Made by a program: the position numbers and the translations under genes
Part shown: piece by piece, positions 1 through 64,000 of the stretch
Numbering within the stretch: the first letter of the stretch is position 1
Layout of the letters: the number at the start of each line of letters is the position of its first letter
Source: Amoebophrya sp. A120
Lineage: Eukaryota; Protista; Dinoflagellata
Direction: 5' to 3'
NCBI GenBank assembly: GCA_905178155.1
Contig: CAJINV010000003.1
Location: forward strand, 3,715,600-3,779,599
DNA length: 64,000 nucleotides
Notes under the pieces: model-generated
Seen by the model: only the letters and a program-made list of their open reading frames with translations
Told to the model about the DNA's origin: nothing
Databases searched by the model: none

Positions 1-152
1 TTTTCTGTCATTCAGAAACGCAGTTTGTCATGCAGAATAGGCAACACCTAGAAGCTCAGAAACTTGTCATGCTGAGCCAGCACTTGTGGCCTCCTCATGA
101 TACGCCACCCAGCATCACAAGTTTCCAGACCCAGACATTTTTGCATTTGATA
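1..152. mobile_element. Introner/MITE family A, copy A1 (partial, cut by window edge)
   Basis: Right TIR TTCCAGACCCAGACATTTTTGCATTTGATA ends at 152. It interrupts the minus-strand frame of ORF 115..486. Left end and TSD lie outside the window. Confidence 0.85.
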
Positions 153-3100
153 ACTGCAGGGGTGCGTTCAAAGCTTCAAAGTTTTCTGAGGAACCCGCGA
201 CGAGGTCCACCACGTCGAGTTTCCAGCGAATCCGTACAAAATCGCAGTATTTCCTCGTGCGCCCCTTTTCGTAGTTCTGCCAGGCACCCACCGGGTAGAA
301 CTTCTCGGTGGGACGAGAGTAGGGCTGAATGCAGGCAAGCGTTATCCCGGTGGCGAGACCGAAGGAAGGCGATTTCTGCTCGTACAGGAAGCGTCCGGGG
401 GAGAGGTCGTGTACTTGGAGCACATAGCTTCCCACGGGACCGCGGACATCATCTCTGGCAAACGGACGCAAGGCAATGACGCGCAACGAGGCCAGGTCGT
501 ATCAAATGTAAAAATGTCTGGGTCTGGAAGAATGCAACTTGTGATGCTGCGTCTGCATTATCCAAAAATCTGTATTGCATGAACAGCAAAAGAGGTCTGA
601 TTTTGGCCACGGCGAGAGGGGATTTCTCATGCGGCATAGGCATCAGAAAGCCCTCACAAGATCTGTGATGGTAGGGCATGCATCGCAGACATCAGGAGTC
701 ATGCAAAATGTGCATGACAAACCTTGCATCCTTCCAGACCCAGACATTTTTGCATTTGATAGGTCGACCGTGTTCGCCAGATTCCGAAGTTGCTTTTCGA
801 GCACACCAGGTTGCTCCTGCTTCTGCTCGTCATCTTCATTTTTACCGATCGCGGGGCTAAATGGACGCCCGTCCTCCACGGAGTTTTCGTCCTCACCCTC
901 ATTTATTCCGGAGCTTGATCCTCCGGGTCGGCGAAGGCCTTGCACCCTGCCAGCGGCATTCGCTGCCCAGTCCGGCAGGAGGTTCAACTTGAAGTGCTTC
1001 AGCCCAACTCGCACAGGAATCTTCAGCACTGGCGGAACACTGCGAATCACGCTGTTCTCGACACTGGGAACCAGTTCGAACCCCGCGGAAACGGAGGCGG
1101 GATTCCTTTTCGTTCGGTCGACTGACGGCTCGAACAGGCGCGCAAGTTGGAACATGCGCGGCTGGTGCAGGGCGGTGAACACGAATTGCGAAAACTCTCT
1201 TGTTGCGCACTTCGCAAGCTTTTCGTCCGGCCCAATCAACAACATCACAAGCGGAAAAAGCTTTGCCGGGACATTCAGAAAGTGCGCCCAGTCCGGGGTC
1301 ACTTGCGCGAGGTTGGTATTTGCTCCCAGTAGAGGACCCTGCCGAATTCTGGTGTTCTGCTGCTTTTTCACGTCGATCGCGCCACGATATACCGCAACGA
1401 GGTACTCCTTGTACAACTGACGCGCGATATCTTCCGCACTGGACTCTTTCATTAATTCAATCTGTTCCGCGGAATGCGCCTTGTGGACCGCCAGCACGCC
1501 CGCGCCGTCTGGAATTCGCGAAGACGATGATGTCTGGCTCAGCCGCCTCGCGGCCGGCCAAAAGTCGGGATCCACTTTGCCCATCTTCGCTTTAGCATCC
1601 TCCAGCCCTTTGTCCAAGCGATTCAAATCCAGGGTTCCTGCTCCGAGGGTGTGAGCAGCGCGGAGCTTTTGCAAACGTTCGGAGCTCTCTGCGGTGATCC
1701 CAGCCGAGTCTCGCAGGGAGGTGAGGTAGGATGTCACTGCTTTGTCCTTGACGCGACGGAGACGGACGGCACGGCCCACCGCACGCAACACCACGGAATG
1801 GTCATTGTCCGAGTCGCATATCCTTCCCGCGGCGGTCAGCTCGGCGACCAGAAACAAACCGGCATCCCAGACTTCGCCCACAGAGGTCGCGTTCCACCAC
1901 GTGTTGGAGATTTGCGCGGAGAACACGTCCGCGAAATTCACAACGGCCTGCCTGTGTAAATCTTGATACATAGCTTGCAAGACGGTTAGGGCGGACCGGA
2001 TGGTCTTTGCCAGCGCGTCCCGGGCGGGGCACCTGTCCCCGTGCACGTTCACGTCGCAGGAAGCTGCAATCGCTTGCAATGATCGCCAGTCCGCGGTCTC
2101 ATGCAACGTCTCGAGAAGAGCTTTCGTGCGCCGGAGCGCTCGCAGCTGGGCTCGAAAATCCCGGTGGAGAAAGAATGTGCCCGGCACATCCACGAGGGCG
2201 TGCGCAGAGAGCAGGCGAACGTTGCGGCAGCTGTAGGCATCCTTCAACCCGTTTCTACCCAAGTCGAAGCACGTCCAGTGTTTCGGCGTGCACGAGAGGT
2301 CGGCCCGGTACTGGCAGAACACCTCGGTTTGTGCATTTTTCACCAAGCCGCAGGAGCCCAATGCTGCTTTGGCTACTGCTTTGGACGGCGAGACGACATC
2401 GTCGGGAACGGTGCACACGGGGAACGACGCAGCGCTCCTAGACGCCCAGTACCGGGCCAGCGACGAAGCGCGCCCGGGACTCGCCGGCCCGAGGGCGTGG
2501 TGGCGGTCGCCTTCGGCGCTGCTCAGCCCAACGCTGACCGGAACACTTTGCCGCCACGACAACGACTGTAGCACTGGCGAGAAGAGGTACGGCAGGGCGA
2601 CGCGGGAAGCTTGCTCCTCGTCCTGACTGGCGGGAAGAACGACGCGCACACCGGTGACGATCATGCCAACAAAATGCAAGTGACAGAGCAGACCATTGGC
2701 GACACGAGGGGAGCTTGTATCTGCCACCTCGTCGAGCGGAGGATTCCACAGCGTGCGCAGCACTAGAGGGCAAATATCGAGCGCCACGTCTCCGCGAGTT
2801 CGCCCCACGTTGGTCAGATCTGTAACCGAGCTGGCGACGGCACGAAGATGATCCTGCTCCGGCTTGGAGATGAAACGAAGCATCCCTGGCAGCTTCCAAG
2901 TAAGCAGCCGATACGCGGCCGGCCCGGCCGCGCAGTTCACAAACGCGAACTGCCGTGCTGCCGCCGCGTTGTTTGGCGGGAAACTCTGGGCGCTCCCGAG
3001 ATCAAGTGCCGCGTCCTGCTGGAACCCGCGCTCCAGCGAGCCGAAATCGTCCACGTACATCAAGGCTCGCGTAATCTGCCACAGCGCATACCTCCGCCGT

Positions 3101-3894
3101 ATCAGCAGGAGGACGGGCACGTCAACCTTCAGCGGTGCTCCACGGTGTGCTTCTTCTGGATTAAGTCCGTTGCGCAACTCCTTCATGATCCGCGCCACCA
3201 CCGACGGATACAGGTTGAAGACCCTGGCGAAGGCCAGCGGGTTCAACAGTGCCCGTCGTTTGTCCGCCTGCGAGTTCTTGAGTAGACGGCTCCAGGCGTG
3301 AAGGGTTTGGCGCAGGTAGTTCTCAGCGGCCTCGAAACGCTTCGCCGCGGTGGTTTCGATCTCGCAGTCCCCCACGGAAATAGCGCCCGATTCCCACAGG
3401 CGATCTGCATCACCCCAGACGCCGTTCTCGACAAGAAGACTCGCGAGAAATGAACGCCGGGTGAGCGATGCTACTCCGCCGCCACCGGTAGAGCCTTTCA
3501 CTATGCCCATTTTCGCATCCGACTGGTTGGTCGAGGAATCTGCAACACCACTTGTCCCGAGCAGTTCGCGCTGCACGAAGCTGGTGGAACTGGAATCCCA
3601 ATCCAGCACTGCGTCGTTCACTGAATTAACGCCACTTAGAGAAGAACCACGTGCAGTCGCTTCTCTAATTTGCACTACTTGATTTGGGGGCGCCGGACTC
3701 CAGTCATCTTGCTCATCATCATAGTGCAGCTGCCCGGGACGATCTTCATCCTCACCATCAGCAACCGCCCCGAGGAAATCTGCGTCCGCCCCAAGTTCTT
3801 GGCTAACATAGCTACTGGCGAAGACGAAAGGCGAGGTGGTCGCACTGGCCACCCAAAGTGCCAGGAGCCGTTGATAATCTTGCCTGCATATCAT
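153..3894 (-). CDS. Large hypothetical protein (>1100 aa), 3' end runs off the window; exons ~762-3894 and 153-499
   Basis: ORF 643..3903 (first ATG at 3894) joins ORF 115..486 in frame after removing element 500-761 plus one GGTCG (..NTVDL-ASLRVIALRPF..). No domain recognised. Confidence 0.75.
500..761. mobile_element. Introner family A, copy A2 (262 bp)
   Basis: ~31-bp TIRs TATCAAATGTAAAAATGTCTGGGTCTGGAAG / CTTCCAGACCCAGACATTTTTGCATTTGATA. TSD GGTCG at 495-499 and 762-766. Confidence 0.95.
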
Positions 3895-4439
3895 GGTCTC
3901 CAAGATTAACTACGCTTCGCAAATTTATTTGATCTTGCACTTTACTGATTTATTGTAAAGCTACAGGTGGACCTCATCATCCGCATTTGCTACGCGAAGT
4001 TCGATCTACAGATACAGTTGTCGTGGTGCCTCGGTCCTTCATCGACAAGCAACAAAAAAAACCGCTCACCTACATCATAGAATTGTTGATTTTCATTTCT
4101 GACATTCTTGCAGCCCTTCTTTTCGAAGATCATACGTGCAATTTTTCACTATACGCATGCAAATGATCCCTTTCGCTCCGATGACACGAATGCCCCCCAA
4201 AACGACGAGATAGACGATTTCAAATGATGCCCCATCAAGTAGACTTCGACACGAATAGTGGACGGACTACTCCTGACCGACAATAGCAAGAGCACGACGC
4301 ACACACTTTTATTCCCCAGCTCATGCTGCATTTTGAAAACAATAATGTGCTCTTCTAGTGGAGCGAGATTTCCGCATCTACAACTCTCTCGCATGACGAT
4401 CAAGCCAAAGAGCACCTGCATGATAAACGCACACGGGGA

Positions 4440-7400
4440 AAAATCCCTGCCAAACCTAATAGCAGCCATTTTTCCCAGGCTCGTCAAGGGAAATGCAGGG
4501 CGAAAATGGCTGCTAAACCAAATAGCAGCCATTATGCCCAGGTGGTCCTACCTGAAAGGATGAATTTTTTTCAATCCGCGAATTTCCAAAATTTTATTTT
4601 TATCCCTTTCAAAAAACCGCGAAACTTCAAAAATTTATTTTTTTTCCACGTAAACGAGAACAGTACACTTATTGTGTCGGCTGGTGGGCGCGTGGGTAGG
4701 GAAAACTGGCCGGTCGACAGGACCGGGCTCACCTTCCGGTGAAAAATGGCTGCTGAACCAAATAGTAGCAGCCATTTTTTTCCGGCTCTTCGAGGGCGGC
4801 TATTTCGCGGCGCAAAAAGTTGCGAGTCGCCACGGAATGCCAATCGTTTCCCGGCACCAAGGTGAGCTTCTAAAGTGGCAAGCAGAACGGAGGCCTTTTT
4901 TTGAAGCGAAAAAGGTTGCGAATCCCCACGGGATGCCAACCATTTTCCGGCACCAAAGTGAGCTTGTAAAATGGCAAGCAGAAAGGAGGCCCTTTTTTGA
5001 AGCGCCAAAGGCTGCGAATCCCCACGGGATGCCAATCACTTCCCGGCACCAAAGTGAACTTCTAAAGCGGCAAGCAGAAAGGAGGCCCTTTTTTGAAGCG
5101 CTAAGGCTTGCGAATCCCGACGGGATGGATGCCAATCATTTCCCGGCACCCAAGTGAGCTCCTAATGTGGCAAGCACAAAAGGGAACCTTCTTTGAAGCG
5201 CAAAAGGTTGCGAACCCCCACGGGATGCCAATCATTTCCCGGCATCAAGGCGGGCTTGTAAAGTGGAAAGCAGGAAACGGGCCCGCTTTTGAAGCACAAA
5301 AGGTTGCGAGCCCCCACGGGATGCCAATGATTTCCCGGCACCAAAGAGAGCTTCTAAAGTGGCAAGCAAAAAAGAGGCCCTTTTTTGAAGAGCAAAAGGT
5401 TGCAAATCCGCACGGAATGCCAATCATTTCCCGGCACCAAAGTGAGCTTCTAAAGTGGCAAGCAGAAAGCAGGCCTTTTTTTGAAGCGCAAAAGCTTGCG
5501 AACCCCCGCGGGATGCCAATCATTTCCCGGCTCTAAAGTGCGCCTCTAAAGTGGCAAGCAGAAGGGAGGCCCCTTTTTGAAGCGCAAAAGCTTGCGAATC
5601 GTCGCGCTATGCCAATCATTTCCCGGCACTAAAGTGCGCTTCTAAAGTCACAAGCAGAAGAGAGGCCCCTCTTTGAAGCGCAAAAGTTTGCGAATCGCCA
5701 CGCTATGCCAATCATTTCCCGGCACCAAAGTGGACGTCTAAAGTGGCAAGCAGAAGAGAGGCCCCGTTTTGAAGCGCAAAAGTTTGCGAATCACCACGGG
5801 ATACCAATCCTTTCCCGGCACCAAAGTGGACGTCTAAAGTGGCAGCCAGAAACAAAGGAGCGCCGTTTTTGAAGCGCAAAAGCTTGCGAATCGCCACGGG
5901 ATGCCAATCATTTCCCGGCACCAAAAGGGGCTCCCAAAGTGGCAAGCAGGAAAGAGGCCCCGTTGAAAAATGGCTGCTAAACAAAATAGCAGCGATTTTT
6001 TCCCGGCTCTTCAAGGAGAAGTACTCCGGAAAAATGAGTGCTAAACCAAATAGCAGCCATTTTTCCCCGGCATGTCACGGGGAAGTCCACAGTGAGAATG
6101 GCTGCTAAACCAAACAGCAGCCATTTTGCCCAAGCGGTCCTACCTGGCAGGAGCAATTTTTTTCAACCCGCGAATTTTCAAAATTTTGTTTTTATTGCGT
6201 TGAAAAAACCGCGAAACTTTCAAGTTTTATTTTTATTTCAGGCAAACAACAGCACTGCATTTATTTTGTCAGCGGGCGGGCGGGTGGGAAGGGAGGACTG
6301 GCCGGTCGACTGGACCGGCCTCACCTTCAGGCGAAAAATGGCTGCTGAGCCAAATAGCAGCACTTTTTTCCGGCTCTTCGCGGGCAGCTCTTATGCGGCG
6401 CAGAAAGTTTGCGAATCGCCACGGCATGCCAATCATTTCCCGGCACCACAGTGGACGTCTAAAGTGGCAGGCAGAAAGGAGGCCCGTTTTTGGAGCGCAA
6501 AAGCTTGCGAATCGCCACGGGAAGCCAATCATTTCCCGGCACTAAATTGCGCCTCTAAGGTGGCAAGCAGAAGAGAGGCCCCTTTTTGAAGCGCAAAAGT
6601 TTGCGAATCGCCACGGGATGCCAATCATTTCCCGGCACCAAAGTGGACGTCTAAAGTAGCAGGCAGGAGAGAGGCCCCTTGTTGAAGCGCAAAAACTTGC
6701 GAATCGCCACGGGATGCCAATCATTTCCCGGCACCAAAGTGCGCTTCTAAAGTGGCAAGCAGAAAGGAGACCCTTTTTTGAAGGGCAAAAGGTTCCGAAC
6801 CCCCACGGGATGCCAATCATTTCCCTGCACCAAAGTGAGCTCCTATCTAAAGTGGCAAGCAGAAAGGAGCCCCTTTTTTGAAGAGCAAAAGCTTGCGAAT
6901 CACCACGCTATGCCAATCATTTCCCGGCACCAAAGTGGACGTCTAAAGTGGCAAGCAGAAGAGAGGCCCCGTTTTGAAGCGCAAAAGTTTGCGAATCACC
7001 ACGAGATGCCAATCCTTTCCCGGCACCAAAGTCGACGTCTAAAGTGGCAGCCAGAAAGGAGCGCCGTTTTTGAAGCGCAAAAGCTTGCGAATCGCCACGG
7101 GATGCCAATCATGAAGCGCAAAAGCTTGCGAATCGCCACGGGATGCCAATCATTTCCCGGCACCAAAAGGAGCTCCCAAAGTGGCAAGCAGGAAAGAGGC
7201 CCCGTTGAAAAATGACTGCTAAACAAAATAGCAGCCATTTTTCCCCGGCTCGTCAAGGGGAAGTGCAGGGCAAAAATGGTTGCTAAACCAAATAGCAGCC
7301 ATTTTGCCCAGGTGGTACCTGGAAGAATGAATTTTTTTCAATCCGCGAATTTCAAAAATTCTATTTTTATCGCGTTCAAAAAACCGCGAAACTTTGAAAA

Positions 7401-7630
7401 TTCATTTTTATTCCAGGTAAACGACAACACTACACCAGTTTGTCAGCTGGTGGGCGCGTGGTTCGGGAAAACTGGCCGGTCGACAGGACCGGCCTCATCT
7501 TCCGGTGAAAAATGGCTGCTGAACCAAATAGCAGCCATTTTTTTCCGGCTCTTCAAGGGGAAGTCCTCAGGAAAAATGGCCGCTAAACCAAATAGCAGCC
7601 ATTTTCCCCAGGCGGCGCTACCTGGCACGA
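4440..7630. repeat. Higher-order satellite: A-(96 bp)x~12-A-(96 bp)x~8-A
   Basis: 96-bp unit (TTGCG at 4820 and 4916, etc.) in arrays ~4811-5965 and ~6398-7205. Three A blocks (~4440-4800, ~5966-6397, ~7208-7625) contain the palindrome AAAATGGCTGCTA-N7-TAGCAGCCATTTT and an AT-rich segment. Confidence 0.92.
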
Positions 7631-7974
7631 GCAGTCTCCCTAGCGGACAGAAAATCCGTCTCTCTGTCCCGCACAGTGAAGACAGCAGAAAAACATGATC
7701 ACTCGTGTGTGAGTGGGTCTTTTATGTAAACATACGAGATCGATACACGACTGCTGGCCCGAGTATCAAATCAAAGCACAACGCAGCGGCAACGGTATTT
7801 CGAGGATACTGTATTGACGACTTTTATTTTAGCGGCAAGCTCCAAAATTCTACACGCGACTCCGCGGTTTTGAAAATAACCCGAAGACTGCTCCCAGCAG
7901 TTTACATACATCAACAGACAACAACAGATTCATCTACTCAGCAGTTTACCACATAAGTATTCACTTCCTTTCTC

Positions 7975-10900
7975 CTACACGTGATGGTCCTCGTACCCGT
8001 TGTAGGCCGACACCAGCTTCCTGTGTTGCGAGGGCTGCCAGTAGCGAACCAAGCGACGAATGAGGTAGATGGGAAACCACGCCACGAAGATAATCCCCGC
8101 CACCAGCAAAAAGAATTCCGGGCGCAGGATGAAGTCCAAGCGAAAGAATTGCGGGGTGGAAATCATCGTGTACAGGACGAGCAACAGACTGACCAGCTCC
8201 CCGATCAAAATCAGCGGATGCCACACACTCACCTCGCAGATCACGAAGAGGCACTCCAGCAGAAAGCAGGCCGTGAAAACGATGGACACGATGTTGATCA
8301 TCTCCTCCTCGAAAAACCTCAGCGCCAACAAGATAATAACCGCCGCGTTGAAGACGGCGGCCGCCACCCACAGGAGGAAGATCTTCACGCTCATCCGTTG
8401 CTCCTCGCGCAGCCCGGAGTACAATTCCGGGTACAGCAACACCGTGGTTTCCGGCAGTTCCGTGTCGAACACGACGCTGAAAAGCAAAAACATGGTGTAC
8501 ACACTGGCGTAGCCGACGTACAGGACCCCCTGGAACAGGGGGACGGACACAAAGTAGAACAGCGCGGAAAAAAGTGCCTGCAGGAAGGAAAACACCAGCC
8601 CCCGGTGGATGATCAGGATGGACAGCCGGACGGACCGCTGGAAGTTCAGCCGTCCGTGGACGAGGAGCAACCGGCGCAGCACCTTGAAGTTTTCCACCGA
8701 GTAGTCCGCCGCGAGGGACGCCTGCTGGCCCTCCTTCCCCCGGATGCCGACCCCCACGTGCGCCGCCTGAATCATACTGACGTCGTTGCCGCCATCGCCG
8801 ATCGCCAGCGTGCGGCACGGGATTCCGGAAGAGGAGGAGCTGGTTGCGCGGTTTTTGCTGTTACGACACTGGCAACACGAGGAGATACTGCTCGCTCGTC
8901 CGCCTCCTCCGTACGTCCGAGATGCGTGGTTACCGCGAGTTCCTTCTGGTGGCCCCCGCGGCCCGGAAGAAGACGATGATGAACCATGATGAACCCCCCC
9001 GCCCCGACTGCCGGAACCGGACCCGCGCCCACTGCTTTTGTTGCGGGAAGAACGTCCGCCACCCGCTCCACCGCCTCCGGTCGCTCCAGAACCGCCACCC
9101 CCGCCCGAACCGTACTTCTCCAGCGCCAACACGATGTCCGCTTTTTGGGTGGGCGAGCAGCGGCAGCACACGATCGCGGGCGCCTGCTTCGCGGTGGTGA
9201 TGAAGGTCTTTACGTTCTCGGGCTTCAACAGAACCGTGAGCACCTTCCCGTCGATCACCAGCACGGTGTTGCTCACCTTCAGCTCGGCGTACTCCGCGAG
9301 CTTCATCATCACCTCTTTGGTTTCCACAAACTTGTTCTCCAGCACGAACAGGTTCTGGTGCCGCGCCTTCAAGCTGGTCGAGATGGCGATGCAAATTGCG
9401 GTTTCCACCTTGTCCCCGGTCAGCATCCAGATCTTGATCCCCGCGTGCCGCACGGCCTCCAGGGTCTCCTGCACGTCCTCCGTCAGCATGTCCTCCACGC
9501 CGGTCAGGGCCACCAGGTCCAGATTCTGCTCCAGCACGTCGACCGCACGCCGAATCTTCTCCTCGCGGGACCGCATGGCGTTTTTGGCGGTGTCGTACTT
9601 CTTTTTCCACTCAGAATACTCGTTGAACGAGAGCAGCTTTTTGGCCAGTACCAGGGTGCGCAAACCCGTGCGCGCGTAGTTCTCCACCTCTTCTTGCAGC
9701 CACGAAGACTGGTGTTTCCGTTTCAGAAAGTCGCTCATCACGTTGTCCGCCCCCTTCAAATAGAACATCACGGGACCCTGCTCTGTGCTGCTCGGCGAGT
9801 CAGCAGCTGTTGCCATTTTTACATCAGCAGACGACCCCGGTTCCATCGAGCAGCTAGAATTACGTTTATTGTCGTTTGTTTGACTACCATGCTCCTGCTC
9901 TGGTTTGTTCTGTGAAGGTCCTGCAAAAGAATTATTTCCAACACTACAACTTTCCCGCTGAACCAAAATGCCCATGCGCTTGGTTTCGCTGGTGAAGGGG
10001 AAGCACTCCAAAATTTTGTAGCGCAGCACGTCGCCGCTGCCGGTGAGAGTGACCTCGATCTGGTAGTCTGTGCGTTGCGTGAGCTTCAGGCCGCTGCTGT
10101 TGGCGAATTTGACCAGCGCTATCTCGTCCGGGGAGGCACCCTGCAGGTCCCAGCTGCTGCCCGACCCGTGCGGAGTGACGTTGTGGCACAAAGCGAGACA
10201 GCGGATGGCGTCGAAGATGCTCTCGTCGGTGCGCGCGTCCACGTTTTGGTGCGGCGGGGGCGCTACAGGAGCTATAGTGGACGACGAGTCAAAAAGGCCA
10301 CGACCACCCGCTTCTTGCGCGTCTTGATGTAGTTCCTGAAGAGACACTAATTCTTCCAAGGCACCAGAGCCTCTCGGTAGCTGTTGAGCTTGTTGTACTA
10401 TCTCCTTTCCCGTGGTCCACAATTGATGGAAATTTTCGTGCTGATCGTGGTCTCCCGCTGACGCTGGATCATGTCGGGCTGTTCTCCGCCGAGCGGTGTT
10501 TTGTCCGTCATCTCGTTCACCGAGAAGAGGTGCTTCTATTTGCGGATAATTCCGTTCGCAATTATGATTCACGTGAGATTCTTCTAGCATGACGTTTTTA
10601 GCTGGACCCCCGACTCTTGATATAGGGTCTTTGTCCTCGTCTCCTTCGAAGAACCCGCGGGAGATAGTACCTGTCGCTTCCTGGTACCCCACATTTTCTT
10701 TCGAATTGTTTTCTTGCTGCTGCTCCAGCAAGACGCAATTTCGCACGGCTTCGCGAATGCGTGCCAGGTCCTCGGGACGCTGCCGCGTGGTGAACTCACC
10801 GACCGAAGTCCGAAGTTTCTGGAAAATCATCTCGTTGCGCGTCAGCGTCCCGGTCTTGTCGCTTAGGACATAATCGATTACCCCTAGCTCCTCCGGGCGT

Positions 10901-13674
10901 TGCGAGTTCCGCACCACGGTGCCGTTTATTTGCTTGTCCAGCTGGATCTGCCAAGAGTGAAACACCTTGGCCACCTCCAGGTTGACCCGAAGCGTCATCG
11001 GTATCATGAAAGATAGTAAAATCACAAACCGAAAAAACTGATAGAAAAAAACCCACAGTTTCGCCAAGTAGCTGCTATACGAGGAGGAAGCCAGCGGCGC
11101 GGGACTTACACCTTCGCTGAGTTGAGGATTCATTTCTTCAGCGGTAGAAGGAACTGTTGTCGTCTCCCCCGCTGCGCCACGGAAAACTTTATTCTCATCA
11201 GTCTCTGTTTGGTCTGGGCGTAGTACCGCCGAAGCAGCGCCCACCGGCGGTGGCTGCAGCGGCCAGTTGGCAACAGCGTCGATCGCCGCTTGCTTCTTTC
11301 TGCGCAAGCGATCCCAGAGTTCGCCCAGGGCTGGGTCATGTTCGATCGGCGATCCGCCCTCCCCGAGGTGCAGCGCTGCCGCGAAGGTGGTGGCTCTACT
11401 TCCTGGGATATAATCACCGACCCCTGTAGTCGTGGGGCCATGATGTCCAGCAACATCTGCAGACGTCGTAGTAGGCGCATTCCCTGCACTACCAGTGCCT
11501 CTACTGCTGGCCGAAGGTGTTGTGAAAAAATTCCGTTGAGGCTGCACCGTCACTGTACTAGCGCTGCTCACTTCGCCATGCGCAGTGCTGGGCACCAGAA
11601 CTTGTTCGCCGGAGGACGCGCCAGATGGAGCGAACAGCGATCCAGTTTCGAAGGCCCAGGAGCGTAAAGCGTTTGGGTGGAGTGACAGTGTGGCGAGGAC
11701 AATAGCCAGCAGGCACATTAACACGCCGCAGTAGAAGGTCCACTGGTCGGCCACGTCATCCACGTACCCGGTCCGGTGCTTGCCCTTTGTGAGGTTGAGG
11801 GAAACCCGGGTTTCCCTACCCACGTAAATGACAAAAGCAATCACATCCCCCTCGGTTACAACGGTGTCACGCCACAACGTGTTCTCCAGACTGAGCCCTT
11901 CCTGCTGCACCGCGGTAGAAGACTGAAGATCTTCGATCGACGCCACGACACCAAACGTAGTAATTTCAGGACCTCTCGCTGCAGTGGTCCTTGTCCTGCT
12001 TTGAGCAGCCACATAATCAGAGGCACTGGCAGCTGCGCCGTGGTCGACCCGATTTCTTTCTTGTCCTCGATTTAGATTTTTAGTGGCAGAGTCCAGGCTG
12101 AATCGTCCTTGAAAGTTGTAGATGTCTTTGTGCGGATTTTCGACACGGAGGACCGCCCGCAGGCGATACAGAAGCTCCGCTAGGTCCTCTACTTCATCCA
12201 CCTCCTCGGGAATAGTAGTTGATGTCCTCGGACAATTGTTCCATATTCGCTCCTGCCTCCTGCTGCAGGAATGAATCGTCCCAGCATCTAAATTGCTTCT
12301 CCCCTCCAGATGCTCATCCACCAAACGCTGCACAAGCTGGACTGGCTTGCGCAGTTTCCAGTCCGTTTCCCCGTCCAGCTGGTCCGTTCGCACGTAGGTT
12401 TGCTTCGACTCCGAACTTGTGTGGAGGAAGATGCAATCTGCAGGAACCCGCTGATTGCTCTTCAGCACTATCAGGTCCCCGACCTTCAGGTCCTGCGCAT
12501 ACACGTCCTTCAGACGCAAGCTGCTGGATGAGGAAGCGGAGGACCGCAGAGATGCTCCGGCACGACTAGGGGAGCAAGCTAGCACGGCCGCCCCAGTTGT
12601 CGTGTCTGCACGACTCGGTGCATTGTGCGCCAGATCGTGGTGCTGCTGTGTACTTCTACTACAATGCAGCTCGCGAAGCTCAGGTCGTGTTCGTGTACCA
12701 GCGGAATAGTTCAAAGACCCATCCTTTGTTTCGTCTTCCGGCTGCACATCCTTGTCCCCCAGCACACGTCGCGGACGACAACTCGACGTGACCGAAACCG
12801 AAGATGAAGCAGCACTACCGACGACATCCTGAGCCGCGGTTGCCGTTCCATTTTGACAAATCTCGGAGTACTTGGAGAGGTTAATTTCGAAGTCTTTCGC
12901 TCTTCTCTTCCAGTCGTCTACAAATTCTTTCAGCAGGGTGATGGAGAGCGTGATTGCAAGCGGCAGAATGTAGGTATACACCGGCCCCACGGCAATGGGA
13001 GGGTAAAGCTGCGACAGCGCGAGCACCAGGTAAAAGGCGTTCAGGAACTGCCGAAATTGTTGGTACAGCACAATGCACAAAAAGTTCCACCATGAGTACT
13101 TCCGCGACCGCTGCTCGTTGCTGCACTCAGGAATGAAGGCGTGGTAGTGGAAAAAACTACCATGCGGCGACCCACCTCGATCCACCTCGACTGCCGCCCG
13201 TTGCGGTGCGCCCACAAGGGCAGCTCGTGCGGCGGGACGAAAATTATTGTGCCCGGCCATGGGTGGCTGCTCCAGCATCCTCTGCGTTTCCGCTGCTGCC
13301 GAACCAGGCTGCTGATGCCCATTGGTACTATCATTTATTTCCCGCTGATGGTGTCCCCTCACCGAGTGTTGCCGTGAAGAAGCGGCGCCTGTGATCGCGT
13401 TTGCGCTTCGTTTGCGATGAAACTCACCTAGCACTCGCCGGTCGGCATAGCTCCTTCGGGTCGCGAGTTCGCTCCGCAGCCTTGGAAACGCCAACAACCG
13501 GTGCCCCGTGCTGGTTTGCTGATTTGGCCAGCAACACGTGAAGGTCACCTCAGAGGGGAAATCCTCGAAGTCAGAGGCCGCTCCCCCTCCCAGATCCGGC
13601 GAGAAATGGTCCATAGGCGGCGTCGGCTGCGAGACTAAAGGCATCCGTTGCAATTCGATCGAAACCTTTCGCAT
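7975..13674 (-). CDS. P4-type ATPase phospholipid flippase, ATP9/NEO1-like
   Basis: 1899-aa ORF with DQLDGETDWKLR, phosphorylation motif DKTGTLT, ASPDEIALV, FTSETKRMGI, MLTGDKVETA, CCRCSPTQKA, GDGGNDVSMI and C-terminal TM helices. The true start may be a downstream ATG. Confidence 0.95.
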   Translation of the reverse strand: MRKVSIELQRMPLVSQPTPPMDHFSPDLGGGAASDFEDFPSEVTFTCCWPNQQTSTGHRLLAFPRLRSELATRRSYADRRVLGEFHRKRSANAITGAASSRQHSVRGHHQREINDSTNGHQQPGSAAAETQRMLEQPPMAGHNNFRPAARAALVGAPQRAAVEVDRGGSPHGSFFHYHAFIPECSNEQRSRKYSWWNFLCIVLYQQFRQFLNAFYLVLALSQLYPPIAVGPVYTYILPLAITLSITLLKEFVDDWKRRAKDFEINLSKYSEICQNGTATAAQDVVGSAASSSVSVTSSCRPRRVLGDKDVQPEDETKDGSLNYSAGTRTRPELRELHCSRSTQQHHDLAHNAPSRADTTTGAAVLACSPSRAGASLRSSASSSSSLRLKDVYAQDLKVGDLIVLKSNQRVPADCIFLHTSSESKQTYVRTDQLDGETDWKLRKPVQLVQRLVDEHLEGRSNLDAGTIHSCSRRQERIWNNCPRTSTTIPEEVDEVEDLAELLYRLRAVLRVENPHKDIYNFQGRFSLDSATKNLNRGQERNRVDHGAAASASDYVAAQSRTRTTAARGPEITTFGVVASIEDLQSSTAVQQEGLSLENTLWRDTVVTEGDVIAFVIYVGRETRVSLNLTKGKHRTGYVDDVADQWTFYCGVLMCLLAIVLATLSLHPNALRSWAFETGSLFAPSGASSGEQVLVPSTAHGEVSSASTVTVQPQRNFFTTPSASSRGTGSAGNAPTTTSADVAGHHGPTTTGVGDYIPGSRATTFAAALHLGEGGSPIEHDPALGELWDRLRRKKQAAIDAVANWPLQPPPVGAASAVLRPDQTETDENKVFRGAAGETTTVPSTAEEMNPQLSEGVSPAPLASSSYSSYLAKLWVFFYQFFRFVILLSFMIPMTLRVNLEVAKVFHSWQIQLDKQINGTVVRNSQRPEELGVIDYVLSDKTGTLTRNEMIFQKLRTSVGEFTTRQRPEDLARIREAVRNCVLLEQQQENNSKENVGYQEATGTISRGFFEGDEDKDPISRVGGPAKNVMLEESHVNHNCERNYPQIEAPLLGERDDGQNTARRRTARHDPASAGDHDQHENFHQLWTTGKEIVQQAQQLPRGSGALEELVSLQELHQDAQEAGGRGLFDSSSTIAPVAPPPHQNVDARTDESIFDAIRCLALCHNVTPHGSGSSWDLQGASPDEIALVKFANSSGLKLTQRTDYQIEVTLTGSGDVLRYKILECFPFTSETKRMGILVQRESCSVGNNSFAGPSQNKPEQEHGSQTNDNKRNSSCSMEPGSSADVKMATAADSPSSTEQGPVMFYLKGADNVMSDFLKRKHQSSWLQEEVENYARTGLRTLVLAKKLLSFNEYSEWKKKYDTAKNAMRSREEKIRRAVDVLEQNLDLVALTGVEDMLTEDVQETLEAVRHAGIKIWMLTGDKVETAICIAISTSLKARHQNLFVLENKFVETKEVMMKLAEYAELKVSNTVLVIDGKVLTVLLKPENVKTFITTAKQAPAIVCCRCSPTQKADIVLALEKYGSGGGGGSGATGGGGAGGGRSSRNKSSGRGSGSGSRGGGVHHGSSSSSSGPRGPPEGTRGNHASRTYGGGGRASSISSCCQCRNSKNRATSSSSSGIPCRTLAIGDGGNDVSMIQAAHVGVGIRGKEGQQASLAADYSVENFKVLRRLLLVHGRLNFQRSVRLSILIIHRGLVFSFLQALFSALFYFVSVPLFQGVLYVGYASVYTMFLLFSVVFDTELPETTVLLYPELYSGLREEQRMSVKIFLLWVAAAVFNAAVIILLALRFFEEEMINIVSIVFTACFLLECLFVICEVSVWHPLILIGELVSLLLVLYTMISTPQFFRLDFILRPEFFLLVAGIIFVAWFPIYLIRRLVRYWQPSQHRKLVSAYNGYEDHHV

Positions 13675-13996
13675 CCGAGCAAAAACATAATCTTATCTCT
13701 CAAAATATGAAACGCATGGTGGTCGTGTGATGTAGTGAAATCAAGCGAGAAAAGCGACGCACCTGAGTCAGCCCTATACGTAGCAGCGCAAAGAAACAGT
13801 GTGGACGAAAGAAAACTTCACGTATCGTCAGAATAAATTCCTACTGCTCGTCGTCTTCGCGTGAAACAAGGCAGGGGGAACCACGCTCTTGAAGTGGATC
13901 TCTCCGCCGTTGCCAGCACAAGCAGCAGGACCAAGAAGATCTAGATCACGTTCAAGAGTATAAGCTTGCGAAGAAGAGGTGCATGTGACTACTTAT

Positions 13997-14056
13997 CAAT
14001 CTTGCTTGTGACTACATGCTTGATCCCAATCTTGCTTGTGACTACATGCTTGATCC
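13997..14056. repeat. 30-bp tandem duplication (2 full copies plus a partial upstream copy)
   Basis: CAATCTTGCTTGTGACTACATGCTTGATCC at 13997-14026 and 14027-14056. Confidence 0.85.
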
Positions 14057-14503
14057 TCGCATTTACGCTGCAGCTTCACGACAGATCCTGTGTTCGAACC
14101 GAAGACAATGAGCCCCCAGATCCACTACAGAGAAAATACACGCTCGCACGTGAACTGGAGCTTTTCATCGCAGGAGAGATCCTTCTCTTTCATGAAGCAG
14201 TCTACTTCGACGAAACAACTTTTCTTGCAACCAAAGTCGGCAAAGGCGCAAGGATCTACTTCGCCGCATAGGGGAACACCAAGAGGACTATGCAGTGGCA
14301 ACGGTGATTTCCACGTCCATGAAGAAAATTCGAAATGTGATTGATATATTTAGGAGCGGCTATTGCTGTTCTAGTTCGTGTCTGATGTTGTGCGCCAAAC
14401 TGTATAAGCGGATGCTTTTCCTTTCGTTGACCGCGTTCGCCCGGAACGCTGTATGACGCCGTCACTACCTAGACGCAGGCAAGTGCACAGCTCTCTCCCC
14501 GAC

Positions 14504-15910
14504 CTACGGGCTAAGTTCGTCGCCTTCGTCCCCTAGGCGGTCCAGAATCGACACCGCCCGTTGCGCATCGGCGAACGAGAGACACCGCTGGTCGTCCGTT
14601 CGAATAAAGTTGCCGCGCATCTTGGCCCGTACCTGGTCGGCCGGCGGGGGCGGAGAATCGTCCGCGACGCTCAAGTCGATGTCGTCCAGGGCTACCCAGT
14701 GCTCCACGTGGGGGTGATCCCGCAAATACTCACCGATTTCGCGCGCTCTCCGGTCCGCAAAACTCCGCACCGGGTCACCTGTGCCAAGAGCCCGTTCCAG
14801 CACGGTCGTGGTCTGTTCCTTAATGCCGTCGGGGGAAACCCTCTGCAGTTTCAGCACGCGGTCCAGATCCTCGCGCAATGACGGATGCCGACGCCTTTTT
14901 GGGATGAAGATGAACGTGTTGCAAATGACCAACGGAAAAAAAAATGATTGCCTTAAAAACAAGCTGAGACTGCGGCACCGAAAATGAAATTTAGATTTGT
15001 ATTTTTTGCTGTTGAAAATTAAAGCAAGCTGTTTCAGTAATTGCGAAGAATGAATGACGCGAAGATGTTCTTGGAATAGACGACATAAGTACCATTCACT
15101 GCTTAACACAAGCACCGCGCCTGTTTTTTCTCGTATGTATCGGAGTGCTGACAATGATCCGCTCTTGAACTCGAAGTCTCCTCCGGAAAGCGGAATCTGG
15201 ATGCCGTCCACCGTTACACAATTTACGCCGAACGTTCTGCGGACAGGCCTCAAAACTCCATCAACATCTAGAAAAATCACCTGTATGATATATTGAACTC
15301 ATTCGCGGCCACTCACTAGTCGAATACGAATTGCGTACGAAATCTTGAAGCACGAGCACCATAGCAGCAAAAAACTAAAGGGTGAGGTTCTTCTGGTCTG
15401 CATTATGCATGATCGAGCTAGTTGTACCTTGGACGGTTGGTCTATCCTCTTCATTTCACCCGATGCGTACCAGTTCTTTTCGCGCATGTACGTGTTGCAT
15501 TTTTCGTCCTTCTCCGGGTCTGGTGGCGGCAAAAGATCATACAAGGAACTACCACTACTCGTTGTTGGCGTCATGTCTCGACTTGCGGCTGCTGCGATGC
15601 TGCTACTGCTCGCGGCCGACGCTGTTGTTTTCATCTTCGATATGGAACTACTGCTGACACCAGCATCCTCCAACCGCTGCGAAGGCACTACTTCCTCGTG
15701 TTCTTGCGGAAGACCACCACCGGCGATGCTTTTTGGCCCCGCTGTGGGGGCGATTGGCCAGGAAGCAGATCCGGTCGTGCTTCCTGTGGACGTGGACGAG
15801 CGCGAACTCCCATTGGCTGGCTCCAACTTGGGATTCTTTGCTCCTTCCTCGCCGCCGCTGCCACTGGCCGGCCGCTTCAGGTTCAGCCGCGGCGCCAGAA
15901 GCCCTGATGA
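14504..15910 (-). CDS. HAD-superfamily protein (Swiss Army Knife RNA-repair-like HAD domain) with low-complexity N-terminus; 5' end unresolved
   Basis: Motifs IFLDVDGVL, LVLSSEW/RR, REIGEYL and WVALDD. GT-AG introns at ~14901-15091 and ~15282-15427 join ORFs 15299..15826 and 14504..15280. Confidence 0.8.
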
Positions 15911-18900
15911 GGAGATTTTTAGCTTAGTAATGTGGTATAATGATTCGGATTTATCATGTCAGAAAAGAAACAGTACTAGAAAAATGTATTTGTAGACCAC
16001 AACATGAGTTCTTAAAATAAAAGGCTACAACTACATGAGCTCTTGACACAATCTGTTGCGCATGGATGTTGGGAGCAGGTGGAATATTGTTCATCTAGCG
16101 ACTTACTCAATTTGAGGGCGGTGGAGCTGGTTTTCGCAGACATTGCGAAACAGAAATTCCCGTCGTAGTTTGCAGATTCACTTTCCAGCTGCCCAAAAAA
16201 CCTCGTTCACGTTCTCCAGGAACTTTGTCTCGCTGCTCGTCTTGCTGGTGTTACAACCAGTGGTGCCAATGGTGATAGTTGAGTTCTTGCGGTCCAAGTC
16301 AGTCGCGTTAGTGACGTGGGAGAAAAAGCAACACCTGTTGCGCAAGGTTGTGCTAGTACGAGTTGTTGTCGCGCTTCTTCGTTTTTGATTCGGTAGCAGC
16401 AGCCAACGATTCCCAGGGACAACGGCTCTGTTTCTTCGATTTAAATAAATGATGTGTATAATATATCACGACACGGCCAGCAGCACACAAGAACCACTGG
16501 GCCTACAGACAAACAGTTTTTTCAGGAGGACAAACAGGTACCCTGCAAATAAGTAACCAGATGAAACTGTTCTGCAGAAGTGCCGCAATAGAAGAGTTCG
16601 TGGTCTCAACAAGCGGTCAAACTTCGAGAGGAAAATGAGCTAAAATGCGGCGGTTTTTTCGATGCGTCGATCACAAAAACAAAAAACTCCTACACTGCTT
16701 GAAGTCGCGCTTTTCAATCGATTGGGGCGAGTTTCGATTTTGTGGTTTTAAAACAAGTGGTCGTACACAACGGATACGATGCTCTGTTCATCCGTAAGTC
16801 TTCACGCTACAAAGTTGAACCTTTTTCTGGTTCCCGTCCATACTAAAACTAGTACAACCTCTTCACGCGACCGGTATCTTCTACTGTAGCAGACTTTTTG
16901 TATACTCCTTTGGTGTTTCAGTTATTTTGTGTCGATATAATAAGCTAGAGGACCCCGAAGATGAACCAGTGGCTTTGGAATTAGAGCTTCTAGCGCGGAC
17001 TCAGACGAGTCTCGACGAGCAAGCGCCAGAGATCTGATGCAAACATAAGTAATCTCTTGACTTTCTCTGCAAACCGTTGCTTCGAATGCGGAACTTCGAT
17101 ATTTCTATTTCATTGCAAGGCTGCGTTCTACAGACCGAGGCCGAGGCCTTCAGCGGTACTGGCGACAATAAAGGCATTCTTATCTTCCTCTGGTCAGTGC
17201 TCATGCAACATCGCGGTGCGACAGAGGCAGAGTTTCGAAGTAGAAGTGAAACATTTAATATTTACACCATCTAATACAACCAAGTATCTAGATTTGGGTC
17301 ACTCCTCCATTGTCAAGGATCAGTATGAGGCTCGAGATTGTGACATGCTTGATAAGGTTCACTGCGAAGGGTTGTGAGAATTGAAACGCGATTGTTTGAA
17401 TACTTATCTCGTGTTGGCAAATATGTGCACGGTTTCCCACTGACGCGCTGCTCGATAGGACTGCAATGTCTCTTACAGACGCGCACTGCAAATATATCTT
17501 GCCGCATGATTTTGTTTCTTGTAATGCATTCTGCAAAGCCAGTGCGCTTTGGTACTTACTATGCCACTTGCATGCCGGGATTGCAGCTATGCGCTACTTC
17601 GTACCAGTGAAATAACCGCATCTACGTACAGAGTGACCGATGTTGAACGACGAGTTGTCTCTACAAATCTAGCGCACGAGGACCGTGCAATTTCTTGTCT
17701 CAACGATTGCACTTAGTGCAGCAAACGAAACGACTTTATTTTACGTGCTGATGTCTGCTACTCTGAGACTGAGTGTATTTCCTATCGTCCCGATTCAAAA
17801 ACAAAAACGACTGCAGTATCCTGCATAATTTTCTCAGTGAACGACCGATTTTTCGCTGGCAATAAACGCTTTCTCTGACAGAAATCCATCCGGAAGTTGT
17901 ACGAGGTAACGACGTTTATTTAGCACTAGTTCCACGATGTCGCTTTACTTCTTTTGCGCTACAGCTTCGTAACGACTGCTGTCGACTCGGTTCTGTTCTG
18001 CTATGCGATAAGTCAAAAAAAAAGAGGCACATCTACGTACGAGCGCTGCACTATGGGCAAAAAAACGGCCTTGCAGCCACCGAGCCCGACGTGGAATATG
18101 ATCATGATGTTGCAAGAAAATCAAGAAAACTGAACATACTTATCACAGCAAAATTTCACCGTTTTCTTCGTTTTCGTCCGTGCTAGCGCTATGTCACACT
18201 ATGAATATGCTTTCGATCAATAATTGTCGTTCTGGGGACCTCGATCTGCTTGCATGCAGCAAAAATCTAATGAGTCACCCCGTACAAAACCGATGACGGA
18301 AGGCAAATTGAATGGCGTGCCTTCTTGCCGACACGAACCGACACTTGAAATAAGCAACACAAAGCGCCGCACAACCGAAATAATTTCCTTACCAGAACAT
18401 TCATAGGCAGATTCCCAGCACCAGGTAATCGAAGGATACAACTACTTCTCAACACTCAGTGTAGGTGTGGCCTTCTTTTTTTGTCCATTTTTTCGAGCGT
18501 CTTTGGCTGCTAGGATGAGTTTGAAAAAAGCACGATGTCCACATTTTTAGTTCACTTTATTGGAATTATCTGTACGCGAGGTTCTCATCTGCACCGGACC
18601 ATACTGCGATGAAAAAAAATATATTTGTGGTACTGGAATTTGTAAATAGCCTTATCAGACAGAGGAAGAGGAAGATGACAGGTTCAGAATGGTGAGTGAT
18701 GCGAAGAACAGAAAAGTAGGGACTCGTAAGCAGTTCGGTGTACGCGAGACAGCATCACCTTGCTGTCCGAAAAACGCAAATAGTCTTCAAGTGTCATTTT
18801 TACTCCCTTTCTTGTCTTGCGTCTTCGTGTCATCTGCGGGATCGGCAACTGCGTTTGCAGCACAGTCGGTTATTTGGCGATGGTGTGTTTCGAGCTGCTA

Positions 18901-19124
18901 GCAGTGAAAAAGGTGTACAGAGGCGATGGAATCGGATGGATCACTTTTCCCAGTTCGGTGGGACCGGTGTATTATACTTCCGCATTAGCTTGATCAGCTC
19001 CTTTTTCTGGGAGACATCATTCGGAGGCGCGTGGGAAAAGAGGGTGATAGTGTACCTGTTTATAATCATTCGCGCAATTCTTTCTGATATTAAGGTCGTC
19101 GCGATAAGCACTTAATACGCGGCG

Positions 19125-22100
19125 CTAAACGATAAAGGAAAGGAATTGCATAAAGCAGCACAAAGCATAGCAATACCGCTTCCCCTTCGTGTGTGGCTCC
19201 GTCCGGTGCTTCCGGTGCGGCTTGAAGCAAATCCACTTCTCGCGGCACGGTCTCAGGATGCACTTCGCGGGTGTCCCGTCCGGTCCCCGTATGGTTTCCA
19301 CAGCGTCCCCCACCATCTGCCCCTCGGTTCCGTACAGGATGACCCTGCCCGCGTTGCAGGTCGGATGCTTCGCGTACTCCAGATCGCAGCCGTAGTCGCC
19401 GAGGCAAACCTATCCTGAAGACAAACGCACCACCCCCAAATTCGGAGAGAACTTGCCATGCTTGATTTCTGCGCACGCGAGCTAGTTTTCCCTGCAGCGG
19501 GGCGACGCAAGCGCTCAGCTTTCCCTCACTGCAGCAGCCAACTTCTTGATGGCGCGCTAATCTGCGCAATAAATGCAAACAGCACGCCACATCTCTGATT
19601 TTTTTGTAGAAACAAAAAAAAGCACTAGCACTGCCAGCGCCACTATATCTGCGCGCACAGGCAACACATACGCAAGCGCCTCCGGTTCTGGGGCGGGGCG
19701 TTTTTTCACTTCCGTAGGAACTGGAAGTTCAAAGTCTGGGGATCGTTGCCCTCGTCGGCATGCCAAGAAGTGACATTATCCAACCCGGTATCATGAGGAA
19801 AGGCCCCACCTCCCCAATCTGCTGCTGCGACCTGTGTCGCAGCGTGCATTCATGTATCTATCCAAGTCATTTTGTGCATTTATGTCGAAAGCTACTCTCC
19901 GCAGTGCAGATGTCGCTGCCGTAGCCGGCAGAGAAAAGGCAAGAGGAATCGCTATACAAGACGCATCAAAGCTATCGGGCCCCCCGATTAAGCCTACTAG
20001 ACAGAGTATGGGGAGGGAGGATTATTCTAGTTCATAGCCAAAGCCGCCCGCACTGAAGTAGATTGCTTCGCCGAGCACTCCCCTAGCGGTCGCGTCCTGC
20101 GCCAACATGCAGCACTGTCGCCACAACTCGCGGACCCACGGGCACTTCAGCTGCTCCTCAAAATCCTCCGCGGGCGTCACCTCCTGCTTGCTGCGCGCCA
20201 GCTCAGCCAGCCCTCCCTTCACGTACCCAAACCGCTTCCAATCCGCATACTGGGAGGAAACGTTCGCCCGGCTGCTCCGCGGCAGGCTTCGCTTCTTCAA
20301 ATGCGCCAGAAGTGTGGCGAAGGTTGGCGTCTCCGGCTGTTCGAAATCTACCACTTCGTAAACCGCCTCTGCGTCGGGTATCAAGGTGAAAACAAGTGCT
20401 GCCCCTACCCCCGAGAACAAAAAAAGTAGTTAGCTCTGTGCAAAAGAAATCCCGCCTTCATGTATTTGTGAACAGAAACACCGCATGACAGACAAATAAC
20501 AGACTGACTTAGAAGGCATCTCTGATAAACGCTCCTGACTGCTGATGTAATTCCCCAACTGAAAGAGCGGAATCGCAAGGATATCCAAAAAGTTTCCCAG
20601 GAGAGGGCCACACTTTTCACCTGCATACTGTACAGCGGTGCCTCTCGGGGGGCTGCCGCCCTTCTGCGCGGGAAGCGGCTGGCTGCGCCGCTGGCGGCGA
20701 CGTCGCGGGTTCTGGCGTCGTAGTGCTGCAGGACCTTGCTCTTCTGCTCCTCCGTCAGTTCGTCCCAGACCTTCTTCTTGAAGTCCGAACAGGACACATT
20801 ATTATTTGTTCCGGCCTATCCACTGCAAATATGTCTGGGTCTGGAAGATTACGAGCCTTGTTGTGCAGGTTCCTCATGACCCATGAAGTCTAGAATGCAG
20901 GACCTAGCGTGACAGGTTATCCCGCATGAGAAAGTCTCTCCGCTTGGTCGAAAGTGGGCAGCTTGTGGCAGTCATGCAACACAGATATTTCCACGGTCCA
21001 GATTTAGCACAACAAGCTGCATGCTTCCAGATCCGGACACTTTTGCACTCGATACCACGACAACCGCCTTTGTCCCGTCCTGAAAAGCACAGCTGCCTTT
21101 GGTGTAGGTTTTGAAGACTTCCATGTGCAGGTAGTACTTGTTCTCCTTAAAGTCCGTAGAGTCGCTGTCGCCCTGCTTCCCACACTGCGCCGATCCTCCC
21201 TGTCCCACCCGCGCTCGCCCTTCGTACACTTTATTTCCGAAGGAGTGCACCATGCAGATTGCGATCCCGTCGTCGTTCCCCCCGAAGTTCTTCCCGTCCT
21301 TGGAGCTCCCCTGCACGATCACGATGTCGCCCTTCTCCAGCCGAAACTCCTGCCAGAAATTCTTCGCCCGCTTCTTCTGGTGGTCCACGGAGTCCTTGTT
21401 CGCCGCGCAGAAGTGCAGCGGAGTCGGCAGCTTCTTCAGCTCCTGCAGCATGCATTCCGCCTGGTGGTCGGATATCCCGTCGCGGTCGAATTTCTTGAAC
21501 AGCACCTCGGGCAATTCGTCCAGCAGTTCGTCTGTGGAGCCATTTGGGTCCGAGATGGGGATAGGGGTCCACCCGACCGCCGATTTGACCCGCTTGCGTC
21601 CTTCGGGGTCAACAACCCAGTCCGCCACTAAAATTGGCTTGGCTGCGTCGTCCGGTGTTTTTTCCCTAAAAGCGACTTCATGACTATGACAGTGCACAAC
21701 TCCCCCTCCCCCTCAGTTGTATAGCATGAACGGCAAAACGAGCATCCGCAAGAATGCCGGTTTTGCATGACAAATTTCCACTGTTCTATTAGGGCTAGCA
21801 GAACTTGCCATTCAAACAGTGCCAAGAGGCACAGCCTGGATTTGGGATTTATAGCATGAACTGCATTACAAGCATCAGCGAGATTGCCCGTTCTGCATGA
21901 CAAATTTCCACTCGAGTGTAGTGCTATCTGGGCTACCAGAACTTGGCATGCAACCAGTGCCAAGAGGCACAGCCTGGAACTGGATTTAAGATTTTGCATA
22001 ACAAATGAGGGGGAGGGGGAGTTGTGCACTCTCGTAATGATTCTTTCGAATCATTCGCACTTTTTCCCAGTCTTCCATCTTTTGCGTAGTTGCTTTTGTC

Positions 22101-22682
22101 ATCTTCTTCTTGTTGTCGCCAGCAGCTTGCTTCTTCTTATCATCAGCCTCCTTTTCGTCGTCGCTGGTGGGCAGCAGCGTCTCTTTCTTGGCTTTCGCCT
22201 TCATCACGACCTGTGAGTATATGAGAATAGAAGTAAAAATATGGTATTGCAGCATGCACTAGTAAAGCTGCCATAACGTACGCCGCGCTCCTTTGATACG
22301 ACAGTCTCTAGTAAGTCTTACTGAACCAATGAGATCAAAGGACACGTACCTTTTTATCTTTGCCCGCCACAGCTAGTCCCGCGCTCTCAGATTTGATGAC
22401 TGAGGAAGAAGATGACGACGAATTTGAGGAGGACCCGCTGTTTTCCTTGCTGGATGAGGAGGAGGACGAGGTCGAGCTCGAGGACTCCGGTTTCTTACTA
22501 TTCGGCTTGGCATTTTTCGCTGTACTGCTTGACGAAGCAGCGGCGCTCGTCCCTTTGTTCGACGACACTGGCGCCTTAGCCGAGGCATTAGAACCTTCCA
22601 GATTATTTTCCTTCTTCCGCTTCGCCTCTCCACCGCCGGAATCGCCAACGCCGACGCGCTTTTTGTTGTCCTTCGGCGGCAT
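19125..22682 (-). CDS. Multi-exon hypothetical protein (Ser/Lys-rich N-terminus); 3' exons uncertain
   Basis: ATG at 22682 (MPPKDNKKR). In-frame joins across elements B1 (RKNH-EVAFREK) and A3 (VVV-AGTNNNVSCSDFKK). GC3-rich exons at ~20040-20405 and ~19180-19420 are probably the same gene. Confidence 0.6.
20817..21054. mobile_element. Introner family A, copy A3 (238 bp, diverged; TSD not recognisable)
   Basis: TATCCACTGCAAATATGTCTGGGTCTGGAAG ... CTTCCAGATCCGGACACTTTTGCACTCGATA. Flanking C on both sides gives a minus-strand GT-AG intron 20816-21055 that keeps the frame. Confidence 0.9.
21685..22036. mobile_element. Introner family B, copy B1 (352 bp)
   Basis: TIRs TATGACAGTGCACAACTCCCCCTCCCCCTCA / TGAGGGGGAGGGGGAGTTGTGCACTCTCGTA. 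TSD ATGAC/ATGAT (4 of 5). Confidence 0.92.
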
Positions 22683-22918
22683 CGTTCGCTCACGCCGCGT
22701 GCCGGTTGCAACGGTGAAGGTGAAGGTCGTGCAGGGGGAAAATGAGTACTCAAGTGCAGTGGCAGAGATAGAGAATGAGATGAAACACACAAAATATTCA
22801 AAGTTCAGTATCACACGTAAGTAATTTAGACCACAGAATATTAAAACACGAGTATACTTTTGATAGATAGAGATAGTCGCGTGTAGGAGCCCGAAATAAT
22901 GTAACAGTTGTTGTGAAA

Positions 22919-23060
22919 GTGAGTATTTCTTTGTCGCTCAAAAAAATACAGACGCGTCTTTGGCGTAGACAGTCAACTAGGTAAAAAAAACAAAGTAGTT
23001 AATAATACGTGAATATTTGTCGCTCAAAAAAAATACGGACGCGTCTTTGGCGTCACAGAC
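22919..23060. repeat. ~50-bp imperfect direct repeat in intergenic DNA
   Basis: TTTGTCGCTCAAAAAAA(A)TAC(A/G)GACGCGTCTTTGGCGT occurs at ~22930-22966 and ~23016-23053. Confidence 0.75.
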
Positions 23061-23557
23061 ACAGATACGTAGCATTTTTTTATCAGTTTAGTCGTTACTG
23101 AATCTTAATCCAAAGCGTTCCTATGATTTTGTTTTTTTGCATTTTGTCAAAAGAATCATCAAGAGAAAAGTCGAGTCACTTGGAAACACGTCGGTGCTGA
23201 TCTCTTTGTGTCTCGTGTCGTCCTCATTTGTTGCTCCGCTTCTACCTCGGATGCTGTTACACACTGGTCGGCGGTTTCTCAACTCGAGACGCTTTGAAAT
23301 TCCAGCAGGGTAAGCATTCTTCATCGCATTTCCGTAGCACATCATCTTCATCGATCATGCTGTAGCAACTGGTGCTGATGTAAAATGCAAAAACAAATAG
23401 AATAAAATCTCGTCTGAACACCCACAAACCTCGACGAAAGCGCCGTGGTCCACAACGGAACTATTAACGCGACAAAACGCCTGCTGTCGCACTCTGCTCT
23501 GTATCTATTCTGTTCCACTAGTTCTTCATCTTGCAGCTGCTTCTTCGAATAATATTG

Positions 23558-24334
23558 TCATCTCATGACGCAACTAAGCAGGTTCGTGTTTTTCCTTCGC
23601 GAGGGACTTGTCGCTTGTACATCTTTTTTTCGTTCCCTATCAAAAGCTCCCTCACAACTCGCGTTGTTGTCGTTTTCATCATCGTCACAGGAGGACGACG
23701 CACTGCTGCTTGTTGCTCCGCCCTCGGTTGTGGACCCGGAACCTGAGGCCGTCGAACTGTGGGCCTTGAAAGAAGATGCTGAACCTCCACCTTTCGTTGC
23801 CCGCAGCCCCCGCTCTACTGCGCTGCCCCCCACCACCAGTAGTTCCTTGCCTTCCGCTCCCGCCGGGCTGCCCGTGTTCACCTTGCGCGGCGTAGGGCTG
23901 ATGCAGTTCACCAGCTTCGTGGCGATTACGGCCACGTCCTCGTAGTCGAACTGCCCGTCGCCCGTGACGTCGAGCAGGCGGTGGAGGAAGCTGGACAGTT
24001 TTCGGGACACAAACCAAAAAATTTTCGGCACGGAGATCAGCCGCAATTCGTGCAGCACGAAGAGCACCAGCACGACCCCGCTCGCCAGCCACGAATCCAC
24101 CATGGAATACCGCAACAGGAACCAGGAGACGCGGAAGAAGTAGTAAAACAGGGTGGCCGACCCGATGATGTTGCTCAGCAGGTAGAAACAGCACGCGAGC
24201 TTCCAATTTCCGTAGTACCACAGCCACAGCGTCGTCACCAGTTTCAGCCCCAGGGTCCCGACCTGCTGCCCGAATTCGTAAACAAAAAACGCGCCCTCAA
24301 CGAGAAAGCTCGCCCGGTCCATGAGATCCAACAT
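23558..24334 (-). CDS. Hypothetical membrane protein with an EF-hand-like motif
   Basis: 258-aa ORF with several hydrophobic helices, a DVTGDGQFDYED loop and a GC3-rich core. Confidence 0.7.
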   Translation of the reverse strand: MLDLMDRASFLVEGAFFVYEFGQQVGTLGLKLVTTLWLWYYGNWKLACCFYLLSNIIGSATLFYYFFRVSWFLLRYSMVDSWLASGVVLVLFVLHELRLISVPKIFWFVSRKLSSFLHRLLDVTGDGQFDYEDVAVIATKLVNCISPTPRKVNTGSPAGAEGKELLVVGGSAVERGLRATKGGGSASSFKAHSSTASGSGSTTEGGATSSSASSSCDDDENDNNASCEGAFDRERKKDVQATSPSRRKNTNLLSCVMR

Positions 24335-25209
24335 TGTGCTATTGTTCTCTGCTGTTTACAAACAAGCAAGGAGAAGCTTCTCGGCCATGGGAGTTTCGCT
24401 TGAAGAGCTTGACGCCCAGTTACGCACTTTTTAGTAGATCAATCGTCTTTATCTCGGTGAGGTAAGGCAGTATCATAGAATTATGCCCTCTCTTCGTTAA
24501 AACAGCCGACAACTTCGCTTCCCCCCACTACGTAACACTAGCCCTTTCCATATGAAACGGCGTTCTTCGACATGCCCAGCAACTCTGCTCTCTTTCTTCT
24601 CGCGACCCTCCCGAGTGTTAAAACGAAAGCGGTAGCGGAATGGTGAAAAGACAAAAAGTATAAACGAGCAAGAAATTTTGACGTCTCTTTGTTGTTTCTG
24701 GGCCTGGCCCCTGGGGCCACATTGCCCGCAAGCGATTTGCTTGAATTGATTCTGGTTGAAAAAACAAGTTCGTCAGGAATCCGTTCATCGCAAGCTCCTC
24801 TACAATGAGTCCTATGTTCTTGGGCACCTTTTTCAGCCCTAATTCGATTACAATATCACAGGTACATCCGGGTAGGATCATCACAGGATATATGCTTATC
24901 CTCAAGCAACAGGTGGAAAAATTCTACGGTCTTCAGGAAATCGAAATGGAAACCAAATACTCAACTTCCAGAAAGTCATAAATTTTACTGCGCCCTATCC
25001 AGACAGGAACACTAAAAACACGCTTTCCTTTTTAGAAGTGTGCGTATGATGTTTTTACTCCTCTGCAATTAAAAATGAGTGGTGCGCGTTCGTTCCTTCG
25101 ACAGTGTGTGGTCGATCGCCGCTTCTGGTGCGAAAGGAGAAGTCTTTGCTTGTTCTTTCGTTACACAGCTGCACCGACGCTTGCTCTACTACTTGCCATA
25201 TTGTCATCT

Positions 25210-28200
25210 TCACTTGCAGCAGCACATTTTTCCCTTCTGGTTGGGGTCCTTCAGGTATGCAAGTGCACAACTCCCCCTCCCCCTCGTTTGTATTGGCAAA
25301 ACACCAATGACACATCCTGCCTTTAGGCACTATCTGCATGCCAAATTTTCGCACCTCAAACAGTACTACAATCTGGGCACAGATTTGTCATGCGGAGGCC
25401 ACATATCAGCGGGTGTTTGTGTTGCTGTTCGTGCCATACAAATGAAAGGGAGGGGGAGTTGTGCACTCTCATATGAGGAAGCCCTTGAGTTCCTCCGGGG
25501 TGTACTGCGCACCGCCGCTGCCGCCCTTGGCGTTGAGCTCCTCGTCGGCGACGAAGCACTGCAACGTGGTGTCGACCGCGAGCCCAAACACGTCCATAAA
25601 CAGCTGGGAGACCACGTACCCGATCATGAAGAAGAGCAGCACGCACATAACCGGACTGGAAATGTCGTCCTCGTACATGGCATTCAGCACGAAGTACCCG
25701 ATAATCGTTGTGAAGACCGTGATAAAAATCATCCCGATGGCCCGCACCAGGGAGCCGATCATGGCCAGGATCCCCAGCCGCGCGGCGTTCCGCAGGATCA
25801 GGCAGAACGCGGCCCAGGCGCTGCGGCAGAAGTTCTTCCCCAAAATCGCGATCTGGATGTAGGCGTTTTTGTTCAGAAACTTCACGAACCGCTCGAAGCA
25901 CCGCACCAGGCACTGCAGAAGCGCGGCAATCTTCATCATGATGTAGTTCTTCTGCGCCTGCGCATTCCGCTTCACGTACTCCAGCGCATACTTGATGAAC
26001 TGCACCACAGCGAGAATGAACGCCCCGAAGCACAAAGAGCCTGCATTTGTAGTTTTCAGGCGAAGGATAGTTTCACTGCATCATGCTCGACGTGCGAATC
26101 ATAATTGAAATTTTTAACAATAGAAGGGAAACATTAGGGAAACAAGCAGTGAGACTGACGCGTAGAAAAAAACCGGCCGAGCGTTCATGTCCTTTTCATC
26201 TTGACACATCATTCTTATACCGAAGTGGTATCGGAAGCAGTTTTTGAGGGACGGCAGGACCGCGGCGTTGTAACCTTTGGAGTCGTTGGGGGTGAAATAC
26301 CAGACCGCCACGGCTCCCGCGATGGTGCACTGCCCGAGCGCCACGATCAGAGCGTTGTTCCACAGGAGTGAAAAGAAAACGTAGGCGAACATCGTGTCGA
26401 AGCCGTACCGCGGGGTTGTGCACCGGTAGCACTTGTCCGTGGTGGTGACGGTACCCCCGCTCACAGTGGTCGAGCAAACGCTGTTCGCGACGGGGGTTCG
26501 CGCTCCGGTTGCGTAGTTGAAGGTGTTCGCGACGCCTTCGTCGTAGAAGTAGTCCCCCGTGGGCCACTCATCGTTGCAAGCGCCGGGGGTGTCGGTGCAG
26601 CCGAAGTCCCAAAATTTGCAGTCGTTGGTGCCCGCTGCGCCAACGAGGGTGTAGGGTCCGGACTTGGAGGTGTCGGTGTTGTCGATGCTGGAGAGGACGT
26701 ACAGGGCCACAATCATCCACACCAGAAACCACAGCAGCGCGACCACCGCCTGGATGGGCGGCAGCAGAATGATGGCCTTGGTCTGGTACACGAACTTTGC
26801 GGCGACCTTGTTGACGGCGATCCCCAACTTGATTCGCGTGCACATGCACAGCACGAATAGAAAGTACAGGGCAGCCAGCGCGAGGAAGATGTAGGACATC
26901 ACTTTGTACCTGCAGGTTTGTGAAAATTCTCGAGCAGAACGAAGAGCATGCTGCTCTGTGATTGTCGGTTTCGCTGGAAGACAAGACTGACCCTGTTGAG
27001 CACCAGTGTTCTTGTACTTGTCTATTTTACTTTCCGTTTTCGGATCAAGAAGGTTAAATACGAATCCCGGTCTGCTTCGTCCTTGGTCACGCAATCCTCG
27101 ACGGTGGTCGTGGTGGCGGGAGTGGTCTCGGTTCCGTTGGTAACAACCGCCGCTACATTCATCGTTTTGTCCTCGCAAGACTGCATCGCAAAACCGTAGA
27201 TGCCCGCCCCCAGCAGCAAGCCGAACACGGATCCGATGGCGCCCCAAACGATGTACGCAACGAAGAACCGGAGCAGGATCATGAAGACGAAACCTAGGAG
27301 CCATATGAGTTGTAATTCATTTTGTTACACGACTTCTACAAGGTAAAAACAAGCACCACAAACAAATACAAGTGTACCGGTCGCGTATTAGACTGAACGG
27401 GGCTCATGAAACTGACCTACGAAGCAGTCCGGTGACCTTGTTTATTGCGTTTTCTTCATATCTAACCGACAAGAGTAGGAGCAGAATCTGCTTAAGTAGT
27501 ACCGATGACGAGGGCAAGGATTCCGACTATGACGAAGGCCCAGGCCGCGGTGGAAATGTCTCCGATCATGGTTCCGAAATCGGCGGTGACGTCGCCCATG
27601 GCCGACGATTCCGACATGGAGGAGGCCGCACTCGCAGCCGCGTTGCCCAGTGCCGCGGCGGCCGCAGCGCCCATCTTCATCACGCACATGTTGCCGATCG
27701 CCGAAAATTCCAGCCCGGGGTAGGGCACGCAGTACTGCGGCGCATCGTTGCAGACGGAAAGCGGCAAAGCCTGGTAGCTCAGCATGTCCGCCAACACCGA
27801 GGGCATCGCGTTTTGGGCCCACAATCGCGCAACAATCGGATACCTCATGATTACCACGAGTGGTTGGATTTGGATTTTTATGCACCGGCAGCGCCTTGTT
27901 CTTTGCATGCAGTGAAGTAAGTACGATTATAGGACGGGGTCATTCCTCTCGCGGTCCCTTGGCAGCCACGGACGACCAAGGGAATCATGTCGTGGTGCAG
28001 TGCTTGTCCGAAATCTCTCGCCAAAAATTTTATCTCTAAGAACATGCTACTTTCTTACCAGGAAGTGGTCGGTGCCGGGTGGTACTGGTACGTTCGCGCG
28101 GCTCCGCTCGTCGAATTCGAGCCGACTGCCCCGGCGGTCGCTTTCGCCCCGAGCGCAAACGCGGTCACGGCCTCACAAGAAGTCGCGCAAGAAGCCGTAA

Positions 28201-29607
28201 AAAAGGTTCCCAGCTGCTGCAACATACTGGGGCTCCCGCTGGTCAGCATGCTCGGATCTCCGCTTGCGAGTGCGGTCATTTTGGCTGCCGGATCGTCCCC
28301 GCTCGCGCCCGCGCACATAGCGGTTGCATCCGCCATAGCGCTGGTGTAGGCGGCGCTACTGGGGATACCTTAAGTGCAAAAGTCTATCAGATTGCCTGGT
28401 CGTGTGCCAGCAGAAATTTTCTATAAACACATCATTCCCGATGTTGATCACCAGAAAATCATAGGAGGAAGCCGCTCTTTGTCGTCGACATCTTTAACGC
28501 AGCAGAGCGATACCGTACGTGGTCGCGTACGCAATTTTTGTGCCCTGGTTACAAATATAGTTTCCCGCCCCGACGAAGTCCATCATGGCCTGAGCGTTCA
28601 TCGCAAAAAACTGCTTCTCATATCCTTCAAGCGCCCAGCCTGGCCCGTCTGCTTGGGCGTTCCAAGGATTGAAATTCCCGTTCGAGCCGCAAAAACCGCC
28701 CTTCCAATCGCGCGGAGCAGTCAACCGGACCGGATCCCCGTCACCGCCGATGGCAATCCCCATGATGATGATGAAAACCACCTGGAGGTGTAAATTTTTG
28801 AAATGCATGCCACATGCGCATCGCCTTTCCGGCGCCCGATAAGGAAATATTGGAAGCGTCTTCTTGCAAATGCGTGTTGATAATTGTTCACCTAGAAAAT
28901 CAATGCGTGACCACCTCCCTTAGTACCCAGTGCGCCGCGAAGGCGATGAGACAGAAGATATCCGTGCATCCTCGGTTTTTCACCGGCCCGTTGGAGCAGT
29001 CGTTTTCCCCGCCCTTTTATCAAATGTAAAAGTGTCTGGGTCTGGAAGATTGCAACTTGTTATGCTAAATCTGCAGCATGCAAAAATCTGTGCTGCATGA
29101 TTACCAAAAGTCGTCCAATTTTGACCAAGTCGGGAGGTAGTTTCTCATGCAGGATAGGCATTAGAAAGGTCTCGCAGAGTCTCAATCTGTCATGCTAGGT
29201 CCTGCATTCCAGACCTCATGGGTCATGGAAAAGCAGCATGACAAATCGCGCATTCTTCCAGACCCAGACATTTTTTCATTTGATACCTTTTCTAAGGGCT
29301 TGTCTTCGGCCGGGTTGGCGTCCGCAGTCGGCTTTTCGTCTATGACCCGCTCAAACGTTACAATCTCAAATGTTACAATAGAATCTGGATTTTGTGTTGC
29401 ATGATGAGCATGACAGACCCGCACTGCGTTCCACTTTCTGCATTACAAATTTCGCCAGATTCTACTGCGGTTTGGGACTCCTGAACTTGTCATGCGCAAT
29501 GCCGTGGGAGTAGGCTAGGCCATGCACCTTTTGCATCACAGATTTTCATATTCTATTGTAACAGTTGAGATTGTAACAGCTGAGCGGGTTATATCGTCCT
29601 CCGACAT
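25210..29607 (-). CDS. Choline transporter-like (CTL/SLC44) protein; six GT-AG introns plus three introners
   Basis: Spliced model MSEDEKPT..EKGGENDCSNGPVKNRGCTDIFC.., CTIAGAVAVWYF, RYHFGSLCFGAFIL, KFLNKNAYIQIAILGKNFCRSA, DTTLQCFVADEE, ending KGFLKDPNQKGKMCCCK* (stop 25210-25212). Confidence 0.93.
25256..25473. mobile_element. Introner family B, copy B2 (218 bp)
   Basis: TATGCAAGTGCACAACTCCCCCTCCC / GGGAGGGGGAGTTGTGCACTCTCATA. TSD TCAGG/TGAGG (4 of 5). Lies near the C-terminus of the CTL gene. Confidence 0.92.
29018..29285. mobile_element. Introner family A, copy A4 (268 bp)
   Basis: Family A TIRs. TSD CCTTT at 29013-29017 and 29286-29290. Removal joins the 5' exon in frame to the CTL GP.KNRGCTD exon. 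Confidence 0.95.
29341..29593. mobile_element. Introner family C (253 bp)
   Basis: ~44-bp TIRs TATGACCCGCTCAAACGTTACAATCTCAAATGTTACAATAGAAT / ATTCTATTGTAACAGTTGAGATTGTAACAGCTGAGCGGGTTATA. TSD TCGTC. Inserted in codon 5 of the CTL gene. Confidence 0.95.
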
Positions 29608-30506
29608 CTTGCCCGCCCCTGGAACAAAACTACACCTGCGCCAAGAAGTACCACTGTACCACTCAGTCTCTCCTACTGTCAGTTTTTACACAGAGACAGC
29701 AAGTGAGGAAAAAATAATTCAGCAATAGAAAAGGAATGCGTATCCTCTGTAGGAAAGAACCGGAGACGCAAAGTGCGGACTCGCACTGCAATCAATCTCG
29801 TGCGGAGCAGATAGTTTTTTCCCTCACTCTCATTCATTACACGTCTTCCAGTTGCTTTTCTGAATGATTTCAGCAAGATGACCGCCATGTTGTATCCTGA
29901 GTGTTCACGTTCTAGAAAAAACCCCTCCTCTCTTTCACTCCTGTGACCCTGAATCAGGTTGATTCCAATACCAATGAACAAGAGGAATACGACACAAGGG
30001 CTTGCTCATTCGGAAAATACAGGTTTTTTTTTCGACGTTCGAAGCCGCATGATTGCAAATCGGTATTCTCGTACAATAAAAGCTTCTGCTCAGTAGCAGC
30101 AAGGCTACTGTAAAAGCAAAGTTTTCCGGGTATTCTCAACGGCATCCAATAGTAAGTACCTCAACAACTGTCTCTTCCGTGACAAAGCCACAGAATGAAT
30201 TTACCTTTTAATACGTTTACGCGTTGTACATAAACTCTCACAGAGACTCGAAAGCTCACAGTATCATCATTCAACGGAATAGTTCACAGTTCGCTACAAA
30301 GTTCAAGTTCAGTTTGCGAAAAATACGATTGACCTGTATTCCTACGTCGATATAATTGCCCATAGAATCACGTTTCTTGCTGCCAGCCGCTGCTTCCCGA
30401 TGATGCGTCAGAAGTCCAGCCCTTGCAAGATCACGACTGGAACAATCCGCGCTTTTGGCGCAAGACCGCAACACCCGAAGAGACGAGCAGCCGGGTACTC
30501 ACTAAT

Positions 30507-33500
30507 TTACACCGCCCGATCAAGCATCGGAATGCCTAAGACCTTTTCACGCACCCGCGCAAAGGCGTCTCCGTGTCCCCCGTCGTGAAAGCGCTTGTCC
30601 CCGAGCGAAAAGTCGTCGAAGTACAGCGGGCTTTCGTACACGATCTTAGGTGCTTCAAACAGCTTGGGCTGAGGATTGAAGTGCATTTTGGGCATGATCA
30701 AGAAGGGCTTGGTCCCAGACAGTTGAGAGGAGCGTCGCGCGGCCCCATTGCTGCTCATGCTCATCCCGCCGAACCCGGTCGAGTTCCTCGTGCTGCTGGT
30801 CGGCAGGTTTGGATTGCCCAGTACCAGCTTCTGCGCGGCGCTGCTTCTTCGCGCGGACAGCTTTGGTTTGTTGTTCCCCTCCTTGTTCTCACCATTCGCG
30901 TTCCCCGAGACGCGGTTCATCTGCACATTCATATCGCTGTTCCGGTTGTGCAGGTTTGTCTCGCTGTTTCGCACGTAACGGGACAGCGCGTCGTCCTCTT
31001 GATACGCCAGCATGGATGGGCTGCTCGGCGTTACCGATGCGAATTCCTCGTTTTCCGGAAGCTGTTGTACTAGCAACCCAGTGGGGGACGAGGGCGCGCC
31101 GGAATGGTTGCTTCCCGTGGAATTCCGCCGTCTGGGCGGTTGCTGCGGCCCGGCATTGGACGGCGCGGAGGGGGTGTTACTGTTGCTATTACTACCGCCC
31201 CGGGAGAAGTAGCTGGATATTCGCTCGAAAATCCCGGCGGGCGGCGCCGCGGGCTCCTCCTCGTCTTCCTCGGGAATGCTTTTATGATTATAAAACTGCT
31301 CGCCGGGCATCGCCGGAATGTTGTCCGGTGCGGATATCCGGGCCAGCGCTTCCAGCCCGAAGTCCGGCTCGTCCTCCTCTTCGTAGATGGTTTGCTCCTG
31401 CAAGGACCCCCGCCCGAAGCACGGGTTGTTGCTTTGCTGCTCCGTCGGGCTGCTGTGCTCGATCCGGAGCAGGTCGTGCTGAAATTGCTGTCGCAGGATA
31501 TTCTTGTCCTGCTCCGACATGCGCGCGACCACGTGCTCAAACGTCGACTGGGTGTCGCCTCCGCCCGCGTCGTCAGCTGATAGATGATATGGTTTATTGC
31601 ACAGTATCAAATATGAAAGAACTTCGCAACAAATGAATCGCAATGGCAAGAACCGCGGTACAACCTTACTTCCTCAAGAATGCCTGCAGTAGACACAAAT
31701 AGAACCAATACCTCCCTGCGTCGTCTCTCGTTGCGACGATGTTGCGGACGACCTACGGTTGTATTGGGAGCTGTTCTATCAAATGTAAAAATGTCTGGGT
31801 CTGGAAAAGTGCGCGATTTGTCATGCAGCTTTTCCATGACCCATGAGCCCAGGAATGCGGGACCTAGCATGACAGATTCTGTGCGATCTCTCTCATGCCT
31901 ATCCTGCATGACAAACTCGCTCCCGACTTGGTCAAAACTGGACGACTTTTGGTAATCATGCAACACAGATTTTTGCATGCTTCAGATTTAGCATGACAAG
32001 TTGCATTCTTCCAGACCCAGACACTTTTACATTTGATATGTTCCGCCCGAGGTACTGGGACTGGCCCAGACGGGACGCGCGGTCAGACGGTCTGGAGTAT
32101 CCTATGTAAAAACATCCCCACCCCAGAGTTGTCATGCAGATTTTATTTTTTTGATTGGGCCCCGCTCTGTTGACGCATATAAATTCATCACTAAAACTAG
32201 GAGGCCGGTGTGCGTTACTTAACATGTGAAGCAGCTCTACGAATTCACCTGCCTGCCGCAGCAGGTCAAACAGGGCCGACACCTTTCACACAGTTAAGCA
32301 GTGCGCGTGTATGCGTGCACTTTTCATCTTGTTTTGATATTCTTACTATCTGCTCTTGTCCTCTGCTCCAGCACATTGCACTGCGCGTCTTGTTCTCGCT
32401 TCGCTTGCGTTTTCCCCCTCCTCCCCCGCGTGCGTGTCGTATGTCCGCGCTAGCAGGCAGATCTTCGCTTTTCATAGTGTTTTCTTCTAAACTTAGTGTC
32501 TGTTAGTCTGTATCTAGTTGCTAGTCTGTGCTGAAAAACTGAAATAAAGCGAAGCGGAAATCTTAAAGAGCTTACGCTTGACTTCAAATCGTGCTAGCAT
32601 ATTGTTTCTATTTCTCATCCCCACAACCCACGACCAGCCTCTGCTGGAAAAAAAGTTCCCTGGTGTGTTTTTTAATAGTCACAGCGGGGGGGGGGAGACC
32701 ACATTGGTCTCCCCCCGCACGAAATTTGTGATGCGCATCCCTATGATGGGCATTTCCAGTCGTGCAGATTTGCGATGACAAGAACATTTGTGATGCGCAT
32801 CCCTATGATGGGCATTTCCAGTCGTGTTTTGGAGTTTGTAATGCTGTAAACAGGATACGCATCTCGATTTGTGATGCGGCTGTCCCTGCTAACCTGCACT
32901 ACACTACGGGCTGCAACTTGTCATGCGTGGCGTCCAAACCTCCAGGATCTGTGTTGCAGAGATCCCAACTTAACTATGGTGTGGGGACATTTTTACTCAG
33001 GATATGGAGGAGGAGGCATTCGAGACGGAGCTGCGATTCGTGAAGACCGCGTCCGACTTCGGCAGTTGGGAGACGCGCTTGTGCAGTAAATTCATGTCGA
33101 TATCGTAGTCTTTTGTGATAACGCGGTTCGTTTCCACGGCCGGTCCGCCAGCACTACTCCCGCCGCCGGCACCACCGCCTACACTGCTGGCCGTATCCGA
33201 GGCGGCTGCGGAACCGTAGGAATCCCGTTTGTGGCTCTCCGCGCTCTTCCGGGCTTGACCTGCAGGTTCAGGTCGGTAGGTAGAAAAGCGGGATTATATT
33301 AAAACTCTTGTGGATGAAATATCTGCGCGAATTGCCTGTAATATTCTCCGCGCGCGCACGACGCAGAACTCCTGCGTTCTTGGTCTTTCGATATCTTAAT
33401 ATCATCTTGGCAAAGATAAGATGGATCACTCTGCGGCAAGAAATGCCGAAGCTAGCAAACGCTTTGAACGTGCCAAAATGAAAAAGCGCAAGCAGTACTT

Positions 33501-35272
33501 TTGTCTGACGTGTTGCTGATGCGGTCCACATAGGGTTTCTCCGCCTCGACTTGAAGCGACTTTCGTCGCGTTTCGTGCTCGCCGGACTGGTTGTACCAGC
33601 GGTAGCCAACCTCTGGCCCCTTCCCAATTTTGTCCCGGTGGGCGTGGGAGCTCGCGATGCTCTCACCGACATCTTCCACCAGCTGCTGCCGCGTACCGTC
33701 GACGGAATTCATCGACCTTCGGGCAACCCGCGTTTTGCAACGGATCATCAGCTCCGAGCCGTGCCCGATGCCTGGTTTGTGAACAAAAAAGTGTGCTGCG
33801 ATAATTAAAAAATGTCGCCTGCAAATAAAGATAAACCTTACCCTGGGTTCTTCGCAACGAAGTGTGGCAAGACAAAATTTCTTAAGTAGCAACATTCTTT
33901 TGTTGGAGTGAAAGTGAAACCACTCCTATGAGTATACCAGCCCTCCGCAGCGACGCGATGGGATTTGTGATCGGAATTTTGTTGTACCACAACTTCTGGT
34001 CTTTGACAGGTATTCCCGTCAGCTCTTGTATGCGCAGCTTTAAACTATCCTGCTGCATCAGCTGCATCAGATAGTCTTGTTCGGCGGCCGTGTCTGTTTG
34101 GAAATAAATGGTTTTTCTTTCTGGCTGATTTGCTCACACAACTTTGTGTCGTCGTGATCAAGAAAAAATTGTCAACAAGCAGAGGTGATTTATTCGACAT
34201 TCATTCTACTAGCCTACCTGTTTTGTTCTCCGCATTCTCTTCTTCCCGCTCTCCAAAAATCTCAGTGAACCGGTTGCGCTGGGCATTGGCGGGAAGCGCA
34301 CCTCCAATCATGAGCTCGCGGTGGACCCAAAATGCCAGACCTGTTGTGGCGTTTTATGTCCGACAATTCATTGGAGGCGACGCAATTTCAACCGAATAAA
34401 GAACGGTTGCGAAAGAAATCTCAACTATACGCAAACACCGCAAGAAACACAGGCAAAACGGTTGGGCAAAATGATGAAAATACGGTCCCCACTGAGCGGG
34501 AACTTGACGTAGATGCGAATGAGGTCGTCCGGCGCGCAGCAATTTCGCTTTCCCGTGGCGTGGCAGCTGATTGCATCGTGGCGCTCGACCTGGCTCAAGG
34601 GGAGTCCAAGGTGGGGACGCTTGCCGCTGGACAGGGTCGTCACTGTGCCGTTCCGCCCCGTCGAAGTGGCGCTCGTTCGCGTGCCGACACCGTACCTCGA
34701 CAGATAAACAAAAGCGAAGTAGATACCACTACCTATGCGGACGATTTAAGGCCGACGCGCTTGGACGTCGTCGTCGAAAAATAAAATTTTTCAGTACTAC
34801 TGTCGTGTAAAAAAATTTTCAAAAGAAAAATACGAGCCAGTCCATTCGGAATGTCTCGTGGTCTCCGTTTGCTTGGTGGCGTCGACCTCCGTATCAAAAG
34901 GAAAAATCCCCCCTCCCCATATCGAAACGAAGTCTCTGATGCTGGATTTCCGCACACAGGGCAGATTTGTCTTGCAGTGGAGGACTGTAGGCATACGCCA
35001 AGCCGCAGCCGAGAGGTTTTGACGTAGGCGCCTAGCATGGCGAACGTGTATGCTCTAAGCCCAACAGCATCACAAACCGCCTGCAAAATGTGGGGCGCTC
35101 CGTGGTCTTGCCTTCTTGCAAGCCAGACAGGATTTGAGGCCCCAAATGCGCATCACAAATTTTCAGACGGATACGTTTTCAAAATGGGGAGAGGGGATTT
35201 TTTCGTACGATACTCCGACTGCCGTGTCTGAATGTAGTCCAGCAGCTGGTCTTCCGATTTCAGTTTCTCCAT
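30507..35272 (-). CDS. Multi-exon protein with a ubiquitin-like domain and a long disordered C-terminus; three introners
   Basis: ATG at 35272 (MEKLKSED). UBL-like segments IRIYVKFPLSGDRIFI, LKLRIQELTGIPVKDQKLWYNKIPI..SLRRAGI and GHGSELMI. In-frame joins across D1 (QSE-VDAT), F1 (SSS-RPSD) and A5 (GRN-SSQY). Some exon borders are uncertain. Confidence 0.65.
31777..32038. mobile_element. Introner family A, copy A5 (262 bp), close inverted relative of A4
   Basis: Family A TIRs. TSD TGTTC at 31772-31776 and 32039-32043. Confidence 0.95.
32098..33004. mobile_element. Introner family F, copy F1 (907 bp; carries a ~0.6-kb internal insertion)
   Basis: TATCCTATGTAAAAACATCCCCACCCCAGAGTT / AACTATGGTGTGGGGACATTTTTACTCAGGATA. 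TSD TGGAG. Segments 32098-32143 and 32772-33004 align with the reverse complement of F2. Confidence 0.92.
34892..35212. mobile_element. Introner family D, copy D1 (321 bp)
   Basis: TATCAAAAGGAAAAATCCCCCCTCCCCAT / ATGGGGAGAGGGGATTTTTTCGTACGATA. TSD CTCCG. Confidence 0.93.
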
Positions 35273-35875
35273 ACTTCGTTTTTTTGCAAATACGAAATAC
35301 TGGACGAATGCACCAAGCACGTGAAAAGTTTTACAACGTAGTGCGACGTTATTACTGCGCTGTATTCTCTAACAGGGCCGGCTACGAACGGCGCAAAACT
35401 CCCTGTCCGGTGGTGACTGGTTCCCGCTGATGAGGCGGGGAGTTGCTTTTTCGCATTGAATTGGTTTATTTCTTGACAATTCTATTGCTCCCAGCTTCGC
35501 AAAGTGGAAGTGCAGCTGCACGCAGAAGCTGAGGGTGCAATTATTTCCTTCGACTCTCAAACGAATCGTGATACGTACTTACTTACTCTCTGTTAATACA
35601 TCCCTCTCTGTAGTGCAACGATAACAACGATAAGTATCACAAACTACACGACAACGATCTGCGACTGAAATTTCCTGGCTCCAACACTGATGAAAATTCA
35701 ATAGATCAGAAACCGATTGCTCGGCTACTGATTGTTACAGTAATTTCTGGTTGCAACAAGCGTTGCAATTGCAATGCGTTGGTGGAGCGCGAATGCGAGA
35801 CAACAGCGTGACCGAATCGATTCTGATGTTCAGCGTGCAATCGTGCTTTCGAGAACTTCTGGCTGTTTTGCGAAA

Positions 35876-38679
35876 TCATGTTGTTTGCAGCAGCGGGCCA
35901 TTGGTTCTCTCGACCGGGGTAGGGGGCTTTCGAATTTCCGGCCGTCTTTCCGACGTCTTGATCAGGGTTTTGCTCGGACTGTTGTTCACCGCAGACTGTC
36001 CCTTCGACGTGCTTCGGCTTTCCACCGTTATGTCCGAAGCCTGGGAAGCTGTTGTCGACGCGCCATCGTTCCTGCTGGTAGCCATAGCAGGTGGCAGCTT
36101 CCCCCGATCGCTTCCACCTCGATCCGGAGGCACAAAATTTCCGCTCCCCGCCGAACTGCGTGACGCTTTCGCCGCAGCTGGATTTTTGTGTAGTATCTAT
36201 TTGCCATTGCTTATCCGCGGAGCCGCGCTTGTCCCTACTTTTTCCATCAAAAACATTTCGAACCCAGATCCCAATGATGTATCGTGTGTGAAGACTGGAG
36301 AAACAAGCTATTCTAGAAATCTATACCTTGCTTTCCCGCTGGCGTCGGCGGCTGGGACATGCGTTTCGGCCCCGCCGCGCGTTTCCTAGGCCCGGTGGAC
36401 GAGGAACTCGAGGCTGGCGCGCCTTCGTCACCCGTGCCCGCCGCGGCCCACGTACCAATGGCCTGGTTCAGCACGAGCCAGGGGGTGGGCAGGGCGGCCT
36501 TCATCAACGACTCCCGCTCCACGTTCGAGCACCCGATCACCGTGCACACGGCGGGAATCAGGGACTGCGCCTTCATGTCGCCCTTCTGCGCGTACTCGCA
36601 GTACTTGTACACCACCTCGCGCAGGTAGGCCTTGTCCACGTTCGCATCGGACATGATCTCCAGCTCCCGTATCCTCTTCTTCATGCCCACCTGCTCGTCG
36701 TTGTTCTTGCGCATCTTCTGCTCCATCTCCCGCACCTGGAACCGCAGCTTCCGCGTCTCTTCGCCCTGCTCCCGGAGAATCAGGTCGCGGTTGGCCTGTT
36801 GTTGACAAGTGGGTGGGTAGGGATAATTTTTGCTTGTTTTTATTTATGATTTGAACTCCACGACCGGTTGCTCTTTTGCTGTAAAAAGACAAGGATCCAC
36901 GCTCACTGTGTACTATAAAGAATTTCCACTTCTCACAAGATGAACCCGTGCCAATACACTAATTGCGACCACAAACCTGCAATTCTGCGGCCTTGGTGAT
37001 CATGCGGCTTGTGTCGAGCTCCTCTTCCATTTTCGCGATGTCATGCTCCATCTTTGACATTTGTTTCTCTTTTGTGCTCAGCTGCTCGGTATACTGGCGC
37101 TTTTCCTCGGCGTGCTGGCTTTTCACGGACTGTAGCATGCGCTGTCCGAGCTCTAGCTCCGCGCGGTACGATCCCTGTTTTTAAGGTATCCATCGCGAAA
37201 GGTTTAGAATTCATAGCATGCACAAAAAGCATCAATACTGGCAGTTTAAAAACATCTTCGTTCCCGGCACCAGCACATAAGAAGATATTACGCGTGAAAG
37301 TAGATTTTGGCCCCGTGGAAGGTGAGTAAACATACTATAAGTACGTCGATCTGGTCGCACTTCGACGTGAGCGCCAAGTTTTCCTGCTGCAGCTGTTGAA
37401 TCCTCTGCTCGAGGTCGCGCACGCGCCCCTGGTCGACTCCAGAAGCAACTACACCGGGCGCTGCTCCCTGATCCGTCGCACCACCACTGGAGGACGATCC
37501 CGCGCCGCCGGATTGCATTTTGCTCGTCAGCTGCTGCGCTCGGTTGTTGTTCTGCGCCCGAAGGTTTTGGATTTGCAACTGCAAATCCTTGTTTTCCGCC
37601 TTCAGGGACCGGTTCTGGCTCTCCATCGCTTTCACGTTTTGGTTCGTGTTCTGCATGTTCTGCTGTGCTACAATGTTGGCCTCCTGCAACGACCGGTTCT
37701 GGAGTTCCTCCAACATGATCCACTTCGCGCGGAGCTGCGCCTCCAGAGTGGCCGTCTGGTCCGAAAGCATCTGCTCGGCCTCATTGGGAAAGACCAATCG
37801 CACAAAGTCGCGTAACACGTTCAGCTCGCGGTCCTTCCCCTCCAAGGACTCAATCCCCGGCGTAAGCAGCTCGAAATTTATCTGGGATAGAACAACAATA
37901 GTTGTAGGGAACAAGCACAACTTCAAGAACAAAATGATCTTCGGACAGAAGCAGAACGAACACGAAATTTGTCCTGTGCACCAGTCGCAAAATAAAGCAT
38001 TTATGCAACGACCCAGAGAGCAAAACCACAGAGTAGATCCATGATGATCTTGGGCCTCTTAGTACCGGCGTCTCCTGCGCTGCCGCCTCTTCGAACGCAG
38101 TTTCGGGATCCGGCAGCAGCAGTTTGCAAAACCGCAAAAAGCTTGCGCGATCTTCATGCAATATCTTGTTGTATGGATGTGTCAGGATCGAAATCGACAA
38201 AGTCGGAAAATTTGTGACGCATAAAATGCAGGGCACTTGAGGCCTGTATTGGGGAGCAGGCAAATGAGACCGATTGTGAGCCTGTTTAGGGGTATGCAAT
38301 GTGCTGCAAGAGTAGCATGACAGGAGCAGTCTTCTTTGCCCAAACAGCATGACAGGCTGGATTTGGGTGCTGCCGAAATTTGTCATGCGCCACTAACAAA
38401 CTGAGGATCTAACTGGTATCGATTTTATGCATCACAAGTTTTTCGACTTTGTCAATTTCGATTCTGACACTTCCCTATGTTGAAGCGCAGTAGTTTTACG
38501 TACCGGTCCTCGATTTTGTCTAGCTTGGCCTCCACCGTCTTCAGTTCCTTGTCTTTTTTCTTGATCAGCGCAATCAGGGTCTCGCGTGGAACTTGGCTCG
38601 AGGAGCTACTCGACGCAGCACCATCTCCGCTGCCAGTCGTGGCGCTCGGCTGGCTGCTCGAGCCCGCAGCGTCCGACAT
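35876..38679 (-). CDS. GRIP-domain coiled-coil protein (golgin-like); last exon uncertain (stop at 36313 or 35876)
   Basis: Coiled-coil exons joined by GT-AG introns and element G (LRFN-KILHEDR). C-terminal VDKAYLREVVYKY..SLIPAVCTVIGCSNVERESL fits the GRIP pattern. Confidence 0.8.
38172..38477. mobile_element. Introner family G (306 bp)
   Basis: ~56-bp TIRs beginning TATGGATGTGTCAGGATCGAAATCGACAAAGTCG and ending CGACTTTGTCAATTTCGATTCTGACACTTCCCTA. TSD TGTTG. Confidence 0.94.
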
Positions 38680-39162
38680 TGCAGCCCCGGTAGGTAGTTG
38701 TGTTGGCGGTGCAGAAGGGCAGAGTCACTCGCGGCCTCTTTCGATTCTTGTCGCACGCCGCGTGACCAGCGCACCGAACAAACTTTCAGCAGCGCTTCTA
38801 ACGTGCAGCAACACGACCGCCCATTTTTTTCACAGTGTCGTTGCGTCGACCGAAAGAAATACCAGTAAATTGCTTTATATTAGGCGGACACATCACTTTT
38901 TAGAACAGTGGATCTTCGTTCGGCCTGCTGGAAGTTCGGAGAAAGCTGAACAACCATCGGGGCTCAGCGCTTACGTGCCAAGTGGCACTACCGCACCAAA
39001 CAGGTCGCAAGTCCGCCGGAGCATTCCAGCTCTGCGGCGACGTAGCTTATATCAGACAGGGTAAAACCAAGAAGATGCGCAAGAAAAGTCGATGAAGCCG
39101 CGATGAATGTCACTACGACTTCTTGTTTTTATGACTTGTTCGTACAGGAGCTTCGTGGCGAT

Positions 39163-41246
39163 TCAACACGTTTTTGAGCCACTATCTGCGCTCCGCAGAA
39201 TGCGCTCTTCCTCCTTCTGTACATGCCGTCGCAGAAAGTCTATCGACGCCGCTGTCTTGGGGTTTTTGCTTCCTCCCTTGTTCCCTGACCCCGCAACCGG
39301 CGAGGGCCCCGTGGCTCCTCCAACAGCTCCTGCGGGCGTGAGCTGCTGCTGCTGCTCCAAAACTTTCTGAAAGTGGGAGGTATTCCGGTGCTCCGCGAGT
39401 GAGATTTTGTCGCTCAGATGCTCACACTTTCTGGACAATCCACGGGCCTTATCCACATTCAAAAGTGCCTCGCGTTGAAACTTTGCGCGCTGCTCGGATT
39501 CCTGTGCAGAAAGATCATTTTCGTGGTGGGCTACGCGGAGGTCGCAGAATAAACATGAAATGCAAGAAGTTGACCACGATCCAGCACACTGACATTAGGA
39601 GTGCTCCCATGCTGACCGTTTGACAACAACTTGTTTAGCACAAATAAGTAGAACTCAGAGATGAAATTGTAATTGAACTGTCTTCTTCAGTACGTGCAAC
39701 AGCTCTTGCTCGAGGTATTTTAGTTTTTCTTCCAGGCGAATGTTGTGTCGCGTGGTGTCCGCGAGTTCGGGTTCCAGAACCAAGCAGCGGTTGCGCCAGA
39801 GGTCCATTTTCTGTACGTTCTCCTGGTACTCCGCCTTCACCGCCTCCTTTTCCTGAAACGCCAGGCGCAACTCGCCTCGCAAATTGTCCGCCATCAACTG
39901 GGTAGTGGGAATCATGGTTCTTTGTGTGATGTGACGGGACGACAAGCATGCTTCTTTCGTGAAGTTCTGTAAGACCTGATGAAGTCGTACAAAAGCCGCG
40001 CAGGACATTGGTGGCGAACTGATTCTAAAAATACCTGCAGACTCTCGTTTTCCCGCCGAAGGGCGTCGATGGTTTCTAGGTACCCGGACTCCGCTTTTTC
40101 CAAGTCATCGTTCCGCGCCAGCAGTTCTTCGTTTTTTTCCGCGAGCTCGTCGGCGCGACGCGACAACCCCTCCAACTCCTCGCCGCTTGACTCGACCTCG
40201 TTTGCCTTTGCACCTGTCGGCAGACGGAGTTGTCTTTTGTAGTTGAAGGGCATGATACAACGCACCCACTGATGCACCGTCCTCTGGGTCGTTGAAGTAC
40301 TAGAACGCGAAAATCATTACTTAATGACATGACTGTGCTGAGATCTTCAACCTGATCGTGCTGCGGCGACGCAAAAACGCAACTTCTCGCACTCAAGAGA
40401 GTCAACCCTACGATAGATAGGTACTTACTCAGATCTTGCAGGAGTTTCACCCGACCGGCCTCGAGTTCTTTCTTCTCGGATGCAAGTACGTCGCACTTGC
40501 GTATCTCTTCCCGCAATTTTTCCTTTATTCTCCCTTCTTGCTCGCGCAACGCACTGATTGTCCCCTCCGCGTGCTTCGCGTCTGCCTCGATTTTTGTATT
40601 CCGCGCGCGCACCGCGTCCAGCCGCTCTTTGTACGCGAGCTGTTGCTGTTGCAACTCCTTCGTTTCCGCGAGCAGTGCGTTGACGCGCGAGTTCTTGGTA
40701 CTCAGCGCACGGCAAGTCTTCTGCAGTTCTTCCTTCTGCAGCTTAAAACACTGGAACTCCTCCCGCCACCGCTCGTCCTGCAGCTGGAGCTCCACGTCCT
40801 TGCGCTCCGATTGTTTTTTGTAGCTGGCGTTCTGCAGCCGCAACGTTTGCATTTCTTGGTACAACGTCTGCACCAGGTCGTCGTTGCGGTCCAGTTTTTG
40901 AAACAGCGCATCCACGGCGTTCTGCTCCTCGGATGGAGCTGCTGCTGCTGCACCACAACTTCCCTGCAGACCAGGGTCGACGGGTGGATGGAACACTGCC
41001 TCGCCCGGTGCGGCCTTCGGGAGGAGATGCAGTGCGGACGAAGCAGAGCCTGCTCCCTGGCTGCCTTGCACATGCTCCCGATCATTTTCTGCCACTTCTT
41101 CCGGGCAGGCATAGGCGCCGGCATGATCTTCTGGCCCTTCTAGTGCACGACCACCGCCCCTTGTGTCGGGCCTCCTCTCTTCGGTCCGCCGTTGCAATTC
41201 CTGTATTCGTTCCCGCGCAGCGCGAAGCTCCAATTCCAGTGTGCAC
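39163..41246 (-). CDS. Multi-exon coiled-coil hypothetical protein; 5' end unresolved
   Basis: E/K/L/Q-rich heptad ORFs 40076..41266, 39912..40277, 39655..40008 and 39163..39462 on the same strand, separated by intron-like stretches. Confidence 0.65.
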
Positions 41247-41874
41247 CTGAGCGAGTAGTGCAACAAACACGGATAAAAACAGTTTCATTCAACGTATTCA
41301 AATTTGATCTTGAGCAAGACGGGATTTTTCAATGCAGTGGACCACGAACGCGGACACGACAGGAGGAAGAAAAACGATAAAAATGCTTGAGGCATCACTT
41401 CAAACTTCAGCAGGCCACATCGGCCTAAGCCTGCTGGGCTCGCGTAACCAGGCAGAGTTCTATCATCTCCCTCTCCGACCAAATTGAAAATTCGGACACG
41501 CCCTCTCTCTTTTGCCCGAACTCCTCGCTCTTTTGATTAAGTAGTCTCTTTCGGTGCCACGAAAGCTGTAAGAAAAAAAAGAACAGTACAACTCTACTGG
41601 ACTCGGGCTCGAAAAAAAAAACTCCATGTAATCAGAGAGACCCCCTTTTGTTGTAAGGCAACGTGCTGGGTTGTGTCGTTTTAAAATCATCTTTTCTAGT
41701 CGTCTCAGGGAGGAAGGAGTCAATCTTTGACAGCGCTCCCGGGAAGATGAACAGCATCCGGTGATGGATCTCCCACCGAGAAGATGCCCACCACCACGCG
41801 TTGGATCAGTCATTGGGAACAAGTAGATTCTGTGTCGCTAATATAATCGGAGTTCTTTGATATTGGGTTCAACT

Positions 41875-44800
41875 CTAATCCCCTTGGGAGTCGTCAATGT
41901 AGTGCAGCGTGTAGAGAATTATGCAGCGCCAGAGCTTGATGCAAAACTTTTGCGTCTCGTCGTCGAGAAATTTGTCCAGCTCCGCCAGCATGTCGTCGGT
42001 CGTCATTTTTTGCGTCTTCACCTTCTGGACCACCGAGTAAATGTAGTCAATCACAGACGCCTCCTCTTTGTCGTACAGCTCTTTCACCTTCTTCGTGATC
42101 CACGGCTTGACCTGTGAGAATAAAATGAACAGATTACACCAACTGCATTTCGACTTTAGTATAGGAGTGGGACTCATTTCATCTACTTCCTTTCCAAAAA
42201 AAAATGAAGACTACAACAGGTCGGCCGAGCCAATCAAGTCCTCGTCGCTAAAGCAGTGCGCTAAAGTAGTGCGCTAAAGTAGTGCGCTAAAGTAGTGCGC
42301 TAAAGCAGTGCGCTAAAGCAGTGCGCGAAAGTGCGCCAAAGTAGTGCGCTAAAGTAGTGCGCTAAAGCAGCGTGCTAAAGTAGTGCGCTAAAGCAGCGCG
42401 CTAAAGCAGTGCGCTAAAGCAGTGCGCTAAAGCAGTGCGCTAAAGCAGTACTAAAGCCGTGCTACCAGCATGCGAGGCAACCTAGCTGCGAAGCACTCTG
42501 GCTAGCCAGAGCGAAGCACTTTGGCCGCAAGCGTCGAAAGCAATTTATGCGTAAATAGACCTATACCTTTAACTCCAGTAATTCGTTTTTGTCGATGATT
42601 CCCCAATTGATCGGGTAGTCAAAGACTGCGTCGCCCTCGGGAATGGTTTGGATCAAAGCCTGCAGATCTTTCTGCGGGCGCGCCCTCGACGGTTCATCCC
42701 GATCGCCCCGTCTATTGCTGCGCTCCCGGCTGTGCCGTCGCCGTCCCCTCCGATCGCCACTCGGCGACCGCCGCCGGCGCCGCAGGTCGCTTGTGCCCGT
42801 CAACCGTTCGACGGCTTCTCGCGTTTTGCGCTCCTCGTCTGCTTTCAGTCGCTGTTCCAACTCCAGCTGTTCCTTCCGAATCGCTTCCTTCTCCCGCTCG
42901 GCGTTCTCCTGTCGTTCCTTTTCCAGGTCCTCCTCGTCCTCGTCGAGTTCGCGTTTCATGTGCTGCTTCATTCGGGCTTCCAGCCCGGGGAAGGCCCGTC
43001 GCCGCGACCGCCGGGGCCGGGGGGCGCGAGCCAGGTACAGGTCCGTACGAACCTGGTCCTTTGCGAGCAGCTCCGCTCGACGATCCGACATCCGCATGTC
43101 CGCTGTAGTTGATTTTGGGTGTGGTTTTTTCTCATTTCCGGGGCTTGTTGCTTTGTTCAAGTTCATCTTGCTGAATCTAGGCACTCAATAACAATTGTAC
43201 AAAGACGTGTGTCCGCAGTACTTGTAAAGAATCAAGCAGTGATTTATACCGTCAGCTATTCTGGTGACCGTTCCCGAGGACGACTCCGTGACCTGGAGCC
43301 GCTTCAGCTCGTCGCGGAATTCCTGGAGCTTTTCTTGCTCGCGTCTCTCGAAATTTCGAACAGCGGTGTCGTCTTCCCGACGTTGCCGTCGCTCCTCTTC
43401 CGCGATGCGTTCCTCGCGGTCTCGCTCCTGGAAACAGTTGTCGATCAGAAGGGTGAGCAGGAGTACTAGACCCCATTTCTTATTCTAGAGAACACCCGGC
43501 ATGTAGTCTGCTGGGATTGGAAAAGCACAAGCAGCTCACGACAAAAAAATAAAACCACGATCATGTTGATGTCCTGTATACGCATGCAAGGTCTTTTCTT
43601 GCGAAGAAGTATCGGTAGTGTAGTACCTTCCGGTGTGGCCTTCGGTTTTCGGGTTTTTTCACGGGGTCTCGTTCCTCCGGCTCTTTCTCCTTGTCTTTCT
43701 TAGCCGCTTCGTCCCGCTTCCCCTTTGACTCGGCCAGTTCCTTTCTGATGCGGGCCAGGTCGTCCGCTCTCCTCTTCTCGTCCTCCAACTTGCGCTTACG
43801 CTCCTCGAGGGCGCGCTCCTGCTCCTGAATCTTGCGCTCCCGCTCCTTCCGCTGCTCGGGAGTGACCGTCTGCAAAAATTGCTCGTACTCCCGGTCTATC
43901 AACTGCAAATATGTCTGGGTCTGGGAGATTGCGAGATTTGTCATGCTAGTCTGGCATGACTCGAGAATCTGTGTTGCATAGGCACAAAAAGGCCCTCTTG
44001 CCTGTCATGCAAAAACGCAGTTTGCCATGCGGAATACGTAAGACATGGCTGCCAAAGAATTTGTCATGCGTAGCTGCGTATTGCAGTGCGTCTATCATTA
44101 ACTTTTAGCATTACAAGTTTCCAGACCTAGACATTTTTGCATTTGATACGGTCTGCGGCCGCAATATTCTCTAGTAATGCCGTGCGAACCGTGTCCATTT
44201 CGCTCGCCAGCAAAGAGTCCACCTCGTCGTCAGCCATTGGAATCATCTCGATATCTGACCCATCGCTTCCCTCCTGAGTTTGATGTTTTTGGGTAAAGTT
44301 GAGGCTAGTTAGTAGTAAAACACGATAGGGACGGCAATTATCAGCGGTGAACATTCGTTTCCCTGATATCTGGATACTTTACGCCGTAGTACGGGAGTTT
44401 TCGAACAAAACTCTATGAATGAAGCTGAGTTGTACCTCTAGCCCCGAACAACCAAAGCGGATATTTTTCAAAAAAACCTTCTGTACCTTGACCCGGGTCT
44501 TTTGGCAGAGGTTGGGGTTGGCTTCCCGGAATTTTGTGCGCTCCTCCGCTCGGAACTCTTCCAAATCCGCCTGCATCTCGGCGGAGACTTTGAGCATCAA
44601 AGACTGGTTCAAAATTTTCATGGCGGGCAGCCCTTCTTTTTCGACGTCCCCGTTGAGAAAGGTCATCACCGCGTTCACCTCCCGTATGTTGCCGAAGTGG
44701 CAAAACGCGAACTTTGCGGGCACGTTCGTGACCGGGTCGGTCTGCCGGTCCCATTTCACGATCCGGCCGCAGCAGCCGAAGATGGCCCGGAGGGACTCGT

Positions 44801-45614
44801 CGGGCAGGTCCTGCGGAATCCGGCTGACGATGACGATCGGGTCCGGCGTCACTTTCTTATCTTTGGGAGACGAGGAAATTATGTTATCCCCCTCCGGCCC
44901 GGGTCCCTTCGTGCCGGATAGGGGCGGCACCGTGGAGGCGGTCGTGGGAACAGCCGCGGCCGTAGTCGGCGGAGAGCTGTATGCGGCGGTTTTGCTGGTC
45001 GCGTCGCCCGCCGAGGAGGATATCGAGCCTGATTTCGGGACGATCGCGGAGCCAAGATTAGACGCATCGACGCCAGCTTGATGAAAATTAGGGGGCACTC
45101 CGGACAAGCCGGGGGGAACGGGGGTAGCGCCGGGGGGAACGGTGGTCGTCCCGTTGTTTAGTTCTACTTCCGGATGATCTGCGGGGTTGCCGTTTATTTC
45201 CGGGTTGCTGCTCTGGTGCTGGTCCCGCAGTACGTGGGGCGGCTTGTTCTCGTAAACCGCCTGGCCGGAGGCGCCGAAGTTTCGCATCGTGTGCATTGCG
45301 GGCGCCTTGCTTTTGGCAGTGGACGACGCGAGCGCGTGCGCCATGTCGCCAACGCGACCAGGCATCTTCCCGCCAAACGCGGCCCCGCCCGGAACGGCGT
45401 TGCGCTGCATCTGCTGCATTTGTAGTTGCATCATCATCTGCATTTGCTGCATCTGTTGCTGCGGGTTCAGCATCGCGTTTCCCTGCGGCGGCATGCCGTT
45501 CATCATATTCATGTTCATCATCATGGGATTCATATTCATCATGCCCGGAGGTCCCATCATCGGCGGCCGCATGCCCGGCCACCCGCCGGCGCCGGGGGGT
45601 GGAAAGCCCGACAT
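41875..45614 (-). CDS. RBM25: RBM25/Snu71-like splicing factor (Pro/Met-rich N-terminus, RRM, Arg/Glu-rich middle, PWI domain)
   Basis: RRM (VIVSRIPQDL..IFGCCGRIVKWDRQTDP..FAFCHF), LIQTIP..VFDYPINW, and PWI (VKPWITKKVKEL..EEASVIDYI..LDDETQKFCIKLWRCII). Element A6 is removed in frame (AADR-EYEQ). Confidence 0.85.
42246..42457. repeat. 13-bp minisatellite (GCGCTAAAGYAGT)x~16 inside the last RBM25-like intron
   Basis: Tandem array visible directly in the sequence. Confidence 0.92.
43897..44148. mobile_element. Introner family A, copy A6 (252 bp)
   Basis: TATCAACTGCAAATATGTCTGGGTCTGG / CCAGACCTAGACATTTTTGCATTTGATA. TSD CGGTC. Confidence 0.95.
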
Positions 45615-46254
45615 AGCCAGGAGTCAACTACGTTGTTGCGATTAGCCAATCCTACGACCTAGTCCCTCTCCTTGGAAGCGACGGAAGCAGGTGCGGTCCA
45701 TTTGATGTTTAAATTACGAATGACGACATTTTCTTCATATTGCGTATTCCTAGAGACAAGAAAAAATATGTCACAGAGAAAAGGAGATCCATGCGTTATT
45801 GATTACTGCCGAAAGTAGAAAATCGGCCGTCCCGCTTTGTGTTTTTGCCTGTCAGAAATTTGAATCGGAGCGCCGAAATTATACATGAACGTCATTTCGA
45901 AGTGCGCGTGACCCAATGCACCAGCAGCGGGAGCAGATCTTGACAAAACCATTTCAATACGGAAGGGTGAGTGGAACCACAAAATTTTTTCTCGGCGGTG
46001 CACGCAAATGCATTCGGATTGTGTAAGAGAGACCACATTGTCGCGCCGAATTTTCTAGGTCTGGAGGATCATTGGCGCCTCGGTTGTAGGAACGGGATTT
46101 GATGTAAGTAGCTTTTCTTTGCGCATGAAGATGCGTCGTGAAAAAAAAATCCTATTTTTCTTTTTTTTGTTGTGCGACGCAAATTCTAACGCTCGCAGCG
46201 CAGCCGCGAGAACGTAAAAAGTTAACAACACTAAATCGAACAAACCCACCATTG

Positions 46255-46608
46255 TCAAAAACAAATGCAACTAGATAGAAAAGTACTGTACTGCTCACGT
46301 TCGCGCGCTAGGTTCTGTGCCTGCAAAGCGTGCCGCTCCCGCTTACTGGATTCCAGATCTCCCCGGAGATTGGCCAGACTCGCCGCGGTGAGGTTGTCAC
46401 TTGTTTCTTTGTGCGACTGTAGCGTGTCGAGGTCAATGCGAAGCTGGTCTCGTTCCTGCTGAAGGTCCGCTTTTTCGGCTTCCGCCTGCTGCAGGTGCGA
46501 AAAGAGATTCGTAAACTTCTTGCACAAAAATTCTACGCTCGCTTCGCCGACGGCTGCGGTTGACGAGGTCGCCCGGCCGCCGTGCGCACTGCTTACACTG
46601 TTGGGCAT
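46255..46608 (-). CDS. Short coiled-coil ORF or exon, hypothetical
   Basis: 117-aa ORF with heptad-like composition (LQQAEAEKADLQQERDQLRIDLDTLQ). Gene boundaries are unclear. Confidence 0.45.
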   Translation of the reverse strand: MPNSVSSAHGGRATSSTAAVGEASVEFLCKKFTNLFSHLQQAEAEKADLQQERDQLRIDLDTLQSHKETSDNLTAASLANLRGDLESSKRERHALQAQNLAREREQYSTFLSSCICF

Positions 46609-46859
46609 TATTCCCTTGCTGGCCTCGTTCCTCTACTCCTCTACTTGGCGACTAAAGATTTCACCGGGGGCGCGATGCTGCCTCGCGTCGCCTAGTGAAA
46701 CAAAAAGCGTGCGCAGCATCGACAAAAGTTGAAGTAATTGACTCTGAAGGTGCGACTCTCTCCCTCAAACCCAGGCCAAGTTCGTACTCGCCCGCGCGTT
46801 TGTCGAACACTTGTTGCGGGACGGCAGGACAACGCAGGAATTTGCGCCCCAACCGCGGA

Positions 46860-48900
46860 CTTTTTGCCGCGCAAGCGCGCAACCGAGCGCAATGCGCATC
46901 AAGGCGCGTGCGCTGCGGGCCCCGGAAACACACGATCAGCCCTTCCTCGTCTTTGCAGAGGGGGGGGGGGTCTCTGGTGGAGGACGGGGGGCGTGGGGCT
47001 TGGCGCCCTCTAGGTCGGGCCGGCTCCGAAAGAGAAAGAGGGCCTTGGAACCAGGGCCGGCTCGGCAAGGCGCGAGCGGGCCCGGGCAAGCTTTCCAAAC
47101 CTCGCCCCGGGGCGCACACCGCGGGAGGGCCGACTGGAAGTGTAAAGCGCGGAGGCCATGCCCAGACGGCGCAGCACAGTCCGGCGCCCGTTGCAGCATC
47201 TGAAGCGCCACGGAAATCGGCTTGTCGGCGCCCCTCCGCCCGCCCGGGGGGGGGGGATAGGAAGGGGGGAAGGGGCCGACGGAGGGCGTTTCCGTCGCAA
47301 AGGCCTGCACTTTGCAGGGGCAGGGTGCTGCGGTAGGTGATGCCGTAACTCTATTGAGTGCCATGCAGGCTCCTCTTCTATGGTAGGAAGTAAATCACGT
47401 CGATCGTGTATGGTTTTCTGTTGTTTTCCCCATTAACTAAAATTGGAAAAGTTCCACACTTTCCAGTGAAGCTGTTAACTTGCAGACAAAACGATCCCAA
47501 TCATTAATAGCCTTGTAGTTTTCTGCATTTTCTGGAGATTAAAAGCTGCAAAAATGCAATCTGCCAGCTTTTTCCTAGACTTTCCAAAAACCGAAAAAAA
47601 AACAGAAAGAATTATAATATTGCCCAAGCTTCTGTAGGTCCACTTTACAATGAAAAAAAGAGACAGATAAGCACGCAGCCACTGATTTGAGTATATTTCA
47701 TCCATTTATATAGATAAACTTTGTGAATTTTGCTCACCCAAAACTTTAAAAAAAAATTTGAAGCTGTGAAAAATATTGAGCCACGTCCCCTGCTGGGTCT
47801 AGAATATACCCAAGTGAGACCACGGCTATGATTTATATTTTGCTACAGTCTTTATAAGGTAAAAAATCATCAAATTTTGGCAATTTTCAAAAATTGAAAA
47901 ATTTCACAAAAAATATCATTTTACTAAATCCATAAAAATTGCACAAAAAAAAACAAGCAAGAGTGTAGCTGATGCAATTATGTATGTTCTTCCTCTTCGA
48001 CATAGAAATAGGGTTCATCTCTGCAGTTTTGTTAAGAAAAAAAAAATGAAAAAATGAAAAATTTTGCAATTTGTGAAAATCTGATCGGATTTCTGTTTCA
48101 CAAAAAAGCTCGAGTGTGTTCATTGTATTCAGTGAGGTATTTGGTATATTTTGTAATCTGGATTACCGCTATTAGGTCACTTTTTCCTCAATTTGATCTA
48201 ATTCCAAAATTTTTAAAAAATTAAAAAATTTTGATGTTGCGAACTTTCCTTGAAAGTATCGCACTACATCGAATTTAGGTAGCATATAGCGTACATTCCT
48301 CATGATGCTGCTTATTAAACGTGGCAAAATCGGACATATTTAGTGCTCTCTCATTTTCAGAAAATCTAAAAAAATCGTAAAACTAGGGTAGGGAGAACAA
48401 GGTGTCCAGATTGTGGGTTCCAACGATGATCGACCGCACGCGGAGCCCCTCCTAGCGTCCAGCAATCGCCTTTGCACCGGCGGAAGCCGTCAGTCTGCGC
48501 GCGTTCGCTGCCTGGCCCGCCCGTGCCGCCTCCGTGGCCTGGTCCGGGGACCCGCCTCCCCCGTGATCCCGAATCGGGCGCCTTTTTCACTGCTTTTAGC
48601 GCGCGTATGCGAACCCGATTCCGGGCGGCGGTGTGGCGCCGCGGTTCTCCCTTCCCGGGGCGGCGCCGGATCCGCCGGGCCACCGAAACTACGTCGCGCG
48701 CTCTTTGTTTCGGCCCGTGCAATTGAAGCGCGCACGCCCGCGGGGGCGCACGGATCCGCGCCCGCCGCCTGCAATCATCGTGTGCCGCCGCGGTCATCCC
48801 GCGACGCGGAGCTACGGGCTTAGGTACCGCTCTCGGAGGACGCGCTCGCTTTTCGGGTCCGCCCTCTGTCTCTTGTGCGACTGGTGTTCTTTTCTGTGAT
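46860..48900. promoter_or_regulatory. GC-rich / AT-rich / GC-rich block in the divergent strand-switch region (function inferred)
   Basis: Sample lines: 47041-47100 and 48661-48720 are each 43/60 GC, while 47881-47940 is 9/60 GC. The block lies between the minus-strand and plus-strand gene blocks. Confidence 0.4.
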
Positions 48901-50168
48901 TTCGAACATGACGAGTTGGAGCATGGCGGATATCCTGCCCCTGATTCACCACAACCGCGAAGCGATGCAGCGAGTGAGCGTCTGAAATGTCACGAGCCTT
49001 CTACACTCCCTGTATTGCCGTTGAGGCGAGAGCGCGGTTTGATCCAAATTTGTTTTCAACATTTCGTAGGCGTTGTTTGGTGAGTTAATTGCTGCATTGC
49101 ACATGTAGAATCATTGTGAAAAAGCATGTCCCCGGGGCCGCCGCGATGAGATCATCGTCGTATTTTCTCTTCATGGTTTTGTGATTTCGATGCGTGGTGC
49201 GAATCGATCTAAAATAAATGTACGGATCGACGAGCTAGTTCTCGGGCGTTGCGATTTTACTGCTTGGCTTTTGTCGATTTCCGTGCAGCGAAGCAACGAT
49301 TGCTGGATCAAAAAAGAACGCGCGCACATATCTGACCGCAAAGGATTTCTTTGCGCGCCCAGTGATCTTCTCGAAGAGGCGGCGCTGGCGTTTACGCGTG
49401 GCAGCTCCACGAGCTTCTATTGAGTGACTTGGTTCACAACTTTCAATTCCAGCTAGCTGAATTGGTTCACGGTAAACTAGGTTGGAGGTTTAGGTTGTTG
49501 TGTCTGGTTAATCTTTTGGCTCCGGCAAGCAGTAATAGTAGCATCGGGTACGACAGTTGTAGAGCATTCTACTCTCCGTAAGACCACCAGAACGGGTATA
49601 CTGCGGCACTACACCGACTCGATGTCAGTATTCAGCACACCCCGATAGAAAGGCCTGTACCCGAAAAAAGGTCATTTTGTAAAGACGCTGACTGGCGGGC
49701 CGTTCGTATCTATTAGACTTTCATCTTCACACCAAAACAATAAAACTCGGCCGCAGCGGCTCTTATGAACGTGTGCAGGAGAGGTCTGATTAAGACAGAC
49801 CCGTTTCGGCGCCGCAATATCCGCACCCTTCCAGCTTCTCGCCTCGCTATCCGCTCGTAAGTAGACCTCCCGCAATAATTAGTTCTGTCGTGCGGTGCTC
49901 AGTTGTGGACTGGTTTTTCCGGAAGTAGTACGAGGGGGGGTACTGCGACTGCAAGCTCCCTCGGCCCATACCCGCGCTGCCGTAGGCGCCCCCCGCCATC
50001 TTCTTGGGCTCATCATTGCTGCTGGCCCGATCCTGACAAAACCTGCCTGCGGTCGTTCCCCAGTCGCATAAGGATTTTCTTGCGCGACAGAGCTATTCTT
50101 CCCGCACCGTAATCTTCGCAAAGCAAACACTGCAAAGCCTGCGGGGTACTAAAAGTTAAGTCGCGGCG

Positions 50169-53100
50169 ATGATTCCCATTGAAATGCAGTGCGGCGTTCT
50201 CGCAGCGGAGAGTGGGAAAGAAGAAATTTCGGCCGCGCGGGCTGATCCGCCCACGCTCCCGATGGCGGCCGCCGCCCCCAATGATCATTTTTCGCAAAAT
50301 AGTAGCAAAGAGGTGCAACTGTTATCTGCGGCCGAAACTGACGAAGGTACGACCCCGCCCTCCCTTGGTAGCTGCTCCGCAGAGACCGAAGGACATGTGC
50401 GCGGGCTTAGCGGGAACTTTCCTGGTGTTGAGCATTCAGGCCCGGGAGGAACAGGAGCATCAAACGCGTCTGCCGGTTCCGCTGCGGAATCAGTCCCTAC
50501 TCCCGCCAAACTCGCCGAACCACACCCGGGGCCGCCTCCGGCGGTAGCTCAGCAGCCGACTCAACCACAACAACCTCTCCTGCAGCTGGGCGCGCCCACT
50601 GCCGGCCAGCAACAGCCATCACTCCTGCACCTCCTGAACCCGCCTCCGGGCCAGCAACCGCCCCTTGGCCCGCCGACCGGAACTACACCTGGATTAATCG
50701 GACAGCAGCTTCCCGCACCAGTTGGACTGCCTGCCGGTACCCAGCAGCAAGTCGCAGCCCCAAATAGTACTAACCTCAGCAGCATCAATCCAGCAAACCT
50801 TTTCAACCAGCCCGGGCAACAACAGCAGCAGCCTCCGCTGCTGGGTTTCATCGCGCAACAACAGCAGCCCCAACTTCCACCTCAACTTGCACCGGCGCCA
50901 CTCGTTAACTTTCTCAACGGGGCCCCCAGTCCGCTACAACAGCCGGGCGGCCCGCCCAGCGCCGGCCCGCCGGGTGCAGCAGCAGTCACCGCGGCGGGGG
51001 TTTTGCCACCACAACTCCTGGGACAGCAACAAAACGCAGTAGTGCCAGCACCTATTGGCTCTTCTAGCGGGGCGGGACCACCTCCGCAACAAGCCGTTCC
51101 GAACGGGGTCCACCTCGTTGGGCAACAGCAACTAGTACCAGGAGCGCCGACCCTTCCCGCGCCAGGGAGCAACGGTGTAGTTGAGCAGACGGCCAGTACT
51201 AACGGAGTAGTTGTAGCTGCCCCCGTTGTTCCGCCAATGCAGAACCGAAACACGGATTATGGTATGTTCGCAGGAGGAGCGAATGCAGAGCAACCTTCGC
51301 GCGGAGGACAGGGAGGAGCAGGCGGTGGGGGAACCGGCGGTGGCGGTGGAGGGGGTGGTAGCGGAACCGGCGGTGGAAATAGCGGCTATTACAGCCAACC
51401 CAACACACCAGGCGGCTCCGCCAACAAAGGAGGTATAGTGAGCACTTTTGTCGTGTTGGTCAGCATTTATTTTTCCTAGAGAAATCTTGGCAACGAGGAC
51501 GGGGAATAAAGCGTTACACCATCGTGCATCTGTTTTCTCATCAACAGCGCTTTTTATGAGAAATGACATTGACAGTAGTGGAAAGTAGAGAACTGAAGAA
51601 GTAGTACTTCACAAACTAACAGGGCGATCAAAGGACGGGAAGGATGGCAAAGGTAAGGGCAAGGACAAGAACAGGGGAAAGAACAACAAGGGCAAAAACT
51701 GGGAAGACCGAGGGCAGCAGGTAAGTATGAAGGTTGATCGTATTCAACTTTGGTGAAAAAGAACTAAAAGTGCTTTTCACATAAGAAAAACATTCTCGTC
51801 GTCGAAGACTACTTAGTCTGATGTCACTTGTCCTATCACACATACAGCAATCACAAGGCAGCTGGTCGGGAGAACACAACTGGTCCCCGAGCGATGCGGA
51901 GCCACAACACCAGCAACAGCAGCAGCACCACCAGCAGCAACAGCAGAACCAATACTATCACGCACAGAATCAGTATAGTAGTTATCAAAACTGGAACCAC
52001 GATCCGCAGCAAAACATGCGGGGGAGCAATGTTTCGCATTCCAGCAACACGGTATAGAATTTTCCATGGTTTTTGTCAACCCTTGATCAAAGAACACAGC
52101 AGCCGGAGAAGGACAGCCTGCGTGCTTGTGACTTCACAGGAGTCGACCATTTTTTCCTTGATTTTGAAGTAAAGTAGTTTGCAAATACAAAACAGAGTTG
52201 GGAGGGCGGTGGCGGTAGTTGGGACACAGGCATGATGGCGCAGCAGCAGTGGGGCGGCTACGATGCGAACAACCGGTACGCATCCCCCGTCGACAGTAAT
52301 GCCGGACCCGGGTCCTACACGCCCGATGGAATGTGGGTGCCACCAGGATCATCTCTCCAAATGCCGTCGCCTGTTAGCAGTATTGCGTGTCAACTATTTG
52401 ATGTGTGTGTAATGACGTACTATTTCTTAAAATTCGCTTCCAGCATAAGTGAACAAAGACGCACCAGCTGCGGCGCGCAATAAATAAGACATTCCTACGA
52501 CAAAATAAACAGGCTTTAATCCAGCAGCGGCCGGTGACCTGAGGTGTCGTTATTACAGGAGAGTAAACGTCGGACCGTCACACACGCTCACCGCGGGCTG
52601 TTACCGCGGGCACGAGTGTCGTTTCGTCCACGATAATCCGGGAAGCGACGAGTCGTCAGTATTTTTATTGGCATAAGTTGCTCCTTGTTGACGACCTTCA
52701 ATGCCTCGTTTTTTTGCGCTTATGAAGAACCAACAGCAACAATTTTGTTTCCTTCCTGCTCGTGTTAACATCCACGCTAGTAAGCGGAAAATAACACAAA
52801 TATTAAACGTTTGAAGAAATAACGCTACTACAGGTATATGACCAGTTCATAAATAATCCGCTCGAGTTTGTGGCAAGCTGTAATTTACCCGCGAACAGTA
52901 TTAACGTTTTCGAGAATGACAACCAGCACCCAATCGGGGTGAAAAAGTTGTTCGAAAGTAAACTCGGCCCCGACGGAAAGCAGATCGTGACGGTAGACGA
53001 AACCGCCAAGAAGCCGCAGCCGAACAGAGTGAACTCCTCCGAATCAGGAACGGACGGTATCTGATTATGATTTTACATCGCAACGAAAATAAACATTTTC

Positions 53101-54862
53101 ATCACCCGTTCGGATCGGTCTCGGTGTCATCCATGCATGAATCAATTAAAAGAGTGGTGGTCACAAGAACTACAAAGCGGAACAAATAACTTTGAGTCGA
53201 CTCTCACGGAGGCTGGTTGCGCGTAGGCGACATCATGCCGGGGTTCGAAGCTACTTCTACAACGACACACTGTACAAACAGGTACAAAAACCACCGCGGA
53301 CGGCGAGCCCAAACCCGAAGAGCAGCGCGAGCTTCGCGTCGACGAGCGCGGGGTGATGATGTTTATGCAAAAACCCACGAACGCACCTAATATGATACCG
53401 GGATATCAACTGCAAATGCTGTGTCTGGGTCGGGGAGGCTGCAGAAGTTTGTCGTGCACCTTTTTCATACTTCATCAGCCCGGGAATTTGGGGCTTAGCA
53501 ACACAGAGTCGTGCCAGTTCTTTCTTATGCGTGTCGTGGATACAAATCGTCCTTGAATAAAATCAATAAACTTGACCGAAGGCGGGCATATTTTAATAGT
53601 CACGCAAGACCACGGATGTTTGCGTGAACCAGACAAAGGACAATCAGAAATTGCAACGCTCTGTCAGACTCAGACCCAGACATCATATTTCCAATGCATA
53701 CCCGACCTGGTAGAGCCATATCAATATTTGACTTTTTTCTTCGTATACTGTTACTCGATGTTGACAAATGTATAAAGCTGGTTCTTCATCGAGACCTTGC
53801 ATGTCAAGCCTCCAATGTTTTTGCAGGGCCTTCGCCTATGAATCAGATGCCGGGCGGTGGCATGATGGGGCCCCCCGGGGGCATGCAGCCACACCAAATG
53901 CAGCAACAGCCGATGAACACCAGTCCCTTCGCAGCACCCCAGCAGCAGCCGGGGCATAATATGATGAATCCCCTACTGGGCATGAACATGATGGCGAAGG
54001 GCGGGCCCAATCAGCATCCGCAGATGCAATTGCCACCGCAGATGCAGCCGGGCGGGCCGCAGATGCAGAACAACCCCGCGATGCTGGGGCTGAATCCTTT
54101 GGGAAACAATCCGAACCTGCTCCCGGGCGGGATGCCCGGGGGCGTCCTTCCGCAGCAGGGTGGACTACCGCCCGGAGCGGCAGGCAACAATCCGCTTCTC
54201 CAGATGCTGAACAATTCCGGAGGGGGAAATCAGCAGCCACTGCCGATGATGGGCAATCCCATGATGGCGGGCGGACCGCAGCCGCCAAGCCCAGGCATGC
54301 CGCAGCAGCAGCTCCAGCCGCAAGGACTTCTGCCACTGGGAGCAGGTCCCCAAGGCGCACAGCCCATGATGAACAACATGCAGGGACTGATGCCGATGAA
54401 GGGAAATGCGGCGGCCGCGCAGCCCCCGGGAAGTCCGAATCGCGGGCAGCAACAACATCCCGCGCAACTCATGCCACTACCCCCGCAACAACCCGGCGGG
54501 GGCGGACCCCTGCAGCAGCAGCCGGGTAGTAACACGCTGCAACCGCTTCCCATGAACAACAATAATCCGATTGCCAACTTGCTGCAGCAGGGGCAACAAC
54601 AAGGGCTCCAGCCGCCCCCGGTCCCCCCAACCGGTGGGACCCCGGGTCCGCAGCCCGGCCAAACCCCCGGAGGTACTTAGACTGTTTCTGAGCTTTCTTC
54701 TGAATGACCTGGGTTCTTTGACAACTGTTTGATGGTCTTCTCTTCGCCGCAAAAAATTCTAGAATCAAATATGATTCATTTTCAAGATTCGCGATTCGCA
54801 TCTGTTGTATAATATAAGGTGGAGGTGGACCTCCAAGCGGTGACAACAGGAAGGGCACGTGA
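50169..54862 (+). CDS. Pro/Gln/Gly-rich multi-exon protein with one CCCH zinc finger
   Basis: Low-complexity ORFs 50169..51479 and 53694..54680 plus small GT-AG exons. C-x17-C-x5-C-x3-H at 52545-52631. Last exon ends with TGA at 54860-54862. Start codon uncertain. Confidence 0.7.
53404..53700. mobile_element. Degenerate family-A-related introner, copy A9 (297 bp)
   Basis: TATCAACTGCAAATGCTGTGTCTGGGTC ... GACCCAGACATCATATTTCCAATGCATA. Flanks CGGGA/CCCGA (3 of 5). Removing the element plus 5 bp restores the frame (NMIPG-PG..). Confidence 0.75.
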
Positions 54863-56542
54863 GCAATGGTCTCTTTCCGGCGCGGGAAAAATAAGAGAGC
54901 CGCGAGCTACGGGGAGAAGAGGCAAGACGGTTTTAGAAACTACAGAAAATACTTTACTAGTTGCGGTGTTGTAACCAAGCACTCGTTGTAGCACCACAGT
55001 TTTCAACTCCAGTAGGTGGAGCTTTTTCAGGCAGGAAAATAAACTATTGTTGATATGTACTCGGGGAAAAACCCTAAACAGGAAAATAGACATTATCTCA
55101 CTCAGACAGATCGCATCTGAATTCATCTTTACAGTAAGCTTCAGAAATTTGCTTCTCGCATTTCCTACATCGTTTTTACATCAATCGATTGGTTGAAGGC
55201 TATTTTTTAGTATCGGGTAGTTGTTCGAAACCCTAATTAACAGAAAAAAAATCCAAATCAGAAAATCAAAAAATTTTGAGATATTTGCATCAGCTGAGAC
55301 TATCGCTACTCTATTTGTCTTTAATATTAGTAGTCCAAATAATAGACGCAAGTAGCCGACGCGTACAGTAGTATATTCCTCCAGAAACAGAAAAGACCCA
55401 ATTACTTACCCGTCTTTGTTAGTTATCAGCACAGCGGTGGTGCTACGTGAGATGGTACCACGCAAGGATGACTCATCCGTATCTACTTTTACTAGTTTAG
55501 TGTAACCCCTATGTTTCAACGTTGAGAGGCGACGGACTTGTTTTTCAAGTATTCTAGCCGCCGGAGGCACTTTTTGGTTTTTCTCTTTCGAATGAATATG
55601 TGACGAAAAAAAATAAATAACTACATACAACAACCGCGCCCGATAAATATTAATACACTGTACGCCTAAAAAAAGTCAGCTGCTCTTCCGGTCTGCTCAT
55701 CCGAGAAGTATTCAACCCCTTTTGACTGGTGGTTTGATAGGTTTGATCTTGAGCGGCCAAGAGAACGTGAGCTGCAGCGCGGTCGTTGTACTGCTTCGCG
55801 CCGTCTTTTTATGCGTTTTTTTACTACGTATTCGAATTTCGATATCCACTACTAAAATCTACATCAGAATGACTCTATGTACTAGAATATACGATGAAGA
55901 TCGAAATGCTGGCACGTAAACACTAAATACAAAATAATGAATCCCAGTCCAACTACTACAACCTACGTTGGAACCAAGACGTGAAATAAAAACCAAGTGG
56001 AGCCGGTCCAGTTGGCACAGGCCGATGTCTGGCTGAGAGCAGGACGAGGTCCACCCTCCGCCACCGTTTCTTCTTCTGTGGTGATTACACAGCTGTTTCT
56101 GACACAGAGCAAGCAGCTTAGTAAGAAAGAGAAGCTCTAGGTGAGCGGAGGCAGAGAAAGAGACCGGCAATAATTTGTCGAGGTGGTTGCGCAACTGCTT
56201 GATGTTTGGAAAGAAATATATAAGTTGTAGTTTTTTGACAAATTAAAATTATCCTTGCGTTTTGATCAGTAGGAGCCATTGTGGTGCCAATCGTTACTTA
56301 TGTCATTCTCGCATTTCTTGCACTGCAACTCTTGTAGAAATAATGCCATGTATATGTACAACAATGCCGCAAAAACTGCACGCAGACTCATGTGACCTCC
56401 ACCGTGGCGCACGATTTCGCAGTACGACGCTGCAGCGCTATCATCCTCAAAAATTAGCGGAAAAATACTGCCAGCAGGTGCGCCCGCGCGGTTCTGACGA
56501 CGATCGGCAACTTATATATTACGCACCGGCGCGACTGCAGCC

Positions 56543-59500
56543 ATGAACAATCGAAAGTCCTGGTCGGCGAAATGCGGTGGAGCACTCTGCGAGGCCGTGT
56601 CGTGCGAGATCTTGAAATTGGTGCTGCAGAGTGACCAGCAGCAGCGTGACGCGAGCGCGGCTGCGGGTGTTCCGACGGCGAGCAGCTGTCCCGCGGTCCT
56701 GCGGTGTGTGGTGCGGCACTTTCCGGACTTCGTCTCGACGTGGCTGGGCCGCCCGAATTCCGGCGTGCGGGTCGCAGCCAAGGAGGCGTCAGCGGAAGGA
56801 ATCCAGCACTTCTGCCGGTACGTGTGCACGACGCTGGTGCTGCAGCCCGATGTGCTACTGAATGTCTGGATCTTGCTCCAAAGGTACTGCGCGCAGCGGG
56901 CGCTTTTGCTCTCCTCCGGCGGCGCGAGGAGCCCGGGCGGGGGCGGGACAGCAAAGCCGAGTACTTCGGCGCGGTATCATGGAAAGACCGACAATATTCA
57001 AGGAAAACATCATGATGACCGCACGAATAAAATACCAAACAGCAGTGCTGCTCTCGCCTTGGGGAAAGAGTCCTGGCCACTGCTGCTAATCGCCGCTGTG
57101 ATGAGCGCGCTACCCGCGTACGAGGACCACGGACCCTCGCTGTACGAGTACAGTGTCGCGGTCAAGGAGTGGCCCGGGTTTTCAGAGCACTATGGGTTGC
57201 GTCTGAAGAAAAAAAGCACGAGCACTTGCTCCGCTGGAGCTGCGCCGCCTTCGTTACTTCACAAACAGGACCAAGTACGACGACAACCTCCCGCGTGCTT
57301 TGGGTGCGAGACCGCAGAGGCCGTGTTGGTACGGGTCTTCTTCAACCACCCGGCGCTGTTGCAACGGAAGCTGTTTAGCCGCAAGAACCTGTTGCACGCG
57401 CAACTGCATTTTCTCGAGGTGGTTCAGTATCGCGTGTTCGTTCACCCCGACGTCTGGACGACGCAGTATGAAAAGTTGCTCCAGGTTGTACAGACTGGCG
57501 ACAAAATGCAAAACAAAGACAGCATCGACCTTTTACCTGAGCATGATGACAAGCTGTCGACCTTCTCCGATGAAGATCGCGAAAACGACAACAACTACGA
57601 TGTACGGCTCGCACCTGTTGGGAGTCCTCTGCGCAGGAGCGTGCAGATAAAACCCCCAGAACCCGCGGAATTGCGCGAAACGCGCTTAGAAATGTGGGCA
57701 ACGTCTCGGGAGGATGACAGCAACTGCGTCCTCGGCGTAAACACTTGTGAGGAAAATAGGCACAGAGCGAATGCTGGCTCGGGTCGTTTGCAGACAACGC
57801 GCTGGAGCCACGAGCACGCCGGTAGGGTCTCCGCCGGAACTGCACTCGCGTCGCCGCAGAGCGGATACGACTTGTTGCGGTCAACATCTGGGAATAGAGG
57901 AAGGCGGAGCACAAAACAGGGAGAAATTTTCGCTGACGGCGCCAACGTAGAAGTACCAAACGGATTGATAGCAGGACAACTTTCCCGCCCGGAGGACATG
58001 TTTGTGACTGCTCACGATGTTGAAGACACCGACGTGGTGCCACCAGCGGTTGTTGCAGATCATGACCTACACCAGCAGACAGCAGCACTGTGGAACCGAG
58101 AGAGCTATGAACTGCAAAAGTATCGTACTAGTGTAAATTGCAATACAAATTTCCTTAGCATGAGAAATGGAATTTGTCATGCGGATTTGCCTTGATAAAA
58201 CGATTTGTAATGCAAGACTTGCATCCATACGAGTACGATACTTTTGCAATTGATAGGAGCCGCGGTTTTCTGGATCCCGACATTTTCTCCTCCAGCGGAG
58301 GAGACATCAGCGACGACGACGCTATCGTGAGGAAAAATCCCCCTTCCCCATATCAACAAGGTATATTTTTGGAAATGTGTGATGCTGATTTGTGGTCACA
58401 AACCGTGTCTGTCTTGCAAGAAGGCAACTGCGCAGACAGCCGCCGCATTGTGCAGGCGGTTTGCCATGCTGTTGGGCCTACAGCGCGGAGGTTTATCATG
58501 CTAAGCGCCTAGGCCAAAACCTCTCTACTCACGCTTCGTATGGGCCTGCAAAGCCCTCCAGCAAGACAGCTCGGATTTGTGTACAGAAGTCCAGCATCAG
58601 AAGTTTTGTTTTGATATGGGGAGGGGGGATTTTTCCTCACAATAGACGCGAATGGCTGTTTGGCAGGTCCTCCCATTCACAACCAGCGTCCCGCATCTCC
58701 AGTGTCTTCGCGGTGTCGTCGTCGCGCGTCAGCTACGTCGAGGGCGGGTGTCGGGGCGGCGGGCCGCCTTTCGAGTGGTTTGAGAAAAGTCAAGAGTACG
58801 ACCAGCGGAGCAGGTGGACGAGGGCTCATCAAACCGTCTCCCAGTTCGCCATCGCAGAAAATACTTGTGCCGGAGCAAGATCGCGGCTCAACATTGCTGG
58901 GCCCCCTTGCAGGAGCTGCGCGTCTGTCTAGCGGGATGAAAACAACTTCTGGGGTATTGTGAGGAAAAATCCCCCCTCCCCATATTCAGAACGTAGCCTT
59001 CTGAAAATTTGTGATGCAGATTTGTGATCCCAAATCCTCTTTGTCTTGCAAGGATGCAAATCCAGAGAGTCCGCCGCGTTGTAGAGGCGATTTGTAATGC
59101 TGTAAGACCTACGGGGCAGTTGTCTGCCATGCTAAGCGCCTACACCAGAAGACCCCTACCCAGGCTTAGCATCTTCGTGCAGTGTTCTACTGCAAGACAG
59201 ATCCAATTTGTGTACACAAATCCCGCACCACAGATTTTCGTTTCGATATGGGGAGGGGGGATTTTTGATGTTGATATGGGGCGAGAAACACTCATCGGAG
59301 TTCCACCACCGCCCTCGCGATCGAGAGCAACAACTTGAATCTATCCTGTGTAAAAACGTCCCCACACCAGAGTCAAGATGGGGATTTTGCAACACAAACC
59401 TGGAAGTTTTGGGACTCATGCATCACAAGTTCCAGTCCGTAGTGTAGTGCAGGTCAGCAATGGCAAACGCATCAGAAATCCATCTGCTTATCCTGGTTAC

Positions 59501-60329
59501 AGCATTACAAATGCCAAAACACGACTACAAATTCCTCTCATGGGGATGCCCATTACAAATGTTCCTGTCATTGCAAATCTGCATGACAACTCTGGGGTGG
59601 GGACGTTTTTACAAATGATAGAATCGGGTCAGCGACCAAGTTCCCAGCCTTCCCAGTGCCTCGCGCTTCTTTCGGCGGAGTCGGAGCGACCACAACTGCA
59701 GTTACAACAGCGCCGCGTCCTTGCAGCTGGCGCGGCAGCGCAGCGGAAAAGTGCATCCGCTGCTCGCGGCCAAGGAGGGCAGCCGCGAGATGTCCCAACG
59801 CAGTCTGGTGTCTTTGTGGCGCGAGAAAGCCTCCATGCCCATGTTTGTAAACGAGGACCCCGCGGAGGAGCCGGAAGGTGTGCTGTCGCAGCAGCGACTC
59901 CAGCAAATCCGGCAATCGCTAGAGGACCTGGACCGCGCGCTCGGCCGCAAGAATTCCCATTCCGTGGACGAAATGAGCGTTCGGCAGAGTGAGGAACTCT
60001 CTCGGCGGCTGTTCGAAAACAGTTGCGCGACCGGCGGTGGCGGGGCTTGCATTACTACATCAAAGGGAACCAAGACAAATCATACCACACTCGCGGAGTG
60101 CCGCACCACCGCCGGCACGATGAGCTACCGGGCCAGTTTGTTGGCAAATAGTACGACTTCCGAAAGTTGTAGTAGTACTCTGCGGGAATCAACAGCGCTG
60201 CCGATGTTCTTTTCGGCAAACAACAACTTCATAGCATCTCGGAGCGCGTCGAATTTCATGCTGGTCGGATCGAAGGTCTCATTGGGTACCGAAAACGCAG
60301 ACCCTGAGACGGACGAAACGGAGCACTAG
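56543..60329 (+). CDS. Divergent cyclin-box protein (cyclin Y/P/Pho80-like N-terminal half, disordered C-terminus), ~897 aa after removing four introners
   Basis: IQHFCRYVCTTLVLQPDVLLNVWILLQRY..WPLLLIAAVMSA..NLLHAQLHFLEVVQYRVFVHP resembles a cyclin N domain. ORFs 56543, 58174, 58660 and 59721 join into one frame (3787-1093=2694 nt). Confidence 0.7.
58106..58255. mobile_element. Introner family E (150 bp)
   Basis: TATGAACTGCAAAAGTATCGTACT / AGTACGATACTTTTGCAATTGATA. TSD AGAGC/GGAGC (4 of 5). Confidence 0.9.
58323..58644. mobile_element. Introner family D, copy D2 (322 bp)
   Basis: TATCGTGAGGAAAAATCCCCCTTCCCCATATCAA / TTGATATGGGGAGGGGGGATTTTTCCTCACAATA. TSD GACGC. Confidence 0.95.
58955..59276. 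mobile_element. Introner family D, copy D3 (322 bp)
   Basis: TATTGTGAGGAAAAATCCCCCCTCCCCATAT / ATATGGGGAGGGGGGATTTTTGATGTTGATA. TSD TGGGG. Confidence 0.94.
59342..59620. mobile_element. Introner family F, copy F2 (279 bp)
   Basis: TATCCTGTGTAAAAACGTCCCCACACCAGAGT / ACTCTGGGGTGGGGACGTTTTTACAAATGATA. TSD GAATC. Confidence 0.95.
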
Positions 60330-61397
60330 CTGCGGAAGAATGTTGTCGCTGAGAAAGTTCTTTCATCTTTTCGCAGCGGCGCCGGGGATAGAAGAGACAC
60401 CTGTGTACAGCCAGGTGCAGCTGATATTATTTCCATGAACGACGGTGGACCTAGGGCCCAAAAATGCAAGTTAACAACCCCGCCTACACTATCTCTTTCT
60501 TAAGAACTGCAAAAGTATAAACAACATGGAATCTATAGCTTTTCTCGGTGCAAAACTAAAGGTTTTTGGTTTTTTACTCTTTTCTGTTTCTTAAGGATAG
60601 AAATGGAACCAGAAGATGTACGAGATTGTATGAAATAGAAAGAAAGAGCCTACTTTTAGCATGAATCGAGCATAGTTGTGCCTCTTTGGACATCATCATG
60701 AAGAGAAGAATCATTGGAACAAGCGACACGCCTATCTCTACAGAGCCAAAATACATCGAACGCTACTGAACCCTCGCCAAGTCTAGAGACTTTTCAGATT
60801 TCGCTATAGGAGGTCTGTAGTCTGGGTCTCCCGCAAGATCTTGATCACTGCATTTTTTGTGATAGTTTCAGTGAAGAACTAATATCGCGATGATCCTATT
60901 TTGAGATAGGTCGATCCGACATCAGATCTCATAGACGTACGAACGGAAGGTCATACACGATCGCTTTACCATTTTCTTTTTCCGATCATGGGCCGTAAGT
61001 CTTCCAAACTGTAAAGGCCTTTTCTATTATCTTCGCAATGCTTTCACTCTACACAGCGACGCAGGTGGGTAGAGCGAAACTATAGAGATCACTACCGACG
61101 AACATTTTTTGACTTGTATCAATCAGTTTTGGCGACACATTTCTTCACGCTAGCAATAAGGTGTATAGTGATAACCTTTTGCTTTGATTTGGCGACAAGC
61201 ACATGTGCTATACCGAGCAATCCTGCAGCTGCGCCAGTTTACCATATCAGTCCGTGGCGTAGTCTTTAACTCCAAGCGCGAACCGCGATCGCAGGTTCTC
61301 GCCAATAGCAGCTTGGTGTGACGAGCAAGGGCAAGACGCTCCTTTGGAAAAGTTCGTGGAACAACATCAGCCCCTAGGGCCAAGACTAACCGTCGCA

Positions 61398-62093
61398 ATG
61401 TTGCCTTCGAACCTCCTGCAGACGGCCTTGAACCACCAGGTCATGCTGGAGTTGAAGTCAGGGGAAACCTATTCGGGACTACTCGTAAAAGTGGACAACT
61501 TCATGAACGCACAGGTACTACGTTTTTGGGTGCGTTGCCTTCTTTTTTTCCTTGGAAGTAGAAGAAACCACGAGGACCCGTAAAGAAACTAGTTGAGGAC
61601 GAGTCCCTTCCTGCTGTACGGGTTATAATTTCATCGGATGTTCGACAATATTTCTTTGTTTATTTTTCCATTTTCATTTTGATTTTCTACAGGTCAGAGA
61701 CGCAATATGCGTGGATGCGCACACGGAAAAATTCTGCAGAGTAGCGGACGTCTACATAAGAGGCAACAGCATAAAGTACCTGCGATTACCGGAGGAAGTT
61801 GCCGATATGGTATAGTTGTTGGTTTACTGTTTTTGTTATCGGCTATAATCCGAAGGATTGTCGTCCTACTTGATCGCGATATTTTGAAATTTACTTTTCG
61901 TGGCCATCTACGAACTGTCTAATTACAGGTAAAGCCCGAGGATGCCCCCGTTAAGGGCGCGGCACACATGGGCAAGAAAGGAAAAGGCAAGAAGAAGGGC
62001 GAAGCAGCAGGTCCACAAGGGAGAGGGAGGCCTGCAGAGCGATCTGAGAGACCAAAGGAAGGACGACCCGCAAAGAAACAAAAACAAGGCTGA
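61398..62093 (+). CDS. LSM4: U6 snRNA-associated Sm-like protein LSm4 (exons 61398-61514, 61693-61809, 61929-62093; 132 aa)
   Basis: MLPSNLLQTALNHQVMLELKSGETYSGLLVKVDNFMN..VYIRGNSIKYLRLPEEV, a basic tail, and two GT-AG introns. Confidence 0.88.
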
Positions 62094-62435
62094 TGATACC
62101 CTTTTGTCACAGACGGATACTAGTAATCAAATCCGTTTTTTTTCACCCGCACACGTGAAGATGAGTAAAAATGTAAAAGCGAAACAGAAATAAAAACGCA
62201 CTCGAGCTGCAAAGTGGCTGTCCCATAACAGCTCCTACCGGAAGCTGCTTCGGTTGATCCGTGATGGTGTTCAGCTTCTCCGTAGTTTTGTTTTAGTTGT
62301 CCGTCGTGAATTTACGACGAAGACAAACCGCGCCATCTCAAGTACAAATGTTGTCTGTACCAGATATCGAGCTCGTCACAATGTGGAGCCCTCGTATGTA
62401 GAGGCGATTTTGTTTTGATCTTCGATCGAGGAATC

Positions 62436-64000
62436 ATGTCAACTATTCCGGGAGACGGACGGCAGCATCAGCATGATCTTGCAGGCGACCCTCCAACTCA
62501 CATCTCTGCTTTCAGCCTGGTTGTGCTGTTCGCGCTGTGGGTGTTTGCGCACGCATGGGGTTGCTTATTCCGTTACGTGATGAAGACACCCCCACTGCTG
62601 GGCTACCTCCTGGGGGGTATTTGTTTCCGCAACGTGGGCGGTGCCGCACTGCATTTCGCACAGGCGAAGGTGAGGCAGTCACTAATACATGACAACAGCA
62701 GGACAACGACCAAACCTGGCGGCCCCCCAGCGGCCGGAGATGCGGAACAAGCGAGCCAAAACCTCACTTTGATTCCCGCAGATATTTCGTCCCTCGTGCG
62801 CACGCTCGGGCTCGCCACTATTCTCATGATTGCGGGATGCGAGATCGACTACCAGAAAATCCGGCGGATGGGCGGCATGTGTCTGCGGCTGACCGTGCTT
62901 CCCGGCGTGAGCGAGGCCTTTGCCGTGGCTCTCGTATCCATGTATGTGTTTGGGTTTTCCCTCGCCTGGGGCCTCGTGCTGGGCTTTATCCTGGGCGCCG
63001 TGTCCCCTGCCGTGGTGTGCGGCGGTATGTTTGCGCTGCAAAAGCGCGGGTACGGTGTCGCGAAGGCGATTCCCTCTCTGGTCGTGTGCGCCGTATCAAA
63101 TGCAAAAATTTCTGGGTCTGGAAGATTGCGAGATTTGTTATGCTGATCTGGCATGGCTCTTGAATCTGTATTGCGTGGCCACAAACAACCTCTCTCGCCT
63201 GTCATGCAAAAACGCAGTTTCTCATGCGGAATACGCAGCACCGAAGCACGAAGCAACTTGTCATGCTTGGCGGCGCATTACAGTGCATTTGTATATTGAC
63301 TGACTTGCATCACAAGTTTCCAGACCCAGACATTTTTGCATTTCATACGCCGCGAGCTTGGACGACGTGGTTGCCATTTATCAAATGCAAAAATGTCTGG
63401 GTCTGCAAGAATGCAACTTGTGATGCTGCATTTGGATGTCTAAAAGATTTGTGTTGCATGAGCAGCAAAAGGAGTCTCACTTTTGCTACGCGGACAGGGC
63501 ATTTGTCATGCGGAATAGGCATCAAGAATCCCTGAAAAAACCTGTGATGCTAGGGCATGCATCACAGACATCATGGCTCATGCAAACCGTGCGTGGCATG
63601 TCTCAAAGTCAAAACCCTCCAGACCCAGACATTTTTGCATTTTATACCATTTCCGGGTTCACCACCTCGCTCGGCGTCGCCATGAGTGACATCATGCCCG
63701 CGGACGAGAGAAACCTTTTGCGGACCCTGCTGGGGCTGCCGCACGTACCTGCGCATCCCAGTTCGCACTTCTACGCGATGCTGCACGGGCCAACCAATTT
63801 GCTGCTCGGCGCGGTGCTGGGCGTCACTTTAGGTGCGGCGTTCGCGAAGCTTTGCCAAACGGACGCAGCGACGGCATCTTCATCATCATCCCGAGGGGGT
63901 CATGCAACCTCTAGTTCAACTAGCTCCTTTTGGGGTAGCGGTTCTTTCTTCGGCCGCAAGCTCCTGGCTGCCCACGCGCTCGCCCGCCGAAACGAACTGC
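62436..64000 (+). CDS. Na+/H+ antiporter, SLC9B/NHA-type (partial, runs off the window)
   Basis: PPLLGYLLGG, RLTVLPGVSEA, LGFILGAVSPAVV and GYGVAKAIPSLV. The conserved AASLDDVVAISGF motif appears only after removing elements A7 and A8. Confidence 0.9.
63094..63347. mobile_element. Introner family A, copy A7 (254 bp)
   Basis: Family A TIRs. TSD CGCCG at 63089-63093 and 63348-63352. Confidence 0.95.
63379..63646. mobile_element. Introner family A, copy A8 (268 bp)
   Basis: Family A TIRs. TSD CCATT at 63374-63378 and 63647-63651. Confidence 0.95.

Follow-up and report, generated by a model that had tools for sequence, protein, structure and literature searches.

Introner elements of Amoebophrya sp. 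A120: one fixed cut at the checked junctions and a strand-asymmetric constraint on the element ends

Roughly two thirds of the introns of Amoebophrya sp. A120 are removed without GT-AG, and how this is done has been left open by published work. Farhat et al. 2021 reported splice sites that are variable relative to the hairpin, with the border unknown (Fig. 3 legend) and the mechanism open (PMC7789003); Table S4 of that paper derives from HISAT2 placements, in which motifs of this kind may be favoured. Introns of Fritillaria borealis likewise combine TIRs and a TSD without GT-AG, and the accessible parts of PMC11282704 and PMC13326754 credit their removal to a conserved U2-type spliceosome. Nonconventional introns of euglenids also have end-pairing TIRs and TSD-like junction repeats, lack GT-AG and are described, in the text available to us, as having an open mechanism. 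The introners of Micromonas and Aureococcus, as far as the available text covers them, are likewise MITE-like and lose one TSD copy on removal.

Here we describe the elements found in a window of A120 DNA, by which we mean the whole stretch of 64,000 nt that was analysed. Two window exons match Amoebophrya sp. A120 proteins at 100% identity (686/687 and 862/865 residues map to the window), in line with the preliminary description of this DNA, which had pointed to Amoebophrya introners and to a mechanism that PMC7789003 indeed leaves open.

Elements and host genes in the window

Eighteen complete TA...TA inverted-repeat elements were located in the window, together with one partial family-A copy, A1 (1-152), of which only the right end is present, the left part lying beyond the window. 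All 19 elements of the preliminary description were thus recovered, including the partial one, but it had missed three older elements, H3 (19411-19716), H2 (19789-20036) and H1 (20379-20627). Its TSD tally was reproduced, with 13 of the 18 complete elements bordered by a perfect TSD, three matching at 4/5 (starting at 21685, 25256 and 58106) and two decayed (20817, 2/5; 53404, 3/5), and clustering together with related loci again gave seven families for these 18, A9 being a singleton. When elements were searched by TIR pairing alone, ignoring the flanks, 243 unique elements were obtained (17 from the window and 226 from related loci); an exact 5-nt repeat borders 194 of them, exact repeats of 3, 4, 6, 7 or 8 nt border at most one each, and the 5-nt direct repeat is more frequent than expected by chance. 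Over 442 element ends, for which TA at positions 1-2 was a requirement of the finder, position 3 was T in 438 and A occupied positions 11, 12 and 13 in 398, 421 and 423, respectively; a finder blind to positions 1-3 still returned TAT/ATA ends in 195/209 cases. Both orientations were seen for five of six probes, and the sixth yielded a single copy.

Like MITEs, the elements have TIRs and a TSD of fixed length and are short and non-coding, the longest stop-free frame among six long copies being 118 codons. End-to-end hairpins are predicted to be strong in most of them (z from -1.3 to -13.0 for 21 elements, with 12 shuffles per element and 3 for F1). Comparison of the TIR pattern with viral contigs and of window positions 1-43000 with Rfam returned no matches, and a TIR-flanked integrase-like family has been reported from A120 in the part of PMC12130899 available to us.

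Two host genes correspond to annotated A120 proteins, both on the minus strand. The gene of P0001 (687 aa; 18944-22682) contains, besides two GT-AG introns, the element introns B1 (21685-22036; TSD 4/5, upstream copy retained, TAC at the 5' end), A3 (20817-21054; TSD 2/5, annotated intron of 243 nt), H1 (TSD 1/5; intron 20628-20375 of 254 nt, GT..CG), H2 (TSD 2/5; 253 nt) and H3 (TSD 2/5; 311 nt). The choline-transporter-like (CTL) gene of P0006 (25210-29607, with end coordinates derived by hand), identified by Pfam PF04515, carries six GT-AG introns and the element introns C (29341-29593), A4 (29018-29285) and B2 (25256-25473; TSD 4/5), so that ordinary and element introns do coexist in the same genes, as noted before. 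At all eight element junctions of these two proteins, comprising A3, B1, B2, A4 and C (5 of the 18) plus H1, H2 and H3, exactly element+5 nt is lost, and loss of C yields the annotated N-terminus MSEDEK, confirming the restored CTL start proposed earlier. The annotated junctions come from published gene models made from transcript alignments, and the register discussed below depends largely on them. Transcript support for loss of element+5, which had been suggested as a check, was seen at B2, where an RNA-type contig skips 25251-25473 and retains the upstream TSD copy at position 4; this support comes from one contig set, with junctions taken from 8 listed contig pieces and mapping that stopped short of the right-hand third of the window, where A6, A9, E, D2, D3, F2, A7 and A8 lie.

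For the 18 complete elements, removal of element+5 left the reading frame open on the strand with the best score in every case, as had been claimed, with D1 and A9 being weak (strand margins 2.2 and 3.3). On the minus strand these further include A2 (500-761; predicted intron CT..AC, host open frame of 1046 codons), A5 (31777-32038; AT..AC predicted), D1 (34892-35212), G (38172-38477; TAG at the sense 5' end) and A6 (43897-44148; flanked by Gs, junction predicted), all with a perfect TSD, as well as F1 (32098-33004), whose 907 nt include a middle part absent from other copies and a longest internal stop-free frame of 101 codons. On the plus strand lie A9 (53404-53700; TSD 3/5) and then E (58106-58255; TSD 4/5), D2 (58323-58644), D3 (58955-59276) and F2 (59342-59620), the last three with perfect TSDs; E, D2, D3 and F2 together interrupt one open frame of 912 codons. 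A7 (63094-63347) and A8 (63379-63646), also with perfect TSDs, are separated by a 26-nt exon that falls, by translation, inside the AASLDDVVAISGF stretch; this motif is restored as previously stated, in a putative NHA gene. Taken together, these observations support the conclusion that the elements are Amoebophrya-type introners that are missing from mature transcripts and do not need GT-AG.

One cut register and constrained element ends

We denote as 4|5 the register in which the transcript is cut 1 nt upstream and 4 nt downstream of the element. This is the sole register compatible with all eight annotated junctions: the protein permits only 4|5 at H1 and rules out a cut after TSD position 5 at H3, the A3 protein is compatible with 3|4, 4|5 or 5, and the RNA-type contig at B2 with 4|5 or 5. 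The use of mismatched TSDs to locate the cut, also suggested earlier, gave the same answer, as the annotated proteins show that B1 and B2 lose element+5 in a manner that fits 4|5. At the related locus L002, the A120 orthologue (94% identical exon) bears the 4|5-predicted residue at a position-5 mismatch, a single and weak case. An element of L002 with a 3-nt insertion by its TSD was considered as a register test and set aside because it sits in a probable ordinary intron, and at L028, chosen as a three-way test of the register, the nearest A120 protein is 52% identical and lacks the junction region.

Nearby canonical letters appear to be ignored. The preliminary description had allowed an exact GT-AG intron for A4 only, but under element+5 an exact GT-AG register exists for A3 as well; neither this register nor the flanking-G option earlier considered for A3 is used, since the annotated protein reads VVVGT rather than VVAGT or VVVAGT. 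An AG immediately 3' of the element likewise goes unused at B1, A3, C and H3. Across 21 elements the 4|5 register gives a GT start in 7 and an AG end in 2 (H3, for example, becomes CT..TT), with both coinciding only at A4, where the register happens to yield GT..AG; as a group, the element introns therefore lack the combination of 5' GT and 3' AG of U2 introns. The six elements described as offering neither a GT start nor an AG end (A2, B2, F1, G, A9 and A8, with letters matched by description) are exactly those that we find. Among 174 TSDs, there was no enrichment of G at position 5 (44/174 versus 764/2436 flank letters) or of AG at positions 3-4 over flanks (15/174; AGG in 4/174), nor was selection for G at +1 or a 3' AG found in these target sites; G at intron +5 showed no orientation preference (35/74). 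Ordinary introns, by comparison, begin with GTA in 8/8 mapped cases. These data show that the checked junctions fit one fixed cut that is indifferent to TSD identity and to a nearby AG.

Next to the cut, the two element ends differ in what they tolerate. We oriented 211 of 288 elements by our own codon model, which was trained on window exons only, an earlier self-trained version having miscalled L018. Element position 1, corresponding to intron +2 U, was changed in no case at the sense 5' end and in 6 at the 3' end (n=211), while position 3 was changed 8 times at the sense 5' end and never at the 3' end, where it is the A at -7. A stricter strand margin (n=168) left 0 versus 5 and 6 versus 0, respectively. 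The asymmetry, which comprises 14 events in all, has a Fisher p=0.0003, or p=0.002 after dropping the three window cases that prompted the idea. In the oriented elements +2 is T in 211/211, +3 is A in 210 and G in one, and the A at -7 is intact in 211/211; changes at position 2 preserve the +3 purine and the pyrimidine that follows the A (one case each). The oriented set includes L039_2243, whose neighbours are called on the opposite strand, and omits L123 (margin 0.5), which would count against an invariant +2 if its strand call holds. Because the two effects are opposite in mutational direction, a strand mutation bias cannot explain both, and since the tolerated 5' change disrupts base pairing, pairing is not the explanation either. 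On the evidence of these substitution patterns, the asymmetry resembles what a spliceosomal donor together with a branch point would leave, rather than a trace of repeat guidance or DNA excision.

Candidate removal mechanisms

We consider it rather probable that the elements are non-autonomous TIR transposons that insert into exons with a 5-bp duplication and are removed by a relaxed major spliceosome, using the element ends as donor and predicted branch point. The 5' end, N-U-A-U/C, would be read as the ordinary GUA(Y) donor of this genome with its first base free, and the invariant A at -7, the third letter from the 3' end of the element, would be the branch nucleotide. The distance from this A, rather than an AG, may set the 3' cut; an AG right after the element lies only 3 nt beyond it, which would explain why it is not used. 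The inverted repeat may draw the ends together and replace U1. As TAT is present at both ends, an element would work in either orientation, and since 4+1=5, the cut removes one TSD copy whatever the insertion site. A precedent for a short branch distance is provided by the 15-nt introns of Stentor, another alveolate, whose branch A is the 10th base according to the accessible part of PMC9505925. For A120, most spliceosome proteins and U2, U4, U5 and U6 have been reported, with U1 undetected (PMC7789003), whereas an Amoebophrya with canonical introns does have U1 (PMC12005148, as far as its available text goes). Of the ordinary introns only 2/8 have A at -7, indicating that branch distance is not fixed in A120 introns generally. 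Neither a lariat nor a read across a branch was seen, the raw reads examined being two runs of 4 and 8 reads from a different strain. Against a spliceosomal reading stands the size of the step it demands. In known spliceosomes both G+1 and the 3' AG are held in direct contacts, and loss of both would be a large one.

The preliminary description had proposed a second removal pathway guided by the hairpin and the direct repeat, acting either on RNA or by precise DNA excision. A separate pathway is possible, but is not required, because the conserved positions resemble a spliceosomal donor and branch point. It might consist of a cut-and-join enzyme acting on RNA, either an endonuclease with a ligase or a tamed transposase, that reads the paired TAT/AAAA ends, makes its cuts 1 nt upstream and 4 nt downstream of the stem and leaves a linear or circular intron. 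We hold this to be a serious though doubtful alternative: the strong predicted hairpins of most elements, a geometry that is fixed relative to the stem, the dispensability of G+1 and AG, neither of which is enriched, and the U1 contrast just described all suit it, and euglenid TIR introns are released as circles according to the accessible part of PMC11282704. H3, however, keeps to the register despite ends for which no pairing is predicted (probability <0.4 over the first 20 positions), and the strand-constrained letters are those that a spliceosome needs. Base-specific asymmetry of the ends could equally be imposed by a protein endonuclease. It is correspondingly a tentative thought that tens of thousands of nuclear introns bypass the spliceosome and are cut by a second machine, blind to sequence, that is guided by U at +2, A at -7 and a paired stem and applies a 1-and-4 ruler, making any insertion harmless either way round.

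The remaining readings fare much worse. If the direct repeat guided the junction, the TSD copies would be aligned and the cut could fall anywhere inside them, which would agree with the perfect 5-nt repeats of 194/243 elements and with the constant loss of element+5. Yet the register is unchanged at H1 (TSD 1/5) and at H2, H3 and A3 (2/5), none of which has a repeat that could be used, and intact repeats are accounted for by young insertions; repeat guidance, which we judge very unlikely, is largely refuted by H1 if the H1 gene model is correct. Precise DNA excision at some life stage appears slightly less likely still. Internal eliminated sequences of ciliates have TA at both ends, a transposon origin and precise frame restoration, and are cut from DNA with one TA left. 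The TA termini and transposon origin of the A120 elements would fit such a process, and the 4|5 pattern might in principle arise on the template strand from a staggered cut that is symmetric. But the eight longest DNA-type pieces cross from unique flanking DNA into the ends of elements at a depth of 22-26, that of unique DNA (one run, possibly the window's own source, with 15 of 494 joints viewed), and the end constraints follow the transcribed strand; these two observations make DNA excision unlikely. H1 would moreover demand ligation of mismatched overhangs, and A120 is not known to have a separate germline. Hairpins combined with direct repeats are also a recipe for reverse-transcriptase skipping, so that true transcripts could retain the elements; both ingredients are present here and all RNA evidence is derived from cDNA. 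We give this artefact the least credence of all, given that proteins are conserved in relatives across the junctions (KPLEKGGENDCSNGPV and ELKGFLKDPN in A25), that H1 offers no repeat for a jump and that selection acting on the ends in a strand-specific way points to an in vivo function.

With a fixed register and a candidate branch nucleotide, intron removal in A120 becomes directly testable, and the 4|5 rule provides a means of correcting A120 gene models. If the spliceosomal reading is true, A120 would have a natural spliceosome that needs neither G+1 nor a 3' AG and apparently works in the absence of U1, and this would explain a low-cost transposon invasion of exons at any site and in either orientation; should the excised introns turn out to be circles or linear pieces, nuclear splicing would have a second pathway.

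Comparison with known systems

Several features separate the A120 elements from the systems introduced above. In Fritillaria borealis, as far as the available text shows, the introns most often have AG-AC or AG-AT ends, with U1 conserved, whereas in A120 neither the first base nor the last four are constrained and no U1 has been detected. In euglenid introns, according to the accessible text, CAG at +4..6 pairs with CTG at -8..-6 and the excised RNA is circular; A120 element ends read N-TAT and ATA-NNNN and lack the CAG/CTG motif. Introners of Micromonas and Aureococcus, in the portion of the text available, bring a GT or GC donor and borrow AG from the TSD, whereas the 174 A120 TSDs, which show no enrichment of AG or G, gave no sign of supplying a canonical splice site in this way. 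In contrast to ciliate eliminated sequences, both TAs are lost in A120, with the 5-nt repeat situated outside them, and the elements remain in the DNA (in one DNA-type run).

A literature search, which covered few subscription papers, returned nothing on a fixed register or branch point of these introns, and PMC13149111 does not mention these systems. The closest match remains the organism itself. The elements are introner elements already published for A120 (Farhat 2021), and the class as such is known: the introners of PMC7789003 come from the same organism and have ends of TAT, 7 nt and an A-run, a hairpin and GT-AG introns in the same gene, and our elements share with them A120 exons, TAT-N7-AAA ends, a border repeat, repeated families and absence from transcripts (8/8 junctions). 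The published direct repeats at the borders measure 3-5 nt, and the Fig. S19 legend gives an example of 5 bp; the exact 5-nt repeats of 194/243 elements agree with this. Relative to the text of PMC7789003 available to us, what is new here is that the 4|5 register is fixed and does not depend on the repeat, and that the constraint on +2 U and -7 A is strand-asymmetric.

Elements, flanking repeats and source

Scanning the window for TA...TA inverted repeats recovered all 18 complete elements of the preliminary description together with a single partial copy, and the description's counts of the 5-nt flanking repeat (TSD) were reproduced for the complete elements: 13 perfect, three matching at 4 of 5 positions and two decayed. 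Its list was incomplete, lacking three older elements, H1 (20379-20627), H2 (19789-20036) and H3 (19411-19716), that were found by mapping two annotated A120 proteins, P0001 and P0006. Using an element finder blind to flanks, we found an exact 5-nt repeat in 194 of 243 unique elements and repeats of 3, 4, 6, 7 or 8 nt in at most one each, and therefore regard the TSD as real and of fixed length. A candidate at 23379-23639 may be a further old element, its weak end-motif score lying inside the shuffle background. About 450 nt inside F1 (32300-32750) matched no other element or locus compared. The window also holds an intergenic 96-nt repeat array (4437-7633), split into two blocks with inverted motifs scattered among the repeats, and a tandem array of a 13-nt unit (42220-42484).

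The 30-nt end motif matched at least 136 loci in a metagenome-collection assembly, and none of those listed overlapped the window. These loci (L001-L136) belong to a close relative of A120 and are not the same sequence: one of their exons shares 94% identity with an A120 protein. Proteins named Amoebophrya sp. A120 match two window exons at 100% identity. The window's element families also occur in the relative, whose copies reach 95% identity with those of the window. One locus (L013, 2243-2483) has tandem TA-bounded units of ~104 nt that differ from the main families, and P0003, a predicted protein that belongs to a different record and carries no name, runs at its C-terminus into a family-A element, an annotation error caused by such elements.

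Register of the cut

Aligning P0001 and P0006 to the window, with element C taken from the N-terminus, revealed eight ordinary GT-AG introns and eight element introns (B1, A3 and H1-H3 in P0001; C, A4 and B2 in P0006). The proposal that an element is lost together with one TSD length held at all eight, according to gene models that represent the published authors' transcript alignments. The termini of the three older elements were placed independently by an end-motif scan (9 candidate pairs versus 1-4 in five shuffles). In H1, whose repeat matches at only 1 of 5 positions, a single register is possible, from 1 nt before to 4 nt after the element (4|5), giving GT..CG. At H3 the cut cannot lie after position 5, and A3 is compatible with 3|4, 4|5 or 5. 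Only 4|5 fits all eight, suggesting that they share one register. The GT-AG option proposed at A3 using flanking Gs is not borne out, since both perfect GT-AG options there are absent from the annotated protein. An AG immediately 3' of the element is left unused at B1, A3, C and H3.

An assembled contig from X3, a run presumed to be RNA that also skips one ordinary GT-AG intron, lacks 25251-25473, exactly B2 plus 5 nt; it retains the upstream repeat copy at mismatched position 4 and is compatible with 4|5 or 5. A second piece, covering 21055-21679, is consistent with loss of element plus 5 nt at B1 and, on our reading of its coordinates, rules out the exact GT-AG register at A3. This comparison covered the window up to its right-hand third, which has eight elements. 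For the DNA-type run X1, exact matches to the window were found in the eight longest pieces, which continue into element ends at depth 22-26, as unique DNA would, although the window itself may derive from X1 and the joints listed were 15 of 494. The raw-read runs gave 4 and 8 reads and were not from the A120 strain.

Set against the A120 orthologue, a position-5 mismatch at L002 of the relative is consistent with 4|5, as one weak case. The same locus holds an element (2123-2341) whose end is separated from the TSD by three additional bases; it sits in a probable ordinary intron, where precision would be irrelevant. Among 28 elements with a 4/5 TSD, mismatches at sense positions 1-5 numbered 11, 2, 5, 7 and 3, which is not significant allowing for five positions. 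Several ordinary GT-AG introns in 19052-28927 repeat their donor letters at the next exon start, leaving 4-7 protein-equivalent registers, and might be very old insertions.

End asymmetry and the mechanism of removal

Elements are inserted in both orientations. We oriented 217 of 288 unique elements to the host gene (score margin of at least 4), setting aside 71 whose strand call was weak or whose frame was closed; a further 6 were dropped for poor repeats, so that 211 had usable ends. From position 4 inward, sense 5' and 3' ends have equal composition; at the tips they differ, position 1 being changed in 0 sense-5' versus 6 sense-3' ends and position 3 in 8 versus 0 (Fisher p=0.0003; p=0.002 when the three window cases behind the idea are left out). 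Raising the margin to 8 gave 0 versus 5 and 6 versus 0 (n=168). Expressed as intron positions, U at +2 and A at -7 do not change whereas +4 and -5 do, and the mutational directions of the two effects are opposite. The asymmetry comprises 14 events on strands from our own calls; one case (L039_2243) has contrary neighbours, and L123, dropped at margin 0.5, would violate the +2 rule. A symmetric-end transposase or simple pairing is disfavoured, because neither depends on the host strand. Target sites showed no excess of G at TSD position 5 (44/174) or of AG at positions 3-4 (15/174). Under the 4|5 cut, codon phases 0:1:2 were 79:50:44 (n=173, window and L001-L136) versus ~61:57:55 expected from TSD letters alone, a bias similar to the phase-0 excess usual for spliceosomal introns.

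On balance we favour removal by a relaxed spliceosome. Ordinary introns begin GTA in 8/8 cases, and N-TAT is therefore the local donor minus its G. The invariant A, which lies 7 nt before the 3' cut and has a pyrimidine directly after it, would be the candidate branch point, with the acceptor set by distance; an AG just 3 nt beyond it would be too close for use. In 15-nt Stentor introns, published work places a putative branch A at base 10 (PMC9505925), and other reports attribute TIR-derived non-GT-AG introns of Fritillaria to the U2 spliceosome (PMC11282704, PMC13326754). Counting against a relaxed spliceosome, A occurs at -7 in only 2/8 ordinary introns. Excision by a structure-reading endonuclease with a ligase is a distinctly less probable route: most elements have strong predicted hairpins (z -1.3 to -13.0), yet the ends of H3 are not predicted to pair and H3 is removed in the same register. 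We consider guidance by the direct repeat, excision from DNA and a cDNA artefact each very improbable.

Relation to published introners

Neither the register nor the branch candidate appeared in any paper found in the literature searched, though figures S19-S25 of Farhat et al. may show part. That article (Farhat et al. 2021, PMC7789003) reports 29,850 A120 introner copies with direct repeats of 3-5 nt, inverted repeats of TAT, seven looser letters and an A-run, no detected U1 snRNA, and variable or unknown splice borders, with the mechanism left open. The end consensus of the window elements agrees with the introner ends given there; the elements are A120 introners, a known class, to which the present analysis adds a new, testable rule of excision.

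Follow-up and report, generated by a model that had tools for sequence, protein, structure and literature searches.

Coding bias of Amoebophrya introners and candidate excision scars in non-coding DNA

Why should short inverted-repeat elements lie inside reading frames, rather than in the intergenic DNA and canonical introns around them? The question is raised by a 64,000-nt stretch of DNA (the window) holding 21 elements of the form TAT...ATA, with terminal inverted repeats (TIRs) and 5-nt target-site duplications (TSDs), every one of them within a reading frame. An earlier reading of the window, made from its letters alone (the sequence-only reading), had described these elements without recognising them as published Amoebophrya introners.

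Introners and their removal from RNA

A blind scan of the window returned 13 elements with perfect TSDs, against 0, 0 and 0 in three shuffles, and a refined blind scan returned 17, against 0, 1, 0, 0 and 0. Three degenerate copies (19789-20036, 20379-20627 and 53404-53700) and one copy clipped by the window start (1-152) raise the count to 21; the sequence-only reading had counted 19. The 13 target 5-mers that it named are exactly those of the 13 perfect-TSD elements, and its statement that target sites lack a consensus was borne out when the 5-bp targets were read along the coding strand. In the 17 scanned copies, 24-29 of the 30 end bases are complementary, and the TSD is perfect in 13 and matches at four of five positions in three more. 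Left ends begin with TAT in 18/18 copies, 14 of which carry the full motif (TAT, seven variable bases, at least three A), and a shared internal motif occurs 69 times within elements versus 8 times outside them in the window. As a rule, elements are 150-350 nt long.

For comparison we used at least 136 loci from one other assembly, found via the TIR of one family, 80 of them with long flanks and none overlapping the window (the listed loci). Here the TSD is exactly 5 bp in 274/356 copies and 6 bp in none, and the 371 copies listed fall into 66 single-linkage families. Elements are used in both orientations (35 versus 30). They are the non-canonical introns of the A120 introner type described by Farhat et al. 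2021 (PMC7789003).

That the elements are removed as introns, as had been proposed from sequence, was supported at 12 of them. At nine sites the element plus 5 nt is absent from RNA-like contigs (from runs tentatively labelled RNA, all of one sample), which also splice canonical introns, and three further excisions (25256, 29018 and 29341) were confirmed by orthologous proteins. Among the contig matches listed there was no joint for 25256, 29018, 29341, 31777, 32098, 34892, 38172, 63094 or 63379, some of which have low cover, and matches of the raw-read runs X9 and X10 were confined to short stretches within elements, with loose ends. The choline-transporter exon of the window matches, at 99% identity, a protein that bears the name Amoebophrya sp. 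A120, the A25 hit being 87% identical. The introners of the window are as follows.

1..152, minus strand: family-1 introner (plus-strand 3' part), clipped by the window start; 71-76% match to copies at 43897 and 63094, coding frame downstream
500..761, minus strand: introner, TSD GGTCG, in minus-strand CDS; blind scan and frame
19789..20036, minus strand: old degenerate introner, 5' splice site CT; found by eye, frame continuous; contig restarts at 20038, 1 nt beyond the TIR (one side only)
20379..20627, minus strand: old introner; joint 20374/20629, skip 254, unambiguous, runs X3 and X4; sets the splice register at 1 nt ahead of the TIR and 4 nt beyond it
20817..21054, minus strand: introner, diverged TSD; joint 20811/21055, skip 243 = 238 + 5
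21685..22036, minus strand: introner; joint 21679/22037, skip 357 = 352 + 5
25256..25473, minus strand: introner in the choline-transporter-like CDS, close to its 3' end; peptide across the junction identical to P0001 and uninterrupted in P0002-P0004
29018..29285, minus strand: introner, TSD CCTTT, choline-transporter-like CDS; peptide across the junction identical to P0001 and uninterrupted in P0003 and P0004
29341..29593, minus strand: introner of a different family, TSD TCGTC, 55 nt from 29018..29285; junction peptide identical to the P0001 N terminus
31777..32038, minus strand: introner, TSD TGTTC; blind scan and frame
32098..33004, minus strand: introner, 907 nt, TSD TGGAG; blind scan, alignment and frame; ~630 nt absent from the relative at 59342
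34892..35212, minus strand: introner, TSD CTCCG; blind scan and frame
38172..38477, minus strand: introner, TSD TGTTG; blind scan and frame
43897..44148, minus strand: introner, TSD CGGTC; joint 43891/44149, skip 257 = 252 + 5, 4/4 runs
53404..53700, plus strand: old introner, then 5-nt micro-exon (53705-53709), then canonical intron; joint 53403/53826 with CCT between, 4/4 runs
58106..58255, plus strand: introner, 150 nt; X6 record 14 contig arithmetic (426 nt between 58101 and 59621, the length predicted for removal of four elements, each with 5 nt)
58323..58644, plus strand: introner, TSD GACGC; X6 record 14 contig arithmetic, blind scan and frame
58955..59276, plus strand: introner, TSD TGGGG; joint 58949/59277, skip 327, 3/4 runs
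59342..59620, plus strand: introner, TSD GAATC; joint 59336/59621, skip 284, 4/4 runs
63094..63347, plus strand: introner, TSD CGCCG, Na/H-exchanger-like CDS; blind scan and frame, no joint among matches listed
63379..63646, plus strand: introner, TSD CCATT, 31 nt from 63094..63347; blind scan and frame, no joint among matches listed

Splicing removes exactly one copy's worth of the 5-nt target duplication, in a fixed 1+4 register that narrows the splicing mechanism. In this register 72/230 of the copies listed start with GT and 17/230 end with AG, about as target composition predicts, unlike the canonical-site introners of the Micromonas and Aureococcus type, with their GT-AG or GC-AG borders. 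Old-TSD mismatches showed no clear drift towards GT or AG (52 cases). When one old intron was folded its ends paired, but the overall fold was not exceptional (z -1.39).

Bias towards coding DNA

Coding sequence makes up 55.7% of the 57,720 non-element bases of the window and holds 0.68 elements per kb, versus 0 in non-coding DNA. The probability of an all-coding set is 4.6e-6 for the 21 elements and 4.8e-5 for the 17 found blind, both values being optimistic given the clustering of elements. A coding-frame hidden Markov model (HMM) was self-trained on the other loci, starting from a model trained on the window; on 21 coding and 27 non-coding segments of the window it reached 96% sensitivity with 4% false positives. 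It called 20 of the 21 junctions coding, with one and the same frame to either side; at the 21st (53404) the frame is kept via a 5-nt micro-exon in 4/4 runs. The earlier statement that all elements lie in coding sequence, and none in intergenic DNA or canonical introns, thus holds in the window (21/21). A search by homology to the scanned copies detected no remnants in its intergenic DNA or canonical introns; this search missed the real old copies at 19789 and 20379, and equally old intergenic copies could escape it.

Window stretches at ~49.45-50.17, 54.9-55.67 and 56.28-56.54 kb are transcribed UTR. Parts of what the sequence-only reading had cited as intergenic are therefore not so, but they are free of elements as it had said.

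Could elements have been noticed only where a reading frame breaks? Three of the 21 window copies were found via RNA or by eye, two of them having been missed by the homology search. However, frame-blind scans gave 17/17 coding copies in the window, and 53/63 of the pattern-found copies elsewhere were called coding by the window-trained model. This largely refutes such an artefact for young copies, and we regard it as very improbable.

In the other assembly, 265-280/302 listed copies lie in frame-continuous coding DNA, against a background of 53-55%. About 7 listed copies, judged by reading their flanks, lie outside CDS, so that confinement to coding DNA is not absolute. Element density in the listed loci is 2.26 per kb in CDS versus 0.20 per kb in non-coding DNA, an 11-fold difference.

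A transposase that prefers GC-rich DNA, exons being GC-rich, might produce this pattern, and Gozashti et al. 2022 (PMC9860276) prefer this explanation across species. Within CDS, GC over 20 nt is indeed slightly higher at insertion sites (0.586 vs 0.566, p 0.002). At matched GC (0.5-0.6 in 100 nt), however, the listed loci hold 2.52 elements per kb in coding versus 0.30 per kb in non-coding DNA, and coding DNA is 8- to 13-fold denser in elements across the well-filled GC classes. Adding coding status to GC improves the log-likelihood by 60-78 units, whereas adding GC to coding status improves it by 2-5. Control for GC, which the sequence-only reading had suggested for a genome scan, leaves the exonic excess in place in the other assembly (odds ratio ~9 for coding status after GC), and GC targeting, which that reading had entertained, is not supported. 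Subject to the accuracy of the HMM labels, GC preference is refuted as the sole cause, and we give it almost no weight.

Scars, spacing and possible retention in exons

Non-coding DNA carries an excess of short scars of the form x-abcde-S-abcde-y, in which S is the complement of x or y. Counted with filters against confounding trinucleotide repeats and compared with Markov nulls, rule-obeying +6 scars number 185, where 24 are expected, across 97 kb of non-coding sequence in the listed loci, and 16 vs 5 in 22 kb in the window; the figures for CDS are 71 vs 54 in 121 kb (listed loci) and 14 vs 13 in 29 kb (window). No tandem-period excess was seen at 5 or at 7-12. The spacer complements the base lying outside the 5-mer rather than the one beside the cut (52% vs 44% for the adjacent bases), and the classic P-nucleotide rule, by which it would complement the adjacent base, mostly failed. 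Three window examples are these.

24937..24947, no strand: 5-1-5 scar GAAAT-C-GAAAT in non-coding DNA, within X3 and X4 contigs that match without difference
51564..51574, no strand: 5-1-5 scar within an RNA-confirmed canonical intron; contigs and scar scan
53115..53125, no strand: 5-1-5 scar within an RNA-confirmed canonical intron; contigs and scar scan

Because the X3 and X4 contigs agree fully, the first is not an assembly error of the window. Inside listed element copies there are 28 private +6 insertions, 22 with the 5-1-5 form and 20 with the complement rule, from which it follows that scars arise as insertions; other private changes are 6 at +5, 1 at +7 and 2 deletions of 6.

Scar density is 0.14-0.43 per kb in CDS and 1.65-2.48 per kb in non-coding DNA of the listed loci, and 0.02-0.12 and 0.51-0.92 per kb in the window. 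This 6- to 12-fold depletion in CDS matches the 11-fold enrichment of elements, and the summed density of elements and scars is about the same in coding as in non-coding DNA, both in the listed loci and in the window, data sets whose densities differ threefold. One-mismatch scars are also in excess (844 vs ~668), so perfect scars undercount and the balance of totals is only rough.

We put at about even odds the reading that introners, spliced out with one TSD copy, owe their coding confinement to retention, non-coding copies having been excised to leave scars. On this account, introners would insert genome-wide by cut-and-paste, a putative transposase acting in trans on the TAT...ATA ends and internal GCAT[CG]ACA motifs. 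Non-coding copies would be excised again, each leaving a 6-nt scar formed through a hairpin on the flanking DNA. In exons a spliced element would be nearly harmless, and a 6-nt scar, adding two codons, would mostly be purged, so that exonic copies would be lost about ten times more slowly. In favour of retention, the duplicated core is as long as the elements' TSD, and no other intact inverted-repeat family was found in ~430 kb. In-frame +3 scars of this form exceed expectation within CDS as well (~5 per kb, vs 10 per kb in non-coding DNA) and frame-shifting +4 scars do not, which indicates a process not limited to one compartment. Complement-bearing footprints are, in the part of the literature available, a mark of hairpin excision of Ac/Ds (PMC5873905).

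Several observations stand against retention. The commonest scar class is +3 (2-bp core; ~10 per kb), 66/81 private +3 insertions obey the rule, and the search turned up no element whose TSD would match, so that all scars could stem from a general mutational process. A spacer complementary to the outside base is what plain hAT chemistry would yield from a 7-bp TSD; from a 5-bp TSD it would yield +4 scars, and these are weak overall (0.71 per kb in the listed loci, none detectable in the window), with 13/18 private +4 insertions obeying the rule. Scar density does not follow element density across 56 listed loci (rho -0.01) and shows no trend with distance from an element. Non-coding copies in the listed loci are not visibly younger. 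No transposase was found, nor an autonomous partner with the same ends in the window or loci; the family-1 TIR had 0 matches in viral and prokaryote collections, and no filled/empty allele pair was seen, the listed loci having no overlap with the window. In the available text of Farhat et al. 2021 (PMC7789003), no transposase is reported in A120 and copy-paste is favoured.

The chief competitor is that insertion aims at coding exons, guided by chromatin or by a mark coupled to transcription or splicing, and further prefers sites beside resident elements, the scars then stemming from an unrelated repair or transposon process. In the listed loci, pairs in the same coding segment are rare at <30 nt (5 vs 32 expected) and frequent at 30-105 nt (115 vs 72 expected), either deviation being reached in 0/2000 re-placements. 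Since close pairs are mostly of unrelated families (7/94 similar), they are not local duplications. Scars show neither the <30-nt exclusion nor the 30-105-nt excess, and no nested introner was seen in 7 long copies or by scan. Pair distances gave no clear long-range periodicity; the far bins of a first neighbour-density table, censored by locus length, were not used. Targeting also accords with the gene enrichment in 161/175 genomes and predicted linker bias of Gozashti et al. 2022. Yet it leaves unexplained the scar/element balance, with a TSD-length core, in two data sets; the <30-nt gap may come from selection on splicing; and the UTR exons of the window, transcribed too, hold no element, although they span too few kb for significance. 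We judge targeting possible though rather unlikely. The sequence-only reading, which had proposed exon or chromatin targeting, may still be right in view of the spacing rule, but it overlooked retention and the excision-like scars of non-coding DNA.

Uniform insertion with non-coding copies lost by selection, deletion or decay, unlinked to scars, appears improbable. Exonic copies must keep their ends for splicing and would be preserved, and a few decayed fragments do lie in non-coding DNA (4-6/35 non-coding on both sides, listed loci). These fragments are nevertheless far too few, deletions in copies are rarer than insertions, and the non-coding share is ~5-12% in each nearest-neighbour identity class of >2 copies, with no rise towards 45% for near-perfect TIRs.

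A fuller form of the retention reading, to which we give somewhat less than even odds, is an exon trap: introners would land everywhere and be excised via flank hairpins with an unusual 5-nt loop, non-coding DNA would record ~100,000 visits (2 per kb extrapolated to the genome), and intron gain would stem from asymmetry of loss, not from targeting, with the +3 scars as the record of a second, now invisible element or of a mutational signature not described before.

Whether introners in genes reflect aim or survival is usually answered by GC or linker DNA. GC fails here, and retention can be tested directly by way of a countable non-coding scar. Should the scars be introner footprints, they would overturn the published non-cut-and-paste view of these elements, give a handle on the enzyme's chemistry and provide a ratchet for the gain of tens of thousands of introns. 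Even if unrelated to introners, a genome-wide complement-rule insertion signature, with ~12 events in each kb of non-coding DNA, deserves description.

Comparison with known systems

[quoted passage not shown] Transib/RAG-like transposons share the 5-bp TSD, but have CAC termini and P-nucleotides complementary to the adjacent base; the termini here are TAT, and the adjacent-base rule is mainly absent. The hAT superfamily makes 8-bp TSDs, unlike the 5-bp TSDs of these elements. By plain hAT chemistry a +6 scar needs a 7-bp TSD and a 5-bp TSD would give a +4 scar, a class that is weak but present (listed loci, private insertions). The available account of hAT (Ac/Ds) footprints (PMC5873905) likewise describes short duplications that carry a complementary base at the joint and are put down to donor-flank hairpins.

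Euglenid nonconventional introns, as far as the available texts describe them (PMC12501133; PMC11282704), are likewise non-GT-AG, with ends that pair at a constant distance from the splice sites and repeats resembling TSDs, but have CAG...CTG rather than TAT...ATA ends and other spacers, in an unrelated lineage. In Polarella, the available text (bioRxiv 2020.10.14.339549) derives splice sites from fixed target motifs, whereas here any target works.

From the A120 introners in the available text of Farhat et al. 2021 (PMC7789003) the elements themselves do not differ: TIRs starting TAT, direct repeats of 3-5 nt that overlap the border of exon and intron (5 bp in the example of the Fig. S19 legend), ~240 nt and many families. 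That text holds no coding/non-coding count, 1+4 register or spacing rule, and 'excision' and 'footprint' occur 0 times in the main and supplement text. Introners generally (Gozashti et al. 2022, PMC9860276; 2025, PMC12130899) are TIR/TSD transposons that make introns and are usable in both orientations. Their gene enrichment is already known, and those reports read it as insertion preference, mostly for GC or linker DNA, whereas here GC is not the cause. What is new here is the scars and the balance between coding and non-coding DNA, which, unlike other introner reports, would provide a trace of loss from non-coding DNA.

Coding bias in the window and in a wider sample

Scanning the window for inverted repeats bordered on each side by a direct repeat recovered elements that start with TAT, end with ATA, are mostly 150-350 nt long and carry a 5-nt duplication of the target. 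The duplication was perfect in 13 elements, as against none in each of three shuffles, and these have the same thirteen target 5-mers that had been listed in the sequence-only reading. A refined scan, in which coding status was ignored, returned 17 elements (0, 1, 0, 0 and 0 in shuffled sequence). The window total comes to 21 with one copy truncated by the window start and three old copies beyond the scan:

19789-20036, old introner copy
20379-20627, old introner copy
53404-53700, old introner copy

Coding status was assigned using a seven-state hidden Markov model that took its seed from the window, was then trained again on other loci, and labelled as coding 96% of hand-picked coding bases and 4% of hand-picked non-coding bases in the window. 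Once the element and 5 nt were removed, 20 of the 21 junctions were coding, with one frame on both sides; the 21st, at 53404, is joined in frame in four of four sequencing runs via a 5-nt micro-exon (53705-53709) followed by a canonical intron. The claim that elements sit in coding sequence is therefore right for the window, with 21/21 junctions in frame. Coding sequence makes up 55.7% of non-element bases there, and the probabilities of an all-coding placement (4.6e-6 for 21 elements, 4.8e-5 for 17) are optimistic because elements are clustered. A homology search, which missed two real old copies, found no element remnants in window introns or intergenic DNA.

Other features of the window were recorded alongside the elements:

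4400-7650, introner-free satellite outside genes, built of 96-bp units that form a higher-order repeat of about 1.2-1.6 kb, lying between two minus-strand genes
7975-13692, P4-type ATPase with an open frame of 1905 codons, free of introns and introners; neighbouring genes hold several
32098-33004, 907-nt element in which a stretch of about 40 nt is duplicated; about 630 nt are absent from its relative at 59342, and a nested TAT...ATA element was ruled out as their source
42240-42470, 13-bp tandem repeat within an apparent canonical intron
46640-49000, strand switch where a long run of minus-strand genes meets a plus-strand block, with an AT-rich kilobase flanked by two GC-rich stretches; contig cover is zero in four runs at 47.2-48.5 kb

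The wider sample comprised at least 136 loci from one other assembly, found with the terminal inverted repeat (TIR) of one family (411 kb, merged to 366 kb). Here, frame continuity depended on removing exactly 5 extra nt: with the window-trained model it held at 277/337 junctions, compared with 121/337 for 4 nt, 98/337 for 6 nt and 110/339 for none. A refined catalogue held 312 copies in pieces of at least 1.5 kb, after masking of 35 fragments and of 30 copies cut by an edge. Of the 312, 302 had adequate flanks, and 265 or 280 of these, depending on the model, lay in frame-continuous coding sequence against a background of 53-55%; copies found by pattern only were coding in 53 of 63 cases. Both models called 19 copies non-coding. 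Judged from the flanks of 18 such cases in the first catalogue, about seven lie truly outside CDS, six of them in UTR-like sequence and one inside an intron. The strong bias thus stands, and 'all' is softened to about 90-97% because of these exceptions. The exceptions include the intronic element, which starts 14 nt into a GT intron (L043, 4517-4756), and a group of three in a UTR-like stretch upstream of an ATG, separated by 60 and 80 nt (L007, 2418-3264). Elsewhere, one introner has an 8-bp rather than 5-bp flanking duplication (L039, 3329-3608).

Base composition, suggested earlier as a cause, does not account for the bias: at a GC content of 0.5-0.6 the loci held 2.52 elements per kb in coding and 0.30 per kb in non-coding DNA, and the odds ratio for coding status after GC was about 9. 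The usual explanation of exon bias, GC, fails here. The absence of a target consensus was borne out.

Removal from RNA, splice register and spacing

RNA-like contigs were available from four runs of one sample (X3-X6), in which the RNA label is a guess and canonical introns are spliced. Element plus 5 nt is skipped in these contigs at 20379, 20817, 21685, 43897, 53404, 58955 and 59342, and one contig has exactly 426 nt between 58101 and 59621, as expected if 58106 and 58323 are also removed. P0001, an orthologous protein of the choline-transporter-like gene, has exactly the peptides predicted across the junctions at 25256, 29018 and 29341, and those at 25256 and 29018 are unbroken in orthologues.

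As old copies have diverged duplications, they fix the position of the cut. At 20379 the contig joint is unambiguous, the intron starting 1 nt before TAT and ending 4 nt after ATA; 19789, 20817, 53404 and 58106 each rule out some other registers, and all are compatible with this 1+4 register. The intron therefore begins N-T-A-T and ends with four arbitrary bases; in this register a GT start occurs in 72/230 copies and an AG end in 17/230. A single family was found in both orientations (35 and 30 copies). The paired ends may serve as a ruler, in which case any target would be spliced and the protein left unchanged. Most elements, including those at 500-761 and 58323-58644 of the window, also contain a GCAT[CG]ACA-like motif common to unrelated families, spaced 31-33 nt apart in the same orientation in 212/485 cases (three helical turns), which is possibly a binding site for a transposase or splicing factor.

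Within one coding segment, pairs less than 30 nt apart were rare (5 vs 32 expected) and pairs 30-105 nt apart were in excess (115 vs 72), neither deviation being matched by any of 2,000 random re-placements. Close pairs were mostly of unrelated families (similar in 7/94), and gaps in the window include 31, 55, 59, 65 and 67 nt. Either targeting to sites next to resident elements or selection acting on tiny exons could lie behind this spacing, though the 5-nt exon at 53705 is spliced correctly.

Scars in non-coding DNA

If elements landed everywhere and then left non-coding DNA, footprints would be expected there. A 5-mer repeated after one base was found 193 times in non-coding DNA of the loci (31 expected) and 19 times in that of the window (8 expected); Markov nulls concur, and neither an excess at periods 5 or 7-12 nor repeated flanks around these scars was seen. 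In 185/227 scars the spacer is complementary to a base that directly flanks the repeat. Scars following this rule (+6 scars) number 185 vs 24 expected in non-coding DNA of the loci and 16 vs 5 in the window, whereas the CDS counts are 71 vs 54 at the loci and 14 vs 13 for the window. Insertions private to one element copy, being missing from its three nearest relatives, are most often 3 nt long (n=81), with a second peak at 6 nt (n=28), as against 18 of 4 nt, six of 5 nt and one of 7 nt; the rule is obeyed by 66/81, 20/28 and 13/18 of those of 3, 6 and 4 nt (control fractions 0.15, 0.04 and 0.06). Since these lie inside element copies, the scars are derived insertions on known ancestral sequence. 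The scar at 24937 sits in contigs identical to the window there. A joint with complementary bases marks hairpin intermediates in Ac/Ds excision, according to passages of PMC5873905.

The chance that confinement to exons is an effect of retention seems to us about even. Introners would insert uniformly over the genome and be excised leaving a scar; in exons, selection would act against the scar and not against the spliced element. A flank hairpin with the 5-nt duplication as its loop would yield the observed spacer. Plain hAT geometry would give the same spacer from a 7-bp target, in which case the weaker, shorter-core +4 class would be the introner footprint and, being a frameshift, would trap elements even better. 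We favour retention because the totals roughly balance, elements plus +6 scars amounting at the loci to 2.4-2.7 per kb in CDS and 1.85-2.7 outside, and in the window, which differs from the loci threefold, to 0.7-0.8 and 0.5-0.9, because the ratios mirror each other, scars being 6- to 12-fold rarer and elements 11-fold commoner in CDS, and because the sole intact TIR elements seen in window and loci have 5-bp duplications.

Against retention, scar density is independent of element density (rho -0.01, 56 loci), scars track neither distance to elements nor the spacing rule, mismatched scars raise the non-coding total, non-coding copies are not younger, and neither a transposase nor an element/scar allele pair was seen in window or loci. 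In addition, a +3 class with a two-base core, of the form x-ab-S-ab-y with S complementary to x or y, is four times commoner than +6: the 97 kb of non-coding DNA at loci L001-L104 hold 2408 such scars where about 1400 are expected, and the window holds 480 against about 310. They also occur at about 5 per kb in CDS, repeats that break the rule are at chance level, and no element with a duplication matching this core was found in window or loci. Insertion aimed at coding exons is the rival reading, which we consider possible but rather doubtful.

Relation to published introners

For an exon of the window's choline-transporter-like gene, identity is 99% with a protein that bears the name Amoebophrya sp. 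A120 and 87% with another that bears the name A25. In the text of Farhat et al. 2021 (PMC7789003), A120 introner elements are non-canonical introns of about 240 nt with inverted repeats from TAT and direct repeats of 3-5 nt, present in 29,850 copies and 1,954 families. The window elements fit this description, with the full published inverted-repeat motif at 14/18 left ends. Of two further genomes, A25 carries TTA elements whose direct repeats have other lengths, and AT5 has canonical introns only.

The same text reports A120 to be without transposases and hence excludes general transposase-mediated mobilisation, while passages of Gozashti 2025 (PMC12130899) class some A120 introners as TIR DNA transposons. 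Neither 'excision' nor 'footprint' appears in the body of PMC7789003, PMC9860276 or PMC12130899 or in the supplement text of PMC7789003, and our searches of the open literature found nothing on introner excision footprints or on intron gain via such footprints of transposons; figures, PNAS supplements, subscription journals or theses could contain a compartment count for A120. The scars point to a testable alternative to the GC explanation that was not found in the literature searched.

Enrichment of introners in genes is itself a known trend, described in PMC9860276 for 161/175 genomes and tied there to GC, and the exon bias seen here is a strong case of it. The observation of this bias was right, and the elements that display it are the already described introners of A120.

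Follow-up and report, generated by a model that had tools for sequence, protein, structure and literature searches.

How the tens of thousands of non-canonical introns of Amoebophrya are removed is a question left by the paper that described them (Farhat 2021, PMC7789003), and the locus studied here poses it for two closely related copies lying in opposite orientation within genes of the same strand. The window, the whole stretch of Amoebophrya sp. A120 DNA analysed, is 64,000 nt long. The two copies, A4 and A5, are published A120 introners and as such already known; together they form a natural matched pair, with the following features:

29018..29285, unstranded: introner A4, 268 bp, with TAT…ATA ends and a long terminal inverted repeat
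29013-29017 and 29286-29290, sense AAAGG: perfect 5-bp duplication CCTTT of A4
31777..32038, unstranded: introner A5, 262 bp, reverse complement of A4, with TAT…ATA ends and a long terminal inverted repeat
31772-31776 and 32039-32043, sense GAACA: perfect 5-bp duplication TGTTC of A5
24811..29607, minus strand: choline-transporter-like (SLC44/CTL) gene, PF04515, host of A4 and of introners B and C2
30507..35272, minus strand: 771-aa gene, one stretch of which is weakly ubiquitin-like, host of A5 and of copies of families F and D

End-to-end alignment of A4 with the reverse complement of A5 gave 89.9% identity over 268 columns (242 identities, 20 mismatches and 6 gaps). With 45 nt trimmed from each end, the interiors matched at 157 of 172 positions as reverse complements, but same-strand alignment gave 102 of 153 and needed 44 gaps. 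The inverted repeats thus do not explain the opposite orientation, which is real. In the RNA contigs lacking A4 and A5, one and six introns, respectively, with CT..AC on the plus strand are missing as well, and both hosts are therefore minus-strand genes, as the first-pass annotation had claimed along with the end-to-end reverse complementarity. The SLC44/CTL gene, with its start codon at 29607 and RNA contig pieces from 24811, has one exon 100% identical to the annotated A120 protein P0003, and its A25 orthologue is continuous over the A4 junction, with the same EKPLEKGGENDCS. The 771-aa gene, whose PF00240 match (E=0.007) is under the cut-off, has one exon 100% identical to the annotated A120 protein P0001, the sequence of which reads on across the junctions of A5, F and D. 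The annotated A120 proteins already leave out A4 and A5. A search of Rfam over 28900-33100 gave no match.

A4 and A5 resemble the described A120 introners (PMC7789003) in being RNA-supported introns, with joints of 273 and 267 nt, in belonging to a repeated family with a predicted hairpin, in residing in genes that share such identical exons with A120 proteins, and in having CCTTT and TGTTC where those introners have 3–5-nt border direct repeats. The introner sections of Farhat 2021 (PMC7789003) define the A120 type by an inverted repeat of TAT, 7 variable nt and at least three A; accordingly, the inverted repeat begins TAT CAAATGT AAAA in A4 and TAT CAAATGA AAAA in A5. These sections give repeats of 8–20 nt plus 3–5 nt, whereas in the families studied here the inverted repeats are longer and the duplication is strictly 5 bp. 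They also give no fixed cut position, report that no cognate transposase was found in A120, and leave element orientation undiscussed, the passages on "orientation" in the paper and its supplement concerning genes. Being short, with inverted ends, a target duplication of fixed length and many copies, the elements have the hallmarks of MITEs. Folding predicts a terminal stem for A4 and for A5, whichever strand is taken, with z from -8.9 to -10.7.

Removal was assessed in contigs X1–X4, from one sample of one study; their RNA status is a tool's guess, and they were treated as RNA on the strength of their skipped GT-AG introns; the contigs that skip introners also skip such introns. The RNA joint at A4 (29012 to 29286, in X1 and X4) skips 273 nt and that at A5 (31771 to 32039, in X1, X2 and X4) skips 267 nt. 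Six other introners of the window bear on the same question:

29341..29593, unstranded: introner B, 253 bp, another family, duplication TCGTC
32098..33004, unstranded: F copy, a 907-bp introner with an extra insert of ~580 nt, duplication TGGAG
34892..35212, unstranded: D copy, a 321-bp introner, duplication CTCCG
25256..25473, unstranded: introner C2, 218 bp, imperfect duplication (sense CCTCA/CCTGA)
21685..22036, unstranded: introner C1, 352 bp, a C2 relative in opposite orientation, imperfect duplication (sense ATCAT/GTCAT)
20817..21054, unstranded: introner A3, 238 bp, family A, A5-like orientation

For A4, A5, B and the F and D copies, the contigs skip exactly the element plus one 5-nt duplication: B was skipped (258 nt) in X1 and X4, and the F and D copies (912 nt, and 326 nt, which is not divisible by 3) in X1, X2 and X4. 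X2, whose contig apparently ends early, has no joint at A4 or B and was counted neither way. All skip results come from contigs; the raw RNA run X8 yielded 160 partial reads, of which 158 reached only 90–95% likeness. Of the canonical U2 pairings of a GT/GC donor with an AG acceptor, GT-AG can be read in one cut register of A4 and in no register of A5, B, F or D; A5 has no GC-AG or GA-AG register either. At C2, the imperfect duplication confines the cut to two registers, and the contig pieces 24811-25250 and 25474-26039 are contiguous in the X1 and X3 records. At C1, whose host strand comes from a coding model, a contig piece ends at 21679 and the record lengths are consistent with a 357-nt skip. 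The A3 flanks match at just two of five positions; a contig piece begins at 21055, revealing one side of the joint, and a GT-AG cut of length + 2 fits equally well. In the informative copies the 5' cut lies one base ahead of UAU, or directly at UAU (2 of 2). Copies with mismatched duplications offer a genome-wide means of locating the actual cut, something that ordinary RNA alignments cannot do.

Further related elements of the window allow orientation to be compared across hosts:

500..761, unstranded: introner A2, family A, A4-like orientation, host predicted minus
63379..63646, unstranded: introner A8, family A, host predicted plus (Na/H exchanger)
43897..44148, unstranded: introner A6, 252 bp, host predicted minus, of a sister family whose ends are the same
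63094-63347, unstranded: introner A7, a relative of A6, opposite to it relative to the host

A2 and A8 aligned plus/plus at 79.9%. Their hosts were called by coding score, minus for A2 (23.0 vs 6.1) and plus for A8 (25.7 vs 6.3, its upstream exon matching Na/H exchanger PF00999), so that the previously noted sharing of plus-strand orientation across hosts of opposite strand holds on coding prediction. The per-family orientation count for which the first-pass annotation had called was run on at least 150 related loci outside the window, chosen by the exact family-A end pattern and with predicted host strands. Clustering placed 106 copies with A4 and A5. Among the loci listed, family A divides 35:30 when set against the host strand as predicted, with 65 of its 101 copies called; in the literature searched we found no earlier report of this even split. 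Family D, again among the loci listed, stood at 1:8 outside the window and 4:8 with its three window copies, which have the minority orientation; family F stood at 7:7 and, with the window copies, 7:9; and one 211-nt family, among the six tested, was 10:1 (p 0.012). The single orientation of the D (3/3) and F (2/2) copies is therefore a fact of the window, and the contrast with family A formerly drawn from it dissolves outside.

Among the outside loci listed, 201 of 235 elements had a perfect 5-bp duplication, 28 had one mismatch and 6 had two, the element finder tolerating at most two; mismatches by position (14, 5, 6, 7 and 5) did not differ significantly (p 0.10). When the frame was picked separately on each side, it continued after removal of length + 5 in 91 of 96 scorable cases, and for family A in 24/24 and 16/17 cases in the two orientations (loci listed). 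Target composition was flat over 140 sites, with no base preference and no GT/AG selection, and GT-AG was possible in some register at 8/140 sense and 6/140 antisense sites. In 109 tests, with p never below 0.035, no 5'/3' asymmetry or strand-specific signal was found. Branch motifs of the yUnAy type at the terminal ATA occurred in 98/170 sense vs 104/170 antisense cases, with no sense excess. In the sense stem, G·U wobbles were not favoured over A·C (154 vs 162), and selection on RNA pairing is therefore not visible. The canonical introns examined start with GTA in 8/8 cases and GTAT in 5/8, with no fixed A at -7. The nine A120 motifs of Farhat Table S4, all with T at +2, were considered as independent support and set aside, being mostly reproduced by aligner sliding: in a gap-sliding simulation of 140 sites, 8 of the 9 fell within the top 16 classes.

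Orientation-independent removal, as proposed in the first-pass annotation, is thus upheld by the exact skipping of both copies, the family-A split and the want of any strand-specific feature. Because orientations are even, target bases indifferent and the two sides without asymmetry, the removal signal likely sits in the mirror-image ends of the introners. Spread by reverse splicing is argued against, as that process would be expected to keep one orientation.

We lean towards the reading that A4 and A5 are opposite copies of likely non-autonomous DNA transposons, and that a relaxed spliceosome, which would read their ends, most likely removes them; for the removal step taken by itself, we regard such a spliceosome as about evenly balanced against everything else. 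Insertion would occur at the DNA level, by a transposase insensitive to transcription direction. Both ends having the same sequence, either strand would open with UAU and close with AUA; a cut one base before UAU would give N-UAU, equivalent to positions +2 to +4 of host GUAU donors, and in that register the 3' cut would fall four bases beyond AUA. The terminal stem, of ~35–45 bp, would keep the ends together and replace the AG acceptor. Because the inverted repeat presents the same end on either strand, a donor- or branch-like signal inside it would be orientation-free. The exclusion of the spliceosome implied in the first-pass annotation does not follow, since inverted ends give both strands the same N-UAU start and both-orientation spliceosomal introners have been reported elsewhere. 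The sections of Farhat 2021 (PMC7789003) on the splicing machinery report U2, U4, U5 and U6 in A120, with U1 undetected; of 89 spliceosomal proteins they report all but 6. We counted the exact skips, the A25 continuity at the A4 junction and the frame continuity for this reading; against it we counted the missing excess of branch motifs and of stem wobbles, and a register drawn from two copies.

Comparable elements are known elsewhere. Introners of Polarella glacialis (bioRxiv 10.1101/2020.10.14.339549) and, as summarised in PMC10228655 from Huff 2016, of Aureococcus anophagefferens are likewise transposon-derived, with target duplications, and act as introns in either orientation. In the accounts available, they differ in carrying or recruiting GT/GC/GA donors and AG acceptors, whereas A120 target bases are unconstrained, and in having particular targets and a one-orientation bias, whereas family A is unbiased. 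Euglenid nonconventional introns (PMC11282704) share inverted ends, a terminal stem, junction repeats, non-canonical borders and a probable MITE origin; their end consensus is CAG/CTG, while the ends here are TAT(C/G)…ATA. Introns of Fritillaria borealis (PMC11282704, PMC13326754) share inverted repeats, target duplication and the lack of GT-AG, but prefer AG-AC/AG-AT ends and retain U1, whereas ends are free in A120 and U1 is reported undetected.

In the strongest alternative, the same elements are removed regardless of orientation and independently of the spliceosome, a nuclease and a ligase recognising the terminal stem and cutting at fixed distances, a mechanism suspected for euglenid nonconventional introns. 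We regard it as possible, though clearly less probable than the preferred reading. It would accommodate terminal dinucleotides of any kind, the 109 tests without a strand-specific signal (smallest p 0.035), strong stems on both strands and the U1 undetected in A120 according to the relevant sections of PMC7789003; moreover, inverted-end euglenid introns leave as circles (reviewed in PMC11282704). Against it speak the stem without an excess of G·U over A·C, the similarity of element starts to host GTAT donors, and the removal of transposon-derived non-canonical introns by the Fritillaria spliceosome (PMC11282704, PMC13326754). Only tentatively do we suggest that A120 has an RNA-removal pathway directed at the transposon ends as such. 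It would remove every inverted-repeat insert of the TAT…ATA type, whatever its orientation or target, together with exactly one 5-nt duplication, without GT, AG, U1 or a strand-specific branch point and possibly without the spliceosome. If so, exon insertions would be nearly neutral, which would account for tens of thousands of new introns.

Template switching between direct repeats across a hairpin is a known reverse-transcriptase artefact. The joined contigs could be such switches between the 5-nt repeats, the mRNA retaining the element and the protein needing ribosome hopping: all joints come from cDNA-derived contigs, a strong stem between direct repeats provides a classic, orientation-free substrate, and one whole codon always lies within a 5-nt repeat. 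This is very improbable, since in 3/3 runs the main contig for A5, F and D has the joined form, the 912-nt skip included, mismatched-repeat copies are skipped as well, A4, A5, B, F and D would bring stops in all three frames if retained, and the A4 host gene is conserved with A25. It is equally hard to credit that the copies are ordinary spliceosomal introns with canonical sites gained by chance from their target duplications, orientation being incidental; a GT-AG register exists in A4 and possibly in A3, but the removal of A5, B, F and D, which have none, largely refutes this, and GT-AG is about as available antisense (6/140) as sense (8/140). Finally, excision from DNA at some life stage, as with ciliate internal eliminated sequences, would yield RNA from element-free templates and is strand-blind, loss of the element plus one duplication being the outcome of precise transposon excision; it is most unlikely, although a minority excised form may lie among the 654 joint-table rows of X5 beyond those listed: X5 contigs, treated as DNA because their depth is even over introns, cross unbroken from unique sequence into A4 (25438-29043), A5 (29569-31799) and D (32977-34914).

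The introners examined here are probably transposon-derived introns with inverted-repeat ends (TAT…ATA) and a 5-bp target duplication. In the window, 17 such elements of several families were delimited, together with one truncated by the window start, and those discussed individually are:
20817-21054: A3, family A
21685-22036: C1, another family
25256-25473: C2, a relative of C1
29018-29285: A4, family A, in a minus-strand gene
29341-29593: B, another family, same gene as A4
31777-32038: A5, family A, in the gene next upstream
32098-33004: F, another family, same gene as A5
34892-35212: D, another family, same gene as A5

A4 and A5 each begin with TAT, end with ATA and lie between the two copies of a perfect 5-bp direct repeat. 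Pairwise alignment showed them to be reverse complements over their full length, with 89.9% identity over 268 columns (242 identities, 20 mismatches and 6 gaps). With 45 nt trimmed from each end, their interiors matched at 157 of 172 positions as reverse complements; a same-strand alignment matched at 102 of 153 and needed 44 gaps. Thus, their orientation is well defined, and the opposite orientation reported in the first-pass annotation is real. C1 additionally contains an internal tandem duplication of approximately 130-138 nt (21720-21988).

A4 and B are inserted in the first codons of a choline-transporter-like gene (PF04515), and A5, F and D in its upstream neighbour. Each host has one exon that matches an Amoebophrya sp. 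A120 protein at 100% identity, and these annotated proteins are already continuous across the element junctions; the A25 orthologue of the A4 host carries the same EKPLEKGGENDCSNGPVKN spanning the A4 junction. If kept in the mRNA, A4 and A5 present stops in all three frames.

Removal was assessed in contigs from three runs of one sample in one study, with 15 of 27 joints listed. The skipped length equalled the element plus 5 nt without exception: 267 nt at A5, 912 nt at F and 326 nt at D in all three runs, and 273 nt at A4 and 258 nt at B in two of three, contig set X2 having no joint at A4. The tool labelled these contigs 'RNA?', and their RNA status was taken from seven introns reading CT..AC that the same contigs skip, which fixes the minus strand and identifies the contigs as spliced RNA. 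Contigs taken as DNA (set X5) run unbroken from unique sequence into the elements. Orientation-independent removal, as proposed in the first-pass annotation, therefore holds for A4 and A5 in that the exactly skipped form of both is present, which is a statement about presence and not efficiency.

Searching with the end pattern of family A yielded at least 150 further loci. The 80 that were listed share one assembly prefix and may derive from a strain other than that of the window; no copy duplicates a window copy. The 150 loci retrieved hold 235 elements, with a perfect 5-bp duplication in 201, one mismatch in 28 and two, the maximum accepted by the element finder, in 6. Host strand was predicted by a coding model whose training ORFs came from the window but not from 19.5-36.5 kb. 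Within that held-out interval it called eight of eight elements minus, some by small margins, and six of these sit in genes whose strand is shown by RNA. Strand calls agreed in 147 of 148 pairs within loci; 154 of the 235 elements passed the strand margin, leaving 81 without a call. Element orientation, taken from trimmed interiors, gave no inconsistent edges. The reading frame chosen per side continued after removal of the element length plus 5 nt in 91 of the 96 cases that could be scored. Among these, it continued in 53 of the 54 with a length not a multiple of three and, for family A by orientation, in 24/24 and 16/17. The test is partly circular because the elements had been pre-selected by coding score across the junction. 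We infer that the elements at these loci are removed.

Relative to predicted host strand, the outside loci retrieved gave 35:30 for family A (65 of 101 copies called), 14:7 for a sister family (40 copies in all), 7:7 for F (17), 1:8 for D (10) and 2:4 for E (12). With window copies included, family A stands at 38:32 (p 0.55), D at 4:8 and F at 7:9. Family A is thus even across the loci retrieved, and the single orientation previously noted for D (3/3) and F (2/2) disappears in the larger set. Among the families counted, one of approximately 211 nt alone was skewed, at 10:1 (15 copies, of which 11 had a call; p 0.012 before correction for the six families tested; loci L001, L013, L022, L023, L055, L061, L062, L063, L075, L076 and L080).

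The sense-strand duplication showed no base preference (G at the last position in 34%, AG at positions 3-4 in 13/140) and no GT-AG selection, that register being available in 8/140 sense versus 6/140 antisense cases. No 5'/3' asymmetry emerged from 109 tests on 170 elements (smallest p 0.035), and in A4 and A5 alike a long terminal stem folds on either strand (z -8.9 to -10.7 relative to 40 shuffled sequences). The flat target, lack of asymmetry and stems on both strands place the signal for removal in the mirrored ends. The earlier proposal of symmetric recognition features is upheld to that extent, but neither a selected branch point (yUnAy-type motifs at the terminal ATA of 98 sense versus 104 antisense ends in the 170 elements) nor selected RNA pairing (154 G·U versus 162 A·C mismatches across the stem's first 30 bp) was visible. 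Duplication mismatches were commonest at the first sense position (14/37; p 0.10 overall, 0.06 versus position 5).

A perfect 5-bp duplication allows six equivalent cuts, and mismatched duplications narrow the position. At C2 the upstream copy retains four or five bases, and at C1 at least one; judged from the one side of its joint displayed, A3 has its 5' cut at the same place as C2, although a GT-AG cut fits too. With four bases kept, the intron would begin N-TAT, like the canonical introns examined (GTA in 8/8, GTAT in 5/8). We give about an even chance to removal by a relaxed spliceosome, preferred because of this resemblance, the U2, U4, U5 and U6 RNAs and near-complete spliceosomal protein set reported for A120 (Farhat 2021, PMC7789003), and the Fritillaria precedent; euglenid and tunicate intron comparisons were drawn from passages of PMC11282704 and PMC13326754. 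The motif table of Farhat 2021 was rejected as independent support for the cut register.

The window elements show every feature tested from the available passages of Farhat 2021, and belong to the already known A120 introners, for which those passages propose that a hairpin forms and that the splicing mechanism is altered. The same text and supplement passages yielded no statement on element orientation, nor did the open-access papers and preprint main texts searched for Amoebophrya introners. Introners of Polarella and Aureococcus are likewise introns in both orientations, but have canonical-like sites and an orientation bias, according to the portions available (bioRxiv 10.1101/2020.10.14.339549; PMC10228655). 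Gozashti 2022 accepted matches in the opposite orientation; in the 2025 pipeline, by contrast, the expected orientation was a requirement. We found no published statement of three useful constraints: the even orientation, the free target and the narrowing of the cut position.

Within the F copy lies an additional insert of approximately 580 nt (32144-32723), missing in other F copies and replaced by 14 letters in other contigs. It has a G-run/C-run hairpin close to its right end, gave no Rfam match, and is removed jointly with its host element. A short motif, (T/C)TGTNATGC, occurs inside unrelated element families across the window in both directions (29 and 26 matches, nearly all within elements; for example 29057, 29236, 31818, 32129 and 58174) and is a candidate for a transposase-binding site common to them. 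An inverted-repeat element of another family (38171-38478) is spanned by no ORF scored as coding and may lie outside coding sequence. Tandem arrays of 96-nt and 13-nt units at 4400-7700 and 42220-42484 have no bearing on the orientation result.

Follow-up and report, generated by a model that had tools for sequence, protein, structure and literature searches.

Introners of the Amoebophrya sp. A120 type cluster 30 to 90 bp from one another, a spacing probably seeded by resident elements

The introners of Micromonas and Aureococcus reportedly insert in nucleosome linkers, an observation credited to Huff in 2016. Introners of Amoebophrya A120 are described, in the available part of PMC7789003, as about 250 bp long and non-canonically spliced, with terminal inverted repeats (TIRs) starting with TAT, seven loose bases and AAA, and with short direct repeats of 3-5 nt at the splice boundaries. 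One A120 family, family 38, is entered as 'Ginger, 5-bp TSD, TA/TA termini' in Dataset S2 of PMC12130899, and the accessible text of that paper notes that it lacks the termini and target-site duplications (TSDs) of true Gingers. Integration of Tf1/Tf2 is steered by the host factor Sap1, according to the available part of 10.1101/2021.11.29.470382.

The window, a stretch of 64,000 bp of one A120 contig, contained 19 inverted-repeat elements of the form TAT...ATA, flanked by 5-bp target duplications, which matched the published A120 introners; the count includes a partial A-type copy cut by the window start (1-152) and degenerate copies at 20817-21054 and 53404-53700. Of the 16 intact elements, 13 had a perfect TSD and three a TSD with one mismatch, and two further TSDs were decayed. 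Element ends followed the A120 pattern of TAT, seven loose bases and at least three A, 97% of ends having T at position 3 and 83-93% having A at positions 11-14; the first two bases were required by the scan itself. Nineteen families had at least three copies, and 17 of 18 queried window copies had relatives of 74-95% identity in the loci of the independent assembly described below. Family lengths of 109, 149, 209, 252-262, 279, 308 and 321 bp matched A120 TIR families among 38 of the 58 rows of Dataset S2 (PMC12130899). As in the A120 introners of PMC7789003, TAT...AAA TIRs, boundary repeats and non-canonical splicing were found; TIRs were about 30 bp long here, versus the 8-20 nt quoted there.

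The elements themselves are already known; a spacing rule and family-specific target half-sites were not found in print, and the available part of PMC7789003 is silent on a spacing rule, an exclusion zone and chains, as well as on a distal target preference and a shared internal motif. In one A120 gene of Dataset S3, four of eight consecutive introner starts lie 298-330 bp apart, a hint that the accessible text leaves undiscussed. Genome-wide introner coordinates were not found among the published supplementary files searched. By description, the elements share the 5-bp TSD and TA/TA termini of family 38, which is about 810 bp long with LTR-element homology, whereas no such ORF occurs here (PMC12130899). 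With Tf1/Tf2 they share a 5-bp TSD, and an integrase-type insertion guided by a DNA-bound protein would be a further parallel; Tf1/Tf2 are retrotransposons that use promoters and a known factor, whereas insertion here is into coding exons next to resident elements and the factor is putative (10.1101/2021.11.29.470382). Like the introners of Micromonas and Aureococcus, the elements are MITE-like and non-randomly spaced (PMC9860276, available part), but their spacing has a single 30-90-bp peak, mainly at resident elements, and no nucleosome-scale periodicity.

Ten of the 19 elements lay in tight pairs, as originally counted, and the noted gaps of 55, 59, 67, 65 and 31 bp agreed exactly in all coordinates, with a separate 5-bp TSD for each element. 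Introners A4 (29018-29285; 268 bp; fam0; TSD CCTTT) and C (29341-29593; 253 bp; fam17; TSD TCGTC) were separated by 55 bp (29286-29340, minus strand), of which a 50-nt micro-exon was retained in mRNA, with RNA joints skipping 273 and 258 nt; the gene hosting A4 is on the minus strand and its 3' exons match Choline_transpo. A5 (31777-32038; 262 bp; fam0; TSD TGTTC) and F1 (32098-33004; fam3; TSD TGGAG) flanked 59 bp (32039-32097, minus strand) with a retained 54-nt micro-exon; F1 carried a 628-bp foreign insert and was spliced whole (joint skipping 912 nt). E (58106-58255; 150 bp; fam2; TSD AGAGC/GGAGC, one mismatch) and D2 (58323-58644; fam4; TSD GACGC) were separated by 67 bp (58256-58322, plus strand), and D3 (58955-59276; fam4; TSD TGGGG) and F2 (59342-59620; fam3; TSD GAATC) by 65 bp (59277-59341, plus strand), with micro-exons of 62 and 60 nt by length arithmetic: in one RNA contig, 58101 and 59621 were separated by 426 nt, which equals 1519-1073-4x5. 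A7 (63094-63347; fam1; TSD CGCCG) and A8 (63379-63646; fam0; TSD CCATT) had a common TIR, were 67% identical overall, and lay 31 bp apart (63348-63378, plus strand).

Removal from mRNA was non-canonical for A4, C, A5, F1 and D1, for which RNA-contig joints removed the element plus 5 nt, and for E, D2, D3 and F2 by length arithmetic. Four of the five micro-exons were kept in RNA contigs, and that between A7 and A8, of 26 nt, is predicted. The RNA contigs represent one sample, whose RNA status was guessed by software and is not on record. The A7-A8 micro-exon, in an NHA2/SLC9B-like Na+/H+ antiporter gene, would encode SLDDVVAI, and its predicted open frame (...VVCAASLDDVVAISGF...) bears out the proposal that this gap carries the antiporter DD motif. 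The exon upstream of A7 aligned to SLC9B2 residues 172-273, so that the DD would fall at 278-279, the position of the catalytic residues D278 and D279.

Outside the pairs, the window held solo introners D1 (34892-35212; fam4; spliced in RNA contigs), G (38172-38477; fam11; TSD TGTTG) and A6 (43897-44148; fam1; TSD CGGTC), and the degenerate A-type copy at 53404-53700, after which come a 4-nt exon (53706-53709) and a GT-AG intron (53710-53826). The partial copy at 1-152, solo A-type elements at 500-761 (TSD GGTCG) and 20817-21054 (decayed TSD), and B-type elements at 21685-22036 (internal 130-bp duplication) and 25256-25473 are outside the finding. Three window elements were 58-91 bp from canonical introns, among them A5 (65 bp from 31577-31711) and D1 (58 bp from 34696-34833). 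Multi-kb exons were free of elements, as had been claimed (5.7-kb exon 7978-13674 and 3.1-kb exon 769-3894, none in either). If 19 sites were scattered uniformly over the 32.6 kb of predicted exon, 0.64 gaps no longer than 70 bp would be expected (P(>=5) = 2.5e-4, post hoc).

Spacing was then quantified in a second, independent assembly in which these families also occur (593 kb, one assembly, loci L001-L141), with loci chosen by an exact family-A TIR match, genes annotated with our own gene finder, and 60 merged segments shorter than 2 kb (37 kb) excluded from gap statistics. The broad set had 506 neighbour gaps, of which 191 were 30-89 bp and only 8 were shorter than 25 bp; in the strict set, 105 of 323 gaps were 30-89 bp (null means 21-41, maximum 56) and 2 were shorter than 25 bp (8-26 under nulls). 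The excess was 1.6- to 4.4-fold depending on the null: 168 gaps versus 72.6 with an exon-only null (maximum 97 in 500), and 168 versus 103 (maximum 125 in 300) with the most conservative null, in which the per-exon count was fixed and an exclusion zone imposed. It persisted when partners were restricted to those with a perfect TSD (82 of 166) and when the anchor family A was left out (75 of 211), and the 233 gap sequences were essentially unique (3 weak hits). An exponential distribution lacking a short-range excess, named beforehand as the refuting outcome, did not occur. The peak predicted at 30-70 bp was present but wider (30-90 bp), and the 31-67 bp of the window pairs, correct for the window, was too narrow as a full range. 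Pairs form the lower end of a range of chains that reached 12 elements and had a mean step of 64-66 bp for chains of 2-5.

In a model comparison over 30 bins on a coarse grid, element-seeded insertion had the lowest deviance (36), followed by hotspots (64-68), phased nucleosomes (118+) and an exclusion hole only (133+), so that the original proposal, in which each insertion is seeded by an element already present, gave the best fit to the 593-kb data. Seeding at 30-90 bp, family-independent and by non-autonomous elements, is the best explanation and probably the correct one. Hotspots would instead be pre-existing favoured patches of DNA or chromatin hit independently, with very short exons removed by selection to leave the 30-90-bp peak. 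Targets were indeed uneven, with a strong bias to coding DNA (501 of 536 insertion sites in predicted CDS) and flank sequence preferences that were family-specific at 12-18 bp from the duplication centre; the hole below 20-30 bp was present at canonical introns as well as at elements, and conditioning on counts per exon reduced the excess to 1.6-2 fold. Apart from its poorer fit, however, this explanation is at odds with jitter nulls down to +/-250 bp, which gave at most 56 gaps against 105 observed, with steps that were not shorter in longer chains, with consecutive gaps that were uncorrelated (rho 0.09), and with the independence of the two sides (occupancy 0.44 left, 0.45 right, 0.21 both; p = 0.28). 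Hotspots are considered unlikely.

An element lay 30-89 bp away from 311 of 810 element boundaries (38%) but from 46 of 333 canonical-intron boundaries (14%), and from 26 of 181 CDS ends. The pull of canonical introns was 60 versus 54+/-7 (p = 0.21), and 49 versus 36-42 with count-conditioned nulls (p 0.001-0.07), so that canonical introns may also pull weakly. That elements cluster beside any intron was mostly rejected (60 vs 54; 14% vs 38%). The pull is cross-family and two-sided.

The nucleosome-linker framing of the original prediction was not supported. Under that framing, pairs would reflect two insertions into the same linker, or a single nucleosome offering two sites, a reading in line with the linker bias reported for many introners (PMC9860276, available part) and with a bump at 180-199 bp in all-pairs distances (41 vs 26). 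That bump comes from multi-step pairs, however, and nearest-neighbour gaps had no second peak near 180-200 bp; a 9-12-bp period was absent (p 0.19-0.57), the phased-array model was poor, and gaps were no shorter beside long elements (65-67 bp) than beside short ones (61 bp). Dinoflagellates are, moreover, largely without nucleosomes (PMC11453091, accessible part), and the supplement of PMC7789003 lists DVNP in both strains. Linkers are accordingly given very little weight.

Selection after insertion would let elements land at random, with copies near another hairpin intron splicing better and surviving. It predicts the same spacing statistics as seeding, and a filter by which selection favours copies that lie close to others is mathematically much like the seeded model. 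New introners are reported in general to be under negative selection (PMC9860276, available part), and paired elements were slightly more diverged than solos (nearest identity 86.3 vs 87.8%, p = 0.009). Against it, three tight gaps (54, 65 and 85 bp) occurred among about 12 elements deep in predicted non-coding DNA (a pair in L003 and a triple in L009; numbers are small and the DNA could be UTR), the solo element D1 was spliced and about one third of elements were solo, and upstream and downstream were symmetric (53 vs 45). It is judged no more probable than hotspots. The same symmetry led to rejection of directional, transcription-coupled targeting.

Local hopping is common among DNA transposons, and it or simultaneous double insertion would also place copies side by side. 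Pair counts have largely refuted it already: same-family close pairs numbered 16 of 241 versus 26.7 expected. The seven same-family pairs of the strict set were only 71-81% identical, partner ages were uncorrelated (rho -0.11; age proxies crude), and each partner had its own TSD, which makes this reading the least credible of all. Same-TIR neighbours were fewer than expected in close pairs (27 vs 46); avoidance of such neighbours is not claimed because the deficit also appeared in distant pairs (29 vs 39).

A motif common to elements, TGTSATGC, was rejected as ruler or tether: its position, integrity and number predicted neither gap length (p = 0.57) nor the presence of a neighbour (p 0.48-0.79). 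Intact TAT or AAA ends had no significant effect. The idea that the flank half-site copies the TIR of the inserting element was rejected, since no consistent register emerged and a TIR variant does not track the flank base, and half-sites were not clearly oriented toward the partner (147 vs 131 of 298). Micro-exons did not preserve frame preferentially (length mod 3 = 90/67/80, p = 0.19). No transposase or tether was found, no autonomous copy was seen in 630 kb, the 13 long elements had ORFs of at most 150 aa, and a further-sequence search had no matches in viral or prokaryote collections. Nesting was limited to one TAT-type element inside 144 kb of element DNA, in which other inserts were tolerated; low nesting, which would fit seeding, may merely reflect avoidance of all non-coding DNA.

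Under element-seeded insertion, the elements would be non-autonomous DNA transposons moved by an integrase-like (Ginger-type) transposase. A resident copy of any family would draw about 40-50% of new insertions to about 60 +/- 20 bp beyond either end, and would likely protect both its interior and the adjoining 25 bp or so. The bias would act at insertion, with a protein on the resident element tethering the incoming complex or opening the adjoining DNA; the favoured version is a putative family-independent protein factor whose reach is measured from the element end. About +/-18 bp of unoccupied target would be needed to fit the incoming complex, a requirement that could set the inner edge of the spacing, and every new copy would add new ends, so that chains might grow stepwise. 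More tentatively, and with less confidence than seeding itself, resident transposon-introns may be landing beacons for all families, with several integrase-like transposases that each read their own half-site 12-18 bp from the cut and share one common factor, a ring at 30-90 bp outside a protected zone, and self-propagating chains of micro-exons; this would be target selection of a positive kind.

For algal introners, nucleosome linkers have been the standing answer to the question of where new introns insert. A DVNP-bearing lineage appears to follow another, sharp rule, in which transposon-introns of any family cluster at a fixed short distance from earlier ones. The spacing rule and the half-sites constrain the transposase and the non-canonical splicing machinery. 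The available part of PMC7789003 tabulates median exon lengths of 51-53 bp in two genomes of Symbiodiniaceae; seeded insertion, if true, could explain a dinoflagellate exon median near 50 bp, a link that is conjecture only. By attracting the next insertion, resident copies would likely cut genes into tiny exons; long exons would become micro-exons through positive feedback, and intron gain would be self-propagating.

Scanning the window for 5-bp duplications flanking TA...TA with inverted ends gave 16 intact introners (short TAT...ATA elements spliced out like introns) after two low-scoring calls were discarded; shuffled sequence gave 0-2 calls. Family HMMs added a partial copy (1-152) and two decayed copies (20817-21054 and 53404-53700), bringing the total to the 19 originally predicted. 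The gaps within the close pairs A4-C, A5-F1, E-D2, D3-F2 and A7-A8 were exactly as claimed (55, 59, 67, 65 and 31 bp), and with 19 sites uniform on predicted exon, finding five gaps no longer than 70 bp had P = 2.5e-4, a post hoc figure. Element ends comprised TAT, seven loose bases and then A's, as for Amoebophrya A120 introners in section 11 of PMC7789003. Other features of the window were a ~96-bp tandem-repeat array at 4434-7633, predicted non-coding by the gene finder; a 1899-aa phospholipid-translocating P-type ATPase exon at 7978-13674, free of elements and introns; a tandem repeat with a ~13-bp unit at 42246-42464, within a canonical intron of an RRM/PWI-domain gene; and a region free of RNA contigs at 46800-48900, with GC-rich flanks, an AT-rich core and inverted repeats at 47883-48214, possibly another mobile element.

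RNA evidence came from one sample, as contigs from four runs whose RNA status was an automatic guess. Among the 15 of 32 joints listed, A4, C, A5, F1 and the solo element D1 were each removed together with 5 nt, F1 despite 628 extra bases inside it. One contig had 426 nt for 1519 genomic bases, the exact remainder after deleting E, D2, D3, F2 and four duplications. These window elements are introns, and the gaps between them are exons. At 53404-53826, a decayed introner preceded an exon of 4 nt (53706-53709), next to which lay a GT-AG intron, the join occurring in two RNA contigs; the gene finder (home-made, self-trained and seeded with 10 RNA introns, all recovered) independently recovered the exon and intron at 53706-53826. 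The A7-A8 gap (63348-63378), said in the original prediction to encode the catalytic DD of an antiporter, had an open predicted joined frame (...VVCAASLDDVVAISGF...), and the exon upstream matched Na_H_Exchanger and SLC9B2 residues 172-273; the DD pair is presumably catalytic. A7 and A8 shared a TIR (63094-63646), and in the modelled minimum-energy RNA fold their outer TIRs paired. Such pairing would leave the DD micro-exon in a loop; folding as transcription proceeds may stop it from forming.

Scanning metagenomes with the TIR of family A yielded at least 141 loci, all from one assembly, covering about 0.5% of an A120-size genome, anchored on one TIR and with contigs breaking at elements. Among the matches listed, none was long between these loci and the window, 17/18 queried window copies had 74-95% identical family relatives, and the loci merged into 125 segments (630 kb), of which 65 of at least 2 kb (593 kb) were used for gap statistics, with 431 elements in a strict set and 690 in a broad set including HMM-found decayed copies. 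Strict-set gaps among these matches numbered 105/323 at 30-89 bp, 2 below 25 bp and 31 at 120-299 bp (uniform and jittered null means 21-41, maximum 56; 8-26; and 51-76, respectively). The broad set had 191/506 gaps at 30-89 bp and 8 below 25 bp among the matches listed, with ~39 per 10 bp at the peak and a flat tail of ~3-4 per 10 bp beyond 140 bp. The predicted short-range excess exceeded all nulls, and its size depends on the null chosen: 4.4-fold against uniform placement, 2.3-fold against exon-only placement (168 vs 72.6), and 1.6-fold with the count per exon fixed plus an exclusion zone (168 vs 103, maximum 125). The peak persisted with perfect-TSD partners only (82/166) and with family A removed (75/211). 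Split composite repeats were ruled out as the source of close pairs because the gap sequences were unique.

Insertion sites in these loci lay in predicted coding exons in 501/536 cases, coding exons being 56% of bases. An element lay 30-89 bp away from 311/810 element boundaries, 46/333 canonical-intron boundaries and 26/181 CDS ends. Canonical introns shared the hole (4 observed vs 16.8 below 20 bp), and their excess was at most weak (60 vs 54, p = 0.21; other nulls 49 vs 36-42, p 0.001-0.07). Splicing of the 4-nt exon indicates that very short exons are spliceable, and therefore that the exclusion zone has exceptions. The two sides of an element were occupied equally and independently, and chain counts fell as 220, 81, 27, 15 and 6, then single cases up to 12, with a step remaining ~64 bp. 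Neither element length (p = 0.08) nor end type (p = 0.51) had a significant effect on spacing. Gaps showed no 9-12-bp period in the strict or broad set, so the ~10-bp periodicity raised in the original prediction was not borne out; placement in nucleosome linkers, its suggested framing, is improbable, a phased array also fitting badly in simulation (deviance at least 118). Local hopping of elements is very improbable, as neighbours showed no same-family excess (16/241 vs 26.7 expected) and partner ages were uncorrelated in these loci by crude proxies. In 53 pairs the younger partner lay upstream and in 45 downstream, without direction bias. Splicing-based selection of close copies is doubtful: about 12 elements lay deep in predicted non-coding DNA, and five of them were grouped, two as a pair with a 54-bp gap and three as a triple with gaps of 65 and 85 bp, few cases which argue against a pure splicing filter.

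Among ~350 elements of these loci, the TSD itself had no base preference; favoured bases lay further out, with A in 49% (z = 16) at a distance of 15 bp from its centre and C in 43% at 13 bp. This preference was symmetric at 12-18 bp, in most cases confined to one side (OR 0.47), and equal in paired and solo elements. Half-sites differed by TIR family (C.A in A and E; TC[AT]G in F; T.CA.T in H; TAG in G; n was small for the minor families), from which we infer several transposases, each covering at least 18 bp to either side. Insertion phase was uneven (134/92/75). All families contained an inward-pointing TGT[CG]ATGC motif (19 per kb vs 0.9; e.g., window 29018-29285), first at 32-33, 40-44 or 52-55 bp from the end, with copies often 31-33 bp apart and positions stepped by roughly 10.5 bp; this arrangement suggests a candidate protein that contacts the helix along a single face. 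The motif did not predict neighbour position in the loci. No transposase was found in the window or, among the matches listed, in the 630 kb of loci; according to PMC12130899, A120 family 38, whose TSD and termini are the same, is related to integrases. One nested TAT-type element was found in 144 kb of element DNA among the matches listed (L011 1598-2029; 111 bp long, flanked by a perfect 5-bp TSD and lying within an element of family G), and foreign inserts were tolerated (window 32135-32763; L033 897-1096; L017, L030, L046 and L048). These inserts often lay at the TGT[CG]ATGC motif and looked like non-LTR insertions, with direct repeats of 7-10 bp and ends that were A-rich or made of (ATG)n/(ATGA)n; within the F1 insert, ~200 bp was 90% identical to sequence adjoining a broken element in L033.

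In an A120 gene of PMC12130899 Dataset S3, 4/8 consecutive introner starts were 298-330 bp apart, a hint of close placement, family lengths being incompletely known. The spacing rule was not found in the literature searched, and supplementary figures S19-S28 of PMC7789003 could bear on it. The search found no paper combining 'introner' and 'micro-exon'. Huff 2016 and Roy 2023 may discuss introner spacing.

Simulations on the real exon set, over a coarse grid, gave deviances of 36 for element-seeded insertion, 64-68 for shared hotspots and at least 133 for the hole alone; hotspots common to neighbouring elements are, on this poorer fit, an unlikely source of the pairs. The best seeded fit had 40-50% of events seeded at a mean of 60 and an SD of ~20. 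Promotion of neighbour insertion by an existing element, as originally proposed, gave the best fit. Resident elements probably seed new insertions, with the bias acting at insertion: a resident element would either tether the incoming complex or leave an opened edge beside itself.
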